Position numbers and translations under genes: made by a program
The notes under the pieces: generated by a model
Databases searched by the model: none
The model's input: the letters and a program-made list of their open reading frames with translations, nothing else
What the model was told of the DNA's origin: nothing
Part shown: positions 1 to 64,000 of the stretch, piece by piece
Layout of the letters: the number at the start of each line of letters is the position of its first letter
Numbering within the stretch: the stretch's first letter is position 1
From: Rhodothermales bacterium
GTDB taxonomy: Bacteria > Bacteroidota > Rhodothermia > Rhodothermales > Bin80
Reading direction: 5' to 3'
DNA length: 64,000 nt
Assembly: GCA_965216255.1 (NCBI GenBank)
Contig: OZ244148.1
Location: 4,907,962-4,971,961, forward strand

Positions 1-1
1 C

Positions 2-1762
2 TATACCGTGCTCAGGGACCGGCTCGGGGAGGCCGACTACACGGCGCTTTATCCTGCGGACAGCAGGATAAACGTACCCGTCGTGCCGCAGAAGTATGGA
101 GCTGCGGCAGGCCCTGTTCCGGGTTCGCGTGCGATGGCCTCCGGACTCCAGGCCATGGAGCGTGTCCTGGCTGCCTGGGGCGCTGAAGGCTATCGCGTGC
201 CTAAGGGATCGAACAACTGGGCGGTTTTCGGGAATAAGTCTGCTACGGGGGCCCCGATACTGGCAGGGGACATGCATCTTGATCTTACGCTGCCGGCCAT
301 CTGGTACGAGGTGCACATGGTCACGCCTGGGCTCAATATTTACGGGGTCCTGCCACCCGGCACGCCGGTGATGGTGGAAGCATTCAACGATGCCCTGGGA
401 TGGACCTACACCAACACGGGTGCAGACGTGCTGGATCACTATGCACTGGAGCTCGATGCATCGGGCCGGCACTACCGCTATGGCGGTGCGTGGCGCGCCC
501 TGGAAAGGGTGCCTAACACGCTGCATGCCAGCGGGAGCCAGTCCGTGGTCGATACGCTGGTGTACTCGCATTTCGGGCCCGTAGTAGTCATGGATTCGGG
601 TGCCGTGGCCCTGCGCTGGGTAGCGCACGAGCCGAGCCGCACACTCCGGGCGCTTTGGGGCATGAACCGGGCACGTACCAGGGAAGAATTTGACGCGGCC
701 CTCGAGCATTTTGACGTGCCGGCGCAAAACATCCTCTACGCGGATACGTCCGGTCATGTCAGTATCCGGTCTACCGGATACATTCCTGTCCGCAGGGCCG
801 GCCATGGCGCGGGGCTGCTGGATGGAACCGCGGACGCGTTCGAATGGGTAGGCAGGATTCCGTTTGAGGATCTGCCGCATGCGCTGCTTCCAACACAAGG
901 CTATCTGCTATCCGCCAACCAGCAGCCAACGCCGCCGGGGTCTGCCCACTACCTGGGGCACGACTGGCCCGATGCATACCGTGCGCTGCGCATCGACAGT
1001 CTTCTGCGCGCGCGTCCGCTCCACGGCGTGGAGGATTTCCTGCGCTATCAGTCGGATGTGCATGTTGTGCAGCGAGACCTGTTCGTACCCCTTCTGGAAA
1101 CGCTGGAAGGGCTCACACCCAGAGCCCAGGCGGCGCGCGAGCGCCTGCTGGCATGGGATGGCGCCTCGATGGTGGACCGCGATGCTCCGCTGGTTCTTGA
1201 CGTATTCTTGCGGAGCCTGCGGCGGCTGGCATGGGATGAACCCGTGTTTGCGGGTTTGCCAGAGCCAAAGGAGATGACGCTTCTGCGGCTGCTCCGCGAA
1301 GGATCTCCCTGGCTGGACGTGGTGGAAACGGAGGCGGTGGAAGATGCCCCCGGACTGCTGGCCATGGCGCTGGAACGCGCTGCCGATACGCTGGCAGTGC
1401 GGTATGATGACCTGCAATGGGGGCGTCATCATACCGTGGTTTTTCGCCACCTGACGCAGACACCCGCGCTGCAGGCGCTGTGGAGTGGGCCGCATGCCTA
1501 TCCGGGGTTCGATGAAACCATCTCTCCCGCCGGGGGGCGTCCGACGACGCACGGTGCCAGCTGGCGCATGGTCCTGGACTTTTCGCAGCGGCCACTGTCC
1601 GGCTACGGTATCTATCCCGGCGGCCAAAGCGGGCGCCCGCTAAGCCACCTCTATGACCTGCACGTTGGCCCCTTCCTGGAATTCGAGCACTTTATGCTGC
1701 ACAGGCCCCGCGGACCGGGAGGACTTGCGAGCGTATCTTCACGTATAGCATTCAGTCCCTGA
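2..1762 (+). CDS. Penicillin acylase/amidase family protein (peptidase S45, Ntn hydrolase); 5' end cut by window edge
   Basis: The frame is open from the window start. The translation contains the family's processing/nucleophile site KGSNNWAVFG followed by ILAGDMHL, in about 580 aa of continuous ORF. Stop at 1760-1762. Confidence 0.85.
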   Translation, partial: YTVLRDRLGEADYTALYPADSRINVPVVPQKYGAAAGPVPGSRAMASGLQAMERVLAAWGAEGYRVPKGSNNWAVFGNKSATGAPILAGDMHLDLTLPAIWYEVHMVTPGLNIYGVLPPGTPVMVEAFNDALGWTYTNTGADVLDHYALELDASGRHYRYGGAWRALERVPNTLHASGSQSVVDTLVYSHFGPVVVMDSGAVALRWVAHEPSRTLRALWGMNRARTREEFDAALEHFDVPAQNILYADTSGHVSIRSTGYIPVRRAGHGAGLLDGTADAFEWVGRIPFEDLPHALLPTQGYLLSANQQPTPPGSAHYLGHDWPDAYRALRIDSLLRARPLHGVEDFLRYQSDVHVVQRDLFVPLLETLEGLTPRAQAARERLLAWDGASMVDRDAPLVLDVFLRSLRRLAWDEPVFAGLPEPKEMTLLRLLREGSPWLDVVETEAVEDAPGLLAMALERAADTLAVRYDDLQWGRHHTVVFRHLTQTPALQALWSGPHAYPGFDETISPAGGRPTTHGASWRMVLDFSQRPLSGYGIYPGGQSGRPLSHLYDLHVGPFLEFEHFMLHRPRGPGGLASVSSRIAFSP

Positions 1763-1776
1763 AGCCTGCCCGCCCC

Positions 1777-3261
1777 ATGTCCCAGGAATCTTCTGCGCGG
1801 TTCTCTTCCCGACTTGGCCTGCTCTTGAGCGTGCTGGGAATGGCTATTGGAACCGGCAATATATGGCGCTTCCCCCGCATTGCAGCCACGAACAGCGGCG
1901 ACGAGGGTGCCGGAGCGTTCCTGGTTGCCTGGGTGATATTCCTGTTTGTGTGGAGCATACCGCTTATCATCGCCGAGTATGCGCTGGGATACAAGGGGCG
2001 CCGGAGTGTCGTGGGCACTATTGCCAAGATGGCGGGGAAGCGCTTTGCCTGGATGGGAGCCTTCCTGGGTTTTGTGGCCGCGGCGATTACCTTCTACTAT
2101 TCGGTCGTGGCCGGATGGTGCCTGTTCTATTTTCTGCGCATGGTAACGGGCGGCTTGCCGCTGACCGTGGAGGCCTCACAGGGCGTCTGGGACGGCTTTC
2201 AAGAGACCGGATTCCCGCTGTTGTTCCACGCCCTGGCCATCGGTTTGGCGGCACTGGCCGCATGGAAGGGAATCCGGAGCATCGAGCGGGTCAACAAGAT
2301 TCTGGTGCCGACGCTTCTTGTCATTGTTCTCATTGCGCTGGGCCGGACCCTCACGCTTGACGGCGCATGGGAGGGCATCTCCTTTCTCTTCACGCCAGAT
2401 TGGGCCACGCTGACAAGGCCGCGGGTGTGGCTCGAGGCCCTGACCCAGAACGCCTGGGATACCGGTGCCGGATGGGGGCTGGTTCTGACCTACGGCGCCT
2501 ACATGCATGCACGGCATGGCGTGGTGAAGAATGCCTTCATCACGGCAGTTGGCAACAACACGGTGTCGATACTCGCCGCCATAATCGTCTTTGGCACGGC
2601 ATTTGCTGTACTTGGTACGCAAATGGGCCAGACAGACATACTGGAGGTCATGCGTACGAGTGGACCCGCAGCGACGGGCCTCACATTCATATGGATGCCC
2701 CAGCTGTTTGCCGCGATGCCGGCAGGTGGCTTGTTCGCCGCGCTGTTTTTCCTTGGCCTCTCCTGTGCGGCCCTGAGCTCGCTCATATCGATGATTAACA
2801 TGAGCATCCGCATTTTCGTCGATTTCGGTTTTCGTCGAAGCCATGCCACCGTGGGTGTATGTGTCGTGTCCTTTATTCTGGGCATTCCGTCGGCCATCTA
2901 CCTGGGCTTTTTTGAAAATCAGGACTTTGTGTGGGGCATAGCTCTCATGATTGGCGGAATCTTCGTCGCCTTTACCGTCATGCGGCAGGGCGCGCGCCGC
3001 TTTCGCCTGGACGCCATCGATGGCATTGCCGGCGACTGGAATGTGGGCCGCATCTGGGACATTATCGTGGCCTTCGTGGTGCCGATTCTAGGTGCCGTTC
3101 TGCTCATTTGGTGGCTGTGGATGTCCGCCACTGACTATGCTCCAGATACCTGGTTCGACCCCACCGATCGATTCAGCGTCATGACGTGCTTCGTCCAGTG
3201 GAGCCTGGTCATTGCAAGCCTGCTGCTTCTGAATCGCTGGATGGTGCGGCGACTTACATGA
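1777..3261 (+). CDS. Sodium-dependent transporter, SNF (neurotransmitter:sodium symporter) family
   Basis: 494-aa polytopic hydrophobic ORF with the N-terminal SNF signature LGMAIGTGNIWRFPRIA. It starts 14 nt after the upstream stop. Confidence 0.85.
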   Translation: MSQESSARFSSRLGLLLSVLGMAIGTGNIWRFPRIAATNSGDEGAGAFLVAWVIFLFVWSIPLIIAEYALGYKGRRSVVGTIAKMAGKRFAWMGAFLGFVAAAITFYYSVVAGWCLFYFLRMVTGGLPLTVEASQGVWDGFQETGFPLLFHALAIGLAALAAWKGIRSIERVNKILVPTLLVIVLIALGRTLTLDGAWEGISFLFTPDWATLTRPRVWLEALTQNAWDTGAGWGLVLTYGAYMHARHGVVKNAFITAVGNNTVSILAAIIVFGTAFAVLGTQMGQTDILEVMRTSGPAATGLTFIWMPQLFAAMPAGGLFAALFFLGLSCAALSSLISMINMSIRIFVDFGFRRSHATVGVCVVSFILGIPSAIYLGFFENQDFVWGIALMIGGIFVAFTVMRQGARRFRLDAIDGIAGDWNVGRIWDIIVAFVVPILGAVLLIWWLWMSATDYAPDTWFDPTDRFSVMTCFVQWSLVIASLLLLNRWMVRRLT

Positions 3262-3881
3262 AACATGAACGGTTTGAGACTATGGGATATATCTGGGGAC
3301 TAACCGGTCTTGCCTGCCTTGCCAGTGCGCTCACCGTGGCAGCCCAGCCTGCCGAGCTTCCTATCGGGACGGCGCTGCCGGCTCAGGACCACGTTGTCAG
3401 CTTGGTAGGCGGTACAGAGACTACCGTCGGTGCGTTGACGGGAGTCCGGGGCACGGTGATTATTTTCTGGAGCAATATGTGTCCGTGGAGCGAGGGCTAT
3501 ACCGAGCGCGTGACGGCGCTTAGCGAGGAGGCCGCACGCAGCGACATATTGCTGACCCTGGTTAACTCGAATGATCCCGAGGCTTTTCCGCAGGAGACGG
3601 CGGCCGCAGGAGTTGCCGCCGGGCATCCCATGCCCTACGTGGTGGATTCCGGAGGTGTACTTGCCAGAGCGCTGGGGGCGTTTCGTACGCCCCATGTCTT
3701 TGCATTTGATGCGGACCGAATCCTCGTGTATGCCGGTGCGGTTGACGACGCCCCGGCAGATGCGGGAAATGTCCAGGAAGCCTATCTGGAGACCGTCATA
3801 CGCTCGCTCGCGGACGCAGAAGCGCCGGCGGTACCGCGTACCAGGGCCTTCGGCTGTCGCATACGATTCCCCGGCGGTTAG
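3258..3881 (+). CDS. Secreted thioredoxin-fold (redoxin/TlpA-like) protein with CxxS centre
   Basis: ATG 3258 overlaps the transporter stop (ATGA). It has a signal-like stretch GLTGLACLASALTVAAQ and a thioredoxin-fold motif VIIFWSNMCPWSEGY (CPWS). The ORF-track start 3186 lies inside the upstream gene and was trimmed. Confidence 0.6.
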   Translation: MKHERFETMGYIWGLTGLACLASALTVAAQPAELPIGTALPAQDHVVSLVGGTETTVGALTGVRGTVIIFWSNMCPWSEGYTERVTALSEEAARSDILLTLVNSNDPEAFPQETAAAGVAAGHPMPYVVDSGGVLARALGAFRTPHVFAFDADRILVYAGAVDDAPADAGNVQEAYLETVIRSLADAEAPAVPRTRAFGCRIRFPGG

Positions 3882-3886
3882 GCAGG

Positions 3887-4828
3887 GTGACGATCAAGTT
3901 CGTAGAAGAGCACTTCCATTGCCCCTCCTCAGAGGCAGAGCTCGAGGCGATGATGCAGTGCGCTATGGCTTACCAGAGGGCCAATTGCCCGGTGTACCGG
4001 CAGTTTTCCCGGACGCACAGGTACTTGCCGGTTGCGGCCTTTAAGCACGGCCCCGTGACGACGTTTTCGGCACAAGATGCTGAGTCCGTTTTCGAAAGCA
4101 GCAGTACGGGCCGGGGTGCGCCAAGTCGGCACTGGGTAAGACGCCTGGCCGTGTATGAGCGCGCCGTGTCTGTACACTTTGAACACATCTTCGGCGCCGG
4201 CCCCTTTACCATCCTGGCCCACCTCCCGCGTTATGCCCGGGCTTCTTCCCTGGTCCATATGATGCACTTGCTGATCGGGCGCTACGGCGATGCGGCAAGC
4301 GGATTCTTCCTGGACAATACGGACGCGCTAAAAAGAGCGATGGCAAGGGAGCGTCCATTGCTGCTTTTCGGAGCCGCGTTTGGGCTGCTGGATCTTGTGG
4401 AGCGTCGCGCCTGGCCGCTGCCCGAAGGCTCGCGCGTCATAGAAACCGGAGGCATGAAGACCTACCGTCGGCAGATGGCCAGGGCAGAGCTGCACCGGCG
4501 TCTGGCACAGGGCTTCGCCATAGGCGAGGCCCAGATCTGGAGCGAATATGGCATGTGCGAGCTTATGAGCCAGGCATATGCACGCGGAGGCGGCGTTTAC
4601 TATCCGCCGGCCTGGATGCATTTTCAGGTCCTGGATCCGCATTCGCTGCACGAACGGGAGGAGGATGTTCCGGGAGTGCTTGCCGTATTTGATCTGGCAA
4701 ACCTGCACTCGGCCTGCGCTCTGCTTACGGAGGATCTTGCCGTGAGGCGCGGTGAAGGGTTTGAAATCCTGGGGCGGGTTTCGCCAAGTGAACTTCGCGG
4801 CTGCAATTTTCTCTTCGAAGGCACGTAG
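3887..4828 (+). CDS. LuxE/PaaK-family acyl-protein synthetase-like acyltransferase
   Basis: 313-aa ORF with GTG start. Pattern typical of Bacteroidota LuxE-like proteins: FESSSTGRGAPSRHWV, IETGGMKTYRR, SEYGMCELMSQAY and a C-terminal ELRGCNFLFE. Confidence 0.65.
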   Translation: MTIKFVEEHFHCPSSEAELEAMMQCAMAYQRANCPVYRQFSRTHRYLPVAAFKHGPVTTFSAQDAESVFESSSTGRGAPSRHWVRRLAVYERAVSVHFEHIFGAGPFTILAHLPRYARASSLVHMMHLLIGRYGDAASGFFLDNTDALKRAMARERPLLLFGAAFGLLDLVERRAWPLPEGSRVIETGGMKTYRRQMARAELHRRLAQGFAIGEAQIWSEYGMCELMSQAYARGGGVYYPPAWMHFQVLDPHSLHEREEDVPGVLAVFDLANLHSACALLTEDLAVRRGEGFEILGRVSPSELRGCNFLFEGT

Positions 4829-4830
4829 CC

Positions 4831-5886
4831 ATGGGCGAGTTCGATGCCGTGGTGCGTGTGGCGCAGCGATGGCTCGACCCCGAGTACGGGCCCAGGGCGC
4901 GCGCGGTGAATCGCACACTCGCTTCTGCCAACAGGTTTACGGGCGAGGCTCTGGCCTTTGCCATAAACCAGCAGATGCATCAGATTACCCGGCACGGGCT
5001 GGCGTCCTGGCTCGCGGCCCGCAAGGCGCGGCATCCCTGCAGGGTAGGAGTCCTCAATGCGGGCAACGTCCCCCTGGTCGGGCTTCAGGATCTTCTGGCT
5101 GTCGTGCTGACCGGTCATGCGTACGTGGGCTCGCGCTCTTCCAGGTCTCCGGAACTGTTGCCGGCATTCCTGGCGTGTCTCAGGGACGAAGCGCCGCTAC
5201 TCTGCGGTAGGTTCGTCTCTCCGGCTGCGCTTTGGGAAGAGGCAGACGCCTTGATTGCAACGGGATCGGATGCCACCGGGAGCTGGGTAGAGGAGCAGGC
5301 GCGCACCCACGGATTGCCGGCCGATCGGCTGCTGCTTCGCGGCCACAGCTATGCTGTGGCGGTGATAGACGGGCAGGAGACCCTTGATGACCGGGAAAGG
5401 CTGGCAGAAGACATCCTGCTGCATGAGGGCATGGGCTGTCGGAGCGTGGCGCTGGTCTGGGCACCGGCTGGCCTTTCCCCGGATCCCTATCTTGAGAGCC
5501 TTGCGGCGTTTCGCGGCGTCTTTCCGGCGCACGCGGCCACGCCCGATGCATTATCCGTGCAGCGGGCCTTCCTCGAGGCACTGGATCGGCCGCACGCCTA
5601 CGGAGAAGGCCTCGAATTCCTTGTCAGCAGGGGCGACCCGGAGCCGCAGGCCCCGGGTCATCTGCGGTGGACGCAATACGATGACATAGCCCAGGTGGCG
5701 CGTTTCCTTCACCAGGAGCAGGATGTCATCCAGCTGGTCGTGGCGCCGCCAGCCGTTTCTGCGCGGCTTCGGATACCGATGCCCATACAGCCTCCAGGAT
5801 ACGCGCAGCGCCCCGCGCTGGACTGGCGCCCGGACGGCAGGGACACGGTAGGCTTTCTGTGTGGTCTCGGCAGGCGCTCCGACTGA
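4831..5886 (+). CDS. LuxC-type acyl-CoA reductase-like protein
   Basis: 351-aa ORF starting 2 nt after the LuxE-like stop. Motifs GVLNAGNVPLVGLQDLLAVVLTGH, ALIATGSDATG and HEGMGCRSVALVW resemble LuxC-family acyl-CoA reductases. Confidence 0.6.
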   Translation: MGEFDAVVRVAQRWLDPEYGPRARAVNRTLASANRFTGEALAFAINQQMHQITRHGLASWLAARKARHPCRVGVLNAGNVPLVGLQDLLAVVLTGHAYVGSRSSRSPELLPAFLACLRDEAPLLCGRFVSPAALWEEADALIATGSDATGSWVEEQARTHGLPADRLLLRGHSYAVAVIDGQETLDDRERLAEDILLHEGMGCRSVALVWAPAGLSPDPYLESLAAFRGVFPAHAATPDALSVQRAFLEALDRPHAYGEGLEFLVSRGDPEPQAPGHLRWTQYDDIAQVARFLHQEQDVIQLVVAPPAVSARLRIPMPIQPPGYAQRPALDWRPDGRDTVGFLCGLGRRSD

Positions 5887-5936
5887 AACCCTGTGTGTGC
5901 CATGGGGTATCGCATGCAGACGTGAAAATTACACTC

Positions 5937-6314
5937 ATGGAGCAAGACGGGGCGGGAGGAGCCGGTGATTTTGACCGCATCGCTACCCTTTCGCAGGAAA
6001 TGGTCCGTGATATTAGCGCCTGGCTCGAGTTGAGGACGGCGCTGCTTGAGGCGGAGGTGGAGCAGCGCATCAAGGCGCGGCAAAAGGTCTTCGTGGCCTA
6101 TGGCGGAGCCGCGTTTGCGGGGGGCGCAGCGTTCGTCTTGCTACTTATAGCCGCCTCGCTGGGGCTCGGCGTGCTTCTTGGGCACGCGGCCCTGGGCTTT
6201 CTGACGGTCGGCGCGGTGCTGGGCATGGTTGTGTTGGGCACGTACCTGTTTCTGAGACGTTTTGATGCAGATGGAACCCGAAACCATAGACAGAAAAAGC
6301 CGGACCGTAGCTGA
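5937..6314 (+). CDS. Small membrane protein, holin-X / phage-holin-family-like
   Basis: Start taken at ATG 5937. An amphipathic segment (LELRTALLEAEVEQRIKARQK) is followed by two hydrophobic helices (AFAGGAAFVLLLIAASLGLGVLLG, LGFLTVGAVLGMVVLGTYLFL), which is the layout of that family. Confidence 0.45.
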   Translation: MEQDGAGGAGDFDRIATLSQEMVRDISAWLELRTALLEAEVEQRIKARQKVFVAYGGAAFAGGAAFVLLLIAASLGLGVLLGHAALGFLTVGAVLGMVVLGTYLFLRRFDADGTRNHRQKKPDRS

Positions 6315-6708
6315 GCTGAGGCGTGAGCTGGATCGGAAAGCGGCGCGAATCCAGGGCCGTCTGCAGGCCATCGGAGGTGAGATGGCGACGCTGACGGCTT
6401 CGGCGCCGGAAGCCTTGCTTCGTCACCCGCTCGTGGCCACAGGCGGGGCACTGGTTGCCGGTGTGCTGGTAGGCCTGGTTGCAAGCGGCCTTGGCCGGCG
6501 AAATGCCCGGCGAGACGAGGTGCTGGACGTGGTGAGCGCTCATTTGGTGAAGGCGGTGCGCGACCACCTGTCCTCCGGGGCGGATGCGCCCACTGCCGAG
6601 GCCCCGGAACGGGTGTCACGGCTACTTGATCGGCTGATACCCATAGCCGTTGACATGGGGCTTTCGGCGCTTGGTCGAAGGGCCGGCAGGCGCGAAGGAT
6701 CTGACTGA
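6262..6708 (+). CDS. Hypothetical membrane-anchored coiled-coil protein
   Basis: 148-aa ORF with a charged N-terminal helix and one hydrophobic segment (LVATGGALVAGVLVGLVASGL). The start is uncertain and it overlaps the previous gene by about 50 nt. No family recognised. Confidence 0.35.
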   Translation: MMQMEPETIDRKSRTVAELRRELDRKAARIQGRLQAIGGEMATLTASAPEALLRHPLVATGGALVAGVLVGLVASGLGRRNARRDEVLDVVSAHLVKAVRDHLSSGADAPTAEAPERVSRLLDRLIPIAVDMGLSALGRRAGRREGSD

Positions 6709-6717
6709 ACGAGTCCC

Positions 6718-7356
6718 TTGGACGGCACAAGAAAGACACGCTTTGCGCTATTTGGCCCTCCTGGTGCCGGCAAGGGCACGCAGGCCCGGCTTCTTGTCGC
6801 CCGCGGCGGCCTGGAGCATATCTCCACGGGAAATATGCTCCGGAGTGCCATCAGCAGCGGTTCCGAACTGGGGCGCGAGGCCGCGCAGTACATGGACCAA
6901 GGGCGACTGGTGCCGGATCACCTGGCGCGTAGGATCGCCGAGGATGCCGTTTGCGCAGCCGGGCGGGACAACTTCGTGCTGGATGGCTATCCCCGTACTC
7001 TGCAACAGGCACGGTGGCTGACGCAATATCTGGGAGCAAGACCGCTAGAGGCGGTGCTCTTCTTGCAGGTCTCGGTGGAAGAGGTGCTCCGGCGCCTTTC
7101 GCGGCGCCGGATGCATAAGCAGTCCGGCGAGATCTACCACCTGGACACGAGGCCGCCCATAGGGATAGATCCCTCCCTTATATTCCAGCGGCCCGACGAC
7201 CGTCCAAAGGCCATCCGGGAGCGCCTGCGGGTGTACAGCGTACAAACCGAACCGATCGCAGCTTTCTATCGGGGCCGGGGGAGTTTGGTAGAGGTGGATG
7301 CCGCCGGCGATGCGGAGACCGTCTATGCGCGCATCGCGGGGGTCCTTGCAGATTAG
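6718..7356 (+). CDS. adk: Adenylate kinase
   Basis: TTG start. P-loop FGPPGAGKGTQARLL, ISTGNMLR and a short Cys-less lid; 212 aa. Confidence 0.9.
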   Translation: MDGTRKTRFALFGPPGAGKGTQARLLVARGGLEHISTGNMLRSAISSGSELGREAAQYMDQGRLVPDHLARRIAEDAVCAAGRDNFVLDGYPRTLQQARWLTQYLGARPLEAVLFLQVSVEEVLRRLSRRRMHKQSGEIYHLDTRPPIGIDPSLIFQRPDDRPKAIRERLRVYSVQTEPIAAFYRGRGSLVEVDAAGDAETVYARIAGVLAD

Positions 7357-7369
7357 CGCAGACGCAGCC

Positions 7370-8368
7370 ATGGGCGTGGATTACAGCGATAGGCAGTGTG
7401 CCGATTTTGTAGTGCGGTTGGGTGGCGATGTGACGGAAGCCCTGGGCCGGCTCGTGGCGCATTCGGATCCGGAGGTGCTCTACGATCCCGTGCGCTATGT
7501 AATAGCGGGTGAGGGCAAGCATATTAGGCCGGTGCTGCTGCTGCTGTCGGCGGGCCTCTTCGGCGTGGATACGGCGCATGCCATGCCTGCGGCCCTGGCC
7601 GTGGAATTGACGCATGATTTTGCGCTGGTCCACGACGACATCATGGATAATGCGGATAGCCGGCGCGGCCGCGCATCCGTGCATGTAAGGTGGGATGAGG
7701 ATACCGCTATACTCTGCGGCGATGTTCTTTTGTCCATGTCCTTCGATCTGGTCGCGCGTACATCTTCACCACACGTGCCCTTGATGGTTCGCACGTTTGC
7801 TGCCATGGTGGCGGCCCTCTGCGAAGGGCAAGCTCTGGACAAGGCATTCGAAAAACGGAAGCAGGTCACGCCCGCGCAGTATCTGGACATGATTGACCGC
7901 AAGACGGGGGCGCTGGTTTCTGCGGCACTCGAGCTGGGTGGAATGATCGGAGGTGCTTCGAGCGCCCAGCGTGAAGCCCTGTGGTCCATGGGACGGGAAG
8001 CGGGCCGCGCGTTTCAGATTCAGGATGATCTGTTGGATTTGGTAGCGGAGGACCTCCACTGGGGCAAGCCCATCGGCGGCGACCTCATGGAAGGCAAGAA
8101 AACCTTCCTGCTTCTTGAGGCGCTCGCCCGGTCGGCGGGCGGGGATTACGCGTTTTTTTCCCGCATACGCCACGGTGCCGGCCTGCCTCCTGAAGAGATT
8201 CCCGAGGCCCGCAGCCGCCTGGAAGGTCTCGGGATCATAGAGCTTGCACGCGAGCGCGTGCGGCGTCATAGCGCGGCGGCGGCGGCCTATGTGGAGCATC
8301 TGCCGCGAGGCGTGGCCGCCTCGGCACTGGCGTGGACCATACACGACATGGCCGCACGCGTCCGGTAG
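7370..8368 (+). CDS. Polyprenyl diphosphate synthase (FPP/GGPP synthase family)
   Basis: ATG 7370 lies after the adk stop. First Asp-rich motif LVHDDIMDNADSRRG, second Asp-rich motif FQIQDDLLD. Confidence 0.85.
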   Translation: MGVDYSDRQCADFVVRLGGDVTEALGRLVAHSDPEVLYDPVRYVIAGEGKHIRPVLLLLSAGLFGVDTAHAMPAALAVELTHDFALVHDDIMDNADSRRGRASVHVRWDEDTAILCGDVLLSMSFDLVARTSSPHVPLMVRTFAAMVAALCEGQALDKAFEKRKQVTPAQYLDMIDRKTGALVSAALELGGMIGGASSAQREALWSMGREAGRAFQIQDDLLDLVAEDLHWGKPIGGDLMEGKKTFLLLEALARSAGGDYAFFSRIRHGAGLPPEEIPEARSRLEGLGIIELARERVRRHSAAAAAYVEHLPRGVAASALAWTIHDMAARVR

Positions 8369-8369
8369 T

Positions 8370-8636
8370 ATGATCACGAAGGAGCTCAAGGTCATCAACA
8401 GGGCCGGCATACATACGCGTCCTGCGGCCAAGATCGTGCGCACGCTTGCCGGATTCGAGTCCGACGTGTGGATACGCAGCGACAACTACGAGATCAACGG
8501 CAAGAGCATCATCGGGGTCATGACGCTGGCGGCAGCGCAAGGGACCACGCTCACGCTTATTTGTGAGGGAACCGACGAGGCCGCGGCTGCCAATGCGCTC
8601 GCGGACCTGTTTGCGACTGGATTCGGTGAAACCTGA
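8370..8636 (+). CDS. ptsH: Phosphocarrier protein HPr
   Basis: ATG 8370 is 1 nt after the upstream TAG. 88 aa with His15 context NRAGIHTRPAA and Ser46 context NGKSIIGVM. The ORF-track start 8244 was trimmed. Confidence 0.9.
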   Translation: MITKELKVINRAGIHTRPAAKIVRTLAGFESDVWIRSDNYEINGKSIIGVMTLAAAQGTTLTLICEGTDEAAAANALADLFATGFGET

Positions 8637-8643
8637 CGGGACA

Positions 8644-10413
8644 ATGAAGAGCCACGCATCTGAAATTGTGCCTGCAGCAGGCACGTTCGTGGGTCTGGGC
8701 GTGTCTCCGGGCGTGGCCATAGGTCCGGCATATGTGTACGCGCGACCGGAATCCAGCGTCGAGCGCCGGCTGCTTGCCGACGACGAAGTGGAGTCGGAAG
8801 CTGCTCATTTTGAATGGACCATCAGCCGCGCGGAGCGTGATCTGCACAAGATACTGGCCTTGGCCCGCAAGCGGCTTGGTGAGGACGCGGTCGCAATATT
8901 TGACGCACAGCTGCTTATGCTGCGCGACGAAGCCCTGCACCGCGAAGTGGTCGATCGCATACGGGGCGAAAGGCTCTGCGCCGCCGCCATTGTGGACTCG
9001 GTACTCGCGCGGCACCGTGAGCAGATGCAACACAGTGGCAGCGTGTACCTCCGGGAAAGGGCACACGACCTTCAGGATGTTCGGGATCGCCTGCTTTTTC
9101 ATCTGCAGCGCGGCCGGCGCATTTCCGCCATCGAGCCGGGCACCATCGTTGTTTCCGAGGTTTTGACGGCCGCGGACCTGCTTCTGTTCAGCCGCAGCGG
9201 TGTGCTCGGCTGTGCGTTTGATCTCGGAGGAGCCACATCGCATGTATCCATCATGGCTCGTGCCCTTGGCATACCGGCGGTCGTAAGTGCTCACGGCATT
9301 ACCGAGGCTGCCGCACCCGGCGTCCGAATCATCGTCGACGGCGTGGAAGGCGTGGTGGTGGTAGATCCTGCCCCGAGTACGCTGCAGCGCTATGAGGCAC
9401 GCCGCAAGGTGTACCGGCAGTCGGTGCAGGCCGACCAGCAGAATGCCCGCCTTCCTGCAATGACGCGCGATGGTATTGCGATCTGCCTACGGGCCAATGT
9501 GGACATTGCGGAGGAGGTCCACAGTCTTGCCGAGCGTGGTGCTGACGGCATCGGGCTCCTGCGTACGGAGGTCTTTCTGCTGGATGAAGGGATGCCGTCC
9601 CTGGACGAGGAGTCCCAATTCAAGGGCTACCAGCGTGTCGTGCAGGCCGTCAGCCCGGAACCGTCCACTTTTCGGCTCATCGATCTGGGCGGCGACAAAG
9701 TTTTCCCTGAAGCACCGCAGGAGTGGAATCCGCTCTTAGGGTGGCGCGGACTGCGCGTGCTCTTGTCGCGGCCGGATATTCTCATGCCGCAGGTGCGCGC
9801 CATCCTGCGCGCGAGTGCCTTTGGCCCGGCGCGGCTATTGCTGCCCATGGTAACGGGTGTCGCAGAGCTGCGGCAATTCATGGACGTGTTGCGGGATGCG
9901 TCGGCGCAGCTGGAAAACGAAGGCATCCCCCATGACCGGGACCTTCCGGTCGGCATCATGGTGGAAGTGCCCGCCGTAGCCTTGGCGGCGGATGTGCTGG
10001 CGCGGCGCGTGGCCTTCTTGTCTCTGGGTACCAATGACCTGACGCAGTACACGCTGGCCGTCGACCGCGCCAGCGGCCTTGCAAGCACCCTCTACAGCGA
10101 AGTTCATCCCGCCGTGCTGCGACTGATCCAGCTTACCGTGGAGGCCGGTGCCCGGCACGGGAGGTCCGTCAGTCTTTGCGGAGAGTTGGCCGCCTCTGCA
10201 CGGGCCGCGCCCCTGCTCATAGGCCTCGGGTTACGTGAGTTGAGTATTACCCCTTCCGTGATTCCTGAAATCAAGCGTGTGATACGGGGCATATCGGCCC
10301 ATTGCGCGCGCGAGCTTGCTTTGCGCGCGCTGGATGCCGAAGGGCCGGAGGAAGTGGAAGAGCTACTAGACGAATTTCATGCCCACAAATCAACCGGGAA
10401 AGAGATATCATGA
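8644..10413 (+). CDS. ptsI: Phosphoenolpyruvate-protein phosphotransferase (PTS enzyme I)
   Basis: ATG 8644. Phospho-His motif GGATSHVSIMARALGIPAV and a C-terminal PEP-utilising domain (FLSLGTNDLTQY, LCGELA). Confidence 0.9.
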   Translation: MKSHASEIVPAAGTFVGLGVSPGVAIGPAYVYARPESSVERRLLADDEVESEAAHFEWTISRAERDLHKILALARKRLGEDAVAIFDAQLLMLRDEALHREVVDRIRGERLCAAAIVDSVLARHREQMQHSGSVYLRERAHDLQDVRDRLLFHLQRGRRISAIEPGTIVVSEVLTAADLLLFSRSGVLGCAFDLGGATSHVSIMARALGIPAVVSAHGITEAAAPGVRIIVDGVEGVVVVDPAPSTLQRYEARRKVYRQSVQADQQNARLPAMTRDGIAICLRANVDIAEEVHSLAERGADGIGLLRTEVFLLDEGMPSLDEESQFKGYQRVVQAVSPEPSTFRLIDLGGDKVFPEAPQEWNPLLGWRGLRVLLSRPDILMPQVRAILRASAFGPARLLLPMVTGVAELRQFMDVLRDASAQLENEGIPHDRDLPVGIMVEVPAVALAADVLARRVAFLSLGTNDLTQYTLAVDRASGLASTLYSEVHPAVLRLIQLTVEAGARHGRSVSLCGELAASARAAPLLIGLGLRELSITPSVIPEIKRVIRGISAHCARELALRALDAEGPEEVEELLDEFHAHKSTGKEIS

Positions 10414-11444
10414 CCCGCGAGGAAATGCAACGTATAGATGCCGACGACATGTATGGGGCGGTGCTGGATTTCCCCATCCAGTTGCGCCGCGGGCGCGAGC
10501 GTGCCTGCGGCGCAGGCCTGGGCAGCCTGAGGGCACAGGGACATACCGGCATCGTGGTGCTGGGCATGGGTGGCTCGGCCATCGGCGGTGACCTTTTAAG
10601 GACCCTTGCTACCGGACGGATCCCCGTCACCGTGTTCCGTGCATACAGCCTTCCCGCCTGGGTGGGCGCAGATACGACGGTCATAGCGTGCAGCTATTCG
10701 GGCAACACGGAAGAGACGCTGACGGCCCTGGATCAGGCCATCAGCCGCCATGCCGCGGTAGTGTGCATGACAACCGGTGGCGCAATGGCCGATATCGCGG
10801 TGGCAAAGGGCCTTCCGATGGTAGCGTTGCCTGCTGGCCTGCAGCCGCGGGCTGCGCTTGGCTATTCACTGACCGCGATTCTTGCCGTGGGCGAGCACCT
10901 GGGGGCCGTAGAGATGGCAGACGGCGCATGGGAAGAAGCCATTGATGTGGCCTCCGAGCAGGCGGCCCAATATGCGGCAGACGGCAGTGAAGCGTGGCAG
11001 ATGGCGCGGACGCTTCAGGGGCTCTTTCCTGTAATCTATAGCAGTCAGCGCCTCGAGGCAGCAAACCTGCGCTGGCGCAATCAGCTACATGAGAACGGCA
11101 AGACGTTTGCGGTGGGCAACCTGCTTCCAGAGATGAACCACAACGAGATCATGGGTTGGGACCGCGGGCAGGCCGAGCTTCAGAAGCTCGGCGTCATCGT
11201 GCTGCGAGACCGGGATGATCACCCCCGCACGCGGCGCCGCATGGACGTAACGCGGGAGTTGCTCCAGCCCCTGGCGGGTGCATGGATAGAGATGCACAGC
11301 AGGGGAGAGCGTCCTTTGGCGCGGCTGCTGTCGCTCTTGTATCCCAGCGACTGGGTGAGTCTGTACCTAGCCCTGCTTCACCGCGTGGATCCCTCGCCCG
11401 TCGGCCTAATCAGCACGCTGAAGGCGGCGCTGGCGGATGCGTAG
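10410..11444 (+). CDS. SIS-domain bifunctional phosphoglucose/phosphomannose isomerase family protein
   Basis: ATG 10410 overlaps the ptsI stop (ATGA). SIS motif VVLGMGGSAIGGDLL, a second SIS half (YSGNTEETL) and a C-terminal NHNEIMGW region typical of the bacterial PGI/PMI family. Confidence 0.7.
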   Translation: MTREEMQRIDADDMYGAVLDFPIQLRRGRERACGAGLGSLRAQGHTGIVVLGMGGSAIGGDLLRTLATGRIPVTVFRAYSLPAWVGADTTVIACSYSGNTEETLTALDQAISRHAAVVCMTTGGAMADIAVAKGLPMVALPAGLQPRAALGYSLTAILAVGEHLGAVEMADGAWEEAIDVASEQAAQYAADGSEAWQMARTLQGLFPVIYSSQRLEAANLRWRNQLHENGKTFAVGNLLPEMNHNEIMGWDRGQAELQKLGVIVLRDRDDHPRTRRRMDVTRELLQPLAGAWIEMHSRGERPLARLLSLLYPSDWVSLYLALLHRVDPSPVGLISTLKAALADA

Positions 11445-11506
11445 CGTGCAAATGGTGCGCCACGCGCCTGCGTAGGGGGAACGGGGCTTTCCTGCCCGGC
11501 GTTGCC

Positions 11507-14476
11507 ATGCGGAGTATGACCGGACGGTCCATGGTTCTGCGCGTTCTGCTTATCGTTCTATTCATCAGTGCGGGATTTGAATGGTCCTCCAGCGCACAGT
11601 ACAATTTTCATTTCGGGCGCAATAAGATCCAGTACAAGGATTTTGACTGGCGCGTGCTGGAGACGCAGCATTTCGACATCTATTTTTATCCGGAAATGAG
11701 CGAGCTGGCCGAGCATGGTGCGGCGTTCGCGGAAGAGGCATACAAGGAGCTGCAGAACCGCTTCCATTTTTCCTTCAATCATCGCACCCCCATTGTATTC
11801 TATGCGTCCCAGCTGCATTTCAAGCAGACGAACATCACAAGCGGATTCATTCCCGACGGCGTCGGAGGCTTTTTTGAATTCCTGAAGGGACGCGTGGTCA
11901 TTCCCGCCAACGGCGACCTGCATCGCTTTCGGCGCGTGGTGCGCCACGAAATGGTGCACGTCTTCACGCTTAACAAGCTGATGCGGGTCTATCGCGACCA
12001 CCGTATCGTGGCCGACCGTCTGCTGCCCCTCTGGTTCACCGAAGGCCTCGCGGAATACTGGTCGGGAGAGCCCGACTACCAGCATGAAATGGTGATGCGC
12101 GACGCCATTTTTGCCAACTATCTTGTGCCGCTGGAGAATATTTACCGTGTCAATGGCACGTTTCTGATGTACAAGGAGGGGGAGGCGCTGTGCCGGTTCA
12201 TCGCGCGGACGTATGGTGAAGAGAAGCTGCTGGACCTTGTGGAGCATGCATGGGTGGACCGGGATTTTCGCAAGGTGATGGAATTCACGCTGCGGGAGGA
12301 TTACAAGACCATTAGCAGCCGGTGGCAGCGCCATCTGCGCCAGAGTTATTATCCCAAGCTTGATGATGCTGAGATCCCCACCGTGCTCGCAGGTGGCCTA
12401 GCCGTACGGGGTTTCAGTTCGAAGCCGGCCTTTTATCAATCGCGCGACGGGCGCCGTCATGTCTACTACGTGGGTAACAGGGATGGCTATACCAACGTAT
12501 TCAGCGTGGAGTTGGACTCGCTATACCGTCCGCAGCAGAAGTCCCGCATTCTCGTCCGGGGCGAGCGGGATGATCAATTCGAGGCCTTTCACCTCTTCGA
12601 GAGCCGTATCAGCGTCTCGGGCGACGGGTGGCTGGCATTCGTGACAAAAAGCGGCAAGAACGATGTGATACACACGTATGACCTGGAGAAGGGTGAACTG
12701 GGGCCAACCTATGGATTCGACGACCAGATAGCTGTGTATTCTCCGACGTGGAGCCCGGACGGAAGCCGCCTGGCCTTCTCTTCGATCGGCCAGAGCGGAT
12801 TCATTGATCTCTATGTTTATGACACCAAGCAGGACGCGCTGCAGCGGCTTACGAACGATGCATACGACGAGCGCGACCCGACGTGGAGCCCAGATGGCCG
12901 GGCCATAGCCTTTTCGAGTGACCGCACGTCGGTAGGCCGGGATGGTGCCTACAATCTGTTCACGTATGACCTGGAAACCGGAGCCATAGACTACGTTACC
13001 TTCGGCCGCCATCGCGACTTTTCGCCGCGATGGAGCCCGGACGGTAAGCAGCTTGTATTTACCAGCGCGCGGCGTGATTCCACGGGGCGCTTCGGCGGTC
13101 AGGACATCTTCGTGGTGGACGCAAGTGCGCCGCCGCCCCAGGTCGCGCGCGATAGCATAGGCACGTCCGGCACGCGCGTACGTTCGGCGGCAGCGACCGA
13201 GCGCCGGCTAACAGAGTGGACTACGGCCGTCTTCGATCCGGTATGGACCACGGACGACAAGATGGTCTTTACCTCGTTCGAGAACTACCGTTTCACCATC
13301 CGGGCCCTGGGCGGAGTTGATTCGCTGATTTCCAGCCCCCGGCATTGGCAGCCCGTACGGCCCGTTGCGGGCAGCGCCTGGGCCTTCGACAAAATTGAGA
13401 ATCAGGCGCGAAAGCGGCCCTATCCGTACAAGAAGCGCTTCGGCCTGGATATTGCGCAGGGCCAGGTCTCGAATAATGCCGTGTGGGGCACAAGCGGGGG
13501 GGCCGTGCTTTCCGTGTCCGACCTTCTGGGCAACGACCGGCTGTACTTCCTGATGTACAATACGTCGCACTACGGCGGCAGTGACAGCTTCCTCCGAAGT
13601 CTGAACGTGAACATTTCGCGCGTGCAGTTGCATCGGCGGGCCAATACAGGGTACGGGGTGTACCGATACGGTGGGCTTAGGTACGACATCACTGATCCAG
13701 ACGCGTCCGTGGAGTTTCCCCGATTCTGGGAACAGATATATGGCGGCTTTGGCGTCGTCAGCTATCCGATCTCCATGTTTCGCCGGATTGAATTGGGTAC
13801 GTCCCTGAGCTGGGATCGCAAGCAGATCCCGGAGCGCAGGATCGATCGGGTGGCGTATTTGCTATCCAATTCCGTATCTCTGGTGCACGATAATGCACTC
13901 TACGGGTTCAATGGCCCGGTGGACGGATGGCGCGGTGAACTCAGCGCGGCTTACACGACGGACATCAGGTATTCCAATGTCAATTACGTCAGTGCGCTAG
14001 GCGACGTGCGCCACTACCTTAGGCTGAGGCGGCATCTGACGTTTGCCTCCCGCGCCATGGCTCGCGTCAATCACGGACGGGAGGCCCGCCTGTGGTTCAT
14101 GGGCGGCAGCTGGGATCTACGGGGTTTCCCCATGTTTGACGTGCGGGGCAAGAAGATGTGGTTTACTTCCCACGAACTGCGCTTCCCTATCGTGGAGCGG
14201 CCGGCCCTTCACGTGCCGGTGCTGGCCGTCCTCGGCATAGTCAACCTTCGGGGTGCCCTGTTCTTCGATGCGGCGCACGCCTGGAACGGAGCGTACCGGC
14301 AGCGTATTCCCCAGATTTTTGCAGGTGAGACGCTGGGAAGTACCGGCATCGGCCTTCGACTGAACCTCTTTGGCGGATTTGTCCTGCGGTATGATTTTGG
14401 GTATCGATTCCGGGAAGGCTTTTCGCGTCGTGACCCGGGAGTTTTCCGCCAGTTCTTTTTTGGGTTCGACTTTTGA
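11507..14476 (+). CDS. Outer-membrane protein: Peptidase_MA_2-like metalloprotease domain + PD40/TolB-type beta-propeller + C-terminal beta-barrel
   Basis: Signal-like N-terminus from ATG 11507. HExxH (VRHEMVHVF) plus WFTEGLAEYW. PD40 repeats (YSPTWSPDGSRLAFSS, DPTWSPDGRAIAFSSDR, FSPRWSPDGKQLVFTSAR). The C-terminal region of about 350 aa has alternating-hydrophobic strands and ends FFFGFDF. Confidence 0.7.
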   Translation: MRSMTGRSMVLRVLLIVLFISAGFEWSSSAQYNFHFGRNKIQYKDFDWRVLETQHFDIYFYPEMSELAEHGAAFAEEAYKELQNRFHFSFNHRTPIVFYASQLHFKQTNITSGFIPDGVGGFFEFLKGRVVIPANGDLHRFRRVVRHEMVHVFTLNKLMRVYRDHRIVADRLLPLWFTEGLAEYWSGEPDYQHEMVMRDAIFANYLVPLENIYRVNGTFLMYKEGEALCRFIARTYGEEKLLDLVEHAWVDRDFRKVMEFTLREDYKTISSRWQRHLRQSYYPKLDDAEIPTVLAGGLAVRGFSSKPAFYQSRDGRRHVYYVGNRDGYTNVFSVELDSLYRPQQKSRILVRGERDDQFEAFHLFESRISVSGDGWLAFVTKSGKNDVIHTYDLEKGELGPTYGFDDQIAVYSPTWSPDGSRLAFSSIGQSGFIDLYVYDTKQDALQRLTNDAYDERDPTWSPDGRAIAFSSDRTSVGRDGAYNLFTYDLETGAIDYVTFGRHRDFSPRWSPDGKQLVFTSARRDSTGRFGGQDIFVVDASAPPPQVARDSIGTSGTRVRSAAATERRLTEWTTAVFDPVWTTDDKMVFTSFENYRFTIRALGGVDSLISSPRHWQPVRPVAGSAWAFDKIENQARKRPYPYKKRFGLDIAQGQVSNNAVWGTSGGAVLSVSDLLGNDRLYFLMYNTSHYGGSDSFLRSLNVNISRVQLHRRANTGYGVYRYGGLRYDITDPDASVEFPRFWEQIYGGFGVVSYPISMFRRIELGTSLSWDRKQIPERRIDRVAYLLSNSVSLVHDNALYGFNGPVDGWRGELSAAYTTDIRYSNVNYVSALGDVRHYLRLRRHLTFASRAMARVNHGREARLWFMGGSWDLRGFPMFDVRGKKMWFTSHELRFPIVERPALHVPVLAVLGIVNLRGALFFDAAHAWNGAYRQRIPQIFAGETLGSTGIGLRLNLFGGFVLRYDFGYRFREGFSRRDPGVFRQFFFGFDF

Positions 14477-15582
14477 AGCTGGCAATCGACAAGATTCTGG
14501 GCAGTGCACTCGGGCTGCTTCTCTTGGCAGGCGGGTGTAACACGCTCAAGGTGGATCACTGGGAGGCCGAGAGAGAGCGTGGCGAAGCGCTGGTACCGCC
14601 GCTTGAACTGGCCTGGACATATAATGCCGGAGCCGGGTTCGGGCCGGGTGCACCGCATCTGATGGGCGACGTGGTCCTGGTAGGCACACGTAGGGGCGAG
14701 GCGCATGCCATCGGCCTAGAGAGCGGAAAGCGGCTGGGGCTCAAGCGTTTCGGTGATGTGATTGAATCCACGCCACTGTTCATCGGAGGTGACATGGTCG
14801 TGCCCGTGGCATGGGGACGGCGTGCCCTCGTCAGCTATGACCTTCAGCAGGGCAGGACAAACTGGGCACGCAGGGGAGCCTTGGTTGCAGCCGGCCTGCT
14901 CGCCCTGGAAGACGGCTTTGTAGCCGTCGACGGCGACGGCGTCGTGCGCCGTTATTCCGCGCAGGGGGAGGTACGCTGGGAGCGACGCCCGGGCGGCCTT
15001 ATCCGGAGCCGGCCTGTTCTTGTGGATGGCCGCGTCATTGTGGCAGATGAACAGGGGCTGGTTACGGCGTTGGACACTGAAAGCGGCTCCAGGCTTTGGG
15101 AGCGCAGCCATGTCGGGCCTGTGTACGCGTCCATGGCGGTATTCGGGAGCCGCCTGGTAATTCCTACCACGAGGGGGAAGGTTGTATTCCTCGAAGCCTC
15201 GACCGGAGGCGAGCAGAACGTGTACCATACTCCGGATTCCACCGTACGATACAGCGAGCCGGCCGTGGATGGGGCCATGATGGCAGTTGGCGGATCGGAT
15301 GGTTCACTCATCGCCTTTTCGCAGATGCAGCAAGAGCCGGTATGGAAGTTCAGTGGCCCCGACGCGTTTGCCAGCGCGCCCGTGGTGGCGGAGACGCATG
15401 TGTTTGCCGCCAGCATGGGCCGGATGCTATATGCACTCGATCGTGCGTCCGGGAAGCTGGAATGGGAAACGGAGCTTCGAGGCCGCGTAAAATCTGCCTT
15501 GGTGGCCCGCAATGGCCACTTGGTCGTGCTTGCTGAACCGAGATATGTTCAGTTATTCAAATCCGGTAATGCTGCTCCGTAG
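14473..15582 (+). CDS. PQQ-like beta-propeller lipoprotein (BamB-like)
   Basis: TTG 14473 overlaps the upstream stop by 4 nt. Lipoprotein-like signal LGLLLLAGGCNT, followed by repeated G-x-V/L...D..TG/SG...W units typical of BamB/PQQ propellers. Confidence 0.6.
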   Translation: MKLAIDKILGSALGLLLLAGGCNTLKVDHWEAERERGEALVPPLELAWTYNAGAGFGPGAPHLMGDVVLVGTRRGEAHAIGLESGKRLGLKRFGDVIESTPLFIGGDMVVPVAWGRRALVSYDLQQGRTNWARRGALVAAGLLALEDGFVAVDGDGVVRRYSAQGEVRWERRPGGLIRSRPVLVDGRVIVADEQGLVTALDTESGSRLWERSHVGPVYASMAVFGSRLVIPTTRGKVVFLEASTGGEQNVYHTPDSTVRYSEPAVDGAMMAVGGSDGSLIAFSQMQQEPVWKFSGPDAFASAPVVAETHVFAASMGRMLYALDRASGKLEWETELRGRVKSALVARNGHLVVLAEPRYVQLFKSGNAAP

Positions 15583-16321
15583 CCTATTCATCGCGCTCGC
15601 GGGTACGATCCCGTGCATGGGGCAGGACTATGCCTTGGTGCGCCTCGACACCAACTATCCGGCGGCGATGGTCTATGCCGATAGCGTTGCGCTGGGGCCT
15701 GCGCACCGAAAGATGTTCCTCGTGGACCCGGATGCACGTGTACTGCGCCTGAAGGCGGTCGGCGCCTACCGGTGGTCCATTGCCCCCGTGGAAGCTTCGC
15801 TGGGGGTAGGGCCCGGGGATACGGTGGCCGTCAGACTGGATTTTCCTTCGTATCACCGCGTAGAGACCGCCCCCTTCGGTGCCTCAGCATACTGGGTCGG
15901 CGACGGTGGAAGGGTGCTCATGGGTACGACGCCCCTGGTCTTCTCGGCTTTCGGGAAAGGTAGTATAACTGTGGAGATGCCAGGCTATGAGCTGCGGGAA
16001 GTTGCGGCCCGGCAGCGTATCTGGAACAAGTACCGGCTGGATCTTTATGCTGACGACGTTACGCGCGCTGATAGCCAGGGCATCTCTGCAAGATACCGGC
16101 GGCGGAGATGGATAGATTATTCGGCGGCATTGCTGGCCGTAGCTGCCGGCGCCGCTAGCGTACACCACAAGTTCAAGGCCGATAGGCTGGACCGCACATA
16201 CGAGAAGGGTTTTGATCCGGCACTCGTGCCTCGCATTCGAATGTTGGATAACCGCGCGGCGCTTTCGCTCGGCGTTATGCAGGTTGCGTTGGGGACGTTG
16301 GCGCTGCGCTTCATCCTGTAA
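15569..16321 (+). CDS. Hypothetical secreted/membrane protein with PEGA-like domain
   Basis: Signal-like MLLRSLFIALAGTIPCMGQ. PEGA-like segment GASAYWVGDGGRVLMGTTPLVF...ITVEMPGYELREV and a C-terminal hydrophobic helix. The start is uncertain (15545 or 15569). Confidence 0.4.
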   Translation: MLLRSLFIALAGTIPCMGQDYALVRLDTNYPAAMVYADSVALGPAHRKMFLVDPDARVLRLKAVGAYRWSIAPVEASLGVGPGDTVAVRLDFPSYHRVETAPFGASAYWVGDGGRVLMGTTPLVFSAFGKGSITVEMPGYELREVAARQRIWNKYRLDLYADDVTRADSQGISARYRRRRWIDYSAALLAVAAGAASVHHKFKADRLDRTYEKGFDPALVPRIRMLDNRAALSLGVMQVALGTLALRFIL

Positions 16322-16333
16322 CAGAGCCAAGGC

Positions 16334-16870
16334 ATGAATACGCTGGACATATTCATTGTTGTCTGCCTGGGCGTAGGCATCATGCTGGGCCTGCGATCCG
16401 GGCTCATCGGGCAGGTCATCGGCATTGCGGGTGTGGTTGCCGGCATTGCTGTGGGGGTAGCATTCATGGAGATGCTTGGCAGCATGGTTGCCCAAAGCCT
16501 GGGGATCTCTGAGTCCATCGCCCCCATCGTGGGATTCACGCTTGCCTTTGTTGCCGTACAGATTGCCGTGGGTGTCATTGCGCGCATTTTGCAAGGCGCC
16601 GTGGGTGTACTGCATCTCTCCTCCATCAACAGGCTTCTTGGAGGCGCAATCGGTGCGGCAAAGGCTGGCATCGTGCTTAGCCTTCTTTTCTTGGTGCTAG
16701 GCCAAGCCAGTATGCCGGCCATGCAGTCCCGTAGGGAATCTCGCCTGTATGAGCCGGTTTCCAGCGTAGTGCCGCTGGCTTGGGAGTATGCCAGAAAGCT
16801 CTTTCCAGAGCTGGTAGATCTATCGGAAGAGTTTGGAACACGTGCACTCGACCAGATCCGTAAGCCTTAA
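16334..16870 (+). CDS. cvpA: CvpA family (colicin V production) membrane protein
   Basis: 178 aa with the N-terminal MNTLDIFIVVCLGVGIMLGLRSGLIGQV and four hydrophobic helices in the CvpA layout. Confidence 0.7.
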   Translation: MNTLDIFIVVCLGVGIMLGLRSGLIGQVIGIAGVVAGIAVGVAFMEMLGSMVAQSLGISESIAPIVGFTLAFVAVQIAVGVIARILQGAVGVLHLSSINRLLGGAIGAAKAGIVLSLLFLVLGQASMPAMQSRRESRLYEPVSSVVPLAWEYARKLFPELVDLSEEFGTRALDQIRKP

Positions 16871-16882
16871 CCGGAGGCAGAA

Positions 16883-19800
16883 ATGATTCCGGTTACGCTT
16901 AGGCTCAGCAATTTCATGAGCTACGGTGCGCAGGCACCGGTGCTGGACTTCGAAGCCTTTCACGTTGCCTGCCTCTCCGGTAACAACGGCCAGGGCAAGT
17001 CGGCGCTGCTGGATGCGATTACATGGGCGCTGTGGGGGCGTGCGCGAAAGACGACCGGGCGCCAGAACCCGTCACCGGATCTCTTGCGAACCTCGGAGCG
17101 GGAAATGAGCGTCGAGTTTGAATTTGACGCAGAAGGCGAGCGTTACCGCGTGGTACGCACCTATGCGGAATCCCCGAAAGGATCCAAGACCCACCTAGAG
17201 TTACACGGGCGCAGTGCCAGCGACGACACCTACCGGCCGCTGTCTTGCGCTACCATAGCGGAAACGGGTGAGCGCATCACCCGTGTCCTTGGTATCGACT
17301 ATGACACCTTTATCAATTCTGCATTCCTTCTGCAGGGAAGGAGCGACGAGTTTACCAAAAAGGCACCTGGCAAGCGCAAGGAAGTGCTAAGCAATATCCT
17401 TAATCTCGGGCGCTATGAAGAATTGCGCGCTCTGGCTCAGGATCATGTGCGTGAGGCAGTTCGGGCCATTGCGTGGCGGGAGGCCGATATCAACAGACTG
17501 GGGGCCGCCGAGAAAAAAATTCCCGGATGGAAAGCTGAGCAAACCAGGCTCCAGGCGGACGTTTCATTGAAGGAGGCCGAGCGCAGGCGTGCTCGGGAAG
17601 AGGAGCAGGCGCTGGCAGGCCGCGTGCAGAGGCTGGAGAGCCAGCGGCAAGAGGTCAGACACCTGTTAGAGACGTGTCGCAGCGAGGCTGCCCGGCTGGC
17701 GGAGTACGAGGCCGATACATCCCGGTTCAGCGGGCAGATCGCAGCCGCGGATGCCGTCATAAGTTCTGGCCGTGACATCCGGCGTGATTTTGAGCGGCAC
17801 AGGGAGTTGGAGGCGGAGCGTGAGACGCTTACCACGAAATCCGAATTGGTGCGCACATTCGAACAAGAGCGGAATGCACTGCAGCGCGAGTTGGTCGACA
17901 GAAGGCATGCCCTGGAGCGCCATATTGACACGTTGCGGCATGCGGAGCGCAGCCACGAAGCAGAGCTTGAGACTGTCGCGGCAAGGCTGGCTGAAGAGCC
18001 TGACGTGCGTGCGGCGCTGGAGTCGGCGCAAGAGGCTGCAGAAGGGGAGCGGCTACTTCGCAAGACCAAGTTGGAACTGGAACAACTGGACACGCGCATT
18101 GCCCTGGAAGAGCAGGCCGTGCTAGCCGAGCGGCAGGTGCTTGAGCGGGAATGCGAGGTCCTCGGGAGGCGCAGGAGCCATGAGGACGGCGAACGGTTGG
18201 ATCGCACCGCGTTGCTCGCTCGGCGGAAGGAATTGGAGCGTGCACAGTCCACATATGCCACGCTAGATCGCTCCTTGGAATCCCTGCGGGAGCAGGGCCA
18301 GGCCGTATCCACCCGGTATGATGCCCTTGCGGGCGAAATAAGCGCTAGGCGAAGAGACCTTGCCGAAAAAGAGGAGCAGGTAGCGTTCATGGGCAGCGCC
18401 CGGCAAGGCCAATGCCCGACCTGCGGTACGGGTCTTACCCAAGCGCACCGGGAAAAGGTGGAGCGCGAGCTGCGCGGTGGTATGAAGGAGCTTGCAGATA
18501 TACTGGAGAAATCCAATGTCCAGCGAATGAAACTGGGGGCGGAGCGCGCCCAACTCCGGGAGGCCTACGCATCCGGACGGAAAAAGATGGAGGCACTAGA
18601 AGGCGTAGCGGCCGATCTGGCTGCCGTGAATGAACAGTTGAGGCAGGCCGGGCGTGCATGCCAGTTGCTGAGAGAAGTCGCTCGCCAGATTGCCGAAATT
18701 CGACAACGCATTGCGGACAACGACTTCGCGCATGCCTCACGCCAGAAGAAGCAGGAATTGGTGGCGCGGCGCAAGGCCCTGCAGTTTGATCCGGATGCCT
18801 ATGAGCAGATGCGCTCGGAAGCGGTCAGGGCGCCGATGCTCCTAGACCAGATGCGGGCTATTGAAGTGCACCAAAAGCGCAGGAGGCCGCTTCAAGAGGC
18901 ACTGGAGCAGACGCGGGAGCGGCTTCGTCTTAGCCGCCGGCGGATGGAGGATGGCACCACTTTTGGCGAGCTGGAAAAGCAAATACGCGTGCTGTCAGGT
19001 AACATGGAGGCGGTGGGTCTGGATGAAGCGCGCCTTGCGGCAGTACGATCGGAGCTCCGTGCATTGGATGCTGCGCCGCGTCGCATGCTTGAGCTGTCCA
19101 AGGCCGTGGAGGAGCATGCCCAGTGGGAGGAGCGCCGGGCTACCGTGCGGCAGCGGGCCGAAGCGTCCCGCGAAAATCTGCGACGCACAAAGCAGCGCGT
19201 AGCGGATCTCAAGGCCTTGATGGCGGCCGACAGCGGGACCGAAGCCCGGTTGGCGACGGTGCGGACGCACGGGGCGGATCTCGAGGCCGCGCTTGCCGGT
19301 CTGCACGCTGCCTCGGGGCAGATTACGGAGAAGCTCACGCAGGCAGCGGAGGAGGGCCGGCAGCGCGAGCAGTATCAGAAAGAAAAGCTTGCGCTCCAGG
19401 AGCAAAGAGCCCTATATCGACATCTTACGACGGCCTTTGGGAAGCATGGCATCCCGTCGCTGATCATCGAGGAGACCCTCCCCGATATCGAGGAGCGCAC
19501 AAACGAGATTCTTGGCCGCCTGTCGGGCGGCAAAATGCATGTACGTATCGAGACCCAGAAAGCCAAGCAGAAGGGAGGAACGGCAGAAACGCTGGAAATC
19601 AAGATCATTGACGAGCTCGGCCAATATCGAACCTATGAGACCTACTCCGGTGGTGAGGCCTTTCGGGTCAACTTCGCACTTCGCATTGCGCTGTCACAGC
19701 TCTTGGCCGAGCGCAGCGGAGTGCGTGTCCGGATGCTGGTTATCGATGAAGGCTTTGGTACCCAGGATACGCAGGGAGTGGACAACCTTATTCAGGCAAT

Positions 19801-19936
19801 CCATGCCATAAAGGACGACTTCAGCAAGATTCTGGTCATAAGCCACATTCCGGATGTCAAGAATGCGTTCCCCGTACGAATTGAGGTCGAGAAACTGCCA
19901 TCTGCCGGCAGCCGGTTTGACGTGATAGGGACTTGA
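16883..19936 (+). CDS. sbcC: SbcC/Rad50-family double-strand-break repair ATPase
   Basis: Walker A LSGNNGQGKSALLDAI, a long coiled coil with a central zinc hook CPTCG, ABC signature YSGGEAFRVNFALRIAL and Walker B MLVIDEGFGTQD. Confidence 0.85.
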   Translation: MIPVTLRLSNFMSYGAQAPVLDFEAFHVACLSGNNGQGKSALLDAITWALWGRARKTTGRQNPSPDLLRTSEREMSVEFEFDAEGERYRVVRTYAESPKGSKTHLELHGRSASDDTYRPLSCATIAETGERITRVLGIDYDTFINSAFLLQGRSDEFTKKAPGKRKEVLSNILNLGRYEELRALAQDHVREAVRAIAWREADINRLGAAEKKIPGWKAEQTRLQADVSLKEAERRRAREEEQALAGRVQRLESQRQEVRHLLETCRSEAARLAEYEADTSRFSGQIAAADAVISSGRDIRRDFERHRELEAERETLTTKSELVRTFEQERNALQRELVDRRHALERHIDTLRHAERSHEAELETVAARLAEEPDVRAALESAQEAAEGERLLRKTKLELEQLDTRIALEEQAVLAERQVLERECEVLGRRRSHEDGERLDRTALLARRKELERAQSTYATLDRSLESLREQGQAVSTRYDALAGEISARRRDLAEKEEQVAFMGSARQGQCPTCGTGLTQAHREKVERELRGGMKELADILEKSNVQRMKLGAERAQLREAYASGRKKMEALEGVAADLAAVNEQLRQAGRACQLLREVARQIAEIRQRIADNDFAHASRQKKQELVARRKALQFDPDAYEQMRSEAVRAPMLLDQMRAIEVHQKRRRPLQEALEQTRERLRLSRRRMEDGTTFGELEKQIRVLSGNMEAVGLDEARLAAVRSELRALDAAPRRMLELSKAVEEHAQWEERRATVRQRAEASRENLRRTKQRVADLKALMAADSGTEARLATVRTHGADLEAALAGLHAASGQITEKLTQAAEEGRQREQYQKEKLALQEQRALYRHLTTAFGKHGIPSLIIEETLPDIEERTNEILGRLSGGKMHVRIETQKAKQKGGTAETLEIKIIDELGQYRTYETYSGGEAFRVNFALRIALSQLLAERSGVRVRMLVIDEGFGTQDTQGVDNLIQAIHAIKDDFSKILVISHIPDVKNAFPVRIEVEKLPSAGSRFDVIGT

Positions 19937-20043
19937 TGCGAGCCAGCACGATTTTTGTTGGGCATGGGTCGCCATGCGCACTAGAATGTCCGGCGATTGC
20001 TAGCCTGCCTGTCGTGGGTATTCTTTGGGGTTTATATAGATAA

Positions 20044-21291
20044 ATGAACGCGGAACAAAGTATGTACAAGTACGTGTCAATACCTGTGATACGCACCTAC
20101 ACATACCGGTGCCGACGGGTGAGAAAGACGCAGCGCGAAGCACTGGACGCGTTGTTTCGGCATCTGGCGTGGCTGCGCAATGACCCACTGCCGCAACGAG
20201 TTTGCCGAAGGCGGCAAGACGCCTTCCACCTTTGATCTGTACAAGAGGCTTACGGCCATGCGCCAGGACAATGCGCATAATGCGGCGTAGCCTGTGCGCG
20301 CCCAGCGCAGCATGCTCCAGCGCGTCCGCAGCGCCTACGACAAGTTCTTTGGCGAAGGCAAGGGCAGGCTAATATTCAAGCCGGAAGTGCGATCCTTTGA
20401 GTTCGAGGGCACCGTGCCGCGCAAGAACGGCCCGTACCATACGCTCCAGATAAAGGGCGTGGGCAAGCTGCGGTTCAATGACAAGCGCGGCGTACTCTCC
20501 GGCGGCAACACCGTCCGGCTGGTCCGCATCCTGCGACACCCTTTAGGCACCGGCTTCAACGTGCAGCTTGTTGTGCAGCATAACGTCGTGGTGGTCACGA
20601 CGGACACGCGCGAGGCCATAGGTGTCGACGTGGGCGTAAAGGCCAACTGTTCGCTCTCTGACGGCACGCAGTACGCGCCCTTGCGGTTGCCGGAGCGCAA
20701 GCGCAAACGCCTCCAGCAAGTCGTAAGCCGTGCCAAGCGCGGCAGCAAGACGCGCCGCAAAAAGAGGCTGGCCCTCACCCGCGAAAGCCGCAGCTTGGCC
20801 GTGCGCCGCCGCAGCGAAGTACACCGCATTACGACCGACATCGTGAAGATGCACTCCGCATGGATCGTCGTGGAAGACCTGAGACTCCAAGCCATGCCGG
20901 CCCGTGGCGGCTCCCGCAAACGTGGGCTGAACCGTTCTATGCACGAGAACTGCCTCGGCATGCTCATGCAGCAACTCTCCTACAAGGCTGAAAGCGCCGG
21001 AGGCGAGCTCGTGAAAGTAAAGCCGCATTATAGACGTGCAGTGCGTGCGGCGCTCTGGCAAAGGACCGGCTGACGCTGGCGGTCCGCACGTTCGTTTGTA
21101 GCGAGTGCGGGCACCGGCAGGACCGGGACGTTAATGCGGCCCGTAACATCCGTCTGAGGGGCATGGAGCTTTTCGGCAGGGCGGGAGGCCCTGCGTGTCG
21201 GACGGAGGCGGCTACGGCCGTAAACGTCGTGCCTCTGGCCGCGTCTTCGGACGCGTCTAAGCGCGGCCACGACACAGGATCGTGTAGCTAG
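20044..21291 (+). pseudogene. tnpB: TnpB (IS605/IS1341-type RNA-guided nuclease) pseudogene
   Basis: TnpB-like sequence is spread over two frames. The N-terminus IRTYTYRC...REALDALF is in frame 1, with a shift near 20180-20200 to ...RNEFAEGGKTPSTFDLYKRLTAMR. There is an in-frame TAG at 20288-20290. RuvC-I IGVDVGVK and RuvC-II WIVVEDL are present. A break at about 21031 (PHY|TAG|TCSACG) leads into the frame-1 tail TCSACG...VCSECGHRQDRDVNAARNI (zinc finger plus RuvC-III). Stop at 21289-21291. No TnpA is adjacent. Confidence 0.8.
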
Positions 21292-21321
21292 TGTAGTGTA
21301 GCAAATAAAGTAATGATTATA
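21291..21321. repeat. IS630 left terminal inverted repeat
   Basis: See the element entry; 24/31 match to the right IR. Confidence 0.75.
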
Positions 21322-21375
21322 TCCCACGAATTGGCTATCTTCGTTGCATCGTTCACACGAATAAATGGGGGAACC

Positions 21376-22044
21376 ATGCGGGTAGCAGTCAACATCGAGC
21401 TGTTGGAGGCGGACCGGCGGTGCCTGGAGCGGTGGTCGCGCTCGCGCAGTGCGTCGGTCCGGTTGCAGGAGCGGTCGCAGATGATGCTCATGGCAGCGGA
21501 CGGCATGACGAACAAGGCGATTGCCCAAGAGCTGGGCACGGACCAGAACAAGGTCGGCCGCTGGAGACGGCGCTTCGCCGACCAGGGGATGGAAGGGATT
21601 GCCAAGGAGCGCCCGCGGGGCGGTAACCACGGGGGCAAGTGCTCGAAGGCACAGGCGCAGCTCAGGACCAAGGTGATCCGTCTTACGACGCAGACCGAGG
21701 CGCCGGCTGCGACGCACTGGTCTTGCCGGTCGATGGCGCGTGCGGCAGGTACGACCCACAGCTTCGTGCACCGGGTGTGGCGCTCGTTGGGACTGAAGCC
21801 GCATCTGGTACGGACCTTCAAGGTGAGCACCGATCCGCACTTCGAGGAAAAGCTCCGGGACGTGGTTGGGCTGTATCTGAACCCGCCGGAGAACGCGGCG
21901 GTCTTCAGCTTTGATGAGAAGCGTTCGATCCAGGCGCTGGATCGAACGCAGCCGGGCCTGCCGCTGAAGAAGGGCCGCTGCGGGACCATAACGCACGACT
22001 ACAAGCGCCACGGCACCACGTCACTGTTCGCTGCGCTGGAGGTG
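21376..22044 (+). CDS. IS630-family DDE transposase, exon 1 (HTH region and first catalytic D)
   Basis: ATG 21376. Typical IS630 N-terminus (MTNKAIAQELGTDQNKVGRWRRRF) and FSFDEKRSIQAL. Family similarity stops abruptly at ...TTSLFAALEV (22044) and resumes at 22724. Confidence 0.8.
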
Positions 22045-22723
22045 GTGTGCCACGAGTGGCACGCAGGTGTTGTTCTTTAACATAGCTTGAGTGTTGCGTA
22101 ACTGCATTTAGGATGGGGGAAGGCCCCCCGCAGCCGTCGTACAGGCGGAGGCTGCAAACCACCGGCTGCTGCTTGACTTTAAGGGTTCGGTAGTGAGCGA
22201 GTCCGGAAAAGGCGGAGCAATGACTCTGTCAGGTATGGGCCATAGAGTCGAACGCAAGTGAACCGCTGACGAAGTGTCGAAAGTGCTTGGACGATGTCAA
22301 AACCGGGGTCTCATCTCTGCTCCGGGACGAGATCGGGAGGTGCCTGTTTATGGCCCGATCAGCATCCGGCATACAGGCGGCGAGAATATGGTCTGGGCCT
22401 AAATGCGGAACGTGGGAACCTGTCGGGGCGATGCCAAGGGAGACTCGCAAGCGGAGAACCCGCGAGCGATTGAGTACCAATGCGCTCCACGGGGGCGGAT
22501 CGGCTCGTAGTAGTGAAGAAGGTTCTGTAATGGAACTGGAGCGAAGGGGCCGACTCGGTCGGTGGAAGGAGCGGGGCAACCGCAAGGCGGGAGGACCTCG
22601 CTCAAGAAACAAGGGCCTGGCTGCTGGCTGGATTGGTAGCCGGGTGGGCCGAGAAGAGCCGTATGAGGCGAGAGTCTCACGTACGGTTCTGTGGGGGCCT
22701 GGAAATCTCCCGGGCTACCCGAC
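22045..22723 (+). ncRNA. ORF-less group II intron (679 nt)
   Basis: The 5' end is GTGTG (GUGYG consensus). Domain V is a textbook 34-mer at 22656-22689, GAGCCGTATGAGGCGAGAGTCTCACGTACGGTTC, with the AGC triad and a GAGA tetraloop. The domain VI-like helix has a bulged A at 22717 (GGGCTACCC), 7 nt from the 3' end ...GAC. A candidate EBS1 loop CATCTC (22312-22317) sits in a hairpin and is complementary, with one G-U pair, to the last 6 exon nt GAGGTG. Removal joins the two IS630 halves in frame. Confidence 0.85.
22656..22689 (+). ncRNA. Group II intron domain V (catalytic hairpin)
   Basis: GAGCCGUAU-GAGGC-GAGA-GUCUC-ACGUACGGUUC is a near-perfect match to the conserved domain V architecture. Confidence 0.9.
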
Positions 22724-23155
22724 GCCACGGGCCAGGTGATCGGCCAGACGTACAAGCGTCACCGTCACCGTCACCAGGAGGTGCTGAAGTTCCTTCGTCA
22801 GCTGGAGAAGGCCGTGCCCAAGAACCAGGAGATCCACATCATCCTGGACAACTACGCGACCCACAAGCACCCTAAGCTCATGGACTGGATCGAGCGGCAG
22901 AAGCGCATCTTCCTGCACTTTACGCCCACCAGCGCGTCGTGGCTGAACCTGGTCGAGCGATTCTTCGGCACGCTGACCGAGAAGCAGCTCCGCCGCGGCG
23001 TCTTCCATTCAGTACAGGATCTGGAGCGGCGTCTCAAGGACTACATCAAGACCTACAACGAGAATCCCCAGCCCTTGGTGTGGACAAAGACGGCAGAGGA
23101 GATTCTCAGGAAGGTAGCGCTGGCCAGGCAGGCGCTGGCCACTGTTTCGGTATAA
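22724..23155 (+). CDS. IS630-family DDE transposase, exon 2 (second D and E)
   Basis: Begins ATGQVIGQTYKRHRHRHQEVLKFL. Contains IHIILDNYATH and SWLNLVERFFG (DD..E). Exons 1 and 2 together give 366 aa, which is typical IS630 length. Confidence 0.8.
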   Translation, partial: ATGQVIGQTYKRHRHRHQEVLKFLRQLEKAVPKNQEIHIILDNYATHKHPKLMDWIERQKRIFLHFTPTSASWLNLVERFFGTLTEKQLRRGVFHSVQDLERRLKDYIKTYNENPQPLVWTKTAEEILRKVALARQALATVSV

Positions 23156-23181
23156 TCACTAATATATTTAGGACACTGCAC
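23151..23181. repeat. IS630 right terminal inverted repeat
   Basis: See the element entry; it overlaps the transposase stop codon (23153-23155). Confidence 0.75.
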
Positions 23182-23198
23182 TAGATGATTCATTTATC

Positions 23199-24991
23199 TA
23201 TATAGTGATTGACCGAATACTCTCTTTTTTCGGCCTCGAATGCACAGGCACGGTCGTTTTTTGAGTTCGTTGACGGTGCGCTTCGAGTGTTTCGGCCATG
23301 CTGGCGTCTCTTGCGTGCGCGCACGGACAGTTTGCGGCTCGAAGGGCGTTGTGTTCCTATCGGGAGGGCATACGTGTCCCTTGGGGCCTGCGATTGGGAC
23401 CTTTCTGCGAGGTGGTAGCGGGCCTACGCCGCGCGTTTTCGCCGACGCTTTATTCGTGCCCGTTCCTGGGCGCGCACCAGGCAACCCAGCCGGTGCACGT
23501 TGACTGCCAACACCGACAGGCTCACCATCAGCGCGAAGTTCTCCGGACTCTTCTGCCGCACCAGCGCACCGCCCCGAAGTCCGAAATTGGCCAGACACGA
23601 CTCGACGGCCGGGTGCTGCCGCCGCGCTGCCTTGAACGCAGGCGCGCGCTCCCGCGCACGCTCCGCCAGAGAAAGCTTGCCCTTCTTCGGAAGCGCATTG
23701 AGCGCCAGCCGAGCATCCAATGCTTTTCGATTCTTCAAGCTGTGAAAGCCCCGGTCAAAACTGCACGCATTGAACTCTGGAAAAGCCGCCTGCACCGCAT
23801 CAATGATCGGTACCGCCACCTCAACATCTGATGTGTCCCACAGGATGTGATAAGCCAAAATGAACCGGTGCTCATCTTCTACCAGTGCGACCGGAAGGCC
23901 CAACTCGGCCAGCACGCCCGCCTTGCCTTTGCTGATCCAACGCGTATGTGGCTTGTGGATGGAAAACACTTTCTGCGCATGTGGAATCATCTCGCCCAAG
24001 AGGATGCGACGCCTGATCCACCAACAAGTCCACATAGTGCAAGTAATACGCGATATCCGCTCGCGCCGCCGCCGATTTCTGCACCGTGGCCAAGGCATTC
24101 AACAGCGTACGGGCACGTGCTGCAGTCTGTGTGCACTGGCGCAAGTACGCCTTCACTCCTTTCGGATTCTGCCGGTAGCGCGGGGCCGTCCGCACCCGGA
24201 TGAAGGCCTGGTATATCTTCCGCGTGCGATCCGCATGCTTGCGCCAGCCCGGAAGAGCGAATGCCGCAGCCGAGCGTGTACTCACACGTATTAGACCACG
24301 AACCGCATCCCAGCACAGACCCACATCGGTGGGATAGTGCACATGCGTCTTAACCACCCTGGAATCGCAGCGACCACCTAGCGCGGTCCCAGACTCTTTT
24401 CCAGCCACCTTGTGCCCCGTCCGCACTATCAATTGGGTCACCTTCAGGACCAGCTTCGGCGTCAAAAGCTGCACGTTGTCCACCAGCCGCTGTCTGCTGT
24501 ACTTCACCTCGTCAAACCCGGCATCTCCGTGCCCCAAGAGCTCCCGCAGCAAGAGATCGTTGTTGGCCCGGTACAACAAAGCATCGTAGTCCAGATCCAG
24601 GCACTGCTTGACTATCGCAAACACGATGACGCGCCATAGATCCATGCCCGGTCGCCCGACATCTTTACGTTTACCCGGCTGAAAGTGCGCCTCCAGAATC
24701 GCGAACAAGGCCGCACGGGATTCCGCCGTGCAGTAGACGCACTGCAGACCCTTGAGCACCGCACTCATGTCGTCGCGCATTCTCGGGTCTATAGCAATCT
24801 CCCCAATCGGCGTACTGTCGAGTGCACGGCACTCTGGGACAATCTTGCGCATGGTTTCCCTGGCGAATGTGAGCTGTTTTGCGCTCTTAAACGCCCAAAT
24901 CGGCTATACGTCCCTCAGATTCACCGCCAATTGCAAGATATAACTGATTGTTTATTGAAGATTTAAAGTATTTTCGTACAAGCACTATATA
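23199..24991 (-). mobile_element. IS5/IS1182-like insertion sequence, copy 1
   Basis: Candidate terminal IRs: 23199-23222 TATATAGTGATTGACCGAATACTC against the reverse complement of 24968-24991, TATATAGTGCTTGTACGAAAATAC. About 1.8 kb. Boundaries are approximate and no clear target duplication was seen. Confidence 0.55.
23424..24852 (-). pseudogene. IS5/IS1182-like DDE transposase (DUF772-type N-terminus + DDE_Tnp_1), split over two frames
   Basis: The N-terminal ORF 23872-24852 contains GRPGMDLWRVIVFAIVKQCLDLDYDALLYRANNDLLLRELLG and DSRVVKTHVHYPTD. The C-terminal ORF 23424-24098 contains SFDRGFHS. The downstream frame is +1 relative to the upstream one. The homology-based switch is near 24040 (..HYVDLLVDQ | RRILLGEMIPH..). 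Confidence 0.7.
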
Positions 24992-24999
24992 AGTCCCTA

Positions 25000-27139
25000 T
25001 TCTTTCCTTTTTCGTCCCGGAGGTCATGCTAACCCAAGTTTAACATACATTTTTTAAGTAGCATATTTACCTATGGTTACAAGGTCACCTTTGTTCCTTC
25101 TGGCACTACAAACGGCCTCAAAGTGAATTTCGTGGCCTTGGATCAGATGGTAGTCTTGTGCATGAATAGGGGCGCCCGATCCACTCCCAGGGCGTCGTAC
25201 ATGCCCTTCAGTTCACTATCCGGCTGTGATGTCGTACGGACGTGCAGCGTATGCCCATCCCGGCACTGGAACACATTCGTAGAGCGGACCTGCCGCTGAA
25301 GGATGCGCCGCAGCGTCGTCCAGCTTGAGCGTAGGTCCTTACTCCTTAGCCGCGTACGAATCACCTGCACCAACTGGTAAGCCAGGACCGTGATGAACAG
25401 ATGGCCCTCCGCGCGCCGGCCTGTGGAATGATAGATCGGTCGCAGTCCGAGTTCCGACTTCAGGGACCGGAACACCGCTTCCAGATCGGTCAGCATCACA
25501 TACGTGCGCCAGAGCTCTTCCGCGGTGAACTCCATCTCGTTGCTGCGCAGGCAATAGACGCCCGGATCGGTCATCAACGCGGGTGCTTTCGGCGTCTTTG
25601 TCCACGTGATAGACTGGGCCCGCTTGCCGTCCTCATCCGTCTCCACTTCTATCTCGTAATGCTGTCCGATGCCGCTGAAGCTCTGCTTCAATCGGCCGAT
25701 ACGTTCCCTTATGAGGTCGATGCGCTTTTGCGTCTTCGGCCGGGCAAGCCGATCGGAAAGCTCGCCGAGGGCCTCCTCGAATCTTTCCGCTTTCTGCCTC
25801 ATCTTGGCCTCTTCCATCGCCATGCGGGACCGGGATCGGCAACAGAGCCGCACCTCGTCGTCTGCCTCCTCCCGGTACACCTCGACGTCACTGCCCGAGG
25901 CCATCTGAAGAGCCAGTGCCCGCTCCTGTTCAAAGGGCTTCCTGCGCTCTCTTGATACCACGATGTAGCGGTAGCCCTCCTCTCGCAGCCAGTCTATGCG
26001 GTCCTGTGTGGCAATGCCCCGGTCCATCACCACACGTGCGTCCCTGGGCGTCTCCAGGGACTCCAGCATCTCCTTGAGCGTGGACGCTTCGTTTACGTTG
26101 CCCTTGAAGACCTGGCTACGACGCACGAACCCGCTGCCGCGCGTTACAAGAGCCAGCGTAAGCAGCGCGCAGTCACTGCGACGCTCCTTCGAGCGTGCGT
26201 ACTTGGCCTTGTCGATGCTCTTGCCACTGCCTTCCAGGAAGCTGCCCTTCAGATCATAGAGCGCGATCGTGGGCTCCAGATCAAACAGGTCCAGCGCCCG
26301 TGCAAAGAGGTGGTCCTCTATGGCCTTGCGGTGTTTGTGCAGCATGTCGCTGGCCCGGTACAGCTGCATGTCGGCCATCTTCTCGAAGTTGCAGCCCAGA
26401 AACTCGTCCAGGCCACTGGCAGAGGCCAGCCAACGCTTCGTGGCATGTTCGCTGGCCGGCTCGGCCAGACGGCCTATGATGGAGCCCGTGGCCGCATGCC
26501 GGAGGCCTCGCGTGATGCCAAGCTTCTCGAAGAGCTCATCCATGCCCAACTGCTCCATGGCCCAGAGCCCCACATGTTCTACGCTCACCGTGCGGGGCCG
26601 GACCGTTTTGAGCGAGTGGACATCCACATGGTGCCATTCGCGCGGCGGCGTCTCGCCCTTGCCCTCGGTCACGGCTACCGCCTTGCGCGCGCTCAAAAGT
26701 TCTGCAATGCGGTGGGCCTCCTCTTCCACGCGACGGCAGGAACGCCCATGGGAACGAGTTCGAGCTGGCCCTTGAGCAGTGCCTCAATCCGGCTGCAGAG
26801 CGCACGCCAGTAGCGTTTGTCGATGCGGAAGTGGGCACCGAGATTGAGCAGGGTCTTCTGCCGGACCTTGCCCCCTATGCGTTCGCCGTGACAAAGGCGA
26901 AAGGAATAGTAGCGTGTAGCGTCGTCGGTGGTTCGGGTAAGCGAGCGTCGGATATACATAGAGGGGAAGATAGGGCTGGGGGGCGTTGTTCGCAATAGCC
27001 GTCAACACTTTATGGCACAACATTCGTATTCCCGCCTCTGTGAATCCCAAAAACGGGGCGCTGGTGGGACCAAACACCAGAAAATCCGGCCAAACAGGGC
27101 CACAAGTGGGGCCACATCCCTAACAAGCCGCCAAAATAC
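25000..27139 (-). mobile_element. IS1634-family-like insertion sequence (boundaries approximate)
   Basis: It encloses the IS1634-like transposase. It lies between the right end of IS5/IS1182-like copy 1 and the truncation point of copy 2. I could not define the ends by inverted repeats. Confidence 0.4.
25143..26959 (-). pseudogene. IS1634-family-like DDE transposase with a -1 frame break
   Basis: N-terminus from ATG 26959: MYIRRSLTRTTDDATRYYSFRLCHGERIGGKVRQKTLLNLG. The frame changes near 26730-26770 into the 528-aa ORF, which has LYDLKGSFLEG, VVMDRGIAT and FRSLKSELGLRPIYH...GHLFITVLAYQL. The total of 1817 nt is not a multiple of 3. Confidence 0.7.
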
Positions 27140-28406
27140 CTACCTGCGATTATTGCCGATCTTCAGATTCAGCCGCCAAATGGTAAAGATGGGACGAGAG
27201 GCCTCTGTGCCTTTGCCCTTCCTGGGCATCACGGCCAGCCCCAGCTCTGCCTCAAACGCGGTAAGGTTGTCTGGGCTGTAAAAGCCCCTGTCCACGCTAC
27301 AGGAAACCACGGCACCGTAGCGCTTCTTCGTTTCGGTTAATAGAGGCACGGCCACGTCTACGTCCGTTCCCTCCCACTGGATCATGTGGTGGAGTATGAA
27401 TGGGTGCGCATCTTCTATGACACACACCGGCACCCCCAACTCGGCCATGATGCCTGCTTTCTGCTTGCAGATCCAACGCGTGTGCTCTTCATACACCGAA
27501 AACACCTTCTCCTCGTGCGGAATCCTCTCCTCATGGATCAATCGCCGCTCTACCTGCTCTATACTGACGCTCACAGTGCGTCCAATACCGCGTAATCTCC
27601 GGATGCGGCACGGACTGCTGCTGCAACACCTGCACCGTGGACTTCACTTTCTTTACCACCACCTGGCATATTTCCAAGTAGGCCTGTACATCCTCTTTCG
27701 TGCGCCATCTGCGCGCCAGACGCACCGGAGCAAAGTGCGCATGCACAGCGCGCAGCCAGCTCCTGTACTTGCGCCAGCCCGCTATGCCGTGCCTCGATGC
27801 CGCCTGGGTTATCAACAGCACTACACACTGTATGGCATCCCACAACAGCCGCACATCGGTCGGCCAGTGTACGTCGGTCTCCACAACAAAAGAGTCTGCT
27901 CGTGTATGCAACTCCTCCGCAGCACCCACTTCGTTGTGCCCATAGGCCACTACGATCTGATTGACCTCATCCAACAGCTCCGGTGTCAGCTTCGAAACAT
28001 TGTCGATGATGGTCTGCCTCTGGAAGATGGCACGATCACCCATCTGGTCATCCAACCCCAGCATCTGGCGCACGATATCCATGTGATTGACCAAGAACGT
28101 CAACCGATCAAAGTCACAGCCGAGTCCCTGCTTCAGGATGGCCAGCACGAAGATGCTCCAGAAGTCCATTCCGGGCCGGCCTCGGTCCAGATCGGCCAAG
28201 TTAGCAAAATGGGCGCGGAGCAGATCGAATACCTTGGTGCGTGCCGGCAGATGGCGGTAGAGGGCCTGCAGTCCGAGCAGAATGGCTGGGATGTTATCGC
28301 GGCTTTTGGGGTCAATCTGGATCTCAGCAATGAGCGCCTGTCCTAACGAAAACAGGTGCGCTCTGACGGATCTCATACGAACGTTTCGAATGTTGGCGTG
28401 AAACAC
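27140..28406 (-). pseudogene. IS5/IS1182-like DDE transposase, diverged paralogue of 23424-24852, frame-split and truncated
   Basis: ORF 27531-28406 contains GRPGMDFWSIFVLAILKQGLGCDFDRL and DSFVVETDVHWPTD. ORF 27140-27574 contains SVDRGFYS. The downstream frame is again +1. The C-terminal 70 aa or so present in copy 1 are missing. Confidence 0.7.
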
Positions 28407-28556
28407 CCCTTATAGTGGCAGAATGGGGCACGAATCGGCTGCAGATACGAAATAGGCCAAAGATTCGAAAGCAGGAAGGAAGGTAGAATAGGGGTTCAAG
28501 TGGTGACCCAAACCTATTAATGCTTCGTTAATTCTTCGTATACGTGATAAGACTCC
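27140..28556 (-). mobile_element. IS5/IS1182-like insertion sequence, copy 2, 3'-truncated
   Basis: The 5' UTR and end region resemble copy 1 (AATCGGCT...TACG; TTCGTATACGTGATAAGACTCCC against TTCGTACAAGCACTATATAAGTCCC). The coding region loses similarity to copy 1 after ...MPRKGKGTEA, near 27150-27200. Confidence 0.5.
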
Positions 28557-29196
28557 CCACCTACCTCCAATTATAGCGGTGACGGAGGCATTTCATCAAC
28601 ACTCCTTTCGATCAATTTTTTCGGCCAGGCACTAGTTAGACGAGATCAGCGAAAAGGGAAATTTCAGGTTAATAATTTTTTGCAGGGACATGAGAACACA
28701 AGCAAGGGGATATAATCTGCACTACAATACACATTGTTGCGCACCTGGGTAGAAGAAGCAGAACGCTTGAGCGCAGAATAGCGCCCCACGCAATACCGTG
28801 ATAATCAGATACCTGTGAACGATCTGTGAAGCCGCTGGCAGTTCCTCGGAGCGCAACTGAAGGTTCTCGTGAACAGGGTGGGGTTGAATTCTAGGAACCG
28901 AGAATACATTGTAAAGTACAGTGTTCTGATTGTATCTTACAAATCAACTGGACAGACGAAATACCCTGAATTTACCTATGAACAAGAAAGCAAGAAATAA
29001 CCGACTGGGCGAAGTGGGCAGCGGCGAAACCGCGCTATCGCGGTAAGACACCGGATGACATGGCGCGGGCGCCTCCGGCCATTAAACCCGGAGGCCGAGT
29101 GGAAGATAAAGGAACGGCAGGGATGCAAATAGAAACAGCCGTCAATGTGCTTTCACTTCAATGCAGGAAGGTTTAAACTATCCTACATAAGCCCTA
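28557..29196 (+). promoter_or_regulatory. AT-rich non-coding leader/promoter region upstream of the giant Calx-beta gene
   Basis: About 640 bp with visibly lower GC than the rest of the window (runs such as TTAATAATTTTTTG) and no convincing ORF. No specific promoter elements could be assigned. Confidence 0.3.
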
Positions 29197-32100
29197 ATGG
29201 CTGGAGTGTGGCGTAGTTACGTAATGCCGTGTTGGCAGGCATGGCGACTTCGGCTTGGCGTGGTCATCACGGCCGTGCTGCTGAGTGGTTTGGGCGCGTG
29301 GAAGGGCGATGCGCCGGTGCTGACGGTGACGGGTGAGAGCAAGGAGGAGGCGACCGGCCTGCTGACGTTCACGCTCACGCTGGATGCTCCGAGCACGAGT
29401 GACATAGAGCTGACGTATGCTACGGCGGACGTCACGGCGACGGCGGGGGCGGACTATGTGGGAGTGCCAGCGGGCAGTTTCACGATAAAGGCGGGCACGA
29501 GGGATACGACTATAGCCGTGCAGATGAAGCACGATGGTCGTGACGAGGAGGACGAGGCGTTCGAGCTGACTGTGACGGCGGGGAATGCCGGTGAGATAGG
29601 GTCGGGTTCGGTTTTGAGGGCAGTGGGCACGATTCTGGACAATGACGACGCGCCGGTGCTGAGGGTGGCGGGTGAGACCAAGGTGGAGTCGGACGGCCTG
29701 CTGACGTTCACGCTCACGCTGGATGCTCCGAGCGGGAGTAACATAGATCTGACGTATGCTACGGAGGATATCACGGCGACGGCGGGACTGGACTATGTGG
29801 AAAAGGCGGGCAGTTTCACGATAAATGCGGGCACGCTGGAAACGACGCTGGCAGTGCGGATGAAGAACGACTGGCGTGACGAGCCGGACGAGACGTTCGA
29901 GCTGACTGTGACGGCGGGGAATGCCGGTGAGATAGGGTCGGGTTCGGTTTTGAGGGCAGTGGGCACGATCCTGGACGAGGATCGAGCGCCGGTGCTGACG
30001 GTGACGGGTGAGAGCCAAGAGGAGGCGGACGGCCCGCTGACGTTCAAGCTCACTCTGGGTGCTCGGAGCGGGTATGACATAGAGCTGACGTATGCTACGG
30101 TGGACGTCACGACGACGGCGGACCTGGACTATGAGGCAGAGCCAGCGGGCACTTTCACAATAAAGGTGGGCGAGCGGATTGTGTATTTGCCGGTGCAGAT
30201 GAAGGAAGACTTTCGTGACGAGGAGGATGAGACGTTCGAATTGACTATGGTGGCGGTGGATCCCTCTAAGGTACGGCAGAATTCGGTATTGACGGCAGTG
30301 GGGACGATTCTGGACGATGACACAGCGCCGGTGCTGACGGTGACGGGTGAGAGCCAAGAGGAGGCGGACGGCCCGCTGACGTTCAGGCTTACGCTGGATG
30401 CTCGGAGCGGGCATGACATAGGGCTGACGTATGCTACGGCGGATGTCACGGCGACGGCGGGACTGGACTATGCGTCCGTGGCAGCGGGCAGTTTCATGAT
30501 AAAGGCGGGCACGCTGGATACGACGCTGGCGGTGGGGATGAAGAATGACTTACGTGACGAGCCGGACGAGACGTTCAAGCTGACTATGGCGGCGGTGAAT
30601 GCCGGTGAGATAGGGTCGGGTTCGGTATTGACGGCAGTGGGCACGATCCTGGACGAGGACCGACCGCCGGTGCTGAGGGTGACGGGTAACAGCAAGGAGG
30701 AGGCGGACGGCCCGCTGACGTTCATGCTCAGTCTGGGTGCTCGGAGCGGGTATGACATAAAGCTGACGTATGCTACGGTGGACGTCACGGCGACAGCGGA
30801 CCTGGACTATGAGGGAGAGGCAGCGGGCAGTTTCACAATAGAGGCGGGCACGCGGTTTAAGACGTTGGCGGTGCAGATGAAGGAAGACTCACGCGACGAG
30901 GTGGACGAGACGTTCAGGCTGACTGTGGCGGCGGTGGATGCCACTAAGATACGGCAGAATTCGGTATTGACAGCAGTAGGGACGATTCTGGACGATGACT
31001 CAGCGCCGGTGCTGAGGGTGACGGGTCAGAGCAAGGAGGAGGCGGACGGCCCGCTGACGTTCACGCTCACGCTGAATGCTCCGAGCACGCGTGACATAGG
31101 GCTGACGTATGCTACGAGGGACGTCACGGCGACGGCGGGAGCGGACTATGATGGAGAGGCAGCGGGCAGTTTCACGATAAAGGAGGGCACGCGGGATACG
31201 ACGCTGGCGGTGCAGATGAAGGAAGACCTACTTAACGAGGTGGACGAGACGTTCGAGCTGACTGTGGAGGCGGTGAATACCGGTGAGATAGGGTCGGGTT
31301 CGGTCTTGACGGCAGTGGGTACGATTCTGGACGATGACTCAGCGCCGGTGCTGAGGGTGACGGGTCAGAGCAAGGAGGAGGCGAACGGCCCGCTGAGGTT
31401 CACGTTCACGCTGGATGCTGTGAGCACGCGTGACATAGAGCTGAGGTATGCTACGGCGGACGTTACGGCGACGGCGGGGGCGGACTATGATGGAGTGCCA
31501 GCGGGCAGTTTCACGATAGAGGCGGGTACGCTGGATACGACGCTGGCGGTGCAGATGAAGGAAGACGCACTTGACGAGGAGGACGAGACGTTCAAGTTGA
31601 CTGTGACGGCGGTGAAGCCCGGTGAGATAGGGTCGAGTTCGGTCTTGAGCGCTGTGGGCACGATTCTGGACAATGACGCAGCGCCGGTGCTGAGGGTGAC
31701 GGGTCAGAGCAAGGAGGAGGCGGACGGCCCGCTGACGTTTAAGCTTACGCTGGATGCTGTGAGCGCGCGTGACATAGAGCTGACGGTTACTACGGCGGAG
31801 GTCACAGCGACGGCGGAGGCGGACTATGAGGAAGCGGCAGCGGACAGGGTAACGATAGAGGCGGGCACGCAGGTTACGACGCTGGCGGTGCAGATGAAGG
31901 AAGACGCACTTGACGAGGAGGACGAGACGTTCGAGCTGACTGTGACGGCGGTGAATCCCGATGTGATAGGGCCGAGTTCGGTCTTGAGCGCTGTGGGCAC
32001 GATTCTGGACAATGACGCAGCGCCGGTGCTGAGGGTGACGGGTGAGAGCCAAGAGGAGACGAATGGCCCGCTGACATTCACGCTCACGCTGGATGCTGTG

Positions 32101-35100
32101 AGCGGGCGTAACATAGAGCTGACATATACTACGGAGGACATCACAGCGACGGCGGGACTGGACTATGAGGGAGCGGCAGCGGACAGGGTAACGATAGAGG
32201 CGGGCACGCAGGTTACGACGCTGGCGGTGCAGATGAAGGACGACGAACTTGTCGAGGAGGACGAGACGTTCGAGCTGACTGTGGCGGCGGTGGATGCCGA
32301 GGAGATAGGGGCGCGTTCGGTCCTGACGGCAGTGGGCACGATTTGGGACAAGCCCATCGTTACCTTGAGTGTGAATCCGGGCGTTGTGGCCGAAGGATCC
32401 GGAACGACAGATATATATGTAACGGCTACTCTTTCTGCCGCCCGGACTGTTCCTACGATCATTACGCTGTCGTTTGGTGGCACTGCAACCCTTGGACCTG
32501 GATCGGATTATGAAGTGGCGCCGGCATCCCCCGAGATAACGGTTCCGTTAGCCACTACATCCGGGCAGGTCGTTATTTCCTTGACTGTGGTTGACGATAC
32601 CTTTTATGAGAATATCGGGAGTGACGCCTTCGAAATCATTTTAGTGCAAGGCAGTAATACAGACGGTCTGCAGGTTGAATCGGCAGAGTTCAAGCTGAAT
32701 GACAACGACACTGAAATCCCTAGCGTTGAACTGACTGTTGAGCCGAGTTATTTGGCACTGGACGAGGGTGAGAGCGGCACGATCTCCTTTAGTCTGGTGT
32801 TGGTGGGAGAGAACCAGAACAGGTTCGAGAATGATGCCGAATTCACGGGCGACATTATACAAATTGGAGAACTGGAACACGGGGAGGACTACACGACAGA
32901 CCCGGAGGACTGGCTTCCCATAATTCTTCCGGCTGGTGCCATTTCGGTATCCAAGGACGTAGAGTTCGAGATTATTGACGATGATATTAGTGAAGGACAG
33001 TACGAATCGCTGACCTTGCTGAATATGGAGCTGGTTGCCCATAATCTGCGTATTCCCGTGAGCAGGGCAGGACACAGTACGACCATTTTATCCGTGAGTC
33101 CAAGCGACGAAGAAAACCGTCTTAATATAGCAATCGAACCCACAGGGGGAATCCGCGAGAACGCAGGGCCGACTGAAATAGAACTGTTTGCTACCCCATT
33201 TTTTACAGGGAGTGAATTTGAAGACCCTCCCGAAGAAGATCTTACGATACGTTTCTGGATAGAGCAAATCCCTGGCGGGGCACTCAGCCCAGATGATTAT
33301 TCGATTGTTCCTGAGGTTATTCCTCGAGTCGATTGGACTCAGGGAGAGACCGAGTCCGAACGTGTCACATTAACGGTAACGCCTGTAGCGGATGATGTCC
33401 ATACCGAGAATTACCATGAGCGTATACGCATTAAAGGCCAAGTGACGAATGCTTCGGGGTATCAGGGTCTTACCACCACATCCCTGAGTATTATCAATGT
33501 TTCGCCGCCGGCATTGAGAACGGTCGGTATTGATCGGCCCCCCAACCATCCGACAATCTATTTCTTTGGGGAAGAGTTAACGGCGAAAATGAGCTTTTCG
33601 CAGCCGGTTGGATTGCGGGGCCAAGGCATGACCTTTACTGTCGATCTTGATAGTGGTCCTGTTGTCGCCAAATGTTTGCCAGGGGGTACTGGTTACGGCG
33701 CTCATATATCGTGCACCTATACCATACAGGCAGGAGACTCGGATGTCGATGGTGTGGAAATCAAAGCCGGGGCCATCAATCTAGGTGGCGCCAGTATGGT
33801 CGATGAGGAAGGCAATGCTGTTACGATTAATTTTACGATTCTTGACAAGTATTTGAAGCGGTATGATTACCAGGTTCAGGGTACGAGCTATGTGTATGAG
33901 CTAGTGCCGTCGGTGGAGAGCTTTCAGGAAGGTCAGAACGCTACTAGGGAGGTTGTTGTCACAGCTACGGAGAAGTTGGGCAAGGTTAGAGAATTCAATG
34001 CCGCGATAGAGCTTTTCTTCAGGAATGAGACGACCAGCGATCAGGATTATGTGGTGACGGGGGAGCGGACCATCAACATTGTGGCCGGAGAAACCACCGG
34101 CAGCACGACGCTTGAGATCACGCCGACGTTCGACGGAATTAAGGAAGGCCACGAGGAGGTCTTCTTCCTGGACGGGGACGCGGGTCACCAGGCTGTAGAG
34201 CCCTATGAGATGAAGATACTGGATGCGCCGGACATCTTTCTGGCGGTGAGTCCTGAGACCATCCAGGAAGATGGTGATGCCGAAACGGTGACGATAACGG
34301 CGAGCCTTCCAGCGAATGCTATCACGTTTGATGAGGGCATTGTGGTGAATCTGCGGCAGGCGGGCACGGCAACGAAAGGAAGCGATTTCACCATCGGGTC
34401 TTTGCCAGAAGTGCGCATTTTAGCGAACGAGACTTCGGGATTCGGCAGTGTTGTAGTAACACCGATCAATGATAATCTGGTGGAGGGGGATGAGACGATT
34501 TTTTTCTATGGCTCAACGGCAAGCCTCGGAGTAACCGGAACCAATCTGGAGCTCCAGGACGACGATAGCGAGGCGGGCATAATCTTGTCGGTGGACAATA
34601 GCCGGGTTGGGGAAGCTGATGGCGAGACTGTTATCGAGGTGACGGCGACAGCGACAGTGACGTTTCCGCTGGGTGTTGACGTGAGTTTGGACCTCGGTGG
34701 CCAGGCAACGGAAGACACAGACTATACCAGGCACTGGGATCCGGGAGCGACCATCAGTATTGCTCGGGGCGCATCTACCGGAACGACGAATCTGGAGATC
34801 ACGCCGGTAGACGACGATATTCTGGAAGGCGACGAGACGATCGTTGTGCAGGGCACCGCGGACAACGGTGTGTCTGTAGAGGTGGCGCCGATCACATTGT
34901 CGGACAATGATCGCGCAAGAATATTGAAGATCACCGGGACTCTGCAGGTGGTTGAGGGGACGGGTGACGAAACTGGTAGCAATAATGGGCATACCGATAT
35001 CACTGTCAGCTTGAGCCCACGGCCAGGAAGTGATAATATTTCTGTGCCTGTGACCTTTATCGCCGGTACGGCAACGGGCGGAGGGCAATTAGCTTACCGG

Positions 35101-38100
35101 GATCCCTTCAATACCGAGGCGGACTATGCGGGTTTTCGTGAGGGGACCACTCTTACTTTTGAAAAGGAGACCCCTACCCAAAGCTTCCGATTACGTATGG
35201 TACCGGACCGCAGGGACGAAGATGACGAGACGTTTACGCTCGTTCTCCAGATTCCGGGCCAGCCGGGATCGAGGACTAGTGCCACGTTTACCATTCTTGA
35301 CGACGACGACCCGCCGGTGATTTCCTTTGTGGAAGACGCAGCCGGGAGCGAGGATGTGGGGCAATTGGTGTTTCCGGTGAGTCTTGACGTGGAAAGCGGC
35401 AGGAGGATACGCGTGCTCTATGATGTGGTGGATGTCACGGCAACGGAGCTGTTGGACTACACGGCGGAGGGCAACGGGGAATTGGAGTTCGAGCCCGGCG
35501 AAACGGAGCAGACCATCACCGTACGCATAGAGGATGATCTGTTGGATGAGGACGACGAGACGTTTACGGTGGTGTTGAAGGAGCCGGAGAACGTGACACT
35601 CGGCGACTTCGAGGCGACGGGCACGATAGAGGACAACGACGGTGCGCCTGAAGTCATTGTCGAGAATGCGAGTGGAGAGGAAGCAGCGGGGAGCATCAGT
35701 TTCTTTGTGCGTCCAAGCCATCAGTTCAGCAAGGACATCAGCGTGGACTATACTGCCACGACCGAGGCGGGCAATACGGCTACCGAGGGTGAGGATTACG
35801 TGGCAGTAACGCAGCCGGTGACGCTCACGATTCCAGCCGGCAGTCGCGGCGAGTGGATTGCGGTGACGATAACGGACGACTTTGTAGACGAGGATAACGA
35901 GACGTTTACGGTAACGCTGTCGAACCCGATGAATGCGAGTGTGGGCTCGGCAACGGCAACGGGCACCATATTGGATGATGAAGATCTCTCACTGCGCATT
36001 GATCCGGCACAGGCGAGCGAAATCGTGGGTGAAATCATTTTTGTTGTAACCATGAATTGGCCGAGCACCAAGACGATCAAGGTACAGGCTAAGACGCTCG
36101 ACGGGGCGGATGATACGGCGGAGGAGGATGTTGACTACGACAAGACGAGCGAGTTGTTGACTATTCTTCCGCTAGAGCTCGCCCAGTCTTTTGCGGTAAC
36201 CATAAATGATGACCTCTTCGATGAGGCCGACGAGACGTTCACGGTAGTGTTGAGTAATGAGGAGAATGTTTCGTTGTCCGCTGCGGAGGCGACGGGCACG
36301 ATCCTGGACGATGACGCAGCGCCGGTGCTGACGGTGGCGGGTGAGAGCAAGGAGGAGGCGGACGGCCCGCTGACGTTCACGCTGACTCTGGATGCTATGA
36401 GCGCGCGTGACATAGAGCTGACGTATGCTACGAAGGATGTTACGGCGACGGCGCAACTGGACTATGTGGAACCGGAAGCGGGCAGTATCACGATAGAAGC
36501 AGGAGATCAGGCGGCGACGATAGCGGTGCAGATGAAGGAAGACGAACTTGACGAGCAGGACGAGACGTTCGAGCTGACTGTGGCAGCGGTGGATGCCGAT
36601 GTGATAGGGTCGCGTTCGGAATTGAAGGCTGTGGGTACGATAGAGGACGATGACGAAGTGCCGGAGGTGAGCATAGCGAATGCGGATCCGGTAATGGAGG
36701 GAGGCGCGGCGGAGTTCACGTTGACGCTGAGTGCGCAAAGCGGCCAGAACGTGACGGTATCCTATGGGACGGAGGATGGGTCGGCTGTGGCGCCGGGGGA
36801 CTATGAGGTGAAGCGCGGTAGGGTGACGATACCGGCGGGCAAGACGGAGGCGGTGATAGTGGTGCGAACGGAGGACGATGACCAGGATGAAGTGGATACA
36901 GAGACGTTTACGGTGGTCCTCAGCGCGCCGGTGAATGCGACACTGGATGAGGCTGAGGGCACGGGCACGATAGAGGACAATGACGAAGTGCCGGTGGTGA
37001 GTATAGAGGATGCGCCTTCGGTGACGGAAGGAGGGGATGCGGTGTTTGCGGTGAAGCTGAGTGTGGCAAGTGGCCAGGAGGTGACGGTGCAGTATGCGAC
37101 ATCGGACGCTACCGCGACGGAGGGGCAAGACTACAATGCGGCGCAGGGCGAAAGCCTGGTGATACCGGCGGGCAATACGGAGGCGACGATAGTGGTGGAG
37201 ACGAGCGACGATCTGCTGGATGAGGATACGGAGACGTTCACGGTAGTCCTCAGCTCGCCGGAGCATGCGACGCTGGATGCGGATGCGGATGAGGGCACGG
37301 GCACGATAGAGGACAATGACGATGCGCCGACGGTGAGTATAGAGGATGCGCCTTCGGTGACGGAGGGCGTGGATGCGGTGTTTGCGGTGAGGCTGAGTGT
37401 GGCAAGTGGCCAGGAGGTGAGGGTATCGTACTCGACGGTGGATGTTACGGCAACGGGAGGGCGGGACTACAGGGCGGCAGTAGGCGGAAGCCTGGAGATA
37501 CCGGCGGGCAGTACGGAGGCGACGATAGTGGTGGGGACGATAGACGATTCGGTGGATGAGGATACGGAGACGTTCACGGTGGTCCTCAGCTCGCTGGAGC
37601 ATGCGACGCTGGATGCGGATAAGGGTGAGGGCACGGGCACGATAGAGGACAATGACGAAGTGCCGACGGTGAGTATGGAGGATGCGCCTTCGGTGACGGA
37701 GGGCGTGGATGCGGTGTTTGTGGTGAGGCTGAGTATGGCAAGCGGCCAGAAGGTGACGGTGCAGTATGCGACATCGGACGCTACCGCGACGGCGGGACTG
37801 GACTACTATGCGCCAGTAGGCGGAAGCCTGGAGATACCGGTGGGCAGTACGGAGGCGACGATAGTGGTGGGGACGATAGACGATGATCTGGATGAGGAGG
37901 ATACGGAGACATTCACACTGGTCCTCAGCACGCCGGAGCATGCGACGCTGGATGCGGATAGGGGCACGGGCACGGGCACGATACTGGACAATGAGGATGC
38001 GCCGACGGTGAGTATAGAGAATGCGGAGGCGGTGACGGAGGGCGTGGATGCGGTGTTTGCGGTGAGGCTGAGTATGGCAAGCGGCCAGAAGGTGACGGTG

Positions 38101-39468
38101 CAGTATGCGACATCGGACGCTACCGCGACGGCGGGGCAGGACTACTATGCGCCAGTAGGCGGAAGCCTGGAGATACCGGCGGGCAGTACGGAGGCGACGA
38201 TAGTGGTGGGGACGATAGACGATGATCTGGACGAGGAGGATGCGGAGACGTTCACGGTGGTCCTCAGCACGCCGGAGCATGCGACGCTGGATGCGGATAG
38301 GGGCACGGGCACGATACTGGACAATGACGAAGTGCCGACGGTGAGTATAGAGGATGCGCCTTCGGTGACGGAAGGAGGGGATGTGGTGTTTGTAGTGAAG
38401 CTGAGTGTGGCAAGCGGCCAGGTGGTGAGGGTGCCATATGAGACATCGGACGCTACCGCGACAGCAGGGCAGGACTACGAGGCGGCGTTAGGCGGAAGCC
38501 TGGTGCTACCGGCGGGCAAGACGGATACGACCATAGTGGTGAGGACGATAGACGATGATCTGGATGAGGAGGATACGGAGACGTTTACGGTGGCCCTCAG
38601 CGCGCCGGAGCATGCAACGCTGGATGCGGATAAGGGTGTGGGCACGGGCACGATAGAGGACAATGACGAAGTGCCGACGGTGAGTATAGAGGATGCGCCT
38701 TCGGTGACGGAAGGAGGGGATGTGGTGTTTGCGGTGAAGCTGAGCGAGGCAAGTGGCCAGGAGGTGACGGTGCCGTATGCGACATCGGACGTTACGGCAA
38801 CGGTGGGGCAAGACTACAATGCGGCGCAGGGCGAAAGCCTGGTGGTGATACGGGCGGGCAATACGGAGGCGACGATAGTGGTGGGGACGATCGACGATGT
38901 GCTCTCGGAGGAGACGGAGACGTTCACGTTGACGCTGCAGGATCCTGTGGGCGCGGATTTGGCTGTGGGCGGTGCAATGGGCACGGGCACGATACTGGAC
39001 AATGACGATGCGCCGACGGTGAGTATAGGGGATGCGCCTTTGGTGACGGAGGGCGTGGATGCGGTGTTTGCGGTGAAGCTGAGCGAGGCAAGTGGCCAGG
39101 AGGTGACGGTGCCGTATGCGACATCAGACGCTACCGCGACGGCGGGGCAGGACTACGATGCGGTGGTGGGCGGCAGCTTGGTGATACCGGCGGGCAAGAC
39201 GGATACGACGATAGTGGTGGGGACGATCGACGATGCGCTCTCGGAGGAGGCGGAGACGTTTGTATTGACGTTGGAGGAACCAGAGGGCGCGGATTTGGCA
39301 GTGGGCGCTGCCGTGGGCACGGGCACGATAGAGGACAATGACGATGCGCCGACGGTGAGTATAAAGGATGCGCCTTTGGTGACGGAGGGTGTGGATGCGG
39401 TGTTTGCGGTGAAGTTGAGCGAGGCAAGTGGCCGTGAGGTGACGACAATGACGATGCGCCGACGGTGA
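29197..39468 (+). CDS. Giant Calx-beta tandem-repeat surface protein, N-terminal 3,423 codons (ends at a stop created by a scrambled repeat junction)
   Basis: Signal-like N-terminus (alternative ATG 29224: MPCWQAWRLRLGVVITAVLLSGLGA). This is followed by about 30 Calx-beta-type units, e.g. VSIEDAPSVTEGGDAVFAVKLSVASGQEVTVQYATSDATATEGQDY...ETFTVVL...GTGTIEDND. The TGA at 39466-39468 follows an aberrant junction. Confidence 0.85.
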   Translation: MAGVWRSYVMPCWQAWRLRLGVVITAVLLSGLGAWKGDAPVLTVTGESKEEATGLLTFTLTLDAPSTSDIELTYATADVTATAGADYVGVPAGSFTIKAGTRDTTIAVQMKHDGRDEEDEAFELTVTAGNAGEIGSGSVLRAVGTILDNDDAPVLRVAGETKVESDGLLTFTLTLDAPSGSNIDLTYATEDITATAGLDYVEKAGSFTINAGTLETTLAVRMKNDWRDEPDETFELTVTAGNAGEIGSGSVLRAVGTILDEDRAPVLTVTGESQEEADGPLTFKLTLGARSGYDIELTYATVDVTTTADLDYEAEPAGTFTIKVGERIVYLPVQMKEDFRDEEDETFELTMVAVDPSKVRQNSVLTAVGTILDDDTAPVLTVTGESQEEADGPLTFRLTLDARSGHDIGLTYATADVTATAGLDYASVAAGSFMIKAGTLDTTLAVGMKNDLRDEPDETFKLTMAAVNAGEIGSGSVLTAVGTILDEDRPPVLRVTGNSKEEADGPLTFMLSLGARSGYDIKLTYATVDVTATADLDYEGEAAGSFTIEAGTRFKTLAVQMKEDSRDEVDETFRLTVAAVDATKIRQNSVLTAVGTILDDDSAPVLRVTGQSKEEADGPLTFTLTLNAPSTRDIGLTYATRDVTATAGADYDGEAAGSFTIKEGTRDTTLAVQMKEDLLNEVDETFELTVEAVNTGEIGSGSVLTAVGTILDDDSAPVLRVTGQSKEEANGPLRFTFTLDAVSTRDIELRYATADVTATAGADYDGVPAGSFTIEAGTLDTTLAVQMKEDALDEEDETFKLTVTAVKPGEIGSSSVLSAVGTILDNDAAPVLRVTGQSKEEADGPLTFKLTLDAVSARDIELTVTTAEVTATAEADYEEAAADRVTIEAGTQVTTLAVQMKEDALDEEDETFELTVTAVNPDVIGPSSVLSAVGTILDNDAAPVLRVTGESQEETNGPLTFTLTLDAVSGRNIELTYTTEDITATAGLDYEGAAADRVTIEAGTQVTTLAVQMKDDELVEEDETFELTVAAVDAEEIGARSVLTAVGTIWDKPIVTLSVNPGVVAEGSGTTDIYVTATLSAARTVPTIITLSFGGTATLGPGSDYEVAPASPEITVPLATTSGQVVISLTVVDDTFYENIGSDAFEIILVQGSNTDGLQVESAEFKLNDNDTEIPSVELTVEPSYLALDEGESGTISFSLVLVGENQNRFENDAEFTGDIIQIGELEHGEDYTTDPEDWLPIILPAGAISVSKDVEFEIIDDDISEGQYESLTLLNMELVAHNLRIPVSRAGHSTTILSVSPSDEENRLNIAIEPTGGIRENAGPTEIELFATPFFTGSEFEDPPEEDLTIRFWIEQIPGGALSPDDYSIVPEVIPRVDWTQGETESERVTLTVTPVADDVHTENYHERIRIKGQVTNASGYQGLTTTSLSIINVSPPALRTVGIDRPPNHPTIYFFGEELTAKMSFSQPVGLRGQGMTFTVDLDSGPVVAKCLPGGTGYGAHISCTYTIQAGDSDVDGVEIKAGAINLGGASMVDEEGNAVTINFTILDKYLKRYDYQVQGTSYVYELVPSVESFQEGQNATREVVVTATEKLGKVREFNAAIELFFRNETTSDQDYVVTGERTINIVAGETTGSTTLEITPTFDGIKEGHEEVFFLDGDAGHQAVEPYEMKILDAPDIFLAVSPETIQEDGDAETVTITASLPANAITFDEGIVVNLRQAGTATKGSDFTIGSLPEVRILANETSGFGSVVVTPINDNLVEGDETIFFYGSTASLGVTGTNLELQDDDSEAGIILSVDNSRVGEADGETVIEVTATATVTFPLGVDVSLDLGGQATEDTDYTRHWDPGATISIARGASTGTTNLEITPVDDDILEGDETIVVQGTADNGVSVEVAPITLSDNDRARILKITGTLQVVEGTGDETGSNNGHTDITVSLSPRPGSDNISVPVTFIAGTATGGGQLAYRDPFNTEADYAGFREGTTLTFEKETPTQSFRLRMVPDRRDEDDETFTLVLQIPGQPGSRTSATFTILDDDDPPVISFVEDAAGSEDVGQLVFPVSLDVESGRRIRVLYDVVDVTATELLDYTAEGNGELEFEPGETEQTITVRIEDDLLDEDDETFTVVLKEPENVTLGDFEATGTIEDNDGAPEVIVENASGEEAAGSISFFVRPSHQFSKDISVDYTATTEAGNTATEGEDYVAVTQPVTLTIPAGSRGEWIAVTITDDFVDEDNETFTVTLSNPMNASVGSATATGTILDDEDLSLRIDPAQASEIVGEIIFVVTMNWPSTKTIKVQAKTLDGADDTAEEDVDYDKTSELLTILPLELAQSFAVTINDDLFDEADETFTVVLSNEENVSLSAAEATGTILDDDAAPVLTVAGESKEEADGPLTFTLTLDAMSARDIELTYATKDVTATAQLDYVEPEAGSITIEAGDQAATIAVQMKEDELDEQDETFELTVAAVDADVIGSRSELKAVGTIEDDDEVPEVSIANADPVMEGGAAEFTLTLSAQSGQNVTVSYGTEDGSAVAPGDYEVKRGRVTIPAGKTEAVIVVRTEDDDQDEVDTETFTVVLSAPVNATLDEAEGTGTIEDNDEVPVVSIEDAPSVTEGGDAVFAVKLSVASGQEVTVQYATSDATATEGQDYNAAQGESLVIPAGNTEATIVVETSDDLLDEDTETFTVVLSSPEHATLDADADEGTGTIEDNDDAPTVSIEDAPSVTEGVDAVFAVRLSVASGQEVRVSYSTVDVTATGGRDYRAAVGGSLEIPAGSTEATIVVGTIDDSVDEDTETFTVVLSSLEHATLDADKGEGTGTIEDNDEVPTVSMEDAPSVTEGVDAVFVVRLSMASGQKVTVQYATSDATATAGLDYYAPVGGSLEIPVGSTEATIVVGTIDDDLDEEDTETFTLVLSTPEHATLDADRGTGTGTILDNEDAPTVSIENAEAVTEGVDAVFAVRLSMASGQKVTVQYATSDATATAGQDYYAPVGGSLEIPAGSTEATIVVGTIDDDLDEEDAETFTVVLSTPEHATLDADRGTGTILDNDEVPTVSIEDAPSVTEGGDVVFVVKLSVASGQVVRVPYETSDATATAGQDYEAALGGSLVLPAGKTDTTIVVRTIDDDLDEEDTETFTVALSAPEHATLDADKGVGTGTIEDNDEVPTVSIEDAPSVTEGGDVVFAVKLSEASGQEVTVPYATSDVTATVGQDYNAAQGESLVVIRAGNTEATIVVGTIDDVLSEETETFTLTLQDPVGADLAVGGAMGTGTILDNDDAPTVSIGDAPLVTEGVDAVFAVKLSEASGQEVTVPYATSDATATAGQDYDAVVGGSLVIPAGKTDTTIVVGTIDDALSEEAETFVLTLEEPEGADLAVGAAVGTGTIEDNDDAPTVSIKDAPLVTEGVDAVFAVKLSEASGREVTTMTMRRR
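29311..32346 (+). repeat. Tandem array of about 9 type-A Calx-beta units (336-339 nt each)
   Basis: Unit APVL(T/R)VTG(E/Q)SKEEADGPLTFTLTLDA.S..DIELTYAT.DVTATAG.DY...AGSFTI.AGT.DTTLAVQMKED..DE.DETFELTV.AV....IGS.SVLTAVGTILD(D/N)D. One further copy lies at about 36310-36650. Confidence 0.85.
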
Positions 39469-39632
39469 GTATAGAGGATGCGGATCCGGTGACGGAGGGA
39501 GAGGATGCGGTGTTTGCAGTGAAGCTGAGCGTGCCATAGGGGCAATTTGGCTGTGGCCGTGAGGCAGGGGCACGATAGAGGACAATGACGATGCGCCGAC
39601 GGTGAGTATAGAGGATGCGGATCCGGTGACGG
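39445..39632 (+). other. Scrambled mosaic of repeat fragments that breaks the giant ORF
   Basis: At 39444/39445 the repeat jumps from ...GAGGTGACG straight to ACAATGACGATGCGCC, out of frame. The 39530-39575 stretch is a patchwork of 10-30-nt pieces of the unit (GTGCCATAGGGGCAATTTGGCTGTGGCCGTGAGGCAGGGGCACG). At 39632/39633 GTGACGG joins CGACATCGG. Confidence 0.8.
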
Positions 39633-42600
39633 CGACATCGGACGCTACCGCGACGGCGGGGCAGGACTACGATGCGGTGGTGGGCGGCAGCTTGGTGATA
39701 CCGGCGGGCAAGACGGATACGACGATAGTAGTGGGGACGATAGACGATGCGCTTTCGGAGGAGGCGGAGACGTTTGTATTGACGTTGGAGGAACCAGAGG
39801 GCGCGGATTTGGCAGTGGGCGCTGCCGTGGGCACGGGCACGATAGAGGACAATGACGATGCGCCGACGGTGAGTATAGGGGATGCGCCTTTGGTGACGGA
39901 GGGCGTGGATGCGGTGTTTGCGGTGAAGCTGAGCGAGGCAAGTGGCCGTGAGGTGACGGTGCCATATGCGACATCGGACGCTACCGCGACGGCGGGGCAG
40001 GACTACGATGCGGTGGTGGGCGGAAGCCTGGTGATACCGGCGGGCAAGACGGATACGACGATAGTGGTGGGGACGATAGACGATGCGCTTTCGGAGGAGA
40101 CGGAGACGTTTGTATTGACGTTGGAGGAACCAGAGGGCGCGGATTTGGCAGTGGGCGCTGCCGTGGGCACGGGCACGATAGAGGACAATGACGATGCGCC
40201 GACGGTGAGTATAGGGGATGCGCCTTCGGTGACGGAGGGCGTGGATGCGGTGTTTGCGGTGAAGCTGAGCGAGGCAAGTGGCCAGGAGGTGACGGTGCCG
40301 TATGCGACATCGGACGCTACGGCGACGGCGGGGCAGGACTACGATGCGGTGGTGGGCGGCAGCTTGGTGATACCGGCGGGCAAGACGGATACGACGATAG
40401 TGGTGGGGACGATAGACGATGCGCTTTCGGAGGAGACTGAGACGTTCACGTTGACGCTGCAGGATCCTGTGGGCGCGGATTTGGCAGTGGGCGCTGCCGT
40501 GGGCACGGGCACGATAGAGGACAATGACGATGCGCCGACGGTGAGTATAGAGGATGCGCCTTCGGTGACGGAGGGCGTGGATGCGGTGTTTGCGGTGAAG
40601 CTGAGCGAGGCAAGTGGCCGTGAGGTGACGGTGCCGTATGCGACATCGGACGCTACCGCGACGGCGGAGCAGGACTACGATGCGGTGGTGGGCGGCAGCT
40701 TGGTGATACCGGCGGGCAAGACGGATACGACAATAGTGGTGGGGACGATAGACGATGCGCTTTCGGAGGAGGCGGAGACGTTTGTATTGACGTTGGAGGA
40801 ACCAGAGGGCGCGGATTTGGCAGTGGGCGCTGCAGTGGGCACGGGCACGATAGAGGACAATGACGAAGCGCCGGTGGTGAGTATAGAGGATGCGCCTTTG
40901 GTGACGGAGGGCGTGGATGCGGTGTTTGCGGTGAAGCTGAGCGAGGCAAGTGGCCAGGTGGTGACGGTGCCGTATGCGACATCGGACGCTACGGCGACGG
41001 CGGGGCAGGACTACGATGCGGTGGTGGGCGGAAGCCTGGTGATACCGGCGGGCAAGACGGATACGACGATAGTGGTGGGGACGATAGACGATGCGCTTTC
41101 GGAGGAGGCGGAGACGTTTGTATTGACGTTGGAGGAACCAGAGGGCGCGGATTTGGCAGTGGGCGCTGCAGAGGGCACGGGCACGATACTGGACAATGAC
41201 GATGCGCCGACGGTGAGTATAGAGGATGCGCCTTCGGTGACGGAGGGCGTGGATGCGGTGTTTGCGGTGAAGCTGAGTGTGGCAAGTGGCCAGGAGGTGA
41301 CGGTACCGTATGCGACATCAGACGCTACCGCGACGGCGGGGCAGGACTACGATGCGGTGGTGGGCGGCAGCTTGGTGATACCGGCGGGCAAGACGGATAC
41401 GACGATAGTGGTGGGGACAACAGATGATGTGCTCTCGGAGGAGACAGAGACGTTTGTATTGACGCTGCAGGATCCAGAGGGCGCGGATTTGGCTGTGGGC
41501 GGTGCAGAGGGCACGGGCACAATACTGGACAATGACGATGCGCCGACGGTAAGTATAGAGGATGCGCCTTCGGTGATGGAGGGCGTGGATGCGGTATTTG
41601 CGGTGAAGCTGAGCGAGGCAAGCGGCCAGAAGGTGACGGTGCCATATGCGACATCGGACGCTAGCGCGACGGCGGGGCAGGACTACGATGCGGTGGTGGG
41701 CGGCAGCTTGGTGATACCGGCGGGCAAGACGGATACGACGATAGTGGTGGGGACGATAGACGATGCGCTTTCGGAGGAGACTGAGACGTTCACGTTGACG
41801 CTGCAGGATCCTGTGGGCGCGGATTTGGCAGTGGGCGCTGCAGTGGGCACGGGCACGATAGAGGACAATGACGATGCGCCGGTGGTGAGTATAGAGGATG
41901 CGCCTTCGGTGACGGAGGGCGTGGATGCGGTGTTTGCGGTGAAGCTGAGCGAGGCAAGTGGCCGTGAGGTGACGGTGCCGTATGCGACATCGGACGCTAC
42001 CGCGACGGCGGGGCAGGACTACGATGCGGTGGTGGGCGGCAGCTTGGTGATACCGGCGGGCAAGACGGATACGACGATAGTGGTGGGGACGATAGACGAT
42101 GCGCTTTCGGAGGAGACTGAGACGTTCACGTTGACGCTGCAGGATCCTGTGGGCGCGGATTTGGCAGTGGGCGCTGCAGTGGGCACGGGCACGATAGAGG
42201 ACAATGACGATGCGCCGGTGGTGAGTATAGAGGATGCGCCTTCGGTGACGGAGGGCGTGGATGCGGTGTTTGCGGTGAAGCTGAGCGAGGCAAGTGGCCG
42301 TGAGGTGACGGTGCCGTATGCGACATCGGACGCTACCGCGACGGCGGGGCAGGACTACGATGCGGTGGTGGGCGGCAGCTTGGTGATACCGGCGGGCAAG
42401 ACGGATACGACGATAGTGGTGGGGACGATAGACGATGCGCTTTCGGAGGAGGCGGAGACGTTTGTATTGACGTTGGAGGAACCAGAGGGCGCGGATTTGG
42501 CAGTGGGCGCTGCAGTGGGCACGATACTGGACAATGATGGTGCGCCGACGGTGAGTATAGAGGATGCGCCTTTGGTGACGGAGGGCGTGGATGCGGTGTT

Positions 42601-45600
42601 TGCGGTGAAGCTGAGCGAGGCAAGTGGCCGTGAGGTGACGGTGCCGTATGCGACATCGGACGCTACCGCGACGGCGGAGCAGGACTACGATGCGGTGGTG
42701 GGCGGCAGCTTGGTGATACCGGCGGGCAAGACGGATACGACAATAGTGGTGGGGACGATAGACGATGCGCTTTCGGAGGAGGCGGAGACGTTTGTATTGA
42801 CGTTGGAGGAACCAGAGGGCGCGGATTTGGCAGTGGGCGCTGCAGTGGGCACGGGCACGATAGAGGACAATGACGAAGCGCCGGTGGTGAGTATAGAGGA
42901 TGCGCCTTTGGTGACGGAGGGCGTGGATGCGGTGTTTGCGGTGAAGCTGAGCGAGGCAAGTGGCCAGGTGGTGACGGTGCCATATGCGACATCGGACGCT
43001 ACCGCGACGGCGGGGCAGGACTACGATGCGGCAGTAGGCGGAAGCCTGGTGATACCGGCGGGCAAGACGGATACGACGATAGTGGTGGGGACGATAGACG
43101 ATGTGCTCTCGGAGGAGACGGAGACGTTTGTATTGACGCTGCAGGATCCTGTGGGCGCGAATTTGGCTGTGGGCGCTGCGGAGGGCACAGGTACGATACT
43201 GGACAATGATGGCACGCCGACGGTGAGTATAGAGGATGCGCCTTCGGTGACGGAGGGGGTGGATGCGGTGTTTGCGGTGAAGCTGAGTGTAGCAAGCGGC
43301 CAGGAGGTGACGGTGCCATATGAGACATCGGACGCTACCGCGACGGCGGGGCAGGACTACGAGGCGGCAGTAGGCGGCAGCTTGGTGATACCGGCGGGCA
43401 AGACGGATACGACGATAGTGGTGGGGACGAGCGACGATGCGCTTTCGGAGGAGACTGAGACGTTTGTATTGACGCTGCAGGATCCTGTGGGCGCGGATTT
43501 GGCTGTGGGCGCTGTAGTGGGTACGGGCACGATATTGGACAATGACGACGCGCCGATATTAAGCATAGAGGATGCGGATCCCGTGACGGAGGGTGTGGAT
43601 GCGGTGTTTGCGGTGAAGCTGAGCGAGGCCAGCGGCCAGGAGGTGACGGTGTCCTACACGACGGTGGATGTTACGGCGACGGCGGGGCAGGACTACGATG
43701 CGGTGGTGGGCGGAAGCCTGGTGATACCGGCGGGCAAGACGGATACGACGATAGTGGTGGGGACCACAGACGATGACCTGGATGAGGAGGATACGGAGAC
43801 ATTCACGCTGGTCCTCAGCGCGCCGTTGAATGCGACGCTGGATGAGGATGAGGGCACGGGCACGATATTGGACAATGACGACGCGCCGACGGTGAGTATA
43901 GAGGATGCGCCTTCGGTGACGGAGGGCGTGGATGCGGTGTTTGCGGTGAAGCTGAATGTGGCAAGTGCGCTTGAGGTGACGGTGCCATATGAGACATCGG
44001 ACGCTACCGCGACGGCGGGGCAGGACTACGATGCGGTGGTGGGCGGAAGCCTGGTGATACCGGCGGGCAAGACGGATACGACGATAGTGGTGGGGACCAC
44101 AGACGATGTGCTCTCGGAGGAGACTGAGACGTTTGTATTGACGCTGCAGGATCCTGTGGGCGCGAATTTGGCTGTGGGCGCTGCGGAGGGCACAGGTACG
44201 ATACTGGACAATGATGGCACGCCGACGGTGAGTATAGAGGATGCGCCTTCGGTGACGGAGGGGGTGGATGCGGTGTTTGCGGTGAAGCTGAGTGTAGCAA
44301 GCGGCCAGGAGGTGACGGTGCCATATGAGACATCGGACGCTACCGCGACGGCGGGGCAGGACTACGAGGCGGCAGTAGGCGGCAGCTTGGTGATACCGGC
44401 GGGCAAGACGGATACGACGATAGTGGTGGGGACGAGCGACGATGCGCTTTCGGAGGAGACTGAGACGTTTGTATTGACGCTGCAGGATCCTGTGGGCGCG
44501 GATTTGGCTGTGGGCGCTGTAGTGGGTACGGGCACGATATTGGACAATGACGACGCGCCGATATTAAGCATAGAGGATGCGGATCCCGTGACGGAGGGTG
44601 TGGATGCGGTGTTTGCGGTGAAGCTGAGCGAGGCCAGCGGCCAGGAGGTGACGGTGTCCTACACGACGGTGGATGTTACGGCGACGGCGGGGCAGGACTA
44701 CGATGCGGTGGTGGGCGGAAGCCTGGTGATACCGGCGGGCAAGACGGATACGACGATAGTGGTGGGGACCACAGACGATGACCTGGATGAGGAGGATACG
44801 GAGACATTCACGCTGGTCCTCAGCGCGCCGTTGAATGCGACGCTGGATGAGGATGAGGGCACGGGCACGATATTGGACAATGACGACGCGCCGACGGTGA
44901 GTATAGAGGATGCGCCTTCGGTGACGGAGGGCGTGGATGCGGTGTTTGCGGTGAAGCTGAATGTGGCAAGTGCGCTTGAGGTGACGGTGCCATATGAGAC
45001 ATCGGACGCTACCGCGACGGCGGGGCAGGACTACGAGGCGGCAGTAGGCGGAAGCCTGGTGATACCGGCGGGCAAGACGGATACGACGATAGTGGTGGGG
45101 ACCACAGACGATGTGCTCTCGGAGGAGACTGAGACGTTTGTATTGACGCTGCAGGATCCTGTGGGCGCGAATTTGGCTGTGGGCGCTGCGGAGGGCACAG
45201 GTACGATACTGGACAATGATGGCACGCCGACGGTGAGTATAGAGGATGCGCCTTCGGTGACGGAGGGGGTGGATGCGGTGTTTGCGGTGAAGCTGAGTGT
45301 AGCAAGCGGCCAGGAGGTGACGGTGCCATATGAGACATCGGATGCTACCGCGACGGCGGGGCAGGACTACGATGCGGCAGTAGGCGGCAGCTTGGTGATA
45401 CCGGCGGGCAAGACGGATACGACGATAGTGGTGGGGACGATAGACGATGTGCTTCCGGAGGAGACTGAGACGTTCACGTTGACGCTGCAGGATCCTGTGG
45501 GCGCGAATTTGGCTGTGGGCGCTGTAGTGGGTACGGGCACGATATTGGACAATGACGACGCGCCGACGGTGAGTATAGAGGATGCGCCTTCGGTGACGGA

Positions 45601-48600
45601 GGGTGTGGATGCGGTGTTTGCGGTGAAGCTGAGCGAGGCCAGCGGCCAAGAGGTGACGGTGTCCTACACGACGGTGGATGTTACGGCGACGGCGGGGCAG
45701 GACTACGATGCGGTGGTGGGCGGAAGCCTGGTGATACCGGCGGGCAAGACGGATACGACGATAGTGGTGGGGACCACAGACGATGACCTGGATGAGGAGG
45801 ATACGGAGACATTCACGCTGGTCCTCAGCGCGCCGTTGAATGCGACGCTGGATGAGGATGAGGGCACGGGCACGATATTGGACAATGACGACGCGCCGAC
45901 GGTGAGTATAGAGGATGCGCCTTCGGTGACGGAGGGCGTGGATGCGGTGTTTGCGGTGAAGCTGAATGTGGCAAGTGCGCTTGAGGTGACAGTGCCATAT
46001 GAGACATCGGACGCTACGGCGACGGCGGGGCAGGACTACGATGCGGTGGTGGGCGGAAGCCTGGTGATACCGGCGGGCAAGACGGATACGACGATAGTGG
46101 TGGGGACGATAGACGATGTGCTCTCGGAGGAGACGGAGACGTTTGTATTGACGCTGCAGGATCCTGTGGGCGCGAATTTGGCTGTGAGCGCTGCAGTGGG
46201 CACGGGCACGATATTGGACAATGACGACGCGCCGACGGTGAGTATAGAGGATGCGCCTTCGGTGACGGAGGGCGTGGAGGCTGTGTTTGCGGTGAAGCTG
46301 AGTGTGGCAAGTGCGCTTGAGGTGACGGTGCCGTATGCGACATCGGACGTTACGGCGACGGCGGGGCAGGACTACGAGGCGGCGGTGGGCGGAAGCCTGG
46401 TGATACCGGTGGGCAAGACGGATACGACAATAGTGGTGGGGACGATAGACGATGCGGTCTCGGAGGAGACGGAGACGTTTGTATTGACGCTGCAGGATCC
46501 TGTGGGCGCGGATTTGGCTGTGGGCGCTGCAGAGGGCACGGGCACGATAGAGGACAATGACGAAGTGCCGACGGTGAGTATAGAGGATGCGCCTTCGGTG
46601 ACGGAGGGCGTGGAGGCTGTGTTTGCGGTGAGGCTGAGCGAGGCAAGTGGCCGTGAGGTGACGGTGCCGTATGCTACGGTGGACGCTACGGCGACGGCGG
46701 GGCAGGACTACGAGGCTGCAGTAGGTGGTAGCCTGGTGATACCGGCGGGCAAGACGGACACGACGATAGTGGTGGGGACCACAGACGATGTGCTCTCGGA
46801 GGAGACGGAGACGTTTGTATTGACGCTGCAGGATCCTGTGGGCGCGGATTTGGCTGTGGGCGCTGCAGAGGGCACGGGCACGATACTGGACAATGATGGC
46901 GCGCCGACGGTGAGTATAGAGGATGCGCCTTCGGTGATGGAGGGCGTGGATGCGGTGTTTGTGGTGAGGCTGAGTGTGACCAGTGGTCAGGAGGTGACGG
47001 TGCCGTATGCAACATCGGACGCTACCGCGACGGCGGGGCAGGACTACGAGGCGGCAGTAGGCGGTAGCCTGGTGATACCGGCGGGCAAGACGGATACGAC
47101 GATAGTGGTGGGGACGACAGACGATGCGGTCTCGGAGGATACGGAGACGTTTATATTGACGCTGCAGGATCCTGTGGGCGCGGATTTGGCTGTGGGCGCT
47201 GCAGAGGGCACGGGCACGATAGAGGACAATGACGATGCGCCGACGGTGAGTATAGAGGATGCGCCTGCGGTGACGGAGGGAGGGGATGCGGTGTTTGCGG
47301 TGAAGCTGAGTGTAGCAAGCGGCCAGAAGGTGACGGTGCCGTATGCGACATCGGACGCTACGGCAACGGGAGGACAGGACTACGAGGCGGTAGTAGGCGG
47401 CAGCCTGGTGATACCGGCGGGCAAGACGGATACGACGATAGTGGTGGGGACGATAGACGATGCGGTCTCGGAGGATACGGAGACGTTCATATTGACGCTG
47501 CAGGATCCTGTGGGTGCGGATTTGGCTGTAGGCGGTGCAGAGGGCACGGGCACGATAGAGGACAATGACGATGCGCCGACGGTGAGTATAGAGGATGCGG
47601 ATCCGGTGACGGAGGGAGTTGCGGCGGAGTTTACGGTGACACTGAGCGAGGTAAGTGGCCGGGACGTGGTGGTACCGTATGTGACCTCGGATGGTACGGC
47701 GAATTCGCCGGGGGACTATGTGGCGGAGCCGAGCGGCAGCGTGAAGATAAAGGCAGGAGAGACGGAGGTGACGATAGAGGTGCATACGATAGATGATGTA
47801 GAGCAAGAGGAGGAAGAGACGTTTGCGGTGACGTTGTCCGATCCTGTGGGTGCAGCGCTGGCTGTAGGAGGTGAGGCGGCAACGGGCACGATACTGGACA
47901 ATGATGGGGCGCCGACGGTAAGCATAGAGGATGCACCTCCGGTGACGGAGGGCGGGAAGGCAGAGTTTGTAGTGAGGCTGAGTGTGGCCAGTGGCCAGGA
48001 GGTGACGGTACCGTATGCGACCTCGGACGCTACCGCGACGGCGGGTGCGGACTATGAGGCGGAAACTGCGGGGAGCCTGACGATAGAGGCCGGCAGGACG
48101 GATACGACAATAGTGCTGCAGACGCTAGACGATGACCTGAACGAGGAATCGGAGACGTTTACGGTGACATTGGGCGAGCCGGTGGGTGCGGAGTTGGCTG
48201 TAGGAGGCGAAGATGGTACGGGCACGATACTGGACAATGACGATGCGCCGACGGTAAGCATAGAGGATGCACCTCCGGTGACGGAGGGAGGGGAGGCGGT
48301 GTTTGCGGTGACGTTGAGTGGCGTAAGCGGCCGGCAGGTGGTAGTGGCGTACGCTACGGGTGACGGCACGGCGACGGGAGGGCAGGATTATGATGCGGCG
48401 GTGGGTGGAAGCCTGGTGATACCGGCGGGCAAGGCGGATACGACGATAGCGGTGCAGACGATAGATGACGCAGAAAAGGAGGAGACGGAAACGTTTGAGG
48501 TTCTGTTGGGCGATGTGCAGGGTGCAACGATAGAAGAAGGCAGAGGGGTGGCAGAGGGGACCATAGAGGACAATGAGGGGGTCTCCGTGCGCATAGCGGA

Positions 48601-51600
48601 TGCAGAGGCGGTGATAGAGGGAGGAAATGCGACATTCGCTGTGACGCTGAGCGAGGCAAGCGGCCAGGCAGTGGTGTTGACGTATGCGACACGTGATGTT
48701 ACGGCGATCTCACCGGGGGACTATGCGGCGGAGCCGAACGGCAGCATGACGATAGAGGCAGGCAAGACGGATACGACGATAGTGGTGCAGACGATAGATG
48801 ACACAGAAAAGGAGGAGGAGGAGACGTTTGAGGTGGTATTGACTTCAGCGGCGGGAGCAGGGATAGAGGCGGGAGGATCGGTGGGCAGGGGCACGATTCG
48901 GGACAACGATACGGCACGGACGGTGCGTATAGCCGATGCGGAGGTGGTGACGGAAGGCGAGGTAGCGACGTTTGTGCTGACACTCAGTGGGGCAAGCAAC
49001 CAGGCTGTGGTGGTGGGCTATGCCACGGAAGATGTTACGGCGACCTCACCGGGGGACTATGTGGCGGAGCCGAACGGCAGCGTGACGATAGCGGTGGCAG
49101 AGACGGAGGTCGTGATAGAGGTGCAGACGACGGATGACACAGAAAGGGAGGATAGAGAGACCTTTGTGGTTCGGTTGGGCGACGTGGCGGGTGCGACCAT
49201 AGAGCAAGGGAGCGGGGTGGCAGAAGGGACCATAGAAGATAATGAGGATATCTCTGTACGCATAGCAGACGTTCGGGTGGCGGAAGACGCGGGAGTGGCG
49301 GTTTTTGTGGTGACATTGAGCGCGGAGAGTGATGCGGTGGTGACGGTAGCATACGCTACGGCGGATGGGTCGGCGGAGGCGGGGCTGGACTATAGTTCGC
49401 GCAGTGGCACGTTGACGTTTGCGGTGGGTGATACGGAAAAGGAGATCAGGGTATCGATCACGGACGACGCATTGGATGAGGAGGCCGAGACGTTTGAGGT
49501 ACGGCTGAGTGCCCCTGTGGGGGCGGTGTTGTCGAACGTGGTAGCGACGGGGACGATTTTGGACAACGAGCCCTCGCTGCGTATTGACGATGTAACCGTG
49601 GCAGAGGCAGCAGGTGAGGCTGTTTTCAAGGTTACGCTTAGTCCGCAGAGCAATTGGGAGGTGACGCTAGCGTACGCCACGGCGGATGGGTCGGCGGAGG
49701 CGGGGCTGGACTATTCGTTGGATAGCGGCACGTTGACGTTTGCGGTGGGTGATACCGAGAAAGAGATCAGGATACCGATCACGGACGACGCACTGGATGA
49801 GGAGGACGAGACGTTTACGGTGACGCTGACGAATCCTTCGTCTGCCGGAGTGACGCGGCCGGTGGCTACAGGGACGATAGAGGATGATGATGCTGCGTCA
49901 TCGTTGATAGTAGAGGACTTGGAGGTGTTTGAGCACGAAGAGACCGCGTCAATCAGCGTATTGTTGACCTCAGAGAGCCAGGAGACGGTAGTGGTTCGTT
50001 ATGTGACCGAGGATGTTACCGCGACGGCAGCAGCAGAGGACTATCTCTCAAGCGAAGGCACGCTGGAGTTTGCGCCGGGGCAGAGTCTTGGTCAAATCGA
50101 GGTTGGGATATTGGAGGACGGGCATGTGGAAGGGGACGAGACCTTTCGAGTATTTCTCAGCGATGCGGTGCATGCGGGCATTGCAGATGGCGAGGCCGTG
50201 GTGACGATACGGGACAACGATGTGTGGTCGGAGCTTCGGATAGGCGATGCGATTGCAGCGGAAGGTGGGGGTACGGCGACGTTTGCGGTTTCGCTGACTC
50301 CGGCGGCTGTGGAGATGGTGACGGTAGGGTATGCCACGGCGGACGGGTCGGCGGAGGCGGGGCTGGACTATACGTCGGGCAGTGGGACGTTGACGTTTTC
50401 GGCGGCAGAGACGAGGAAGACGTTCACGGTTGATGTGTTGGAAGACACGGAGGTTGAGCAGAACGAGACGTTTACGGTGGAATTGAGTGATGTCATGGGT
50501 GCGCGGATAGCGCTAGGGATAGGAGTGGGAACGATACTGGACAACGACGGAATCTCGACACTGACCGTAGCGGATATGGAGGTTGGAGAGGAGATAGGTA
50601 CGGCCCGGGTACGGGTGGTGCTGAGTCCTGCTCGAGGCGAGGAAGTCACGGTAGCGTATGCTACTTCGGACGGCACGGCGCGGCAGGGGGAGGATTACAC
50701 GGCCGTGACGAATACGCTCAGCATACCGATAGGGGGGGAGGAAGGCTGGATACCGATAGAGATAACGAACGACGGTATTGTGGAGCCTGACGAGGCGTTT
50801 ACGGTGACGCTGTCGGCTCCGACGCATGCGATTTTGGGGAACGAGACGGCGACGGTGGCCATTGTGGACGATGATCTGCCCGTGTTGAGTATCAACAATC
50901 CCTTTGCACCGGAGCACCAGGGGATCATGGTGTTTATGCTGAGCCTGGATCAGGTCCGTGATGAGGCCGTGACGGTGAATTACGCTACCATGGACGTGTC
51001 TGCGACGGCGGGCGCCGACTATGTATCGCATGCCGGGATAGCCCGGATAGCGGCGGGAGCGTTACGGCAGGAGATCGAGGTAGGGATCATAGAGGACGCA
51101 GCGCTGGAGTCTTCGGAGACGTTCGAGATGGTCTTGAGTGATGCCAGGGGGGCGGAGATAGGAGTAGCCGTGGGAAGGGGGACGATACTGGATAACGATG
51201 AATACAACATGGCGATACGCGATGTGGAGGTAGAGGAGGACGAGGGATCGGCCGTATTCACGGTAGAGCTGGATTATCGCAATACGGACCAGGAGGTATC
51301 GGTATCGTACAGGACGCTAGCGGGCACGGCGGAGGAGGATGAGGACTTTCACGGAGAGTCTGGGCGGTTGGTATTTGCGCCCGGGGCATTGCGGCGGCAG
51401 ATACAGGTCTCGATAGTTGATGATGCGGAGCACGAGGCCGACGAGGCGTTTTCAGTGGTACTCAGCCAGGTGGAGAACGCTACGCTGGTGGATGCGGAGG
51501 CTACGGCGACGATACGGGACAATGATTTACGGAAGGTGGATATCACGGGAGTGACGGTGGTAGAGGGGGAAGGGGTAGCCAGATTTGCTGTGAATCTTGA

Positions 51601-54445
51601 TGACGCCACTCTTAAGCCTGTCATCTTAGTCTACCAGACCCTCGAAGGTACGGCGGAGTCTGGCGCGGACTATCATTCGACGCGAGGGGCTCTGACATTT
51701 GAAAGGGGAGAGATAGCCAAGGTCATCGAGGTGCCGGTGGTAGATGATGGCATAGACGAGCCGGACGAGACGTTTACGGTGCTGATAGGCGGAGCGCTGA
51801 ATGCGGAATTGATGCGGTCTGTAGCCACGGCAACGATACTCGATGACGATGAGGCGCCGGTGGTGGAAGTGGCGGGGGATGTAACCGTGGGCGAAGGGGA
51901 TGCAGCGGCCGTCTTCACGGTGACGCTGCGCGGCAGGAGTGCATGGCCTGTGGAGGTGGAATACGAGACGGAGGACATCACGGCCAGGGAGGGTCTGGAC
52001 TACACATCTGCATCCGGGAGGCTGAGCATACCACCGGGTTTTGGAACGGGTACGCTTACCGTGGTTGTGCTTGAGGATGAGGTGGATGAGCCCGATGAGG
52101 CGTTTTTGCTGCGGCTTACCGGTGCAGAGCGGGCGACGTTGGGATCCGCGCAGGCACGGGGCATCATCATGGACAATGATGCTACCCCCGCACTGCGGAT
52201 AGATGATGTGACGGTAGTGGAAAGCGAGGCAAGTGCGGTGTTTACGGTAGGAATGAGTCCTGCCAGTTCGGAGCGTGTGCTGGTAAACTATGCGACTTCA
52301 GACGAGACGGCGACGGCGGGGCTGGATTATGTGGATACGAATGGCACGTTGGCGTTGGAGCCGGGAGAGGTGGAAGCGCAGATCACGGTGCCGGTGGAGT
52401 TGGACGGTGTGGACGAGCTGGATGCAGAGACCTTTCTGGTTACGCTAAGTGCGGCGGTTGCTGCCGAAATAGCCGACGGAGAAGGTCGGGGCACCATATT
52501 GGACGACGACGAGCCGGTATCGCTGAGTATCTTTGATGTAACGGTGGCGGAGGATGCAGGTATGGCGAACTTTGTGGTGGGGATGAGTCAGGTGAGCGGA
52601 AAATTCGTGAGCGTCAATTTTGCGACTTCGGATGAGACGGCGCAGCAGGGTAGCGACTATACGGCCTCGAATGGCATCATAGTGTTTGAGCCGGGAAGTC
52701 AGACGGGCAAGATAGCCGTCTCTATTGTGGACGATGTTCTGGACGAGAGTGCGGAGGAGACCTTCAAGGCGACGCTAAGCAATGCAAGCAATGCCGTCAT
52801 AGCGAGGGGAGAGGCCACGGGGACGATTTTGGACAACGAGGGGCAGCCATTGCTGCGGGTAGACGACGTAACGGTGAGTGAAGAGGATGGTGTTGCTTCG
52901 TTTCGGGTGTGGCTATCGGAGCCGAGCAGCAGGATGGTGATGGTGGGCTACCGCACCGTGGATGGTAGCGCCGAGGCCGGAGCAGACTATGAGGGTCAGC
53001 AAGGGACGGTGACGTTTGAGCCTGGACAGATCGAGGAGACCATAGCGGTAAAGTTGATAAGGGATGGCCGGGACTGGGCCACAGAGACATTTACCCTGGC
53101 GCTGGAATCAGCCACCCATGCACAGATAGAGGACCCTGCAGCGACGGCCACGATTGTGGAGGAAGGATCGGTGCTGGGCGACGTAATGGCACAATGGCTG
53201 GCCCGCTTCAGCAGGACGTCAGCCGGTCATGTGGCCAGTGCACTGGAAGATCGCGTGCAGTGGCTCACGTCTGCACCGCACTGTACGCCACGGATGGGCA
53301 GTGGCATCAAGCATTTCCGATACATGAATCCGTCATGGGATCCGTCGGTCGGCGAATTGTTTTCGGGCTGTTCGATGGCCCTGAAATCGGCGAGAGGGCA
53401 GGGTGAGATGAGTCTCTGGGGGCGCGGCGCGTATACGCGCTTTAATGGCAGAGACGGGCAGCTAAGTATCAAGGGCAATGTTTCGACGGCGGCGTTAGGC
53501 GTGGATTACCTGTCGCCGCGAGGCTGGTTGACCGGAGTGCTGTTGGCCCATAGCCGGGGCGACGGCACGTTTGCGGCGGTGGATCTGGAAGGTGAAGCAC
53601 GCTCTAGCCTCACGGGGATCTATCCGTACGTGCGATACGGCAATACAAGGCGTTCCGTCTGGGGCATGGCCGGGTACGGGACGGGCACGGCGCTGCTGGA
53701 ATCGGAAGACAGCCTGGAGTCTGCGCTGGATGCTGTCATGGGGTTAGCCGGCATGCGTGTTGGGCTTCTGAAAATGGGACAAGCTCATGTCTCGTATGAG
53801 GCGGACGCACTGGTGGTTCGCACGACGGCGGACAATCTGGACGTACTCGTGCACCGTGTGCGTGCGGGCCTGGAGGGCGTCTTGCGTCTGAGCCAGGGGT
53901 GGAGCCCGTATGTGGAGGCTTCCGTGCGGCAGGATGGAGGAGATGCCGAGACCGGTATCGGCGTGGAAGTAGCCGGAGGCGTACGCTATGCTGGCAATGC
54001 GCTGAAAGCGGAAGTAACCTCCCGGGGGCTGCTGGCCCATGCCTCGACAGGATTCGCGGAATGGGGCGTAGCCGGGGCTCTGCACTATGGCAACGCCGCG
54101 GGCCTGGGTCCTGCGGCATCCATACGGCCCTCGTGGGGCACAGCGCACTCGGGTGGCATGCAAGCGTTGTGGCGATCGGCATCCATAGAAGACGCGCTGC
54201 ATGGAATATCGGGTGCAAGAAGATTGGAGCTGGCGCTCGGATATGGCATGCCCTCCATAGTGGGCACGGGAGTCGCAAGGCCGGTGGCAGCAATGACCTT
54301 GCAGGAGCAAGGCAGAGAATACAGGCTGGGCTACGAAGTGGCTATGCGTCGCTACCTGAACCTGTCCATGGAGGCCGTGGCGCGCACTGTAGCCGTGAAC
54401 AAACGCAACTACGGCGTCAGTGTCCGCGGAACCATGCGCTGGTAG
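39602..54445 (+). CDS. Giant Calx-beta tandem-repeat protein, C-terminal 4,947 codons with autotransporter-like beta-barrel (continuation of 29197-39468 in another frame; no credible own start)
   Basis: The frame opens inside a repeat unit, so GTG 39602 is only the first possible start codon. About 40 further Calx-beta units follow, then a non-repeat C-terminal domain of about 430 aa ending ...VSVRGTMRW. Confidence 0.8.
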   Translation: MSIEDADPVTATSDATATAGQDYDAVVGGSLVIPAGKTDTTIVVGTIDDALSEEAETFVLTLEEPEGADLAVGAAVGTGTIEDNDDAPTVSIGDAPLVTEGVDAVFAVKLSEASGREVTVPYATSDATATAGQDYDAVVGGSLVIPAGKTDTTIVVGTIDDALSEETETFVLTLEEPEGADLAVGAAVGTGTIEDNDDAPTVSIGDAPSVTEGVDAVFAVKLSEASGQEVTVPYATSDATATAGQDYDAVVGGSLVIPAGKTDTTIVVGTIDDALSEETETFTLTLQDPVGADLAVGAAVGTGTIEDNDDAPTVSIEDAPSVTEGVDAVFAVKLSEASGREVTVPYATSDATATAEQDYDAVVGGSLVIPAGKTDTTIVVGTIDDALSEEAETFVLTLEEPEGADLAVGAAVGTGTIEDNDEAPVVSIEDAPLVTEGVDAVFAVKLSEASGQVVTVPYATSDATATAGQDYDAVVGGSLVIPAGKTDTTIVVGTIDDALSEEAETFVLTLEEPEGADLAVGAAEGTGTILDNDDAPTVSIEDAPSVTEGVDAVFAVKLSVASGQEVTVPYATSDATATAGQDYDAVVGGSLVIPAGKTDTTIVVGTTDDVLSEETETFVLTLQDPEGADLAVGGAEGTGTILDNDDAPTVSIEDAPSVMEGVDAVFAVKLSEASGQKVTVPYATSDASATAGQDYDAVVGGSLVIPAGKTDTTIVVGTIDDALSEETETFTLTLQDPVGADLAVGAAVGTGTIEDNDDAPVVSIEDAPSVTEGVDAVFAVKLSEASGREVTVPYATSDATATAGQDYDAVVGGSLVIPAGKTDTTIVVGTIDDALSEETETFTLTLQDPVGADLAVGAAVGTGTIEDNDDAPVVSIEDAPSVTEGVDAVFAVKLSEASGREVTVPYATSDATATAGQDYDAVVGGSLVIPAGKTDTTIVVGTIDDALSEEAETFVLTLEEPEGADLAVGAAVGTILDNDGAPTVSIEDAPLVTEGVDAVFAVKLSEASGREVTVPYATSDATATAEQDYDAVVGGSLVIPAGKTDTTIVVGTIDDALSEEAETFVLTLEEPEGADLAVGAAVGTGTIEDNDEAPVVSIEDAPLVTEGVDAVFAVKLSEASGQVVTVPYATSDATATAGQDYDAAVGGSLVIPAGKTDTTIVVGTIDDVLSEETETFVLTLQDPVGANLAVGAAEGTGTILDNDGTPTVSIEDAPSVTEGVDAVFAVKLSVASGQEVTVPYETSDATATAGQDYEAAVGGSLVIPAGKTDTTIVVGTSDDALSEETETFVLTLQDPVGADLAVGAVVGTGTILDNDDAPILSIEDADPVTEGVDAVFAVKLSEASGQEVTVSYTTVDVTATAGQDYDAVVGGSLVIPAGKTDTTIVVGTTDDDLDEEDTETFTLVLSAPLNATLDEDEGTGTILDNDDAPTVSIEDAPSVTEGVDAVFAVKLNVASALEVTVPYETSDATATAGQDYDAVVGGSLVIPAGKTDTTIVVGTTDDVLSEETETFVLTLQDPVGANLAVGAAEGTGTILDNDGTPTVSIEDAPSVTEGVDAVFAVKLSVASGQEVTVPYETSDATATAGQDYEAAVGGSLVIPAGKTDTTIVVGTSDDALSEETETFVLTLQDPVGADLAVGAVVGTGTILDNDDAPILSIEDADPVTEGVDAVFAVKLSEASGQEVTVSYTTVDVTATAGQDYDAVVGGSLVIPAGKTDTTIVVGTTDDDLDEEDTETFTLVLSAPLNATLDEDEGTGTILDNDDAPTVSIEDAPSVTEGVDAVFAVKLNVASALEVTVPYETSDATATAGQDYEAAVGGSLVIPAGKTDTTIVVGTTDDVLSEETETFVLTLQDPVGANLAVGAAEGTGTILDNDGTPTVSIEDAPSVTEGVDAVFAVKLSVASGQEVTVPYETSDATATAGQDYDAAVGGSLVIPAGKTDTTIVVGTIDDVLPEETETFTLTLQDPVGANLAVGAVVGTGTILDNDDAPTVSIEDAPSVTEGVDAVFAVKLSEASGQEVTVSYTTVDVTATAGQDYDAVVGGSLVIPAGKTDTTIVVGTTDDDLDEEDTETFTLVLSAPLNATLDEDEGTGTILDNDDAPTVSIEDAPSVTEGVDAVFAVKLNVASALEVTVPYETSDATATAGQDYDAVVGGSLVIPAGKTDTTIVVGTIDDVLSEETETFVLTLQDPVGANLAVSAAVGTGTILDNDDAPTVSIEDAPSVTEGVEAVFAVKLSVASALEVTVPYATSDVTATAGQDYEAAVGGSLVIPVGKTDTTIVVGTIDDAVSEETETFVLTLQDPVGADLAVGAAEGTGTIEDNDEVPTVSIEDAPSVTEGVEAVFAVRLSEASGREVTVPYATVDATATAGQDYEAAVGGSLVIPAGKTDTTIVVGTTDDVLSEETETFVLTLQDPVGADLAVGAAEGTGTILDNDGAPTVSIEDAPSVMEGVDAVFVVRLSVTSGQEVTVPYATSDATATAGQDYEAAVGGSLVIPAGKTDTTIVVGTTDDAVSEDTETFILTLQDPVGADLAVGAAEGTGTIEDNDDAPTVSIEDAPAVTEGGDAVFAVKLSVASGQKVTVPYATSDATATGGQDYEAVVGGSLVIPAGKTDTTIVVGTIDDAVSEDTETFILTLQDPVGADLAVGGAEGTGTIEDNDDAPTVSIEDADPVTEGVAAEFTVTLSEVSGRDVVVPYVTSDGTANSPGDYVAEPSGSVKIKAGETEVTIEVHTIDDVEQEEEETFAVTLSDPVGAALAVGGEAATGTILDNDGAPTVSIEDAPPVTEGGKAEFVVRLSVASGQEVTVPYATSDATATAGADYEAETAGSLTIEAGRTDTTIVLQTLDDDLNEESETFTVTLGEPVGAELAVGGEDGTGTILDNDDAPTVSIEDAPPVTEGGEAVFAVTLSGVSGRQVVVAYATGDGTATGGQDYDAAVGGSLVIPAGKADTTIAVQTIDDAEKEETETFEVLLGDVQGATIEEGRGVAEGTIEDNEGVSVRIADAEAVIEGGNATFAVTLSEASGQAVVLTYATRDVTAISPGDYAAEPNGSMTIEAGKTDTTIVVQTIDDTEKEEEETFEVVLTSAAGAGIEAGGSVGRGTIRDNDTARTVRIADAEVVTEGEVATFVLTLSGASNQAVVVGYATEDVTATSPGDYVAEPNGSVTIAVAETEVVIEVQTTDDTEREDRETFVVRLGDVAGATIEQGSGVAEGTIEDNEDISVRIADVRVAEDAGVAVFVVTLSAESDAVVTVAYATADGSAEAGLDYSSRSGTLTFAVGDTEKEIRVSITDDALDEEAETFEVRLSAPVGAVLSNVVATGTILDNEPSLRIDDVTVAEAAGEAVFKVTLSPQSNWEVTLAYATADGSAEAGLDYSLDSGTLTFAVGDTEKEIRIPITDDALDEEDETFTVTLTNPSSAGVTRPVATGTIEDDDAASSLIVEDLEVFEHEETASISVLLTSESQETVVVRYVTEDVTATAAAEDYLSSEGTLEFAPGQSLGQIEVGILEDGHVEGDETFRVFLSDAVHAGIADGEAVVTIRDNDVWSELRIGDAIAAEGGGTATFAVSLTPAAVEMVTVGYATADGSAEAGLDYTSGSGTLTFSAAETRKTFTVDVLEDTEVEQNETFTVELSDVMGARIALGIGVGTILDNDGISTLTVADMEVGEEIGTARVRVVLSPARGEEVTVAYATSDGTARQGEDYTAVTNTLSIPIGGEEGWIPIEITNDGIVEPDEAFTVTLSAPTHAILGNETATVAIVDDDLPVLSINNPFAPEHQGIMVFMLSLDQVRDEAVTVNYATMDVSATAGADYVSHAGIARIAAGALRQEIEVGIIEDAALESSETFEMVLSDARGAEIGVAVGRGTILDNDEYNMAIRDVEVEEDEGSAVFTVELDYRNTDQEVSVSYRTLAGTAEEDEDFHGESGRLVFAPGALRRQIQVSIVDDAEHEADEAFSVVLSQVENATLVDAEATATIRDNDLRKVDITGVTVVEGEGVARFAVNLDDATLKPVILVYQTLEGTAESGADYHSTRGALTFERGEIAKVIEVPVVDDGIDEPDETFTVLIGGALNAELMRSVATATILDDDEAPVVEVAGDVTVGEGDAAAVFTVTLRGRSAWPVEVEYETEDITAREGLDYTSASGRLSIPPGFGTGTLTVVVLEDEVDEPDEAFLLRLTGAERATLGSAQARGIIMDNDATPALRIDDVTVVESEASAVFTVGMSPASSERVLVNYATSDETATAGLDYVDTNGTLALEPGEVEAQITVPVELDGVDELDAETFLVTLSAAVAAEIADGEGRGTILDDDEPVSLSIFDVTVAEDAGMANFVVGMSQVSGKFVSVNFATSDETAQQGSDYTASNGIIVFEPGSQTGKIAVSIVDDVLDESAEETFKATLSNASNAVIARGEATGTILDNEGQPLLRVDDVTVSEEDGVASFRVWLSEPSSRMVMVGYRTVDGSAEAGADYEGQQGTVTFEPGQIEETIAVKLIRDGRDWATETFTLALESATHAQIEDPAATATIVEEGSVLGDVMAQWLARFSRTSAGHVASALEDRVQWLTSAPHCTPRMGSGIKHFRYMNPSWDPSVGELFSGCSMALKSARGQGEMSLWGRGAYTRFNGRDGQLSIKGNVSTAALGVDYLSPRGWLTGVLLAHSRGDGTFAAVDLEGEARSSLTGIYPYVRYGNTRRSVWGMAGYGTGTALLESEDSLESALDAVMGLAGMRVGLLKMGQAHVSYEADALVVRTTADNLDVLVHRVRAGLEGVLRLSQGWSPYVEASVRQDGGDAETGIGVEVAGGVRYAGNALKAEVTSRGLLAHASTGFAEWGVAGALHYGNAAGLGPAASIRPSWGTAHSGGMQALWRSASIEDALHGISGARRLELALGYGMPSIVGTGVARPVAAMTLQEQGREYRLGYEVAMRRYLNLSMEAVARTVAVNKRNYGVSVRGTMRW
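43000..46015 (+). repeat. Higher-order repeat: three near-identical 1005-nt blocks (3 Calx-beta units each)
   Basis: GGACAATGATGGCACGCCGACGG recurs at 43201, 44206 and 45211. Antisense ORF sets recur at +1005 (42999/44004/45009; 43693/44698/45703; 43815/44820/45825). Confidence 0.9.
53160..54445 (+). other. C-terminal autotransporter-like (type Va) translocator domain of the giant protein
   Basis: The repeats stop. A helix-like linker (VLGDVMAQWLARFSRTSAGHVASALEDRVQWL) is followed by alternating-hydrophobic strands rich in G/Y/R (SLWGRGAYTRFNGRDG, GVDYLSPRGWLTGVLLAHSRGDG, LTGIYPYVRYG, YRLGYEVAMRRYLNLSMEA). The terminal residues are ...RGTMRW, an aromatic C-terminus. Confidence 0.6.
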
Positions 54446-54514
54446 CCGCGGCATCGGCCATGCTCGCCATGGACGTTAAGCCGGATGAAATCGATGGCAC
54501 GTGTCCGGGGCAAT

Positions 54515-54530
54515 GTAAGCGTCCGGTGAA
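54515..54530. repeat. IS66 terminal inverted repeat (left in window)
   Basis: GTAAGCGTCCGGTGAA. Confidence 0.8.
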
Positions 54531-54632
54531 GTACAGGTCAGCGGCAGCTACAGGTGTGTCGATGGGTATAGGACGGCTGGAAGGCGCAGAGCAGGTGGGC
54601 TTGCCGGATCCGGCACACTCGGCGCTTGGCAG

Positions 54633-56083
54633 CTATGCCGCCTTGTGTTTGTCAGCTTGTCGTGCCTTCTGCCAATGATGAGGCAAGAGGTCAGCTACGC
54701 GCCTGGCCGGATGCGTCGGGATGCGCTCGAACACGTCCGTGAGCCACTCCTGGGGATTAACACCGTGTAGCTTGCACGTGCCAAGTAGCGAATAGACCAC
54801 GGCTGCCCGCTGGGCCGCATCATGTGATCCCGCGAACAGGTAATTCTTGCGGCCGATAACCAACGGCCGCAGGGCATTTTCAATGAGGTTATTGTCCAGC
54901 TCCACGCGGCCCTCATCCAGGTATCGGGTCAGCCTTTTCCAAAGGCCGAGCGTATAGTTGGTCGCCTGGCCCCAAGGGCTCTTGGGCAATCCCCCGTTCG
55001 CCTCCAGCCAGGGCTTCAGCGCTTCCAGTACAGGCCGGGCCTCTTCCTGACGTATCGCAGCCTGCGCTCTATGGCGTAGAGTCGCCTGATCTTTGTCAAC
55101 ACGTGCTCGGCCTTCTCCGGTTCGTAGCTACGACAGTCGTAGAACTTGCGACGGGCATGCGCCATGCATCCGTAGACCGTCATAGACGGATGCGCTTCGA
55201 AGACGTTGTAGGCCACATACCCGTCCGTCTGCAACGCTCCCGCATACCCACCCAAGAACGCCACCGGACCTGCACGGGCACGGCTCTTGCGATACTCCAT
55301 CACAAACAGCTTCTGCTCCGGAGTGTGGTACGCCCAGTAAAAACCCCGATGGGTCTTGCCCTTCTTCTTTCGATCCTGGACCTGGATACGCGTCTCATCC
55401 GCCTGCAGATACCCGCTTAAGAGCGCCTCCTGCTTGAGTGCATCATACAGCGGCCCAAGGTGCCATGCCGACTGCGCTATCCAGCCTCCCAGCGTGGACT
55501 TGGCAATTTCAATGCCTTCCCGCCGGAAACGCTGCTGCTGCCGGTACAGGGGCAAGTGGTCACAGTACTTGTTAACCACCACATCGGCCAACAATCCCGG
55601 TCCGGCCATGCCCTTGTCCACCAGCCGCGGAGGCAACTCGGCGATGATGACGCCGCTGTCCTCATCGGTCGGGTCCACGTACTTGGGGCGATGAATCTCG
55701 ACCTCCTTTATCATGCTGGGCACGATCTCCAGGTACTGCGTCTTCTCCATGCCGATGCAAATGAGACCTGTCGTGTCCTCTTCAGGCTGGATTACGATCG
55801 TCTCGCGGGGCAGGTGATCCGGCAGATCCTCGAAGTCCGGACGCCGCTTGGCCTTGCGCCGCTTCCGCTTCGGCTGATCCGTCTCGGGCTCGGGCGGCAG
55901 GGGCGCCTCGACCCCCATGTCGTCAAACAAGAGGCCCTGCTGCGCCTCCGGCCCCAGTACATACCTTTCGCTCCTGGAGCCAAAGAGCAGGCGGAGGGCT
56001 TCAGCCAGCTGTTTGTCCTTGCTCTCCAATTTCGCCTGCAGCCGGCTTATCTCCTCGGACTGGCTGGCGTTCTGCTTAAGCAC
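54633..56083 (-). pseudogene. tnpC: IS66 transposase TnpC with -1 frame break
   Basis: ORF 55016-56083 contains LPLYRQQQRF, ADETRIQV and GCMAHARRKF, and stops at ...LYAIERRLRYVRKRPGLYWKR*. The -1 frame continues QEEARPVLEALKPWLEANGGLPKSPWGQATNYTLGLW...IDNNLIENALRPLVIGRKNYLFAGS. The total of 1451 nt is not a multiple of 3. The N-terminal start is also unclear. Confidence 0.8.
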
Positions 56084-56203
56084 CGCGGCAAGCTGCGCAC
56101 GGAGGACGTGAGGTTCCGCGGAAGAGGGGGAGGAATGTGCTCCGGGCTGTATGATTGTTCAACAACGCCTGCACATGCATTGTTCCACGTTTCCACATAC
56201 TAT

Positions 56204-56551
56204 TTATCCCGATTTCCGGCTCTTAACCGCATACCGGCGCCGGTATTTTACGGACTTCAGCGACACTCCCTCCAGTAACATCACCATCTGCGTCCACGTC
56301 GGCATATCCTCTTTCGGCAGCTCAAACGTACCCGCTTCAAGCCTTTTGTAAAACAAGGCGAAGCCGTTTCGGTCCCACGAAAGCGCCTTTAGATGGCTCC
56401 GCCTCCTGTTGACGAACACAAAGACGTCCCCCGACATGGGATCCCGCTTCATGTCGCTTTTCACCAAGGCGCACAGGCCGTCAAAGCTCTTGCGCATGTC
56501 GGCTGGCGGCCGGTAAAAGAAATACCGGTGCGAAGGCCCCAGTCCGATCAT
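56204..56551 (-). CDS. tnpB: IS66 Orf2 accessory protein (IS66 TnpB)
   Basis: Intact at 115 aa, with FFYRPPADMRKSFDGLCALV and VFVFVNRRRSHLKALSWDRNGFALFYKRLEAGTF. Its ATG overlaps the tnpA stop (ATGA). Confidence 0.85.
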   Translation of the reverse strand: MIGLGPSHRYFFYRPPADMRKSFDGLCALVKSDMKRDPMSGDVFVFVNRRRSHLKALSWDRNGFALFYKRLEAGTFELPKEDMPTWTQMVMLLEGVSLKSVKYRRRYAVKSRKSG

Positions 56552-56840
56552 GACTGCACCAGCTGCGCCAGGTACGAGGCAGATACCGGCGCCAAGAGGC
56601 GCACGCGTATCCCGCCCGGGTACATGATCTCCACTTGCGCCTCTTCACCTGCCACGGGTCTGCCAATCTCCACAAAGGCGCCGCTGCCGCAGCCTCCAGG
56701 CGATACTTCCGACGCCAGTAAAACAGCTGCCCATACGAGATGCCGCGCTCGGCACAGAACGCTGCAGCGGTCTGGCTGCTTTCTTCATACTGTTCCATGA
56801 GCGGAAACATTTCTTCCGCCGTACGTCTGGGCTGTCTCAT
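56548..56840 (-). pseudogene. tnpA: IS66 Orf1 (TnpA) with -1 frame break
   Basis: The N-terminus MRQPRRTAEEMFPLMEQYEESSQTAAAFCAERGISYGQLFYWRRKYR runs into non-family sequence. The family-like C-terminus FVEIGRPVAGEEAQVEIMYPGGIRVRLLAPVSASYLAQLVQS* lies in the -1 frame. The total of 293 nt is not a multiple of 3. Confidence 0.75.
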
Positions 56841-56910
56841 GCCATCCAGGCTTTGAATCCTCGGGTCTATGAGTAATCTCCCGAGAAATCGTCACCTTTT
56901 CCAGATGGGT

Positions 56911-56922
56911 TTCACCGCACGC

Positions 56923-56926
<4 letters not shown>
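56911..56926. repeat. IS66 terminal inverted repeat (right in window)
   Basis: TTCACCGCACGCTTAC, the reverse complement of GTAAGCGTGCGGTGAA. Confidence 0.8.
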
Positions 56927-58413
<1,487 letters not shown>

Positions 58414-58421
58414 GTCGCTGT

Positions 58422-59558
58422 TCAGGGATCCCGCGGCTCAGGTTCGTCGTCGCGAATGACGTCCACCAAGCGCGGATTTAGCAACCTCCACCGTTGCCCC
58501 AAGCGTTCGAGGTCGCCCGCCAGCACGACCGGCATCCGGTCGCCGTGGGCCTGAACTACCCTTTCGTAGTCCGCTCTCTCCAGAACCGCCGTGACCGACT
58601 GTCGTTGCGCGTCTATGTCGGTCACCAGACCGATGGTTCCGTCATCGTCCGCTTCTCCGCGTCTTAGAAGCCGGACGAAGCCGTAGAGCCGCACGTCCGA
58701 TCTGGGAGCGCGGTCGCGAAACGAACGCGCCGCTTCGCGCAGAAGGGCCGCGTCCGCGCGGCCGAACCGAACGAAGGTAGCCGGTGTTGTTACTGGCCTT
58801 GTCCGAGCCCACGAGACTCCAATGTCCAGGGCCGGAAACGGTACGAGGAGCAGGACCAGAGCCTCACATAGATTGGCGCTCACGCCGTTGGCCACTGCTT
58901 CTCCAAAGGCGCCCCCCTCGCCGGCCGCCGTGCGTTCTGCCGCCTCACGGACCGCGGTGAGGGCCTCGACTAGGCGTCTCGTCATCCGGCGTTCGATCGG
59001 GGCGTTCCTATCATTCGGATCCGGGAACAACGTCGGCATCAGCGGCGGCATGACCGGCGTTAGCAATGTCACCACGAAGCTGCCCTGGTCGGTCTGTCCC
59101 AGGCGCACCTGATTCAATACGTCCGCCGCCTCGCGGTTCGCGCCGGCCCGGTAGACCGGCTGCGGCTGGCGAAGCGAACACGCCACCGATAGCAGCATAT
59201 CGCGTGCGCCGACGATGAGGTCCACGCCCGCGTTCAACTTCACGCTGCCGTCGTCGCTCTCCGCGGCTCGGATGCGGACCGCGTCGCGGTCCGCGGTCAC
59301 TAGGGAACGATAGACGGCCAGCTCGTCCTGATCAGCGACCCTGGCGAACGTGTTGATCAGCGTCGCCACGACGCTCGCGTAGTCGCCGAGGCGCTCTGTA
59401 CGCGGGACGATGATTTCCGGCCGGGCCTCACCGACGTAAACGTCCGAATGTACCCGGTACGGTTCTTGCCGGCTCCACCCGGCGGCTCGGGCATACGCCG
59501 ACAGCGCCGCTGGTGAGACGGCCAGCAGCGCGCCCCGGTCATAGATGTTGACCTTCAT
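58422..59558 (-). CDS. Hypothetical 379-aa protein, no recognisable family (partner of the DUF4365-like gene)
   Basis: ATG 59558 overlaps the upstream stop by 1 nt (TGATG). The frame is continuous with host-like high-GC codon usage. It stops 8 nt before the hsdR ATG. No Walker A, DEAD or HNH-type motif was seen. The ORF-track start 59741 was trimmed. Confidence 0.6.
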
Positions 59559-60058
59559 CAGATCTCTCCCATCCGGGATCTCTCCATGAGTGCCAGTAAC
59601 GCCTTGACGTCGAACACGTTCTGTTCGGGGATGTGAACCGTGACGGTCTGCTGTCCGGTGACTTCGTCGTGTCCTTGCTGCAGGCTCAGCCAGTAGGCTC
59701 GACGCCGCAGGACGAGATCCTCCGGGGTCACGGCCACCCATCGCGATTCGTCGGTCGGCAACTCCAGGACGACGAGCAGCCGCGGCGTCTGGGTGAGGAC
59801 GCGCAAGTCGTTGTAGTTCTTGATGGACAAGCGAAACGGCAACAAGCCACCTTGTGGTTCGGCGAAACCGGTCGTGGCCTTCAGTTGCAGGTCAAGGGCC
59901 GGGCGCCCCGCCCCGCCCGCCTGCATTCGCAAATCGACGCTATCCCGGTCTGGCTCCGGCACCGAAGTCGAGTAACCGGCACGTGCCGCCAACGCCTTGA
60001 CATACACGCGAGACAACGCCTCCTTTTGGTCGGCTCCGGTCAGCAGAGTACCGGTCAT
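59558..60058 (-). CDS. DUF4365-like (PD-(D/E)xK restriction-endonuclease-fold) protein
   Basis: 166 aa. Pattern ...EALSRVYVKALAARAGYS...DRDSVDLRMQ...ALDLQLKATT...LLVVLELP...AYWLSL resembles DUF4365 (D..D...Q-x-K core). Its ATG overlaps the hsdS stop (ATGA at 60055-60058). Confidence 0.6.
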   Translation of the reverse strand: MTGTLLTGADQKEALSRVYVKALAARAGYSTSVPEPDRDSVDLRMQAGGAGRPALDLQLKATTGFAEPQGGLLPFRLSIKNYNDLRVLTQTPRLLVVLELPTDESRWVAVTPEDLVLRRRAYWLSLQQGHDEVTGQQTVTVHIPEQNVFDVKALLALMERSRMGEI

Positions 60059-61668
60059 GTCCTTGCCCCAACGAGCTTTTCCGCCTCTGCCACGCGGATC
60101 TCTCCCGAAATGAGCTTGGAGAGTAGGGTGTCACGGAGGGAGGTGAGGGTCGCAGCTTCCCTCATGTTCGCGACAAGTCGATTGTACGAAGGGCGGCTGA
60201 GACGCTCGTACATCCCTAGGATTCCTTCCGAGGGCACGAGTACAGGTACCGGCCGGAACGCCTTCTTACTGATCTCCGCGAACGTAGATCCACCTGCGAT
60301 GGCCCTGATGTAGCCGAGGTTTTCGTAGCACCAGAACAGCACGTACAGATTAGGTAGGCGTTGCTCGCACTTCATCGCGATGAACCCTTGGTTGACGGCA
60401 GTCGGCACTTCAGCGATGGCCAGACAGCCTATAGGAGCACGTGACGACAACAGTACTGTGCCGACGGGAAGCGTCCCAGAGCTGATCCTCTGCAGTCCAG
60501 CGTCCGTGATCTTCCGAGTCGTTTCGAGCAACACCGGAGACCAGAGCTTCGCGAGGTCTTTGGGTGTCGCCCAATAGCGCTGACCCCGATGCCAGTAGGA
60601 GCGTTCTTTCGTACTGGGAGTCGACCCGCCGACGGCATTGATCTCTTTGCCGATCTCCGATACCGTCCAATCCTGCGGAATCTCTCCCACCTCGGAATCC
60701 ACGAGGCGGCCGGGGAACAGGTCGGTGATGTCTTGCGGCAAGCCCGTGTCCCGACATTCCATCTTCGCACGGACCGGATCGAAATCGACGAACCAGGACT
60801 TGAACAGCGCTCGCGACATCGCCTCCAGCGTTTCATTCATCCGCCGGTTCAGCTTGATCTTGTCGTCCAACGTGCCGAGGATATAGGCGATGGCGCGTTG
60901 TTCGGGCGGGGCGGGGACTGCTACGGCTATTGAAGAAAGAATAGTTTGATTCAGCAAGGGCTGGCCACAGCCTGCCATCCATTGATTTAGCCCCAATGTT
61001 TGGAGCAGATAAAACAAGAATTCTGCATCGTTCTCGTCAATAGCGCGTGCCCGAATGGCGTTGTCTGTCACCCAGCATGAACTATCGCTGTAGTGAAGTG
61101 AACCGCAATAAGTCCCTACTCGCCCAATGATTATTGTATTCCGGTCGACGTTCGTCTCTTCCGGCAATCCAATAACTCCGTTGGAGCCGTAGACGCGGAA
61201 GGGAAATCCATCAGATCGCACAGGACTCGCCTTGCCGTTAGAAAACGATAGCAACCTTCCAAGTGTGGTGTCGGTCCACTTACCCTCCACCCCCGAGCTC
61301 GTCAAGACCGGCAATGATCGCCGCACTAAACCAGTCGACTCCAGAATCTCGGACGGAACCTGCACGGTCACTGCGTCCTGGCGGATAATGGTGCGGAACC
61401 TGTCGTCGATCCTCGACCAATCGACGAGGTCCACTTTGAATGGCAGATCAGACTCGTCAAGGGCTTCGGACAAGGCCGAGGCTGCGTGCAGTGTCAGCGG
61501 CTCCTTGCCCATGATGGCGAGATCGAGATCCGAGTAGTCCTTTGCAGTCCACGTCGCGCGCGATCCGAAGACGAGCACCTCGCGATCTGGCACGTGTCGT
61601 CGGAGAGCGCTACGGACGATAGCCCAATGATCGGGTCGAAGGTCGACGTTGGGGACGGGCATCCTCAT
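60055..61668 (-). CDS. hsdS: Minimal nucleotidyltransferase (MNT antitoxin-like) domain fused in frame to type I R-M specificity subunit HsdS
   Basis: The N-terminal 105 aa or so contain VLVFGSRATWTAKDYSDLDLAIMG and FKVDLVDWSRID (the GS...DxD nucleotidyltransferase fold). The same frame then runs without a stop into a two-TRD HsdS, with the central conserved region EQRAIAYILGTLDDKIKLNRRMNETLEAMSRALFKSWFVDFDPV and the C-terminal LTSLRDTLLSKLISGEIRV. Confidence 0.8.
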   Translation of the reverse strand: MRMPVPNVDLRPDHWAIVRSALRRHVPDREVLVFGSRATWTAKDYSDLDLAIMGKEPLTLHAASALSEALDESDLPFKVDLVDWSRIDDRFRTIIRQDAVTVQVPSEILESTGLVRRSLPVLTSSGVEGKWTDTTLGRLLSFSNGKASPVRSDGFPFRVYGSNGVIGLPEETNVDRNTIIIGRVGTYCGSLHYSDSSCWVTDNAIRARAIDENDAEFLFYLLQTLGLNQWMAGCGQPLLNQTILSSIAVAVPAPPEQRAIAYILGTLDDKIKLNRRMNETLEAMSRALFKSWFVDFDPVRAKMECRDTGLPQDITDLFPGRLVDSEVGEIPQDWTVSEIGKEINAVGGSTPSTKERSYWHRGQRYWATPKDLAKLWSPVLLETTRKITDAGLQRISSGTLPVGTVLLSSRAPIGCLAIAEVPTAVNQGFIAMKCEQRLPNLYVLFWCYENLGYIRAIAGGSTFAEISKKAFRPVPVLVPSEGILGMYERLSRPSYNRLVANMREAATLTSLRDTLLSKLISGEIRVAEAEKLVGART

Positions 61669-62078
61669 GCCAGACGGTCCCGCAATCGATCCCGCAGATA
61701 GGTCATCTCGTCGAGGAACTCTGGAATGTAGGCGACCACGTCGGCCGCGATGGCCTCGCTATACGTGTGACTTGTCATGCCGCGCATCCTTCGATAGCCG
61801 CGCCACTCAGGCCACGCTCCAAGTAGTAACCCCTGCTCGTTCGCCGTGCGGATTTGGTTTTGGAATGTCATCTCATCGAACAGAGCCGGATTGGGTGCCG
61901 TATACTCCAGGTAGCGTCTCATAGTCTTGTAGCCGAGTTCGTACGTGAACTCGAAGCGTTGAATCAGGCCGTCACGAATCTGCAGATCGTTAGTGTCACT
62001 GTGATATCGCTTTAGTCCTTCTTCCAAGCGTTGGATCGCTCGTTCGAGGGGCTTGATGTCGGGCTTATCGTCGTACAT
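61665..62078 (-). CDS. HEPN-domain protein, HI0074 family (nucleotidyltransferase substrate-binding protein; HEPN toxin of HEPN/MNT modules)
   Basis: 137 aa with LIQRFEFTYELGYKTMRRYL and the Rx4-6H motif RRMRGMTSHTY. Its stop overlaps the MNT-hsdS ATG (ATGA). Confidence 0.85.
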   Translation of the reverse strand: MYDDKPDIKPLERAIQRLEEGLKRYHSDTNDLQIRDGLIQRFEFTYELGYKTMRRYLEYTAPNPALFDEMTFQNQIRTANEQGLLLGAWPEWRGYRRMRGMTSHTYSEAIAADVVAYIPEFLDEMTYLRDRLRDRLA

Positions 62079-62092
62079 GGTAATATCGTCTC

Positions 62093-63637
62093 TCAGAATC
62101 CCAGCGCTTCCAGATTCCCGGCAATCGTGGCATCGAGCCGAGTGCCTTCGGTTTGCTGCTCACGAAGCTCGGCCACCAGCCGCTTCATCTTGTCCTCAAA
62201 CGGCTCGCCGTCATTCTCTTGAGGTTCCACCCCGACATAGCGTCCCGGTGTAAGCACGTAGCTGTGCCTGCGCACTACGTCCATCGAGGCACTCTTGCAG
62301 AAGCCGGGAACATCGGCGTAACCATCCTCCACCTCTCCCGTCCGCCAAGCGTGGTAGGTGTCTGCAACCCGGGCAATGTCCTCGTCGGTCAGCTCACGGT
62401 GCGCTCGGTCCACCATCCGGCCGAGCTTCCTTGCGTCAATGAACAGGATCTCGCCCTGTCGCTTGCGTCGGCGCGCCAAGAACCACAGGCAGGCGGGAAT
62501 TTGGGTCGAGTAGAAGAGTTGGCCCGGTAGCGCAACCATGCAGTCCACCAGATCCGTCTCGATCAGGTTTTTCCGGATTTTGCCCTCGCCGGACTGATTC
62601 GACGACATCGACCCGTTGGCGAGCACGAACCCCGCAACGCCCTTCGGTGCAAGGTGATGGACCATGTGCTGCACCCAGGCGAAGTTGGCATTGCGCTTCG
62701 GCGGGATGCCGTAGCGCCAGCGCTTGTCATCGACCAGCCGCTCGCCTCCCCAATCCGAGACGTTGAAGGGGGGATTGGCGAGGATGAAATCGGCCTTCAG
62801 ATCCGGATGGTGGTCGTTGTGGAAGCTATCACCGTGGGCGATCTGCCCCCCGATCCCTCGTATGGCCAGGTTCATCTTCGCGAGCCGCCACGTTGTGTAG
62901 TTCGACTCCTGGCCGTAGATCGAGATGTCGCCGTGCGCCTTGCCGCCGTTGGCGTGGGCACGAATGAACGCGATCGACTGCACGAACATGCCCGAGGATC
63001 CGCAGCAGGGATCATAGACCCGCCCCCGGTAGGGCTCCAGTATATCGACCAGCAGCTTGACGACGCAGCGCGGGGTGTAGAACTCGCCGCCCCTCTTGCC
63101 CTCGGCGCTGGCGAACTGTGAGAGGAAGTACTCGTAGACGCGGCCGAGCACGTCTCGGGAGCGGGCTTCAGCGTCCCCGACGCAGATGTTTCCAACCATG
63201 TCGATCAACTGGCCGAGACGCTGCTTGTCCAGGGCAGGCCGCGCGTAGTCCTTGGGCAGCACCTCCTTCAACCCTGGATTGTCGCGTTCGATCAAGGCCA
63301 TGGCCCGATCGACGATCTGGCCAATGGTCGACTGCCGTGCCTGGGCCTTCAGGTGCAGCCAGCGGGCCTTTGGCGGCACCCAGAATATGTTCTCCGCGAT
63401 GTATTCATCGCGGTCCTCTGCCGCATCTTCTCCCCACTCGGCCAGCACCGCTGTGTGACGCTCCTCGAAGGCGTCAGAGATGTACTTCAGGAAGATGAGG
63501 CCGAGCACGACGTGCTTGTACTCGGCAGCATCCATCGAGCCACGGAGCGCATCGGCCATTGCCCACAGCTCGGCCTCGTAGCCTGTCGTTGCGCCGCTAT
63601 CGGTTTGCCTGCTTGCCATCTTCGTCGCTGTCTTCAT
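62093..63637 (-). CDS. hsdM: Type I R-M DNA methyltransferase subunit (N6-adenine)
   Basis: N-terminal HsdM domain ([36 protein letters not shown]), AdoMet motif [12 protein letters not shown] and catalytic [12 protein letters not shown]. The start is uncertain (63637, 63619 or 63682). Confidence 0.9.
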
Positions 63638-64000
63638 TCCCCCATTGCCCTGGACGAACTCCAAGTGCCGAATCACAGCCAAAATACGACATGTGTCGTG
63701 CCGCCGTACACCTCGTCGAGGCAGGTCGCCATCTCGGATAGAGCCCCCTTGGTTCGCAGCGAATGGCCAAGGGCCAAGCCTGAATTACCGTTTTGGCCTA
63801 GGAAGGTTACACAAATAACGAGATATCTCGGTTTGGAGGCCCTAAGTACAATGTTTTTTTGGCTCGTACTGTCAGTAGTACGGTGGACTCATAGATACAG
63901 TACCACAGTAATGGGTAACCACCTGCTCACTCTGTCCGCATTGATCCGCCAGGATCGTTTGCCCGTGCTGTGCTCCGAAATCGACTTGTAACCTGATTCG

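Follow-up and report, generated by a model that had tools for sequence, protein, structure and literature searches.

The closest described system is RmInt1 of Sinorhizobium meliloti, a group II intron that resides in ISRm2011-2, an insertion sequence (IS) of the IS630-Tc1 family. Its inefficient splicing has been argued to limit the dispersal of the IS—a view that was both proposed and tested—and in vivo less than 1% of the exons are ligated (PMC4238363). ORF-less introns are known from class CL of cyanobacteria. Examples include the intron families of Thermosynechococcus elongatus and the dnaN introns of Trichodesmium, the latter served by the maturase of the RIR intron. These ORF-less introns coexist with ORF-containing kin and are spliced, in T. 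elongatus also mobilized, by an intron-encoded protein (IEP) that acts in trans (PMC12584367, PMC4424553; in part PMC2882425). C.te.I1 of Clostridium tetani is an ORF-less group II intron within a protein-coding gene; no related IEP is found in its genome, and it self-splices and splices alternatively (PMC4424553). Nested introns have been described in Methanosarcina (PMC4424553).

The locus presented here lies in the window, that is, the whole 64-kb stretch of DNA that was analyzed. It probably represents a structurally complete class D ΔORF intron that was mobilized by an IEP, is spliced by an IEP in trans, and gates the transposase of an IS630-family element. Like RmInt1, the intron is of class D, with an RF01999-type domain I (D1) and a class D IEP lineage among its ORF-containing relatives, and it is inserted in sense orientation into the frame of an IS630-family transposase, so that, owing to stop codons within the intron, no transposase can be made before splicing. 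Unlike RmInt1, which carries its own 419-aa RT/maturase, it possesses a domain IV (D4) of 100 nt without an ORF. The exon recognition sequences differ as well (EBS1/IBS1 UUUCGUC/GAUGAGA in RmInt1 versus CAUCUCU/GGAGGUG in the window), as does the host phylum, the window IS and the intron relatives pointing to Rhodothermales/Gemmatimonadota-like bacteria. The idea that a ribozyme gates a transposon is already published for RmInt1; the present case departs from it in lacking an ORF and in the lineage of its host. The window intron is a natural counterpart of the engineered ΔORF constructs of RmInt1 and would be a second, independent class D intron controlling an IS630-family transposase, with an extra dependence on a helper encoded elsewhere.

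With the cyanobacterial CL introns, the window intron shares the absence of an ORF, the coexistence with ORF-containing kin, and, putatively, the use of an IEP in trans. It belongs to class D, however, whereas CL IEPs commonly contain an endonuclease domain; the Trichodesmium introns occupy housekeeping genes and not a transposase gene, and the trans helper of the window intron is a postulated one. It resembles C.te.I1 in being ORF-less within a protein-coding gene but, in contrast to it, keeps the DIVa hairpin and has many IEP-encoding kin. As in Methanosarcina, siblings of the window intron home into copies of their own family, in D1 hairpins and after domain V (D5), which results in twintrons, whereas the window copy is un-nested and lies in an exon that codes for protein. 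Less expected is how large and how widespread its family of ORF-less class D introns proved to be.

The host IS630 element and the exon junction

IS630 elements duplicate a TA dinucleotide on insertion, often within CTAG. Both copies of this duplication and both ends of the element are intact in the window (Table 1). The terminal inverted repeats are imperfect and, as determined by eye, approximately 32 bp long, the left one reading GTGTAGTGTAGCAAATAAAGTAATGATTATA and the right one being the reverse complement of ...TATAATCACTAATATATTTAGGACACTGCAC; an inverted-repeat tool, by which imperfect repeats are missed, reported no repeat of at least 14 nt in the IS. Neither the IS nor the intron has a second copy within the window. 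The IS is located in a cluster of fragmentary mobile elements composed of a TnpB fragment, split ORFs, and further transposases. Such fragmentary clusters are a setting in which dead copies accumulate.

Table 1. Coordinates of the insertion sequence, its transposase exons, and the elements of the intron within the window
Feature	Positions	Strand	Remarks
IS630-family insertion sequence	21291..23181	+	1891 bp; 1212 bp without the intron; imperfect terminal inverted repeats and NCBIfam transposase
TA target-site duplication, left copy	21289..21290	.	within CTAG; reads ...gtagCTA/GTGTAG
TA target-site duplication, right copy	23182..23183	.	reads ...GCAC/TAG
Transposase exon 1	21376..22044	+	aa 1-223: HTH domains, first catalytic D, ...FSFDEK...LFAALEV
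Transposase exon 2	22724..23155	+	aa 224-366: ATGQVIG..., second D and E of the DDE triad; stop 23153-55
IBS2, GCGCU	22033..22037	+	exon positions -12 to -8; pairs with EBS2 AGUGC, 5 bp, one G-U
IBS1, GGAGGUG	22038..22044	+	exon positions -7 to -1; pairs with EBS1 CAUCUCU
ORF-less group II intron, class D (IIB3) type	22045..22723	+	679 nt; Rfam, covarying consensus fold, class D relatives
Domain I	22050..22415	+	closing helix CCACG 22050-54/CGUGG 22411-15 (helix 1: 100% paired, 3/5 pairs compensatory)
EBS2, AGUGC	22282..22286	+	in loop AAAGUGCUUGGA; covaries with exon
EBS1, CAUCUCU	22312..22318	+	11-nt loop of hairpin 22303-22325; stem 22303-22308/22320-22325
Private G-to-A change	22361	+	conserved pair with C22298 broken
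Domain II	22416..22496	+	every predicted pair present in the window sequence (hand check)
Domain III	22500..22553	+	every predicted pair present in the window sequence (hand check)
Domain IV	22554..22653	+	100 nt, no ORF; basal helix CUCGGUC 22554-60/GGCCGAG 22647-53; helix 24: 7/7 pairs compensatory
DIVa-like hairpin	22573..22599	+	pseudo Shine-Dalgarno GGGAGGA 22589-22595; GCU 22600-02 at the position of the IEP start codon in relatives
Domain V	22656..22689	+	AGC triad 22657-59, GAGA tetraloop; RF00029; helix 28
Domain VI	22692..22720	+	branch-point A22717; distal helix ~6-7 nt shorter than in relatives

The 5' exon ends with ...GCGCTGGAGGTG at position 22044 and is followed by the first bases of the intron, GTGTGCC. 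The intron ends with ...GGGCTACCCGAC (...CGAC) at position 22723, and exon 2 starts with GCCACGGGCCAGGTG at position 22724. Ligation of the exons is in frame, with the reading frame resuming as GCC ACG GGC CAG GTG, and the predicted ligated junction reads GCGCTGGAGGTG/GCCACGGGCC. The 366-aa DDE transposase that a first, sequence-only reading of this DNA had predicted from this join is borne out by the profiles: the spliced product, and it alone, matches the NCBIfam IS630 equivalog NF033545 with 241.9 bits (cutoff 100) over profile positions 2-299 of 299 and contains Pfam DDE_3 and HTH domains. When aligned back to the window by tblastn, residues 1-223 of the spliced protein match 21376-22044 with 100% identity. 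Both exons are devoid of stop codons and frameshifts.

A search of 5.8 billion proteins found uninterrupted transposase relatives in the thousands, the best being 94-95% identical and 364 aa long. The alignment of the spliced product with 11 uninterrupted homologues has zero gap at ...LFAALEV/A[TS]GQVIG.... The DNA of the best homologue (L081, ENA sample ERZ25067264) contains the same IS with the same ends and without the intron. Its junction reads GGAAGTA/GCCTCG, compared with GGAGGTG/GCCACG in the window, two of the three differences being synonymous and located within IBS1. L081 shows the empty site, and we regard the identity of the intron and the junction at 22044/22724 as practically certain. 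One IS630 locus with 500 extra bases (L041), considered as a further intron carrier, turned out to be two adjacent IS copies. Exact DNA scans of the JGI metagenomes returned 0 matches to the 5' junction and 0 matches to the first 25 nt of the intron.

The unspliced frame (ORF 21376-22080) runs into a stop codon at 22078-22080, 12 codons or 36 nt inside the intron. The corresponding product of 234 aa comprises the HTH region and the first catalytic D. Because the frame ends before the second D and E, transposase expression would be conditional on splicing, as the earlier reading had anticipated. For annotation, this means that the transposase "fragments" 21376-22080 and 22691-23155 constitute one intron-split gene rather than pseudogenes.

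Architecture of the ribozyme

Rfam models were searched at their gathering thresholds against the whole 64-kb window. Two group II matches were obtained, both on the plus strand and both covering the full model, namely RF01999 (group-II-D1D4-2) at 22115-22234 with 104.1 bits (E 2e-20) and RF00029 (D5/D6) at 22654-22723 with 65.3 bits (E 1e-10); the window contains no group II match besides these. They place the 679-nt ORF-less intron proposed at 22045-22723 in sense orientation to the transposase gene. The intron termini, GUGUG at 22045-49 and the 3' AC, fit the group II consensus GUGYG/AY. D5 is a 34-nt hairpin in which the AGC triad, the 2-nt bulge, and the GNRA loop are all present, and the bulged A22717 is the seventh base from the 3' end of the intron. 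The start, the position of D5 at 22656-22689, and the bulged A had all been read correctly from the letters. Every catalytic element is intact in the window copy: GUGUG, the AGC triad, the bulge and the GNRA loop of D5, the branch-point A, and the AC at the 3' end.

The six-domain fold was derived with RNAalifold as a consensus of 14 ORF-less relatives with canonical ends. It contains 178 pairs, 116 of which show compensatory double changes. In an independent count, 96.9% of the cells were paired, compared with 38-44% when the partners were slid by 1-3 columns, and 0 of 500 shuffles matched the observed values in any measure. A complete D1-D6 fold compatible with the sequence, which together with a covariance-model search had been named among the checks on the intron, therefore exists.

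That the stretch forms no functional unit at all has next to no probability against these results, whether it is taken for a fragmentary or circularly permuted intron, for a fortuitous similarity, or for unrelated pieces joined by an assembly artifact. Two independent Rfam models match with E values of at most 1e-10 in canonical order and spacing, same-sized relatives align over the whole length, and the junction is base-exact against uninterrupted homologues; nothing was found in favor of such an origin apart from the low coverage (2-5x) of related ENA long-read contigs. A circularly permuted intron or a twintron was also considered for the window copy and rejected, since it contains one D1 and one D5/D6 in canonical order.

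In ORF-containing relatives, D4 accommodates an RT/maturase ORF of 419-441 aa. In the window, it measures 100 nt, and the sole sizeable internal ORF (22287-22739) has 0 Pfam matches, which agrees with the earlier statement that no RT/maturase ORF is present. Gene callers will report spurious intron-internal ORFs of this kind.

Two features set the window copy apart from its relatives. The pair involving A22361 (alignment columns 267-333) is CG in 13 of the 14 sequences, the window alone being unpaired, and the siblings L243, L244, L248, and L249 all exhibit a G at this position. In addition, the distal helix of domain VI (D6) is shortened. The contigs of the siblings are long-read assemblies of 2-5x coverage, and minor insertions or deletions there, like that in D6, could stem from sequencing errors. 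The Rfam scores are on a par with those of the siblings (window 104.1/65.3; L244 103.5; L243 66.2).

Exon-binding sites

EBS1 and IBS1 form five Watson-Crick and two G-U pairs, with a possible eighth pair, again G-U, involving U22037. In the relatives L082, L083, L107, L117, L127, and L132, the EBS1 loop tracks the respective 5' exon, with EBS1/exon sequences such as AGGCGUG/CACGCCU (L082), GGUCCCU/GGGGAUC (L083), AGUAUC/GAUACU (L117), and CGUACC/GGUACG (L132). Covariation with the exon is also seen for the EBS2 loop, in L082 (ACGCUU/AAGCGU) and L083. For the interaction of EBS3 with IBS3, no alignment column was found by eye to covary with the first base of the 3' exon.

Closer siblings, approximately 97% identical to the window intron, were found in ENA metagenomes by probing with the translation of the spurious ORF inside the intron. 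Two of them, L243 and L244, have different flanks and a different EBS1 and EBS2. In L244, EBS1 CUCCGCU faces the exon GGCGGAG and EBS2 GUACA faces UGUAC, the exon reading ...UGUACAGGCGGAG, whereas in the window CAUCUCU and AGUGC stand beside the exon ...GCGCUGGAGGUG. Double compensatory changes distinguish the two EBS1 pairings at exon positions -2 and -5. What few differences exist between these introns are located in the EBS loops and match the respective exons. Because the CATCTC loop at 22312-22317, which had been noted as complementary to GAGGTG, covaries with the 5' exon in relatives as well as in this sibling, it is identified as EBS1.

L244 occupies a site in a D1 hairpin of another family member, and the same site is empty in L249 and L248. 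Judged from these sequences, the filled and empty sites together with the retuned EBS loops are the signature of retrohoming with retargeting by a protein-less element.

Relation to class D introns

ORF-containing introns with the same D1-D3 occur in Pseudomonas (L150, 422-aa ORF) and in Rhodothermales metagenome-assembled genomes (MAGs; L198, 441 aa; L173, 435 aa). The IEPs of L198 and L173 are composed of RVT_1 and GIIM domains and lack an endonuclease. In blastn, positions 51-505 of the window intron align with multi-copy introns on the megaplasmids of S. meliloti at 71.5% identity. One of these, the pSymA intron L246, harbors an ltrA gene of 419 aa, and its RF01999 score is 123 bits, compared with 104 for the window; the IEP of L246 is 62% identical to that of L198.

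IEPs of the class D clade consist of RT and X domains and lack a D/En domain. Their C-terminal motif, LX3AX3PXLF[V/A]HW, has been defined for RmInt1, RmInt2, and Sr.md.I1 (PMC4615759). It is found in the IEPs of L198 (LIERARRDSGLFVHW) and L246 (LERIARRQTGLFAHW), except that the proline is replaced by serine in L198 and by threonine in L246. L246 was considered as RmInt1 itself and rejected, its EBS1/IBS1 pair AGUCGUU/GACGACU being unlike the published one; it is a relative of RmInt1 whose target is the YADD region of the RT gene of another intron. What supports the class D assignment is therefore the IEP motif together with similarity, and not RmInt1 as such. The window intron contains no IEP in which the motif could be sought and is placed in the class by its RNA. 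On this RNA-based comparison, it is a ΔORF derivative of the class D (IIB3) lineage.

A family of ORF-less class D introns

Textbooks describe bacterial ORF-less introns as rare and immobile. A 2015 review held them to be few (PMC4424553). A 2022 survey reports that they increase in certain genomes, and in those parts of the survey that are drawn on here, the ORF-less class D family is not analyzed.

The family was searched with a pattern that combined two conserved motifs of D1 with the beginning of D5 at ORF-less spacing, using contigs of one genome per species from GTDB. It counts 57 copies of the same size, distributed over 53 stretches of DNA from MAGs and a few isolate genomes, and 30 of the retrieved stretches align with the window end to end. 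The hosts are Rhodothermales, other Bacteroidota, Nitrospiraceae, Acidobacteriota, several deltaproteobacterial orders, Methylococcales, and Fibrobacter. Some genomes contain six to nine copies each, and twintron nests are frequent. These numbers suggest that uncultured lineages contain ORF-less bacterial introns more commonly than had been indicated by surveys based on cultured genomes (PMC4424553). Six copies in contig OY760427 were considered as evidence of mobility in trans and set aside, several being truncated or mismatched to their flanks.

Tentatively, and with somewhat less than even confidence, the window intron may be seen as a member of a large undescribed population of non-autonomous, "MITE-like" class D introns. 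Such introns of ~650-700 nt would consist of the ribozyme and DIVa only, would be spliced and retromobilized by IEPs in trans, would be retargeted through EBS1 and EBS2, and would span at least six bacterial phyla, often in multi-copy nested arrays. If so, this population would contradict the textbook rarity and immobility of ORF-less introns in bacteria.

A related ORF-less intron, L245, interrupts another IS630 transposase gene 23 nt further downstream; its EBS1 pairs with the exon at four of six positions. Provided that the population exists as outlined, its introns would land repeatedly in IS630 transposase genes, as exemplified by the window and L245, and the activity of a DNA transposon would be tied to a protein encoded by a retroelement.

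The DIVa hairpin and probable splicing by an IEP in trans

In L246, DIVa is a hairpin of the form GGUCAACCGG-CAA-CGGGAGGAACCUC, and it is followed by the start codon of the IEP. Comparison of L246 (...GGTCAACCGGCAACGGGAGGAACCTCATG) with the window (GGGGCAACCGCAAGGCGGGAGGACCTCGCT) shows that the window intron has kept both the hairpin and the pseudo Shine-Dalgarno sequence. Among the ORF-less relatives, the DIVa helices 26-27 are conserved with covariation. DIVa has been described as the site at which the IEP potentially makes its primary contact, and related class D IEPs and RNAs have been shown by experiment to cooperate (PMC4615759); ORF-less bacterial introns in general use an IEP in trans (PMC4424553). 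Because the lineage has shed the ORF and kept the docking site of the protein, an IEP acting in trans, for splicing as well as for mobility, explains it best. Genes of class D IEPs are common in Rhodothermales MAGs, and IEP-encoding relatives abound in the same orders. No RT/maturase gene is located within the 64-kb window, and the ORF-less-bearing Rhodothermales contigs OY760427, OZ253559, and OZ244626 do not appear among the best 80 of the >548 class D IEP matches.

The intron likely arrived by mobility with an IEP in trans, since EBS1 and EBS2 are tuned to the exon and near-identical siblings elsewhere possess their own matching EBS1 and EBS2. Herein, a class D IEP from another intron in the same cell would have mediated reverse splicing and reverse transcription. 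The retention of DIVa as the potential primary binding site in an ORF-less lineage further suggests that splicing in vivo would depend on a class D IEP as trans maturase. Transposase would be produced from this IS copy only in the presence of such a maturase and upon productive splicing; otherwise, the copy would be silent.

Splicing in vivo independent of a protein, as proposed for C.te.I1, is improbable. The RNA fold is complete, C.te.I1 is a robust self-splicer in a genome without an IEP gene (PMC4424553), and ΔORF constructs of RmInt1 self-splice in vitro (PMC4238363). Group II introns usually need nonphysiological salt for self-splicing (PMC4238363), however, and a covarying DIVa hairpin for IEP binding would be hard to explain in an ORF-less lineage without a protein partner, while class D relatives encoding an IEP are abundant in the same bacterial orders.

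More weight, although it still appears unlikely, is given to a dead end, in which the intron was inserted through an IEP in trans and has since lost splicing, either by loss of the helper or by mutations of its own. The IS630 element would then be a permanently inactive relic and its intact exons a sign of recent insertion. The private A22361 mismatch and the shortened D6, the absence of an IEP gene from the window, and the IS junkyard around the element (TnpB fragment, split ORFs, further transposases) fit this outcome, as does the state of ORF-less relatives in other genomes, many of which are truncated or nested or fail to match their flanks, including L245 with its incomplete exon pairing. 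Against it stand the intact catalytic elements from GUGUG to the 3' AC, Rfam scores equal to those of the siblings, exons free of stops and frameshifts between intact IS ends and TA duplications, and EBS1 and EBS2 that fit the exon of the window and not that of the sibling.

For the preferred reading, an intron that is spliced by an IEP in trans and gates the transposase, the two to three G-U pairs in EBS1-IBS1, the unlocated EBS3/IBS3, and the fragmentary neighborhood were counted as opposing points. Whether the window copy is still spliced in vivo at present is put at even chances, because of the lack of an RT gene in the window, A22361, the short D6, the degenerate relatives, and the low exon ligation of RmInt1. 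Given the latter, even an intact class D intron may yield little transposase. As a speculation, the truncated 234-aa protein from the unspliced frame could act as an inhibitor.

Related introns and a candidate in other sequences

At L245:3597-4263 (ENA ERZ25069580, a 1.29-Mb contig), an ORF-less intron of class D type interrupts another IS630 transposase gene, a second and independent example of this arrangement. The intron lies 23 nt downstream of the window-homologous position (...ATGKVIGR^CCKRH...), and its exon-binding loop EBS1 pairs poorly with its own exon. On the Shigella flexneri plasmid pCP301 (L247:1985-2851), an element of ~870-940 nt matches RF01999 (D1) and RF00029 (D5/D6), and the stretch between these two matches lacks an RT gene. 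The same element is present in ~175 Shigella/E. coli plasmids and is annotated as hypothetical proteins only; its appearance on these virulence plasmids is that of a further class D-type intron lacking an ORF. An ORF-containing class D intron, encoding an IEP of 419 aa, resides on pSymA of S. meliloti (L246:2451-4330). Its insertion point lies exactly within the YADD-coding codons of an RT gene that belongs to another type of intron (RF02005), with GACGACU being matched by its EBS1 AGUCGUU.

Tandem and nested copies

Three ORF-less D1D4-2-type introns are arranged head-to-tail with a spacing of ~640 nt in the MAG of an uncultured delta proteobacterium (L094:939-2932). At the joints of this array, the D6 end ...CTACCCGGC abuts TTGCGC... 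of the following copy, with neither GUGYG nor an exon between adjoining copies. Twintrons are frequent among the ORF-less copies. The nested copies L111, L131, and L094c, as judged from their 5' flanks, are inserted 3' of GGTGAGCGTTRAT in the D1 of a sibling. In another pair, the site in a sibling's D1 hairpin is filled in L244, ~97% identical to the window intron, and empty in its counterpart L249. In L085, L130, and L131, from three unrelated MAGs, an RF02003 intron, which is of another type and begins with GTGTGTCCAG, directly follows D5 of ORF-less copies.

Transposase repeat and genomic surroundings of the window IS630

In exon 2 of the window transposase gene, CGTCAC occurs three times in tandem (22757-22774) and twice in the intron-less relative L081. 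The additional unit, which is in frame, adds an Arg-His (KRHRHRHQ) that none of the 11 aligned homologues contains, and it is probably a slippage duplication.

The IS630 is surrounded by a cluster of mobile-element remains, made up of the TnpB fragment, the two overlapping ORFs, and the DDE_Tnp_1 transposase. The two overlapping minus-strand ORFs look like one split gene, and the two giant Calx-beta ORFs are presumably huge surface adhesins. The HsdS-like protein carries a nucleotidyltransferase (Polbeta/NTP_transf_2) domain at its N terminus, which is an unusual fusion.

Other features of the window
Feature	Position	Strand	Remark
OrfB_IS605 (TnpB) fragment, 259 aa	20294-21073		upstream of IS630
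Two overlapping ORFs, 224 and 326 aa	23424-24852	-	no Pfam match
DDE_Tnp_1 transposase, 528 aa	25146-26729	-	
Giant ORF, 3423 aa	29197-39468		15 Calx-beta repeats, LapA-like segments
Giant ORF, 4947 aa	39602-54445		41 Calx-beta repeats, LapA-like segments; adjoins 3423-aa ORF
IS66 transposase	55019-56083	-	
HsdM (529 aa) and HsdS-like protein	60058-63682	-	Type I restriction-modification genes

What the first reader, a model, noticed from the sequence alone, without database searches (positions are those of the whole stretch)
29197..54445. A 25-kb Calx-beta mega-gene (about 8,400 codons, on the order of 70 Calx-beta modules)
Seen in sequence: from the signal-like N-terminus to the terminal ...RGTMRW, the + strand carries one continuous repeat architecture, interrupted only at 39445-39632. 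The parts are 9 type-A units, a diverged lower-GC central segment, about 35 near-identical type-B units, about 14 more diverged units, and a non-repeat C-terminal domain. Each unit fits the Calx-beta pattern (V.V.D......EG.....F.V.LS..S...V.V.Y.T.D.TA.AG.DY......L.I.AG......V.T.DD...E..ETF.L.L). The module count is my estimate from length divided by the roughly 112-aa period.

Inference: this looks like a Ca2+-binding, highly acidic surface fibre or adhesin. The gene is bracketed by IS clusters on both sides, which marks it as accessory and plastic.
Basis: partly seen in the sequence, partly recalled or inferred. Interest (0 to 1): 0.7.

Follow-up and report, generated by a model that had tools for sequence, protein, structure and literature searches.

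The report
Giant Calx-beta autotransporter-like surface fibre
This 25-kb stretch is one giant gene for a calcium-binding surface fibre of about 70 bead-like domains, anchored in the outer membrane by an autotransporter-like barrel; it is broken by a 188-base scar in this assembly, and a sister strain carries a version half as long.

Summary
The + strand 29197-54445 carries one repeat architecture in two reading frames: ORF1 of 3,423 aa and ORF2 of 4,947 aa. They are separated only by a scrambled patch at 39445-39632. Pfam Calx-beta domains, and a unit HMM built here finds about 70.

It is a predicted alpha-helix followed by an outer-membrane beta-barrel related to autotransporter translocators (PF03797), but longer, with about 18 predicted strands. 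So the gene is a type V-like, Ca2+-dependent surface fibre in a Rhodothermales genome.

An orthologue in a sister genome (P0243, barrel 97% identical) is a single ORF across the equivalent region, with about 38 units. The window's break is therefore derived: either a recent lesion or an assembly artefact. Repeat number differs about two-fold between close relatives.

dN/dS falls from about 1.0-1.3 in the distal half to 0.18 in the barrel, while the frame is kept open.

The barrel plus Calx-beta family is large (5,654 cluster representatives). It spans many phyla and is multi-copy in MAGs, several of them from sponge microbiomes. I found no paper describing it.

Verdict: a real feature, and a new variant of a known kind (giant adhesins). 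Whether the gene is intact and how many repeats it truly has remain unverified.

The parts
28907..29196 (+). 5' leader of the giant gene, within a low-GC intergenic region (about 28407-29196).
   Evidence: GC is 0.49 at 28-29 kb. The stretch from about 28907 onward aligns with the region upstream of the orthologue in L081. The consensus scan found no sigma-70-like promoter on the + strand.
29197..29301 (+). Signal-peptide-like N-terminus: MAGVWRSYVMPCWQAWRLRLGVVITAVLLSGLGAW. The start is at 29197 or at the conserved Met at 29224.
   Evidence: Translation. MPCWQAWRLR(L/H)GV(V/L)ITA..LLSGLGAW is conserved in the sister gene. No signal-peptide predictor was available, so this is read from the sequence.
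29302..32346 (+). Nine type-A Calx-beta units (A1-A9), 336-339 bp each, 77-90% identical to their neighbours.
   Evidence: TRF reports 9.0 copies. Unit HMM E 1e-15 to 1e-22. Identity matrix.
32344..35298 (+). Central diverged, lower-GC segment (985 aa): a chain of about 8-9 beta-sandwich domains, some recognisable as Calx-beta. This is the fastest-evolving part.
   Evidence: Pfam finds Calx-beta here. The AlphaFold model is all-beta, pLDDT 72.9. Foldseek returns only generic multi-sandwich chains. The best database homologues are 34-36% identical. dN/dS is 1.28 against the orthologue.
35299..39333 (+). Twelve units, C1-C12. C1-C3 are diverged. C4 (36307-36645) is a stray type-A unit, 84% identical to A6. 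C5-C12 grade into the type-B consensus.
   Evidence: TRF array 36828-39444.
39334..39847 (+). The lesion: three truncated units.
- U1, 39334-39443: the first 110 bp of a unit.
- U2, 39444-39580: a 137-bp scrambled unit carrying a TAG.
- U3, 39581-39847: a unit lacking 69 bp.

This is equivalent to one unit with a 188-bp insert (39445-39632) and a 10-nt loss, net +178 nt. ORF1 stops at TGA 39466-39468.
   Evidence: The 5' variant of U2 and U3 (GAGGATGCGGATCCGGTGACGG) recurs exactly only at the start of unit B24 (47591). The scrambled 28-mer is unique in the window and absent from JGI metagenomes.
39848..47560 (+). Twenty-three near-identical type-B Calx-beta units (B1-B23), 336 bp each, each 92-100% identical to its closest other unit.
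   Evidence: TRF reports 26.4 copies.. The longest exact repeat is 911 bp.
43202..46216 (+). A three-unit (1,005-bp) super-repeat present three times (B11-13, B14-16, B17-19). B11 = B14 and B12 = B15 at 100% identity.
   Evidence: The protein repeats are visible.
47561..53158 (+). Seventeen progressively diverged membrane-proximal Calx-beta units: B24-B26 intermediate, B27-B40 diverged.
   Evidence: Collinear with the orthologue at 93% DNA identity. dN/dS 0.49 then 0.32.
53171..53269 (+). Predicted 33-residue alpha-helix (residues 10-42 of the C-terminal domain). It is followed by a low-confidence linker that holds the only two Cys residues of ORF2.
   Evidence: AlphaFold model, pLDDT 87-94 over the helix. 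Cys count. Sequence.
53363..54445 (+). C-terminal outer-membrane beta-barrel, autotransporter-like, with 18-19 predicted strands. It ends ...VRGTMRW and then the stop codon.
   Evidence: PF03797 scores 24.7 bits (cutoff 26, E 2.4e-5). Relatives score 29-42 bits. Model pTM 0.78. The top Foldseek hits are Hbp, EspP, EstA, AIDA-I and BrkA beta-domains.
20294..28406 (.). Upstream IS cluster:
- truncated TnpB, 20294-21073 (+)
- IS630-like pieces, 21313-23155 (+)
- ISNCY transposase fragments, 23872-24852 (-) and 27531-28406 (-)
- IS1634, 25143-26729 (-)
   Evidence: Pfam and NCBIfam. The ISNCY copy is 97.8% identical to one next to the orthologue.
54633..56900 (-). Downstream IS66-family element. 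The transposase is split into two ORFs (54633-54989 and 55016-56083), with small accessory ORFs alongside. It abuts a truncated hsdR (56923-57723).
   Evidence: Pfam. Similarity to the orthologue's locus ends about 69 bp after the stop codon, at 54514.

Best explanation
What it is. The region is a single gene for a giant, very acidic cell-surface fibre: about 864 kDa if read through, pI about 4. It belongs to an uncultured Rhodothermales bacterium, probably sponge-associated.

Proposed mechanism.
1. A Sec-type signal peptide takes the protein across the inner membrane.
2. The C-terminal module inserts into the outer membrane through BAM. It ends in a terminal aromatic residue. This module is a 33-residue helix plus an autotransporter-related beta-barrel, enlarged to about 18 strands.
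3. The N-terminal passenger is threaded out, as in type V secretion.
4. Outside the cell, about 70 Calx-beta beta-sandwich domains fold in series. They are stiffened by Ca2+ bound at the conserved acidic inter-domain linkers (D-N/D-D) and E-F loops (DDxxxExxExF). The result is a rod a few hundred nm long.
5. The membrane-proximal units act as a conserved stalk.
6. The near-identical middle array is a length-setting spacer that grows and shrinks by unequal recombination.
7. The distal type-A units and central segment are the exposed, fast-evolving business end, used for binding or recognition.

State in this assembly. The gene is cut by a 188-bp scrambled patch that brings a frameshift and stops. 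As written it cannot make an anchored product. The patch is either a recent inactivating lesion or an assembly or polishing artefact.

Shown versus inferred.
- Shown: architecture, domain identities, barrel homology and fold, copy-number difference, selection gradient.
- Inferred: secretion route, Ca2+ binding, rod shape, adhesive role, host association.
For: Architecture.
- ORFs and translation.
- 62 Pfam Calx-beta domains, about 70 by the unit HMM.
- Acidic motifs in 55 of 61 units (E-F loop) and 60 of 61 units (linker); pI 4.05.

Barrel.
- PF03797 scores 24.7 bits in the window.
- PF03797 scores 29-42 bits, above the gathering score, in 10 relatives. It covers profile positions 1-207 of 255 and is followed by about 150-175 further barrel residues.
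- 11 of 52 family members match PF03797.
- The AlphaFold model (pLDDT 79.7, pTM 0.78) shows a helix and then 18-19 strands.
- The best solved folds are the type Va translocators Hbp, EspP, EstA, AIDA-I and BrkA.

Single gene.
- Orthologue P0243 (4,471 aa, barrel 97% identical) runs uninterrupted from type-A units to the barrel.
- The signal peptide is conserved upstream of it.

Selection.
- dN/dS is 1.02, 1.28 and 1.17 in the distal parts, and 0.49, 0.32 and 0.18 towards the barrel.
- Flanking housekeeping genes give 0.12-0.39.
- Over 4.6 kb of the fast part there are 546 differences but no stop and only whole-codon indels. Neutral simulations give a mean of 13 stops, and 0 of 2,000 runs were stop-free.

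Family and organism.
- 5,654 representatives.
- At least 545 genomic loci across many phyla, 4-9 copies in individual Rhodothermales MAGs, ORFs of 500 to more than 3,800 aa, and 69 of 79 with at least one Calx unit.
- The window's PtsI is closest to Rhodothermales.
Against: - The window's own PF03797 score is below Pfam's cutoff.
- No NCBIfam autotransporter model matches.
- The family profile finds no solved barrel by sequence.
- hhalign against the Ag43 beta-domain is null.
- Foldseek TM-scores are modest (TMq 0.3-0.4), and 22-strand TonB-dependent receptors score similarly. The barrel is therefore not a canonical 12-strand translocator.
- Strand number is read from a DSSP string, not from coordinates.
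- To my knowledge (not searched), no characterised type Va protein has a tandem beta-sandwich passenger, let alone one of this length.
- The gene is not intact as written.
- The orthologue also carries a 1-nt frameshift in a G run near its 5' end.
- dN/dS of about 1 in the distal half is also what relaxed constraint would give.
- There are no expression, localisation or Ca2+-binding data.
Confidence: 0.7

Rival explanations
1. The break at 39445-39632 is real. In this strain the gene is a recent pseudogene, or an 'off' state produced by illegitimate recombination inside the array. ORF1 would then make an unanchored periplasmic product, ORF2 has no signal peptide, and no fibre is displayed.
For: - The flank agrees with an independent assembly at 98.57% identity with only 5 gaps in 14 kb, so base-level quality looks high.
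- The junctions show short shared motifs, such as GAC and GGTGACGG, of the kind slippage uses.
- The surroundings are full of broken genes: a split IS66 transposase, truncated hsdR, TnpB and ISNCY.
- The orthologue also has a frameshift.
Against: - There is only one lesion in 25 kb. Both halves are otherwise open, and the gene shows purifying selection near the barrel.
- The scrambled 137-bp unit needs several independent small events at one spot, which looks more like a bad consensus than biology.
- No independent copy of the junction was found.
Confidence: 0.4
2. The break, and possibly the size of the type-B array, is an assembly or polishing artefact of a long-read metagenome assembler working through a near-identical tandem array. 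On this reading the real gene is intact, and its copy number may differ from what is written.
For: - The lesion sits at the proximal edge of the near-identical array. It carries a sequence variant that otherwise occurs exactly only at B24 (47591), at the distal edge of the array, as a mis-closed graph loop would give.
- The scrambled unit matches nothing else.
- The sister contigs carry metaMDBG-style names with 4x coverage. metaMDBG is the assembler used in a sponge holobiont project of the same type (PMC12648040).
- The orthologue is contiguous here.
Against: - Units differ by SNPs and the longest exact repeat is only 911 bp, so accurate reads of at least 10 kb should resolve the array.
- Base-level agreement with another assembly is good.
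- The window's own assembler, read type and coverage are unknown.
Confidence: 0.4
3. The C-terminal barrel is only a membrane anchor or porin-like domain, not a translocator. The repeat region would reach the surface by another route, or stay periplasmic. Alternatively the protein is a structural coat or decoy layer rather than an adhesin.
For: - The barrel is larger than any solved type Va translocator and resembles them only modestly.
- To my knowledge (not searched), tandem beta-sandwich domains are not what characterised type Va autotransporters export as passengers.
- No ligand-binding domain was found in the central segment.
Against: - The order of parts (signal peptide, passenger, helix, C-terminal barrel) is the type Va order.
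- Relatives score above threshold on PF03797.
- A fibre of this length cannot fit in the periplasm.
- Pfam reported no RTX/T1SS or T9SS C-terminal signal domain in ORF2.
- The Calx-beta unit next to the helix is conserved across the family.
Confidence: 0.12

Closest known systems
Classical (type Va) autotransporters, such as Ag43, AIDA-I, EspP, Hbp and BrkA
   Same: The order is signal peptide, passenger, alpha-helix, C-terminal outer-membrane barrel, ending in an aromatic residue. Family members match Pfam PF03797. These translocators are the best fold matches.
   Different: The passenger is a chain of about 70 Calx-beta beta-sandwiches, not a beta-helix. The barrel region is about 345 aa with 18-19 predicted strands, against 12 in the solved structures. 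There is no profile similarity to the Ag43 barrel. The size is about 8,400 aa.
Giant T1SS/RTX adhesins (LapA, MpIBP, SiiE)
   Same: They are very large, acidic, Ca2+-dependent rods of tandem Ig-like, cadherin-like or Calx-beta-like domains, with variable repeat number. A weak LapA-domain Pfam match lies over some units. The literature is in PMC12153261 and PMC7616799.
   Different: Those proteins have C-terminal RTX secretion signals and N-terminal retention modules, and no barrel of their own. Here there is an N-terminal signal peptide and a C-terminal barrel, and Pfam detected no RTX repeats.
BapP of Pseudoalteromonas tunicata (PMC12153261)
   Same: A Sec signal peptide followed by tandem Calx-beta/BIg sandwiches. 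It is proposed to be a Ca2+-dependent outer-membrane adhesin of a marine, host-associated bacterium.
   Different: BapP has 12 repeats and an N-terminal beta-propeller, and no C-terminal barrel is described in the passages I read. Here there are about 70 repeats and an autotransporter-like barrel.
Inverse autotransporters (type Ve: intimin, invasin)
   Same: Type V proteins whose passengers are tandem Ig-like domains (from my own knowledge of the family).
   Different: The topology is reversed: barrel at the N-terminus, passenger at the C-terminus. Here the barrel is C-terminal.
Calx-beta 'eukaryote-like' proteins of sponge symbionts, and sponge aggregation factors
   Same: PF03160 is reported as enriched across sponge microbiomes and phyla (PMC9531527, PMC11706023). 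The host's own aggregation factors are Calx-beta-rich (PMC5400394, PMC11670116). Several relatives of this barrel come from Ircinia sponge MAGs.
   Different: Those reports count domains. I found no paper that links Calx-beta to an autotransporter-like barrel. The host of this window's organism is not documented.

Membership tests
Calx-beta domain proteins (Pfam PF03160) | Significant match to the PF03160 profile above the gathering score. | tested here: met
   735 and 1,985 bits against a cutoff of 27. There are 21 + 41 stretches, and the best stretches cover profile positions 1-118 and 4-119 of 119. The family profile also hits NCX1 CBD structures at E 2.6e-22.
Calx-beta domain proteins (Pfam PF03160) | Acidic Ca2+-coordinating clusters as in the NCX CBDs: an E-F loop of the form DDxxxExxE and terminal Asp residues. 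| tested here: met
   The regex finds the acidic E-F loop motif in 55 of 61 units and an acidic D-N/D-D linker in 60 of 61. This shows that the motifs are present. It does not show that Ca2+ is bound.
Type Va autotransporter (Pfam PF03797 beta-domain) | C-terminal domain matches the autotransporter beta-domain profile above the curated cutoff. | tested here: inconclusive
   - Window: 24.7 bits against a cutoff of 26, E 2.4e-5, covering only profile positions 1-93 of 255.
- Homologues 31-49% identical to it: 29-42 bits, covering up to positions 1-212.
- 11 of 52 family members match.
- No NCBIfam match.
Type Va autotransporter (Pfam PF03797 beta-domain) | 12-stranded barrel with an alpha-helical linker in the pore. 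| tested here: not met
   The model shows a 33-residue helix followed by 18-19 DSSP strands over about 360 residues. Relatives have about 150-175 barrel residues beyond the PF03797 match. TM-scores to 12-strand translocators, normalised to the target, are 0.4-0.64. The position of the helix in the pore could not be checked, because no coordinates were available.
Type Va autotransporter (Pfam PF03797 beta-domain) | N-terminal Sec signal peptide and a single polypeptide carrying both passenger and translocator. | tested here: inconclusive
   A signal-like N-terminus is present and conserved, but no predictor was run. The polypeptide is single in the orthologue and broken in the window.
Type Va autotransporter (Pfam PF03797 beta-domain) | Sequence-profile similarity to a characterised translocator (Ag43). 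| tested here: not met
   hhalign of family alignment A1 against the Ag43 C-terminal 349 aa gives probability 0.2%, E 0.32. A profile search of PDB sequences finds only the Calx-beta part.
T1SS RTX adhesins (LapA/MpIBP type) | C-terminal RTX nonapeptide repeats and a T1SS signal, with an N-terminal retention module. | tested here: not met
   Pfam reports no RTX or haemolysin-type Ca-binding repeats in either ORF. The C-terminus is a barrel. The only related hit is a weak 'LapA domain' match that overlaps Calx units.
Sponge-symbiont 'eukaryote-like protein' set | Encoded by a bacterium living in a sponge. | not testable with these tools
   The source sample of the window is unknown. The closest contigs come from ENA analysis ERZ25067264, with no habitat given. 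Some relatives are from Ircinia sponge MAGs (the jk18x bins). Other relatives carry names of lineages I know as sponge symbionts (Entotheonella, Porisulfidus). That rests on my own knowledge and was not tested here.

The most novel reading that the evidence does not exclude
The helix plus enlarged (about 18-strand) barrel, always preceded by a Calx-beta unit, defines an undescribed subclass of type V secretion. It would be specialised for exporting chains of Ca2+-folding beta-sandwich domains. It has spread horizontally among unrelated phyla living in sponges.

On this reading, Calx-beta fibres of this kind engage or mimic the host's own Calx-beta aggregation factor. Their fast-evolving distal ends and variable length would mediate host recognition, or evasion of host phagocytosis or of phages.
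Probability: 0.2. Interest if true: 0.8.

Novelty: new variant of a known kind. Interest (0 to 1): 0.55.

Why it matters
Giant repeat adhesins are common, so the gene's size alone is not remarkable. What adds value:

1. The anchoring module. It ties Calx-beta repeats to an autotransporter-related but enlarged barrel. I found no description of that combination in the searchable literature. The family is nevertheless large, with 5,654 cluster representatives, and it is multi-copy in MAGs of many phyla.

2. A possible mechanism for a known statistic. Calx-beta domains are reported as enriched in sponge microbiomes (PMC9531527, PMC11706023). This family could be one of the surface structures behind that enrichment.

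3. A natural experiment. Two near-identical genomes carry versions with about 38 and about 70 units. The distal end evolves at dN/dS of about 1.0-1.3 with the frame kept open, and the stalk and barrel are conserved. This is the pattern expected of a surface molecule in an arms race or a recognition system.

4. A question for type V secretion. It asks whether a wider barrel lets the pathway export beta-sandwich chains.

The caveats are substantial. There are no expression data. Gene integrity and copy number are unverified. The host association is inferred.

Tried and rejected
- Exact-protein look-ups of three window proteins found nothing, so the window's own contig is not in the collection.
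- The sister contig carrying the upstream flank (L080) ends at window position 14013 and so gives no second view of the giant gene from that side.
- A search with the central segment found no orthologue in the word-indexed database; the best hit was 34-36% identical. The orthologue appeared only in the exhaustive representative search with the barrel.
- NCBIfam has no model for the barrel.
- A PDB sequence search with the family profile returned only NCX Calx-beta domains.
- hhalign against the Ag43 beta-domain was null.
- Foldseek on the central-segment model returned only generic multi-sandwich proteins at TM below 0.2, so no ligand-binding domain was identified.
- A composite transposon was rejected. 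The two flanks share no sequence, and there is no tRNA integration site.
- The promoter and terminator scans were uninformative.
- The lesion-specific 28-mer is absent from JGI metagenomes, and there is no close relative of the barrel there.
- Accession-prefix searches of the literature for the MAG records found nothing.
- The first dN/dS control for PtsI used a wrong coordinate offset. It was redone correctly.
- The long antisense ORFs (up to 1,080 aa) were dismissed on their spacing at the repeat period; this was a judgement, not a test.
Full report
**1. The observation**

ORF listing shows two very long + strand ORFs and nothing else that interrupts them: 29197..39468 (3,423 aa, frame 1) and 39602..54445 (4,947 aa, frame 2) (translations).

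GC skew is strongly positive (0.3-0.38) across the whole span. GC drops to 0.50-0.57 at 32-36 kb.

Pfam calls Calx-beta (PF03160) 21 times in ORF1 and 41 times in ORF2, at E 1.7e-225 and 0.

Tandem Repeats Finder reports three main arrays:
- 339-bp period, 9.0 copies, at 29311-32343.
- 339-bp period, 7.8 copies, at 36828-39444.
- 336-bp period, 26.4 copies, at 39632-48497.

An HMM that I built from the regular units finds the following:
- 9 type-A units.
- About 8 weak hits in the central segment.
- 12 further units in ORF1.
- A truncated unit on each side of the break.
- 40 full units in ORF2.

The protein is 18.5-19% Asp+Glu and 3.7-5% Lys+Arg. The combined pI is 4.05 and the mass about 864 kDa.

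Only about 24 units (C12, B1-B23) are at least 90% identical to another unit. The upstream eight (C5-C12) are 76-97% identical to their closest unit, and C5-C10 stay below 90%. I also found a stray type-A unit at 36307-36645, and a 1,005-bp three-unit super-repeat present three times at 43202-46216, with two units duplicated at 100% identity.

**2. The break**

Aligning the pieces to a normal 336-bp unit shows three defective units:
- U1, 39334-39443: the first 110 bp of a unit, then a jump to a new unit start.
- U2, 39444-39580: 137 bp, scrambled, carrying a TAG.
- U3, 39581-39847: a unit lacking 69 bp.

Put another way, one unit has received 188 bp of repeat-derived junk (39445-39632) and lost 10 nt. 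The net change is +178 nt, which accounts for the shift from frame 1 to frame 2. Removing the 188 bp alone does not repair the gene.

The 5' variant shared by U2 and U3 (GAGGATGCGGATCCGGTGACGG) otherwise occurs exactly only at the start of unit B24 (47591), at the far end of the near-identical array. The scrambled 28-mer is unique in the window and absent from JGI metagenomes.

This geometry fits two readings. It could be a mis-closed repeat loop in an assembly graph followed by a poor consensus. It could also be a genuine illegitimate-recombination scar.

Two facts argue that the assembly is good at base level:
- The window's first 14 kb agrees with an independent contig at 98.57% identity with only 5 gaps.
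- The longest exact repeat in the gene is 911 bp, well within the reach of accurate long reads.

I cannot decide between lesion and artefact without reads, and I rate them about equal.

**3. The C-terminal domain**

The last 433 aa are not repeats.

Sequence evidence:
- Pfam gives a just-sub-threshold match to the autotransporter beta-domain PF03797: 24.7 bits against a cutoff of 26, E 2.4e-5, covering profile positions 1-93.
- NCBIfam gives nothing.
- Sixty homologues were found, the best 46% identical. Many combine Calx-beta with this domain.
- Ten relatives scanned individually exceed Pfam's cutoff for PF03797 (29-42 bits). They cover up to profile positions 1-212 of 255 over about 200 residues, and then continue for another 150-175 residues.
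- Across the alignment, 11 of 52 members match PF03797 and 9 match OMP_b-brl.

Structure evidence:
- AlphaFold2 with this alignment gives pLDDT 79.7 and pTM 0.78. The model has a 33-residue helix (residues 10-42), a low-confidence linker containing the only two cysteines of ORF2, and then 18-19 beta-strands running to the terminal ...RGTMRW.
- Foldseek against the PDB ranks autotransporter translocators first: Hbp 3aeh (E 3.8e-6, TM 0.56 on the target), EspP, EstA, AIDA-I, and BrkA (TM 0.64). They are interleaved with 22-strand TonB-dependent receptors.

Negative results:
- A profile search of PDB sequences finds only the Calx-beta part.
- hhalign against the E. coli Ag43 beta-domain is null.

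My reading is that the module is homologous to autotransporter beta-domains but extended by roughly six strands. It works like a type Va translocator in the order of its parts. It does not meet the 12-strand definition of the solved members.

**4. The N-terminus and the central segment**

The N-terminus (MAGVWRSYVMPCWQAWRLRLGVVITAVLLSGLGAW...) has the look of a Sec signal peptide. It is conserved in the orthologue from MPCWQAW onward. No predictor was available.

The central 985 aa have only distant relatives, at most 36% identity. The model is an all-beta chain of sandwich domains, pLDDT 72.9. Its only fold matches are generic multi-sandwich proteins. No distinct ligand-binding or enzymatic domain was found.

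**5. Organism and context**

The upstream genes are ordinary chromosomal genes: penicillin amidase, an SNF symporter, polyprenyl synthetase, HPr/PtsI, PGI, an Omp85/PD40 protein, a BamB-like protein and SbcC. The named hits closest to PtsI are Rhodothermales or Rhodothermia. One ENA contig is 98% identical.

Both flanks of the giant gene are IS-ridden.

Upstream:
- a truncated TnpB
- IS630-like pieces
- two ISNCY transposase fragments
- an IS1634

Downstream:
- an IS66 element with a split transposase, which abuts a truncated hsdR of a type I R-M system

The two flanks share no sequence, and the window has no tRNA.

**6. The orthologue**

An exhaustive search with the barrel found P0243: 4,471 aa, with the barrel 97% identical. 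It lies on contig ctg828196_4x_l of ENA analysis ERZ25067264, the same sample as the contig that matches the window's left flank.

DNA alignment shows two collinear blocks:
- L081 9895-17464 with window 31003-38586, 86% identity.
- L081 15508-23485 with window 46540-54514, 93% identity.

P0243 is one uninterrupted ORF. It runs from type-A units through the central segment and about 24 further units to the barrel. This has three consequences:
- The two window ORFs are parts of one gene, and the break is derived.
- The window has about 28 more mid-array units and about 5 more type-A units. That is about 70 against about 38, subject to the accuracy of both assemblies.
- The neighbourhoods differ. 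In the sister genome the gene lies between hisD plus IS elements on one side, and an aminotransferase gene, bshC and IS110 on the other. One ISNCY copy is shared at 97.8% identity.

The orthologue's called start is internal. Upstream, in another frame, lie the conserved signal peptide, an extra Calx-like domain that the window lacks, and a type-A unit. The frames are joined by a G6 run where the window has G5. At 4x coverage this may be a read error.

**7. Selection**

I used Nei-Gojobori estimates with codon bootstrap.

| Region | dN/dS | 95% CI |
|---|---|---|
| Type-A units | 1.02 | 0.69-1.57 |
| Central segment | 1.28 | 1.01-1.63 |
| C1-C5 | 1.17 | 0.80-1.80 |
| B24-B26 | 0.49 | 0.28-0.98 |
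| B27-B40 | 0.32 | 0.24-0.43 |
| Helix + barrel | 0.18 | 0.09-0.34 |

Eight flanking housekeeping genes give dN/dS 0.12-0.39 and dS 0.016-0.056. The giant gene's dS is 0.07-0.13.

The fast part is not decaying. Over 4,605 aligned nt there are 546 differences, no stop, and eight indels that are all whole codons. Neutral simulations give a mean of 13 stops, and none of 2,000 runs was stop-free.

So the frame is under selection while the amino-acid sequence of the distal half turns over. This is consistent with diversifying selection on an exposed tip and conservation of the stalk and anchor. One sequence pair cannot separate positive selection from strongly relaxed constraint.

**8. The wider family**

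- The barrel has 5,654 relatives (E <= 1e-3; 1,364 at <= 1e-30) among cluster representatives at 50% identity. The 150 best-scoring range from about 300 to 4,557 aa.
- In species-representative genomes, at least 545 loci matched. The best 79 are MAGs of Rhodothermales, Latescibacterota, Binatia, Vicinamibacterales, Alpha- and Gammaproteobacteria, Entotheonella, Porisulfidus and others. Individual Rhodothermales MAGs carry 4-9 copies.
- Their ORFs span 500 to more than 3,800 aa, with seven running off the 10-kb flank. Of the 79, 69 have at least one Calx unit, and the Rhodothermales ones have 3-11.
- A Calx-beta unit directly precedes the helix in the family profile.
- The 'jk18x' bins among these loci are Ircinia sponge MAGs. 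The paper that describes them, and a second paper, both report PF03160 enrichment in sponge microbiomes (PMC9531527; PMC11706023).
- Sponge aggregation factors are themselves Calx-beta proteins (PMC5400394 and PMC11670116, listed).
- I found no paper that connects Calx-beta with an autotransporter barrel.

That the window's organism lives in a sponge is an inference from these relatives and from MAG names I recognise. It is not a tested fact.

**9. Mechanism, comparison and verdict**

The most likely mechanism runs as follows:
1. Sec export.
2. BAM-dependent insertion of the enlarged autotransporter-like barrel.
3. Passage of the passenger to the surface.
4. Ca2+-dependent folding of about 70 Calx-beta sandwiches into a rod. 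Acidic E-F-loop and linker motifs are present in 55 and 60 of 61 units.
5. A conserved proximal stalk, a recombining spacer array that sets the length, and a fast-evolving distal end that binds or is recognised.

It resembles RTX adhesins such as LapA and MpIBP in form, but it lacks their secretion signals. It resembles type Va autotransporters in topology, but it differs in passenger fold and barrel size. I file it as a new variant of a known kind.

Confidence by claim:
- The architecture and the single-gene origin: high.
- The type V-like route: moderate.
- The adhesive or host-recognition role: lower.
- Whether the gene is intact in this organism: undecided.

Noticed in passing
window 56923-63682 (- strand): A type I restriction-modification operon comprises hsdM (62093-63682) and hsdS (60055-61668). 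The hsdS ORF is read as one with an N-terminal nucleotidyltransferase domain. An NTase-substrate-binding (HEPN-like) gene lies at 61665-62078, so an MNT/HEPN-type pair appears embedded in the operon. hsdR survives only as a 266-aa N-terminal fragment (56923-57723), cut off at the IS66 element.
   Followed up: partly
window 54633-56083 (- strand): The IS66-family transposase is split into two ORFs of 118 and 355 aa, 26 nt apart. This is a frameshift or a stop, so the element is probably inactive, or there is a local sequence error.
   Followed up: no
window 20294-21073 (+): A truncated TnpB (RNA-guided endonuclease family) ORF of 259 aa matches positions 77-344 of the 389-position model. No adjacent TnpA was detected.
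   Followed up: no
window 23205-24987 and L081 29836-31623: An ISNCY-family element is 97.8% identical between the window and the sister genome but sits at different positions relative to the giant gene. A second, diverged fragment lies at 27531-28406. This points to recent IS activity and rearrangement around the locus.
   Followed up: partly
L081 about 9470-10044, against window 29197-29310: The sister gene has an extra Calx-like domain between the signal peptide and the first type-A unit. It resembles the first domain of the window's central segment. In the window, the type-A array starts directly after the signal peptide.
   Followed up: partly
window 53273-53368 (C-terminal domain residues 44-75): The only two cysteines of the 4,947-aa ORF2 lie about 30 residues apart in the low-confidence linker between the helix and the barrel (...APHC...FSGC...). 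Both are kept in the orthologue. They could form a disulphide-closed loop.
   Followed up: no
window 11282-14476 (+): A 1,064-aa protein combines PD40 beta-propeller repeats, a peptidase-MA-like region and a C-terminal Omp85-superfamily match. In the sister contig the gene caller fused it with the upstream PGI gene.
   Followed up: no
window 58422-59741 (-) and 57163-58410 (+): Two overlapping ORFs of more than 400 aa lie between hsdS and the hsdR fragment, where GC is 0.65. Neither has a Pfam or NCBIfam match, and it is unclear which one is the real gene.
   Followed up: no

Follow-up and report, generated by a model that had tools for sequence, protein, structure and literature searches.

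An MNT domain, the predicted antitoxin of a HEPN-MNT cassette, is fused to HsdS in type I restriction-modification operons of several bacterial phyla

In a type I restriction-modification (R-M) operon of a Rhodothermales bacterium, the gene for a HEPN protein is followed by a single open reading frame (ORF) in which an MNT domain, the predicted antitoxin, is joined to a complete HsdS specificity subunit. Domain matches and homologous loci indicate at the sequence level that the joining of the two parts in this MNT-HsdS protein is real and has been maintained in evolution. HEPN-MNT pairs are familiar, as are type I R-M systems, but the joining of the antitoxin domain to HsdS appears to be new: we found no published description of it in the literature searched, a search that depictions in figures or supplements could have escaped. 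The text of PMC3710099 describes no MNT-HsdS fusion, and one of its figure legends names 'RM_TRD'. If kept across at least six phyla, the fusion would connect a toxin-antitoxin module to an R-M complex more directly, in physical terms, than any link so far.

Organisation of the locus and of the fusion protein

The locus was analysed within a window of 64,000 nucleotides, meaning the whole stretch of DNA studied, and the coordinates of its features are listed in Table 1. The ORFs follow one another in the order hsdM, HEPN, MNT-hsdS, PDC-M02A, PDC-M02B and hsdR pseudogene, so that the hsdS part has hsdM upstream and hsdR, here a pseudogene, downstream on the same strand, as expected of an HsdS gene in its operon. 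The hsdM stop codon occupies 62093-62095, and the gene probably starts not at the TTG of the longest ORF but at a Met further downstream, near 63637. Its product matches HsdM_N and N6_Mtase (E 4e-108) and the PADLOC MTase_I model (E 1e-218); the nearest solved structure is 3khk, and the M subunits of EcoR124 (E 1e-40) and EcoKI (E 8e-19) are matched as well.

Table 1. Coordinates of the features of the R-M locus in the window.
Feature	Position	Strand	Basis or remark
hsdM, type I methyltransferase subunit	62093-63682	minus	longest ORF, from TTG
HEPN, HI0074 family, predicted RNase toxin, 137 aa	61665-62078	minus	PF08780, TIGR01987
MNT-HsdS fusion, one ORF, 537 aa	60055-61668	minus	profile matches and same-architecture homologues
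MNT domain, aa 6-104	61357-61653	minus	Polbeta, NTP_transf_2, HI0073 (1no5)
Disordered linker, aa 105-128	61285-61356	minus	low AF2 pLDDT, unconserved among fusions
Complete HsdS module, aa 129-537	60058-61284	minus	PADLOC Specificity_I, Methylase_S, 1yf2
DUF4365 / PDC-M02A cargo gene	59558-60058	minus	PF14280 E 7.6e-20; PADLOC PDC-M02A E 1.5e-50
PDC-M02B	58422-59558	minus	PADLOC PDC-M02B E 1.2e-117, residues 62-432 vs model 1-377/380
hsdR pseudogene	56926-58413	minus	N-terminal 498/~1049 residues left, 3' half gone beside IS66
IS66-family element	54633-56840	minus	TnpB_IS66, DDE_Tnp_IS66, IS66 C-terminal element; abuts truncated hsdR
IS66 tnpB	56204-56551	minus	TnpB_IS66 E 3e-33
IS66 tnpC, split	55016-56083 + 54633-54989	minus	DDE_Tnp_IS66

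A gap of 14 nt separates the HEPN gene from the hsdM stop, and the HEPN stop overlaps the ATG of the fusion ORF in an ATGA (plus-strand tcat, 61665-61668). Both features, together with the motif RRMRGMTSHTY, had been noted in the original prediction, and all were recovered when the ORFs and the sequence were read again. The HEPN protein matches the profiles PF08780 NTase_sub_bind (E 4.7e-32) and TIGR01987 HI0074 (E 7.8e-22) and, among solved structures, 1jog (E 1.9e-16) and the Legionella HEPN toxin 8xdj (E 3.5e-8); it is from this last match, to a relative, that we infer toxicity for the subfamily. RRMRGMTSHTY corresponds to the RX4HXY motif (R99, H104, Y106). In an alignment of 14 homologues, these three residues and E43 and E47 were invariant, with Q40 conserved to at least 90%; RX4HXY, Q40, E43 and E47 are likewise kept by the HEPN of every fused locus. 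PF08780 is the only domain detected in the 137-aa protein, the N-terminal ABC ATPase domain of PrrC-type proteins being absent. By homology with the Legionella toxin, the protein is predicted to be an RNase toxin that would be AMPylated by the MNT domain.

Within the fusion protein, residues 18-96 match Polbeta (E 2.4e-9) and NTP_transf_2 (E 3.6e-7), and residues 7-110 match HI0073 (PDB 1no5, E 4.6e-24); the NCBIfam MntA model gave a weak match under its cutoff (E 3.1e-9). Along with the hits to 1jog and 8xdj, the 1no5 match places the two small modules in the HI0074/HI0073 HEPN-MNT family. The MNT motif GSRATWTAKDYSDLDL fits GSX10DXD (G35, S36, D47, D49), which is present in every MNT relative examined. 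Whereas a type VII pair consists of two small adjacent genes, the antitoxin here forms part of a 537-aa protein, though the genes are adjacent and overlap.

The MNT part runs into the HsdS part with no intervening stop codon. Residues 130-533 align with positions 4-399 of the 405 in the PADLOC Specificity_I model PDLC03099 (E 1.3e-100), contain two Methylase_S stretches and match the M. jannaschii S subunit 1yf2 (E 4.4e-44). The layout is TRD1, central conserved region, TRD2 and C-terminal conserved helix, and the AF2 model (pLDDT ~90) has long helices at 254-294 and 481-521; the Methylase_S and PADLOC matches and these helices thus give the two TRDs and the conserved coiled coil of an HsdS, whose predicted role is to direct sequence-specific m6A methylation and restriction. 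AF2 rendered the protein as two confident modules, the MNT domain having a pLDDT of ~85-91, with a linker of ~22 aa between them whose pLDDT falls below 50 at residues 107-128. These domain matches on a single 537-aa ORF uphold the claim that an MNT domain continues in frame into a complete two-TRD HsdS.

Further downstream, the start of PDC-M02A overlaps the hsdS stop in another ATGA (60055-60058). PDC-M02B, for which there was no Pfam match, likely starts at Met62 of a 439-aa ORF, with a 1-nt overlap with the M02A stop; the two genes of the PADLOC candidate system PDC-M02, M02A (DUF4365) and M02B, are therefore adjacent, with overlapping stop and start codons. hsdR has decayed, whereas hsdM, HEPN and MNT-hsdS are intact. 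It carries an in-frame stop at 57898-57900, where the homologue from locus L007 has Trp172; a tblastn search of the window with the full-length L007 HsdR gave 75% identity over residues 5-498 only, and the HSDR_N and SWI2_SNF2 Pfam matches lie on two separate ORFs. The IS66 element was identified by matches to DDE_Tnp_IS66 (E 5.8e-58 and 1.5e-19) and to the IS66 C-terminal element (E 2.7e-18). Given the nonsense codon and the truncation by IS66, the window would yield no R2M2S restriction complex, and none to guard; the locus encodes at most an M2S methyltransferase and a toxin-antitoxin pair.

Fused, unfused and free-standing forms

Among the 119 best database homologues (43-65% identity), ~97 share the MNT-HsdS architecture (PF18765 or PF01909 with PF01420), and the window protein can be aligned with them over its full length. 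At species level, 24 loci from at least six phyla carry the fusion as one ORF; they belong to Rhodothermales, Gemmatimonadota/Longimicrobiales, Acidobacteriota (Bryobacterales, Vicinamibacterales), Alpha-, Beta- and Gammaproteobacteria and Magnetococcales. These results answer both the earlier question of whether MNT-HsdS fusions would be found in databases and the concern that a stop codon had been missed between the two parts. hsdM and HEPN lie directly upstream of MNT-HsdS in all 22 loci in which upstream genes were found, and hsdR is apparently full-length in most fused loci; at locus L024, neither HEPN nor hsdM was found within 1.36 kb upstream. One fused locus is on the finished plasmid pZMOB01 (NC_017180.1) of a cultured strain, Zymomonas mobilis ATCC 10988. 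With the MNT domain alone as query, 78 of the 150 best cluster representatives (50% identity) were proteins of at least 480 aa with MNT at residues 1-105, a count that inflates fusions because every TRD combination makes its own cluster. A paralog of the window protein (P0023) is present in the same genome, and the operons that hold the fusion also carry other defence cargo (Abi_C, DUF3644, DUF4411, SLFN, PDC-M02).

HsdSp of Z. mobilis ZM4 was considered as a possible fusion and rejected: pZM32 encodes hsdR-hsdM-hsdS with a 420-aa HsdS and neither HEPN nor MNT. The experiments on ZM4 HsdSp, whose deletion is viable and whose target is GAAGN7TCC according to PMC8432527, consequently say nothing about the fusion.

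The unfused arrangement, which the original prediction had left to be sought in relatives, exists on Acetobacter plasmids as hsdM-HEPN-MNT-hsdS-hsdR (e.g. NZ_CP021525.1, NZ_CP042810.1). Operon, cassette and position are the same, and parts of the Zymomonas fused locus match at ~80-83% nucleotide identity, but the MNT gene stands alone, encoding 99-105 aa, and its stop either overlaps the hsdS start, as TAATG, or lies 20 nt before it. The TAATG overlap places the fused state one mutation away. In addition, closely related free-standing HEPN-MNT pairs occur in unrelated contexts. In a neighbour-joining tree of ~100 aa, most fusions form one clade nested among free MNTs, with L022 and L033 elsewhere; the resolution of this tree is low, and we therefore make no firm claim on single versus multiple origin.

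Across fusions the MNT domain is 51-79% identical, while TRD1 and the linker are unrelated between members, and the linker is hypervariable, ranging from ~3 to ~40 aa with an unconserved sequence. A Trp in the G-loop is found in every fused member examined and, outside fusions, only in a few unfused MNTs within the fused clade; it is absent from more distant free-standing MNTs and from the Acetobacter MNTs, which have Gly in its place. Variants with two tandem MNT domains ahead of HsdS also exist. The HEPN protein comes in two variants among the loci, with ~85% and ~30-34% identity to the window HEPN, and the MNT domains that partner them are ~75% identical, a pattern that suits an enzymatic antidote and not a tightly co-evolved binding pair.

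Comparison with known systems

The closest characterised relatives are HI0073/HI0074 (1no5/1jog) and the Legionella pair (8xdj, 8xeh), which share their families with the window genes and are likewise adjacent and overlapping. Legionella HEPN-MNT belongs to the type VII toxin-antitoxin systems: according to PMC11586414, its MNT AMPylates the RX4HXY Tyr (Y105), is monomeric, binds a HEPN tetramer 1:4 and, like HI0073, is devoid of the C-terminal alpha4 helix. Legionella HEPN residues R98, H103 and Y105 correspond to R99, H104 and Y106 of the window protein, and the Q/E/E residues are conserved. The window MNT resembles HI0073 in its GSX10DXD and in having no long C-terminal alpha4 helix, whose absence from the Legionella MNT and HI0073 leaves the MNT C-terminus free for fusion. 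What sets the window apart from both pairs is that MNT is the N-terminal domain of HsdS and that the cassette sits within a type I R-M operon. In Shewanella oneidensis HepT/MntA (SO_3166/SO_3165) and Aphanizomenon flos-aquae HEPN/MNT, a HEPN RNase is likewise neutralised as MNT (poly)AMPylates its RX4HXY Tyr. They differ from the window pair, however, in their HEPN subfamily (DUF86/HepT versus PF08780), in a gene order with the antitoxin first, in the C-terminal MntA alpha4 helix that inserts into HepT and is absent from the window MNT, and in that their antitoxin is not joined to HsdS.

The PrrC-EcoprrI system of E. coli, in which a type Ic R-M system guards a HEPN anticodon nuclease, resembles the window in that a HEPN RNase gene lies inside an hsdM-hsdS-hsdR operon, and PrrC is thought to be silenced by R-M subunits through non-covalent association with EcoprrI. 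Unlike the window HEPN, PrrC has an N-terminal ABC ATPase and no MNT partner, lies between hsdS and hsdR, and involves no HsdS-fused domain. To our knowledge, PrrC is the only worked example of cross-talk between a HEPN-type module and R-M. That HEPN pairs are often lodged in R-M loci, as had been stated, holds for HEPN genes, which PMC3710099 describes as frequent in R-M operons and proposes to be kept inactive through R-M subunits. PrrC and PARIS are recognised R-M guardians (PMC12707154).

With canonical HsdS proteins (M. jannaschii 1yf2, EcoR124 HsdS) the window protein shares two TRDs, conserved helices, an adjacent hsdM and exchange of TRD1 among relatives; it differs from them by ~128 extra N-terminal residues, which hold a nucleotidyltransferase domain with an intact catalytic motif.

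Interpretation of the fusion

The explanation that we favour, at slightly better than even probability, is that a type VII-like HEPN-MNT cassette resides in an R-M operon, that its antidote has become part of HsdS and that neutralisation has become tied to HsdS. A cassette of the HI0074/HI0073 family would have inserted between hsdM and hsdS of an hsdM-hsdS-hsdR operon; the MNT gene, last in the cassette, would then have lost its stop codon, giving an MNT domain, a short disordered linker and a complete HsdS. HEPN would by homology act as an RNase toxin and the MNT domain would neutralise it, most probably through AMPylation of Tyr106 in RX4HXY, following type VII logic, and possibly with the aid of direct binding. 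Since antidote and HsdS would be one polypeptide, the antidote would be produced, positioned and turned over as the specificity subunit is, and in the same stoichiometry, and neutralisation would be tied genetically and physically to hsdS and, via M2S assembly, to hsdM. One MNT per M2S complex would be a workable stoichiometry, by analogy with the 1:4 binding in Legionella. The minimal consequence would be that the hsdM-HEPN-hsdS block becomes hard to lose or break; a possible further one is a back-up response upon loss or inhibition of HsdS. The sequences show how the genes are laid out, that the fusion is conserved, that active-site residues are retained and that fused, unfused and free-standing forms exist; the toxicity, the AMPylation and any coupling to R-M activity we infer. 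The unfused Acetobacter loci indicate that the fusion is dispensable for a cassette in the operon, so that it could be nearly neutral.

A guard or abortive-infection role, in which MNT is active only while HsdS is held in an intact M2S or R2M2S complex, is plausible but, in our estimate, rather unlikely. Should the complex be lost, or phage anti-restriction proteins (DNA mimics, Stp-like peptides) act on it, the antidote would be switched off and newly made HEPN would cleave RNA and abort the infection, like PrrC with EcoprrI. The proposed restraint of operon-embedded HEPN RNases by R-M subunits (PMC3710099) and the PrrC and PARIS precedents (PMC12707154) speak for it, as do the recurrence of the covalent attachment across phyla, the apparently full-length hsdR of most loci and the fact that the same operons are hot spots for the defence cargo named above. 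Yet a disordered linker of such variable length offers no fixed geometry for a conformational signal and speaks against defined allosteric coupling; AMPylation is covalent, so that inactivation of MNT alone would not free toxin that has already been modified and remains inert; unfused loci exist; and hsdR is dead in the window. That the fusion makes the R-M complex the sensor of a widespread, cross-phylum guardian derived from a type VII toxin-antitoxin pair, with HsdS-complex loss, sequestration or phage inhibition leaving new HEPN unAMPylated and causing RNA cleavage and abortive infection, we judge unlikely. Near-neutral read-through of coupled genes, with HsdS made also or mainly from an internal start, appears improbable to us. 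The original prediction had named the GTG of SSGVEGKW as such a start, and its position (codon 127, 61288-61290) does align exactly with the initiator Met of unfused HsdS homologues, which start M-x-G-E-W there and are ~70% identical in TRD1; a Met is kept at the equivalent position in a few fusions (e.g. P0011, P0020), and a point mutation of TAATG suffices to yield a fusion. Against this, the window GTG is not preceded by a Shine-Dalgarno-like sequence, and the 24 fused linkers share neither a start codon nor such a motif, a weak test where phyla seldom use Shine-Dalgarno. Moreover, the fusion frame has stayed intact although TRD1 and the linker have turned over extensively and the fusion has passed between phyla, and both the G-loop Trp of all fused members examined and the tandem-MNT-HsdS variants argue against mere read-through.

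Two further readings carry still less weight. HEPN and MNT might form a two-subunit nucleotidyltransferase that HsdS, as a sequence-specific DNA-binding module, recruits to DNA sites or to the R-M complex, there to modify DNA, HsdR/HsdM or a phage factor; the original description of HI0073/HI0074 was of a two-protein nucleotidyltransferase, and PF08780 is named accordingly. This seems very unlikely, given that all 14 aligned HEPNs have RX4HXY with its acceptor Tyr and E43/E47, and that Q40 is conserved to at least 90%, matching the catalytic and AMPylated residues of Legionella, and that related free-standing pairs occur in unrelated contexts, as for mobile toxin-antitoxin modules. An assembly or sequencing artefact, or a recent genome-specific lesion, might be suspected from the partly decayed state of the locus (hsdR nonsense codon, IS66 truncation), but it is scarcely credible, and a sequencing or pseudogene artefact was rejected, because the same single ORF is widespread, recurring in hundreds of independent database proteins, on the finished plasmid and in the 24 genome loci.

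For the favoured coupling of neutralisation to HsdS, the fused (Zymomonas pZMOB01), unfused (Acetobacter plasmids) and free-standing forms are natural controls that make the hypothesis directly testable. In databases the fusion proteins are labelled only 'restriction endonuclease subunit S', an annotation that hides the toxin-antitoxin module.

Layout of the locus and its downstream genes

ORF and domain analysis recovered exactly the arrangement of the original prediction on the minus strand, in which hsdM is followed by an HI0074-family HEPN gene and by a single ORF carrying both an MNT domain and HsdS. The HEPN gene lies 14 nt after hsdM, and an ATGA on the coding strand (plus-strand tcat, 61665-61668) makes the HEPN stop codon overlap the ATG of the 537-aa fusion. 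Within this ORF, the Polbeta and NTP_transf_2 models match residues 18-96, HI0073 (PDB 1no5) matches residues 7-110 (E 4.6e-24), and the full-length type I specificity-subunit model matches residues 130-533 (E 1.3e-100), a part that contains two Methylase_S stretches. An AlphaFold2 model, built on alignment A1 (21 fusions, 5 unfused proteins), is confident for MNT (6-104) and HsdS (129-537), with a pLDDT of ~85-95, and falls below 50 in the segment between them (residues 107-128).

Features of the window, with the matches that identify them
Feature	Coordinates	Strand	Evidence or remark
hsdM	62093-63682	-	HsdM_N + N6_Mtase, E 4e-108
HEPN gene, 137 aa	61665-62078	-	PF08780 NTase_sub_bind, E 4.7e-32; TIGR01987 'HI0074 family', E 7.8e-22
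MNT-hsdS fusion ORF, 537 aa	60055-61668	-	MNT and HsdS models on one ORF
PDC-M02A (DUF4365 gene)	59558-60058	-	PADLOC, E 1.5e-50; ATGA overlap with hsdS
PDC-M02B, ~378 aa	within the 58422-60058 pair	-	PADLOC, E 1.2e-117
hsdR pseudogene	56926-58413	-	tblastn; full-length homologue aligns over residues 5-498 of 1049 only
IS66-family element	54633-56840	-	tnpB intact; tnpC split (55016-56083 and 54633-54989)
Giant ORF, 3423 aa	29197-39468	+	Calx-beta repeats
Giant ORF, 4947 aa	39602-54445	+	Calx-beta repeats; autotransporter-like beta-domain at end
DDE_Tnp_1 transposase ORF, 528 aa	25143-26729	-	

A second cargo module of the same operon, PDC-M02A/B, lies between hsdS and hsdR; its two translationally coupled genes match a PADLOC candidate defence pair, and PDC-M02B probably starts at Met62 (59558) of a 439-aa ORF. 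In hsdR, an in-frame stop (57898-57900) replaces Trp172 of the homologue, and homology ends at 56926, adjoining the IS66 element; what is left corresponds to residues 1-498 of ~1049, and the window lacks the remaining part. With hsdR a pseudogene, no restriction complex can be assembled in this genome. The hsdM, HEPN and MNT-hsdS genes have stayed intact. The IS66 copy is itself probably defective because its tnpC transposase is split in two ORFs.

Recurrence of the fusion across genomes

The MNT-HsdS fusion is real. The original prediction proposed looking for further examples in databases, and they are abundant: our search of a 5.8-billion-protein collection returned 8000 matches, and among the best 119, with self left out, ~97 combine a nucleotidyltransferase Pfam domain with Methylase_S (510-673 aa, 43-65% identical) and some 22 are plain HsdS proteins (405-434 aa). 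A1 shows strong conservation of the MNT domain (FGSRATWTAKDYSDLDLA, ESDLPFKVD) and conservation also of the HsdS central region, TRD2 and C-terminal helix; the linker varies from near zero to ~40 residues without conserved sequence, and TRD1 is unalignable between members. To judge by the alignment, this pattern corresponds to classical HsdS specificity shuffling, but within an architecture that retains the MNT domain throughout. A profile-free HMMER scan with the MNT domain alone against 1.84 billion cluster representatives gave 4197 matches. Among the top 150, MNT occupies residues 1-105 of 78 proteins with a length of 480 aa or more, 17 have the size of a stand-alone MNT, and the remainder consist mostly of truncated fusions, HEPN-MNT fusions or tandem MNTs. 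Fusions are overcounted here, since clustering places every TRD combination in a cluster of its own.

We then used the MNT region to scan one genome per GTDB species, and annotated the resulting 55 loci by BLAST against the window proteins. MNT and HsdS share one ORF in 24 of these, which span Rhodothermales, Gemmatimonadota/Longimicrobiales, Bryobacterales, Vicinamibacterales, Alpha-, Beta- and Gammaproteobacteria, and Magnetococcales. All 22 fused loci with upstream genes found have the order hsdM-HEPN-MNT::hsdS, usually with an apparently full-length hsdR next, and hsdM is ~85% identical across four phyla, which indicates that the fused locus moved horizontally in the recent past. Free-standing HEPN and MNT pairs without hsdM (MNT of 94-116 aa) account for ~25 of the 55 loci; some are very near relatives (MNT 73-78% identical), for instance L010 and L015, which have a TonB-dependent receptor gene on one side and a P450 gene on the other. 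Ordinary unfused HsdS relatives come either directly after hsdM or after other cargo genes. The unfused arrangement that the original prediction suggested seeking in relatives is present on Acetobacter plasmids, in the order hsdM, HEPN, separate MNT (99-105 aa), hsdS, hsdR; in one case a TAATG joins the MNT stop to the hsdS start. Zymomonas mobilis ATCC 10988 has a fused version on its plasmid pZMOB01, a finished sequence in which an HI0074-family gene precedes a 527-aa 'restriction endonuclease subunit S' (Polbeta + Methylase_S) and hsdR, with hsdM across the record origin.

Several variants were observed. Three proteins have tandem MNT-MNT before HsdS, and in P0080 and P0030 this MNT-MNT-HsdS stands behind a single HEPN. 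Fusions of this kind, with one HEPN gene upstream, are seen at L061 (6001-7998) and L062 (6001-8022), and L061 has two additional free HEPN-MNT pairs upstream of hsdM. Locus L021 (4918-7611) carries two HEPN-MNT cassettes in tandem, with the fusion only in the second. The exception to the otherwise constant operon is an orphan MNT-HsdS in a Magnetococcales MAG (L024, 1364-2926), for which HEPN and hsdM were not found within 1.36 kb upstream and hsdR was not detected downstream. A second fusion, P0023 (544 aa, 55% identical), is probably on the window's own 5,408,441-bp contig, in which case the genome carries two MNT-HsdS loci. In related type I loci (L056-L061), the hsdM-hsdS and hsdS-hsdR junctions are hot spots for defence-type cargo, including DUF3644 (HEPN), Abi_C, DUF3800, DUF4411 + M78 peptidase, SLFN/AlbA_2 and DUF1016.

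Active sites and probable type of antidote

The nearest characterised system is the Legionella pneumophila HEPN-MNT (HEPN match to 8xdj, E 3.5e-8). According to PMC11586414, Legionella HEPN is a toxic RNase whose RX4HXY motif comprises R98, H103 and Y105, MNT AMPylates Y105, Mg2+ is bound by Q44 and E47, and an MNT monomer binds a HEPN tetramer (1:4). The same source reports that the C-terminal alpha4 helix is absent from Legionella MNT and likewise from HI0073; an MNT of this type would have a free C-terminus, making C-terminal fusion tolerable. One MNT per M2S complex would be a workable stoichiometry.

The GSX10DXD motif is kept in all MNT domains, and R-x4-H-x-Y in the HEPN genes of all fused loci; a HEPN alignment (n=14) has E43, E47, R99, H104 and Y106 invariant and Q40 at least 90% conserved. 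Within the GSX10DXD loop, a Trp (GSRA[T/K]W[T/S]AK; window codon 40, ~61549-61551) occurs in every fused member examined (comparison of L001-L055, L063, L065 and L066). Free-standing MNTs that fall outside the fused clade differ at this position, mostly with Gly, and the unfused Acetobacter MNTs carry Gly; a few unfused MNTs inside the clade (L002, L004, L010, L015, L019 and the HEPN-MNT fusion L018) share the Trp. Two HEPN variants, ~85% and ~30-34% identical to the window HEPN and only ~30-34% identical to one another, are partnered by fused MNT domains of ~75% identity in operons otherwise ~85% identical (hsdM); one variant overlaps the fusion start (ATGA) and the other sits 24 nt upstream. 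The variant groups are L005, L006, L007, L009, L011, L013, L016 and L025 versus L001, L003 and L008. The toxin gene seems to have been swapped and the antidote retained. Both these pairings and the G-loop Trp agree better with an antidote that acts enzymatically than with a purely stoichiometric one.

Interpretation and remaining features of the window

On balance, we slightly favor the reading that a type VII-like HEPN/MNT cassette has entered the operon between hsdM and hsdS and that its antidote became fused to HsdS. Toxin neutralization would then follow the specificity subunit in expression, location and fate, and the hsdM-HEPN-hsdS block would at least become hard to lose. A specific and attractive extension, advanced in the original prediction, is that loss or phage inhibition of the R-M complex would switch the antidote off and release HEPN. 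PrrC-EcoprrI offers an analogue (PMC3710099, PMC12707154). Several points weaken this hypothetical extension: the linker is loose and hypervariable, AMPylation is a covalent modification, unfused operons exist, and in this genome hsdR is dead.

A near-neutral fusion with internal initiation is less likely. The GTG named in the original prediction as a possible separate HsdS start is codon 127 (61288-61290) and aligns exactly with the start of unfused HsdS homologues (~70%-identical TRD1; M-x-G-E-W vs V-E-G-K-W), most simply as a relic of the ancestral HsdS start. The GTG lacks a preceding Shine-Dalgarno-like sequence, and across the 24 fused loci no in-frame start with such a motif is conserved in the linker; separate HsdS production from an internal start, though possible, has no support. 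A nucleotidyltransferase role unrelated to a toxin ranks after this reading, and an artefact, given the recurrence among the best homologues, ranks last.

MNT-HsdS proteins are labeled simply 'restriction endonuclease subunit S' in databases. Searches of a full-text library turned up no account of such a fusion, nor did reading in a HEPN census (PMC3710099), a defence-system review (PMC3632139), a toxin-antitoxin census of 2009 (PMC2701414) and an R-M review of 2025 (PMC12707154); an earlier depiction in the figures or supplements of the HEPN census is possible. HsdSp of Z. mobilis ZM4, the subject of experiments in PMC8432527, was ruled out as an example: it is not a fusion, so its viable deletion is uninformative on the MNT-HsdS system.

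Elsewhere in the window, the two giant ORFs consist of near-identical Calx-beta repeats. With a gap of only 133 nt between them, they may represent a single gene that has been interrupted, or else a repeat region sensitive to assembly. The DDE_Tnp_1 transposase ORF marks a further mobile element.
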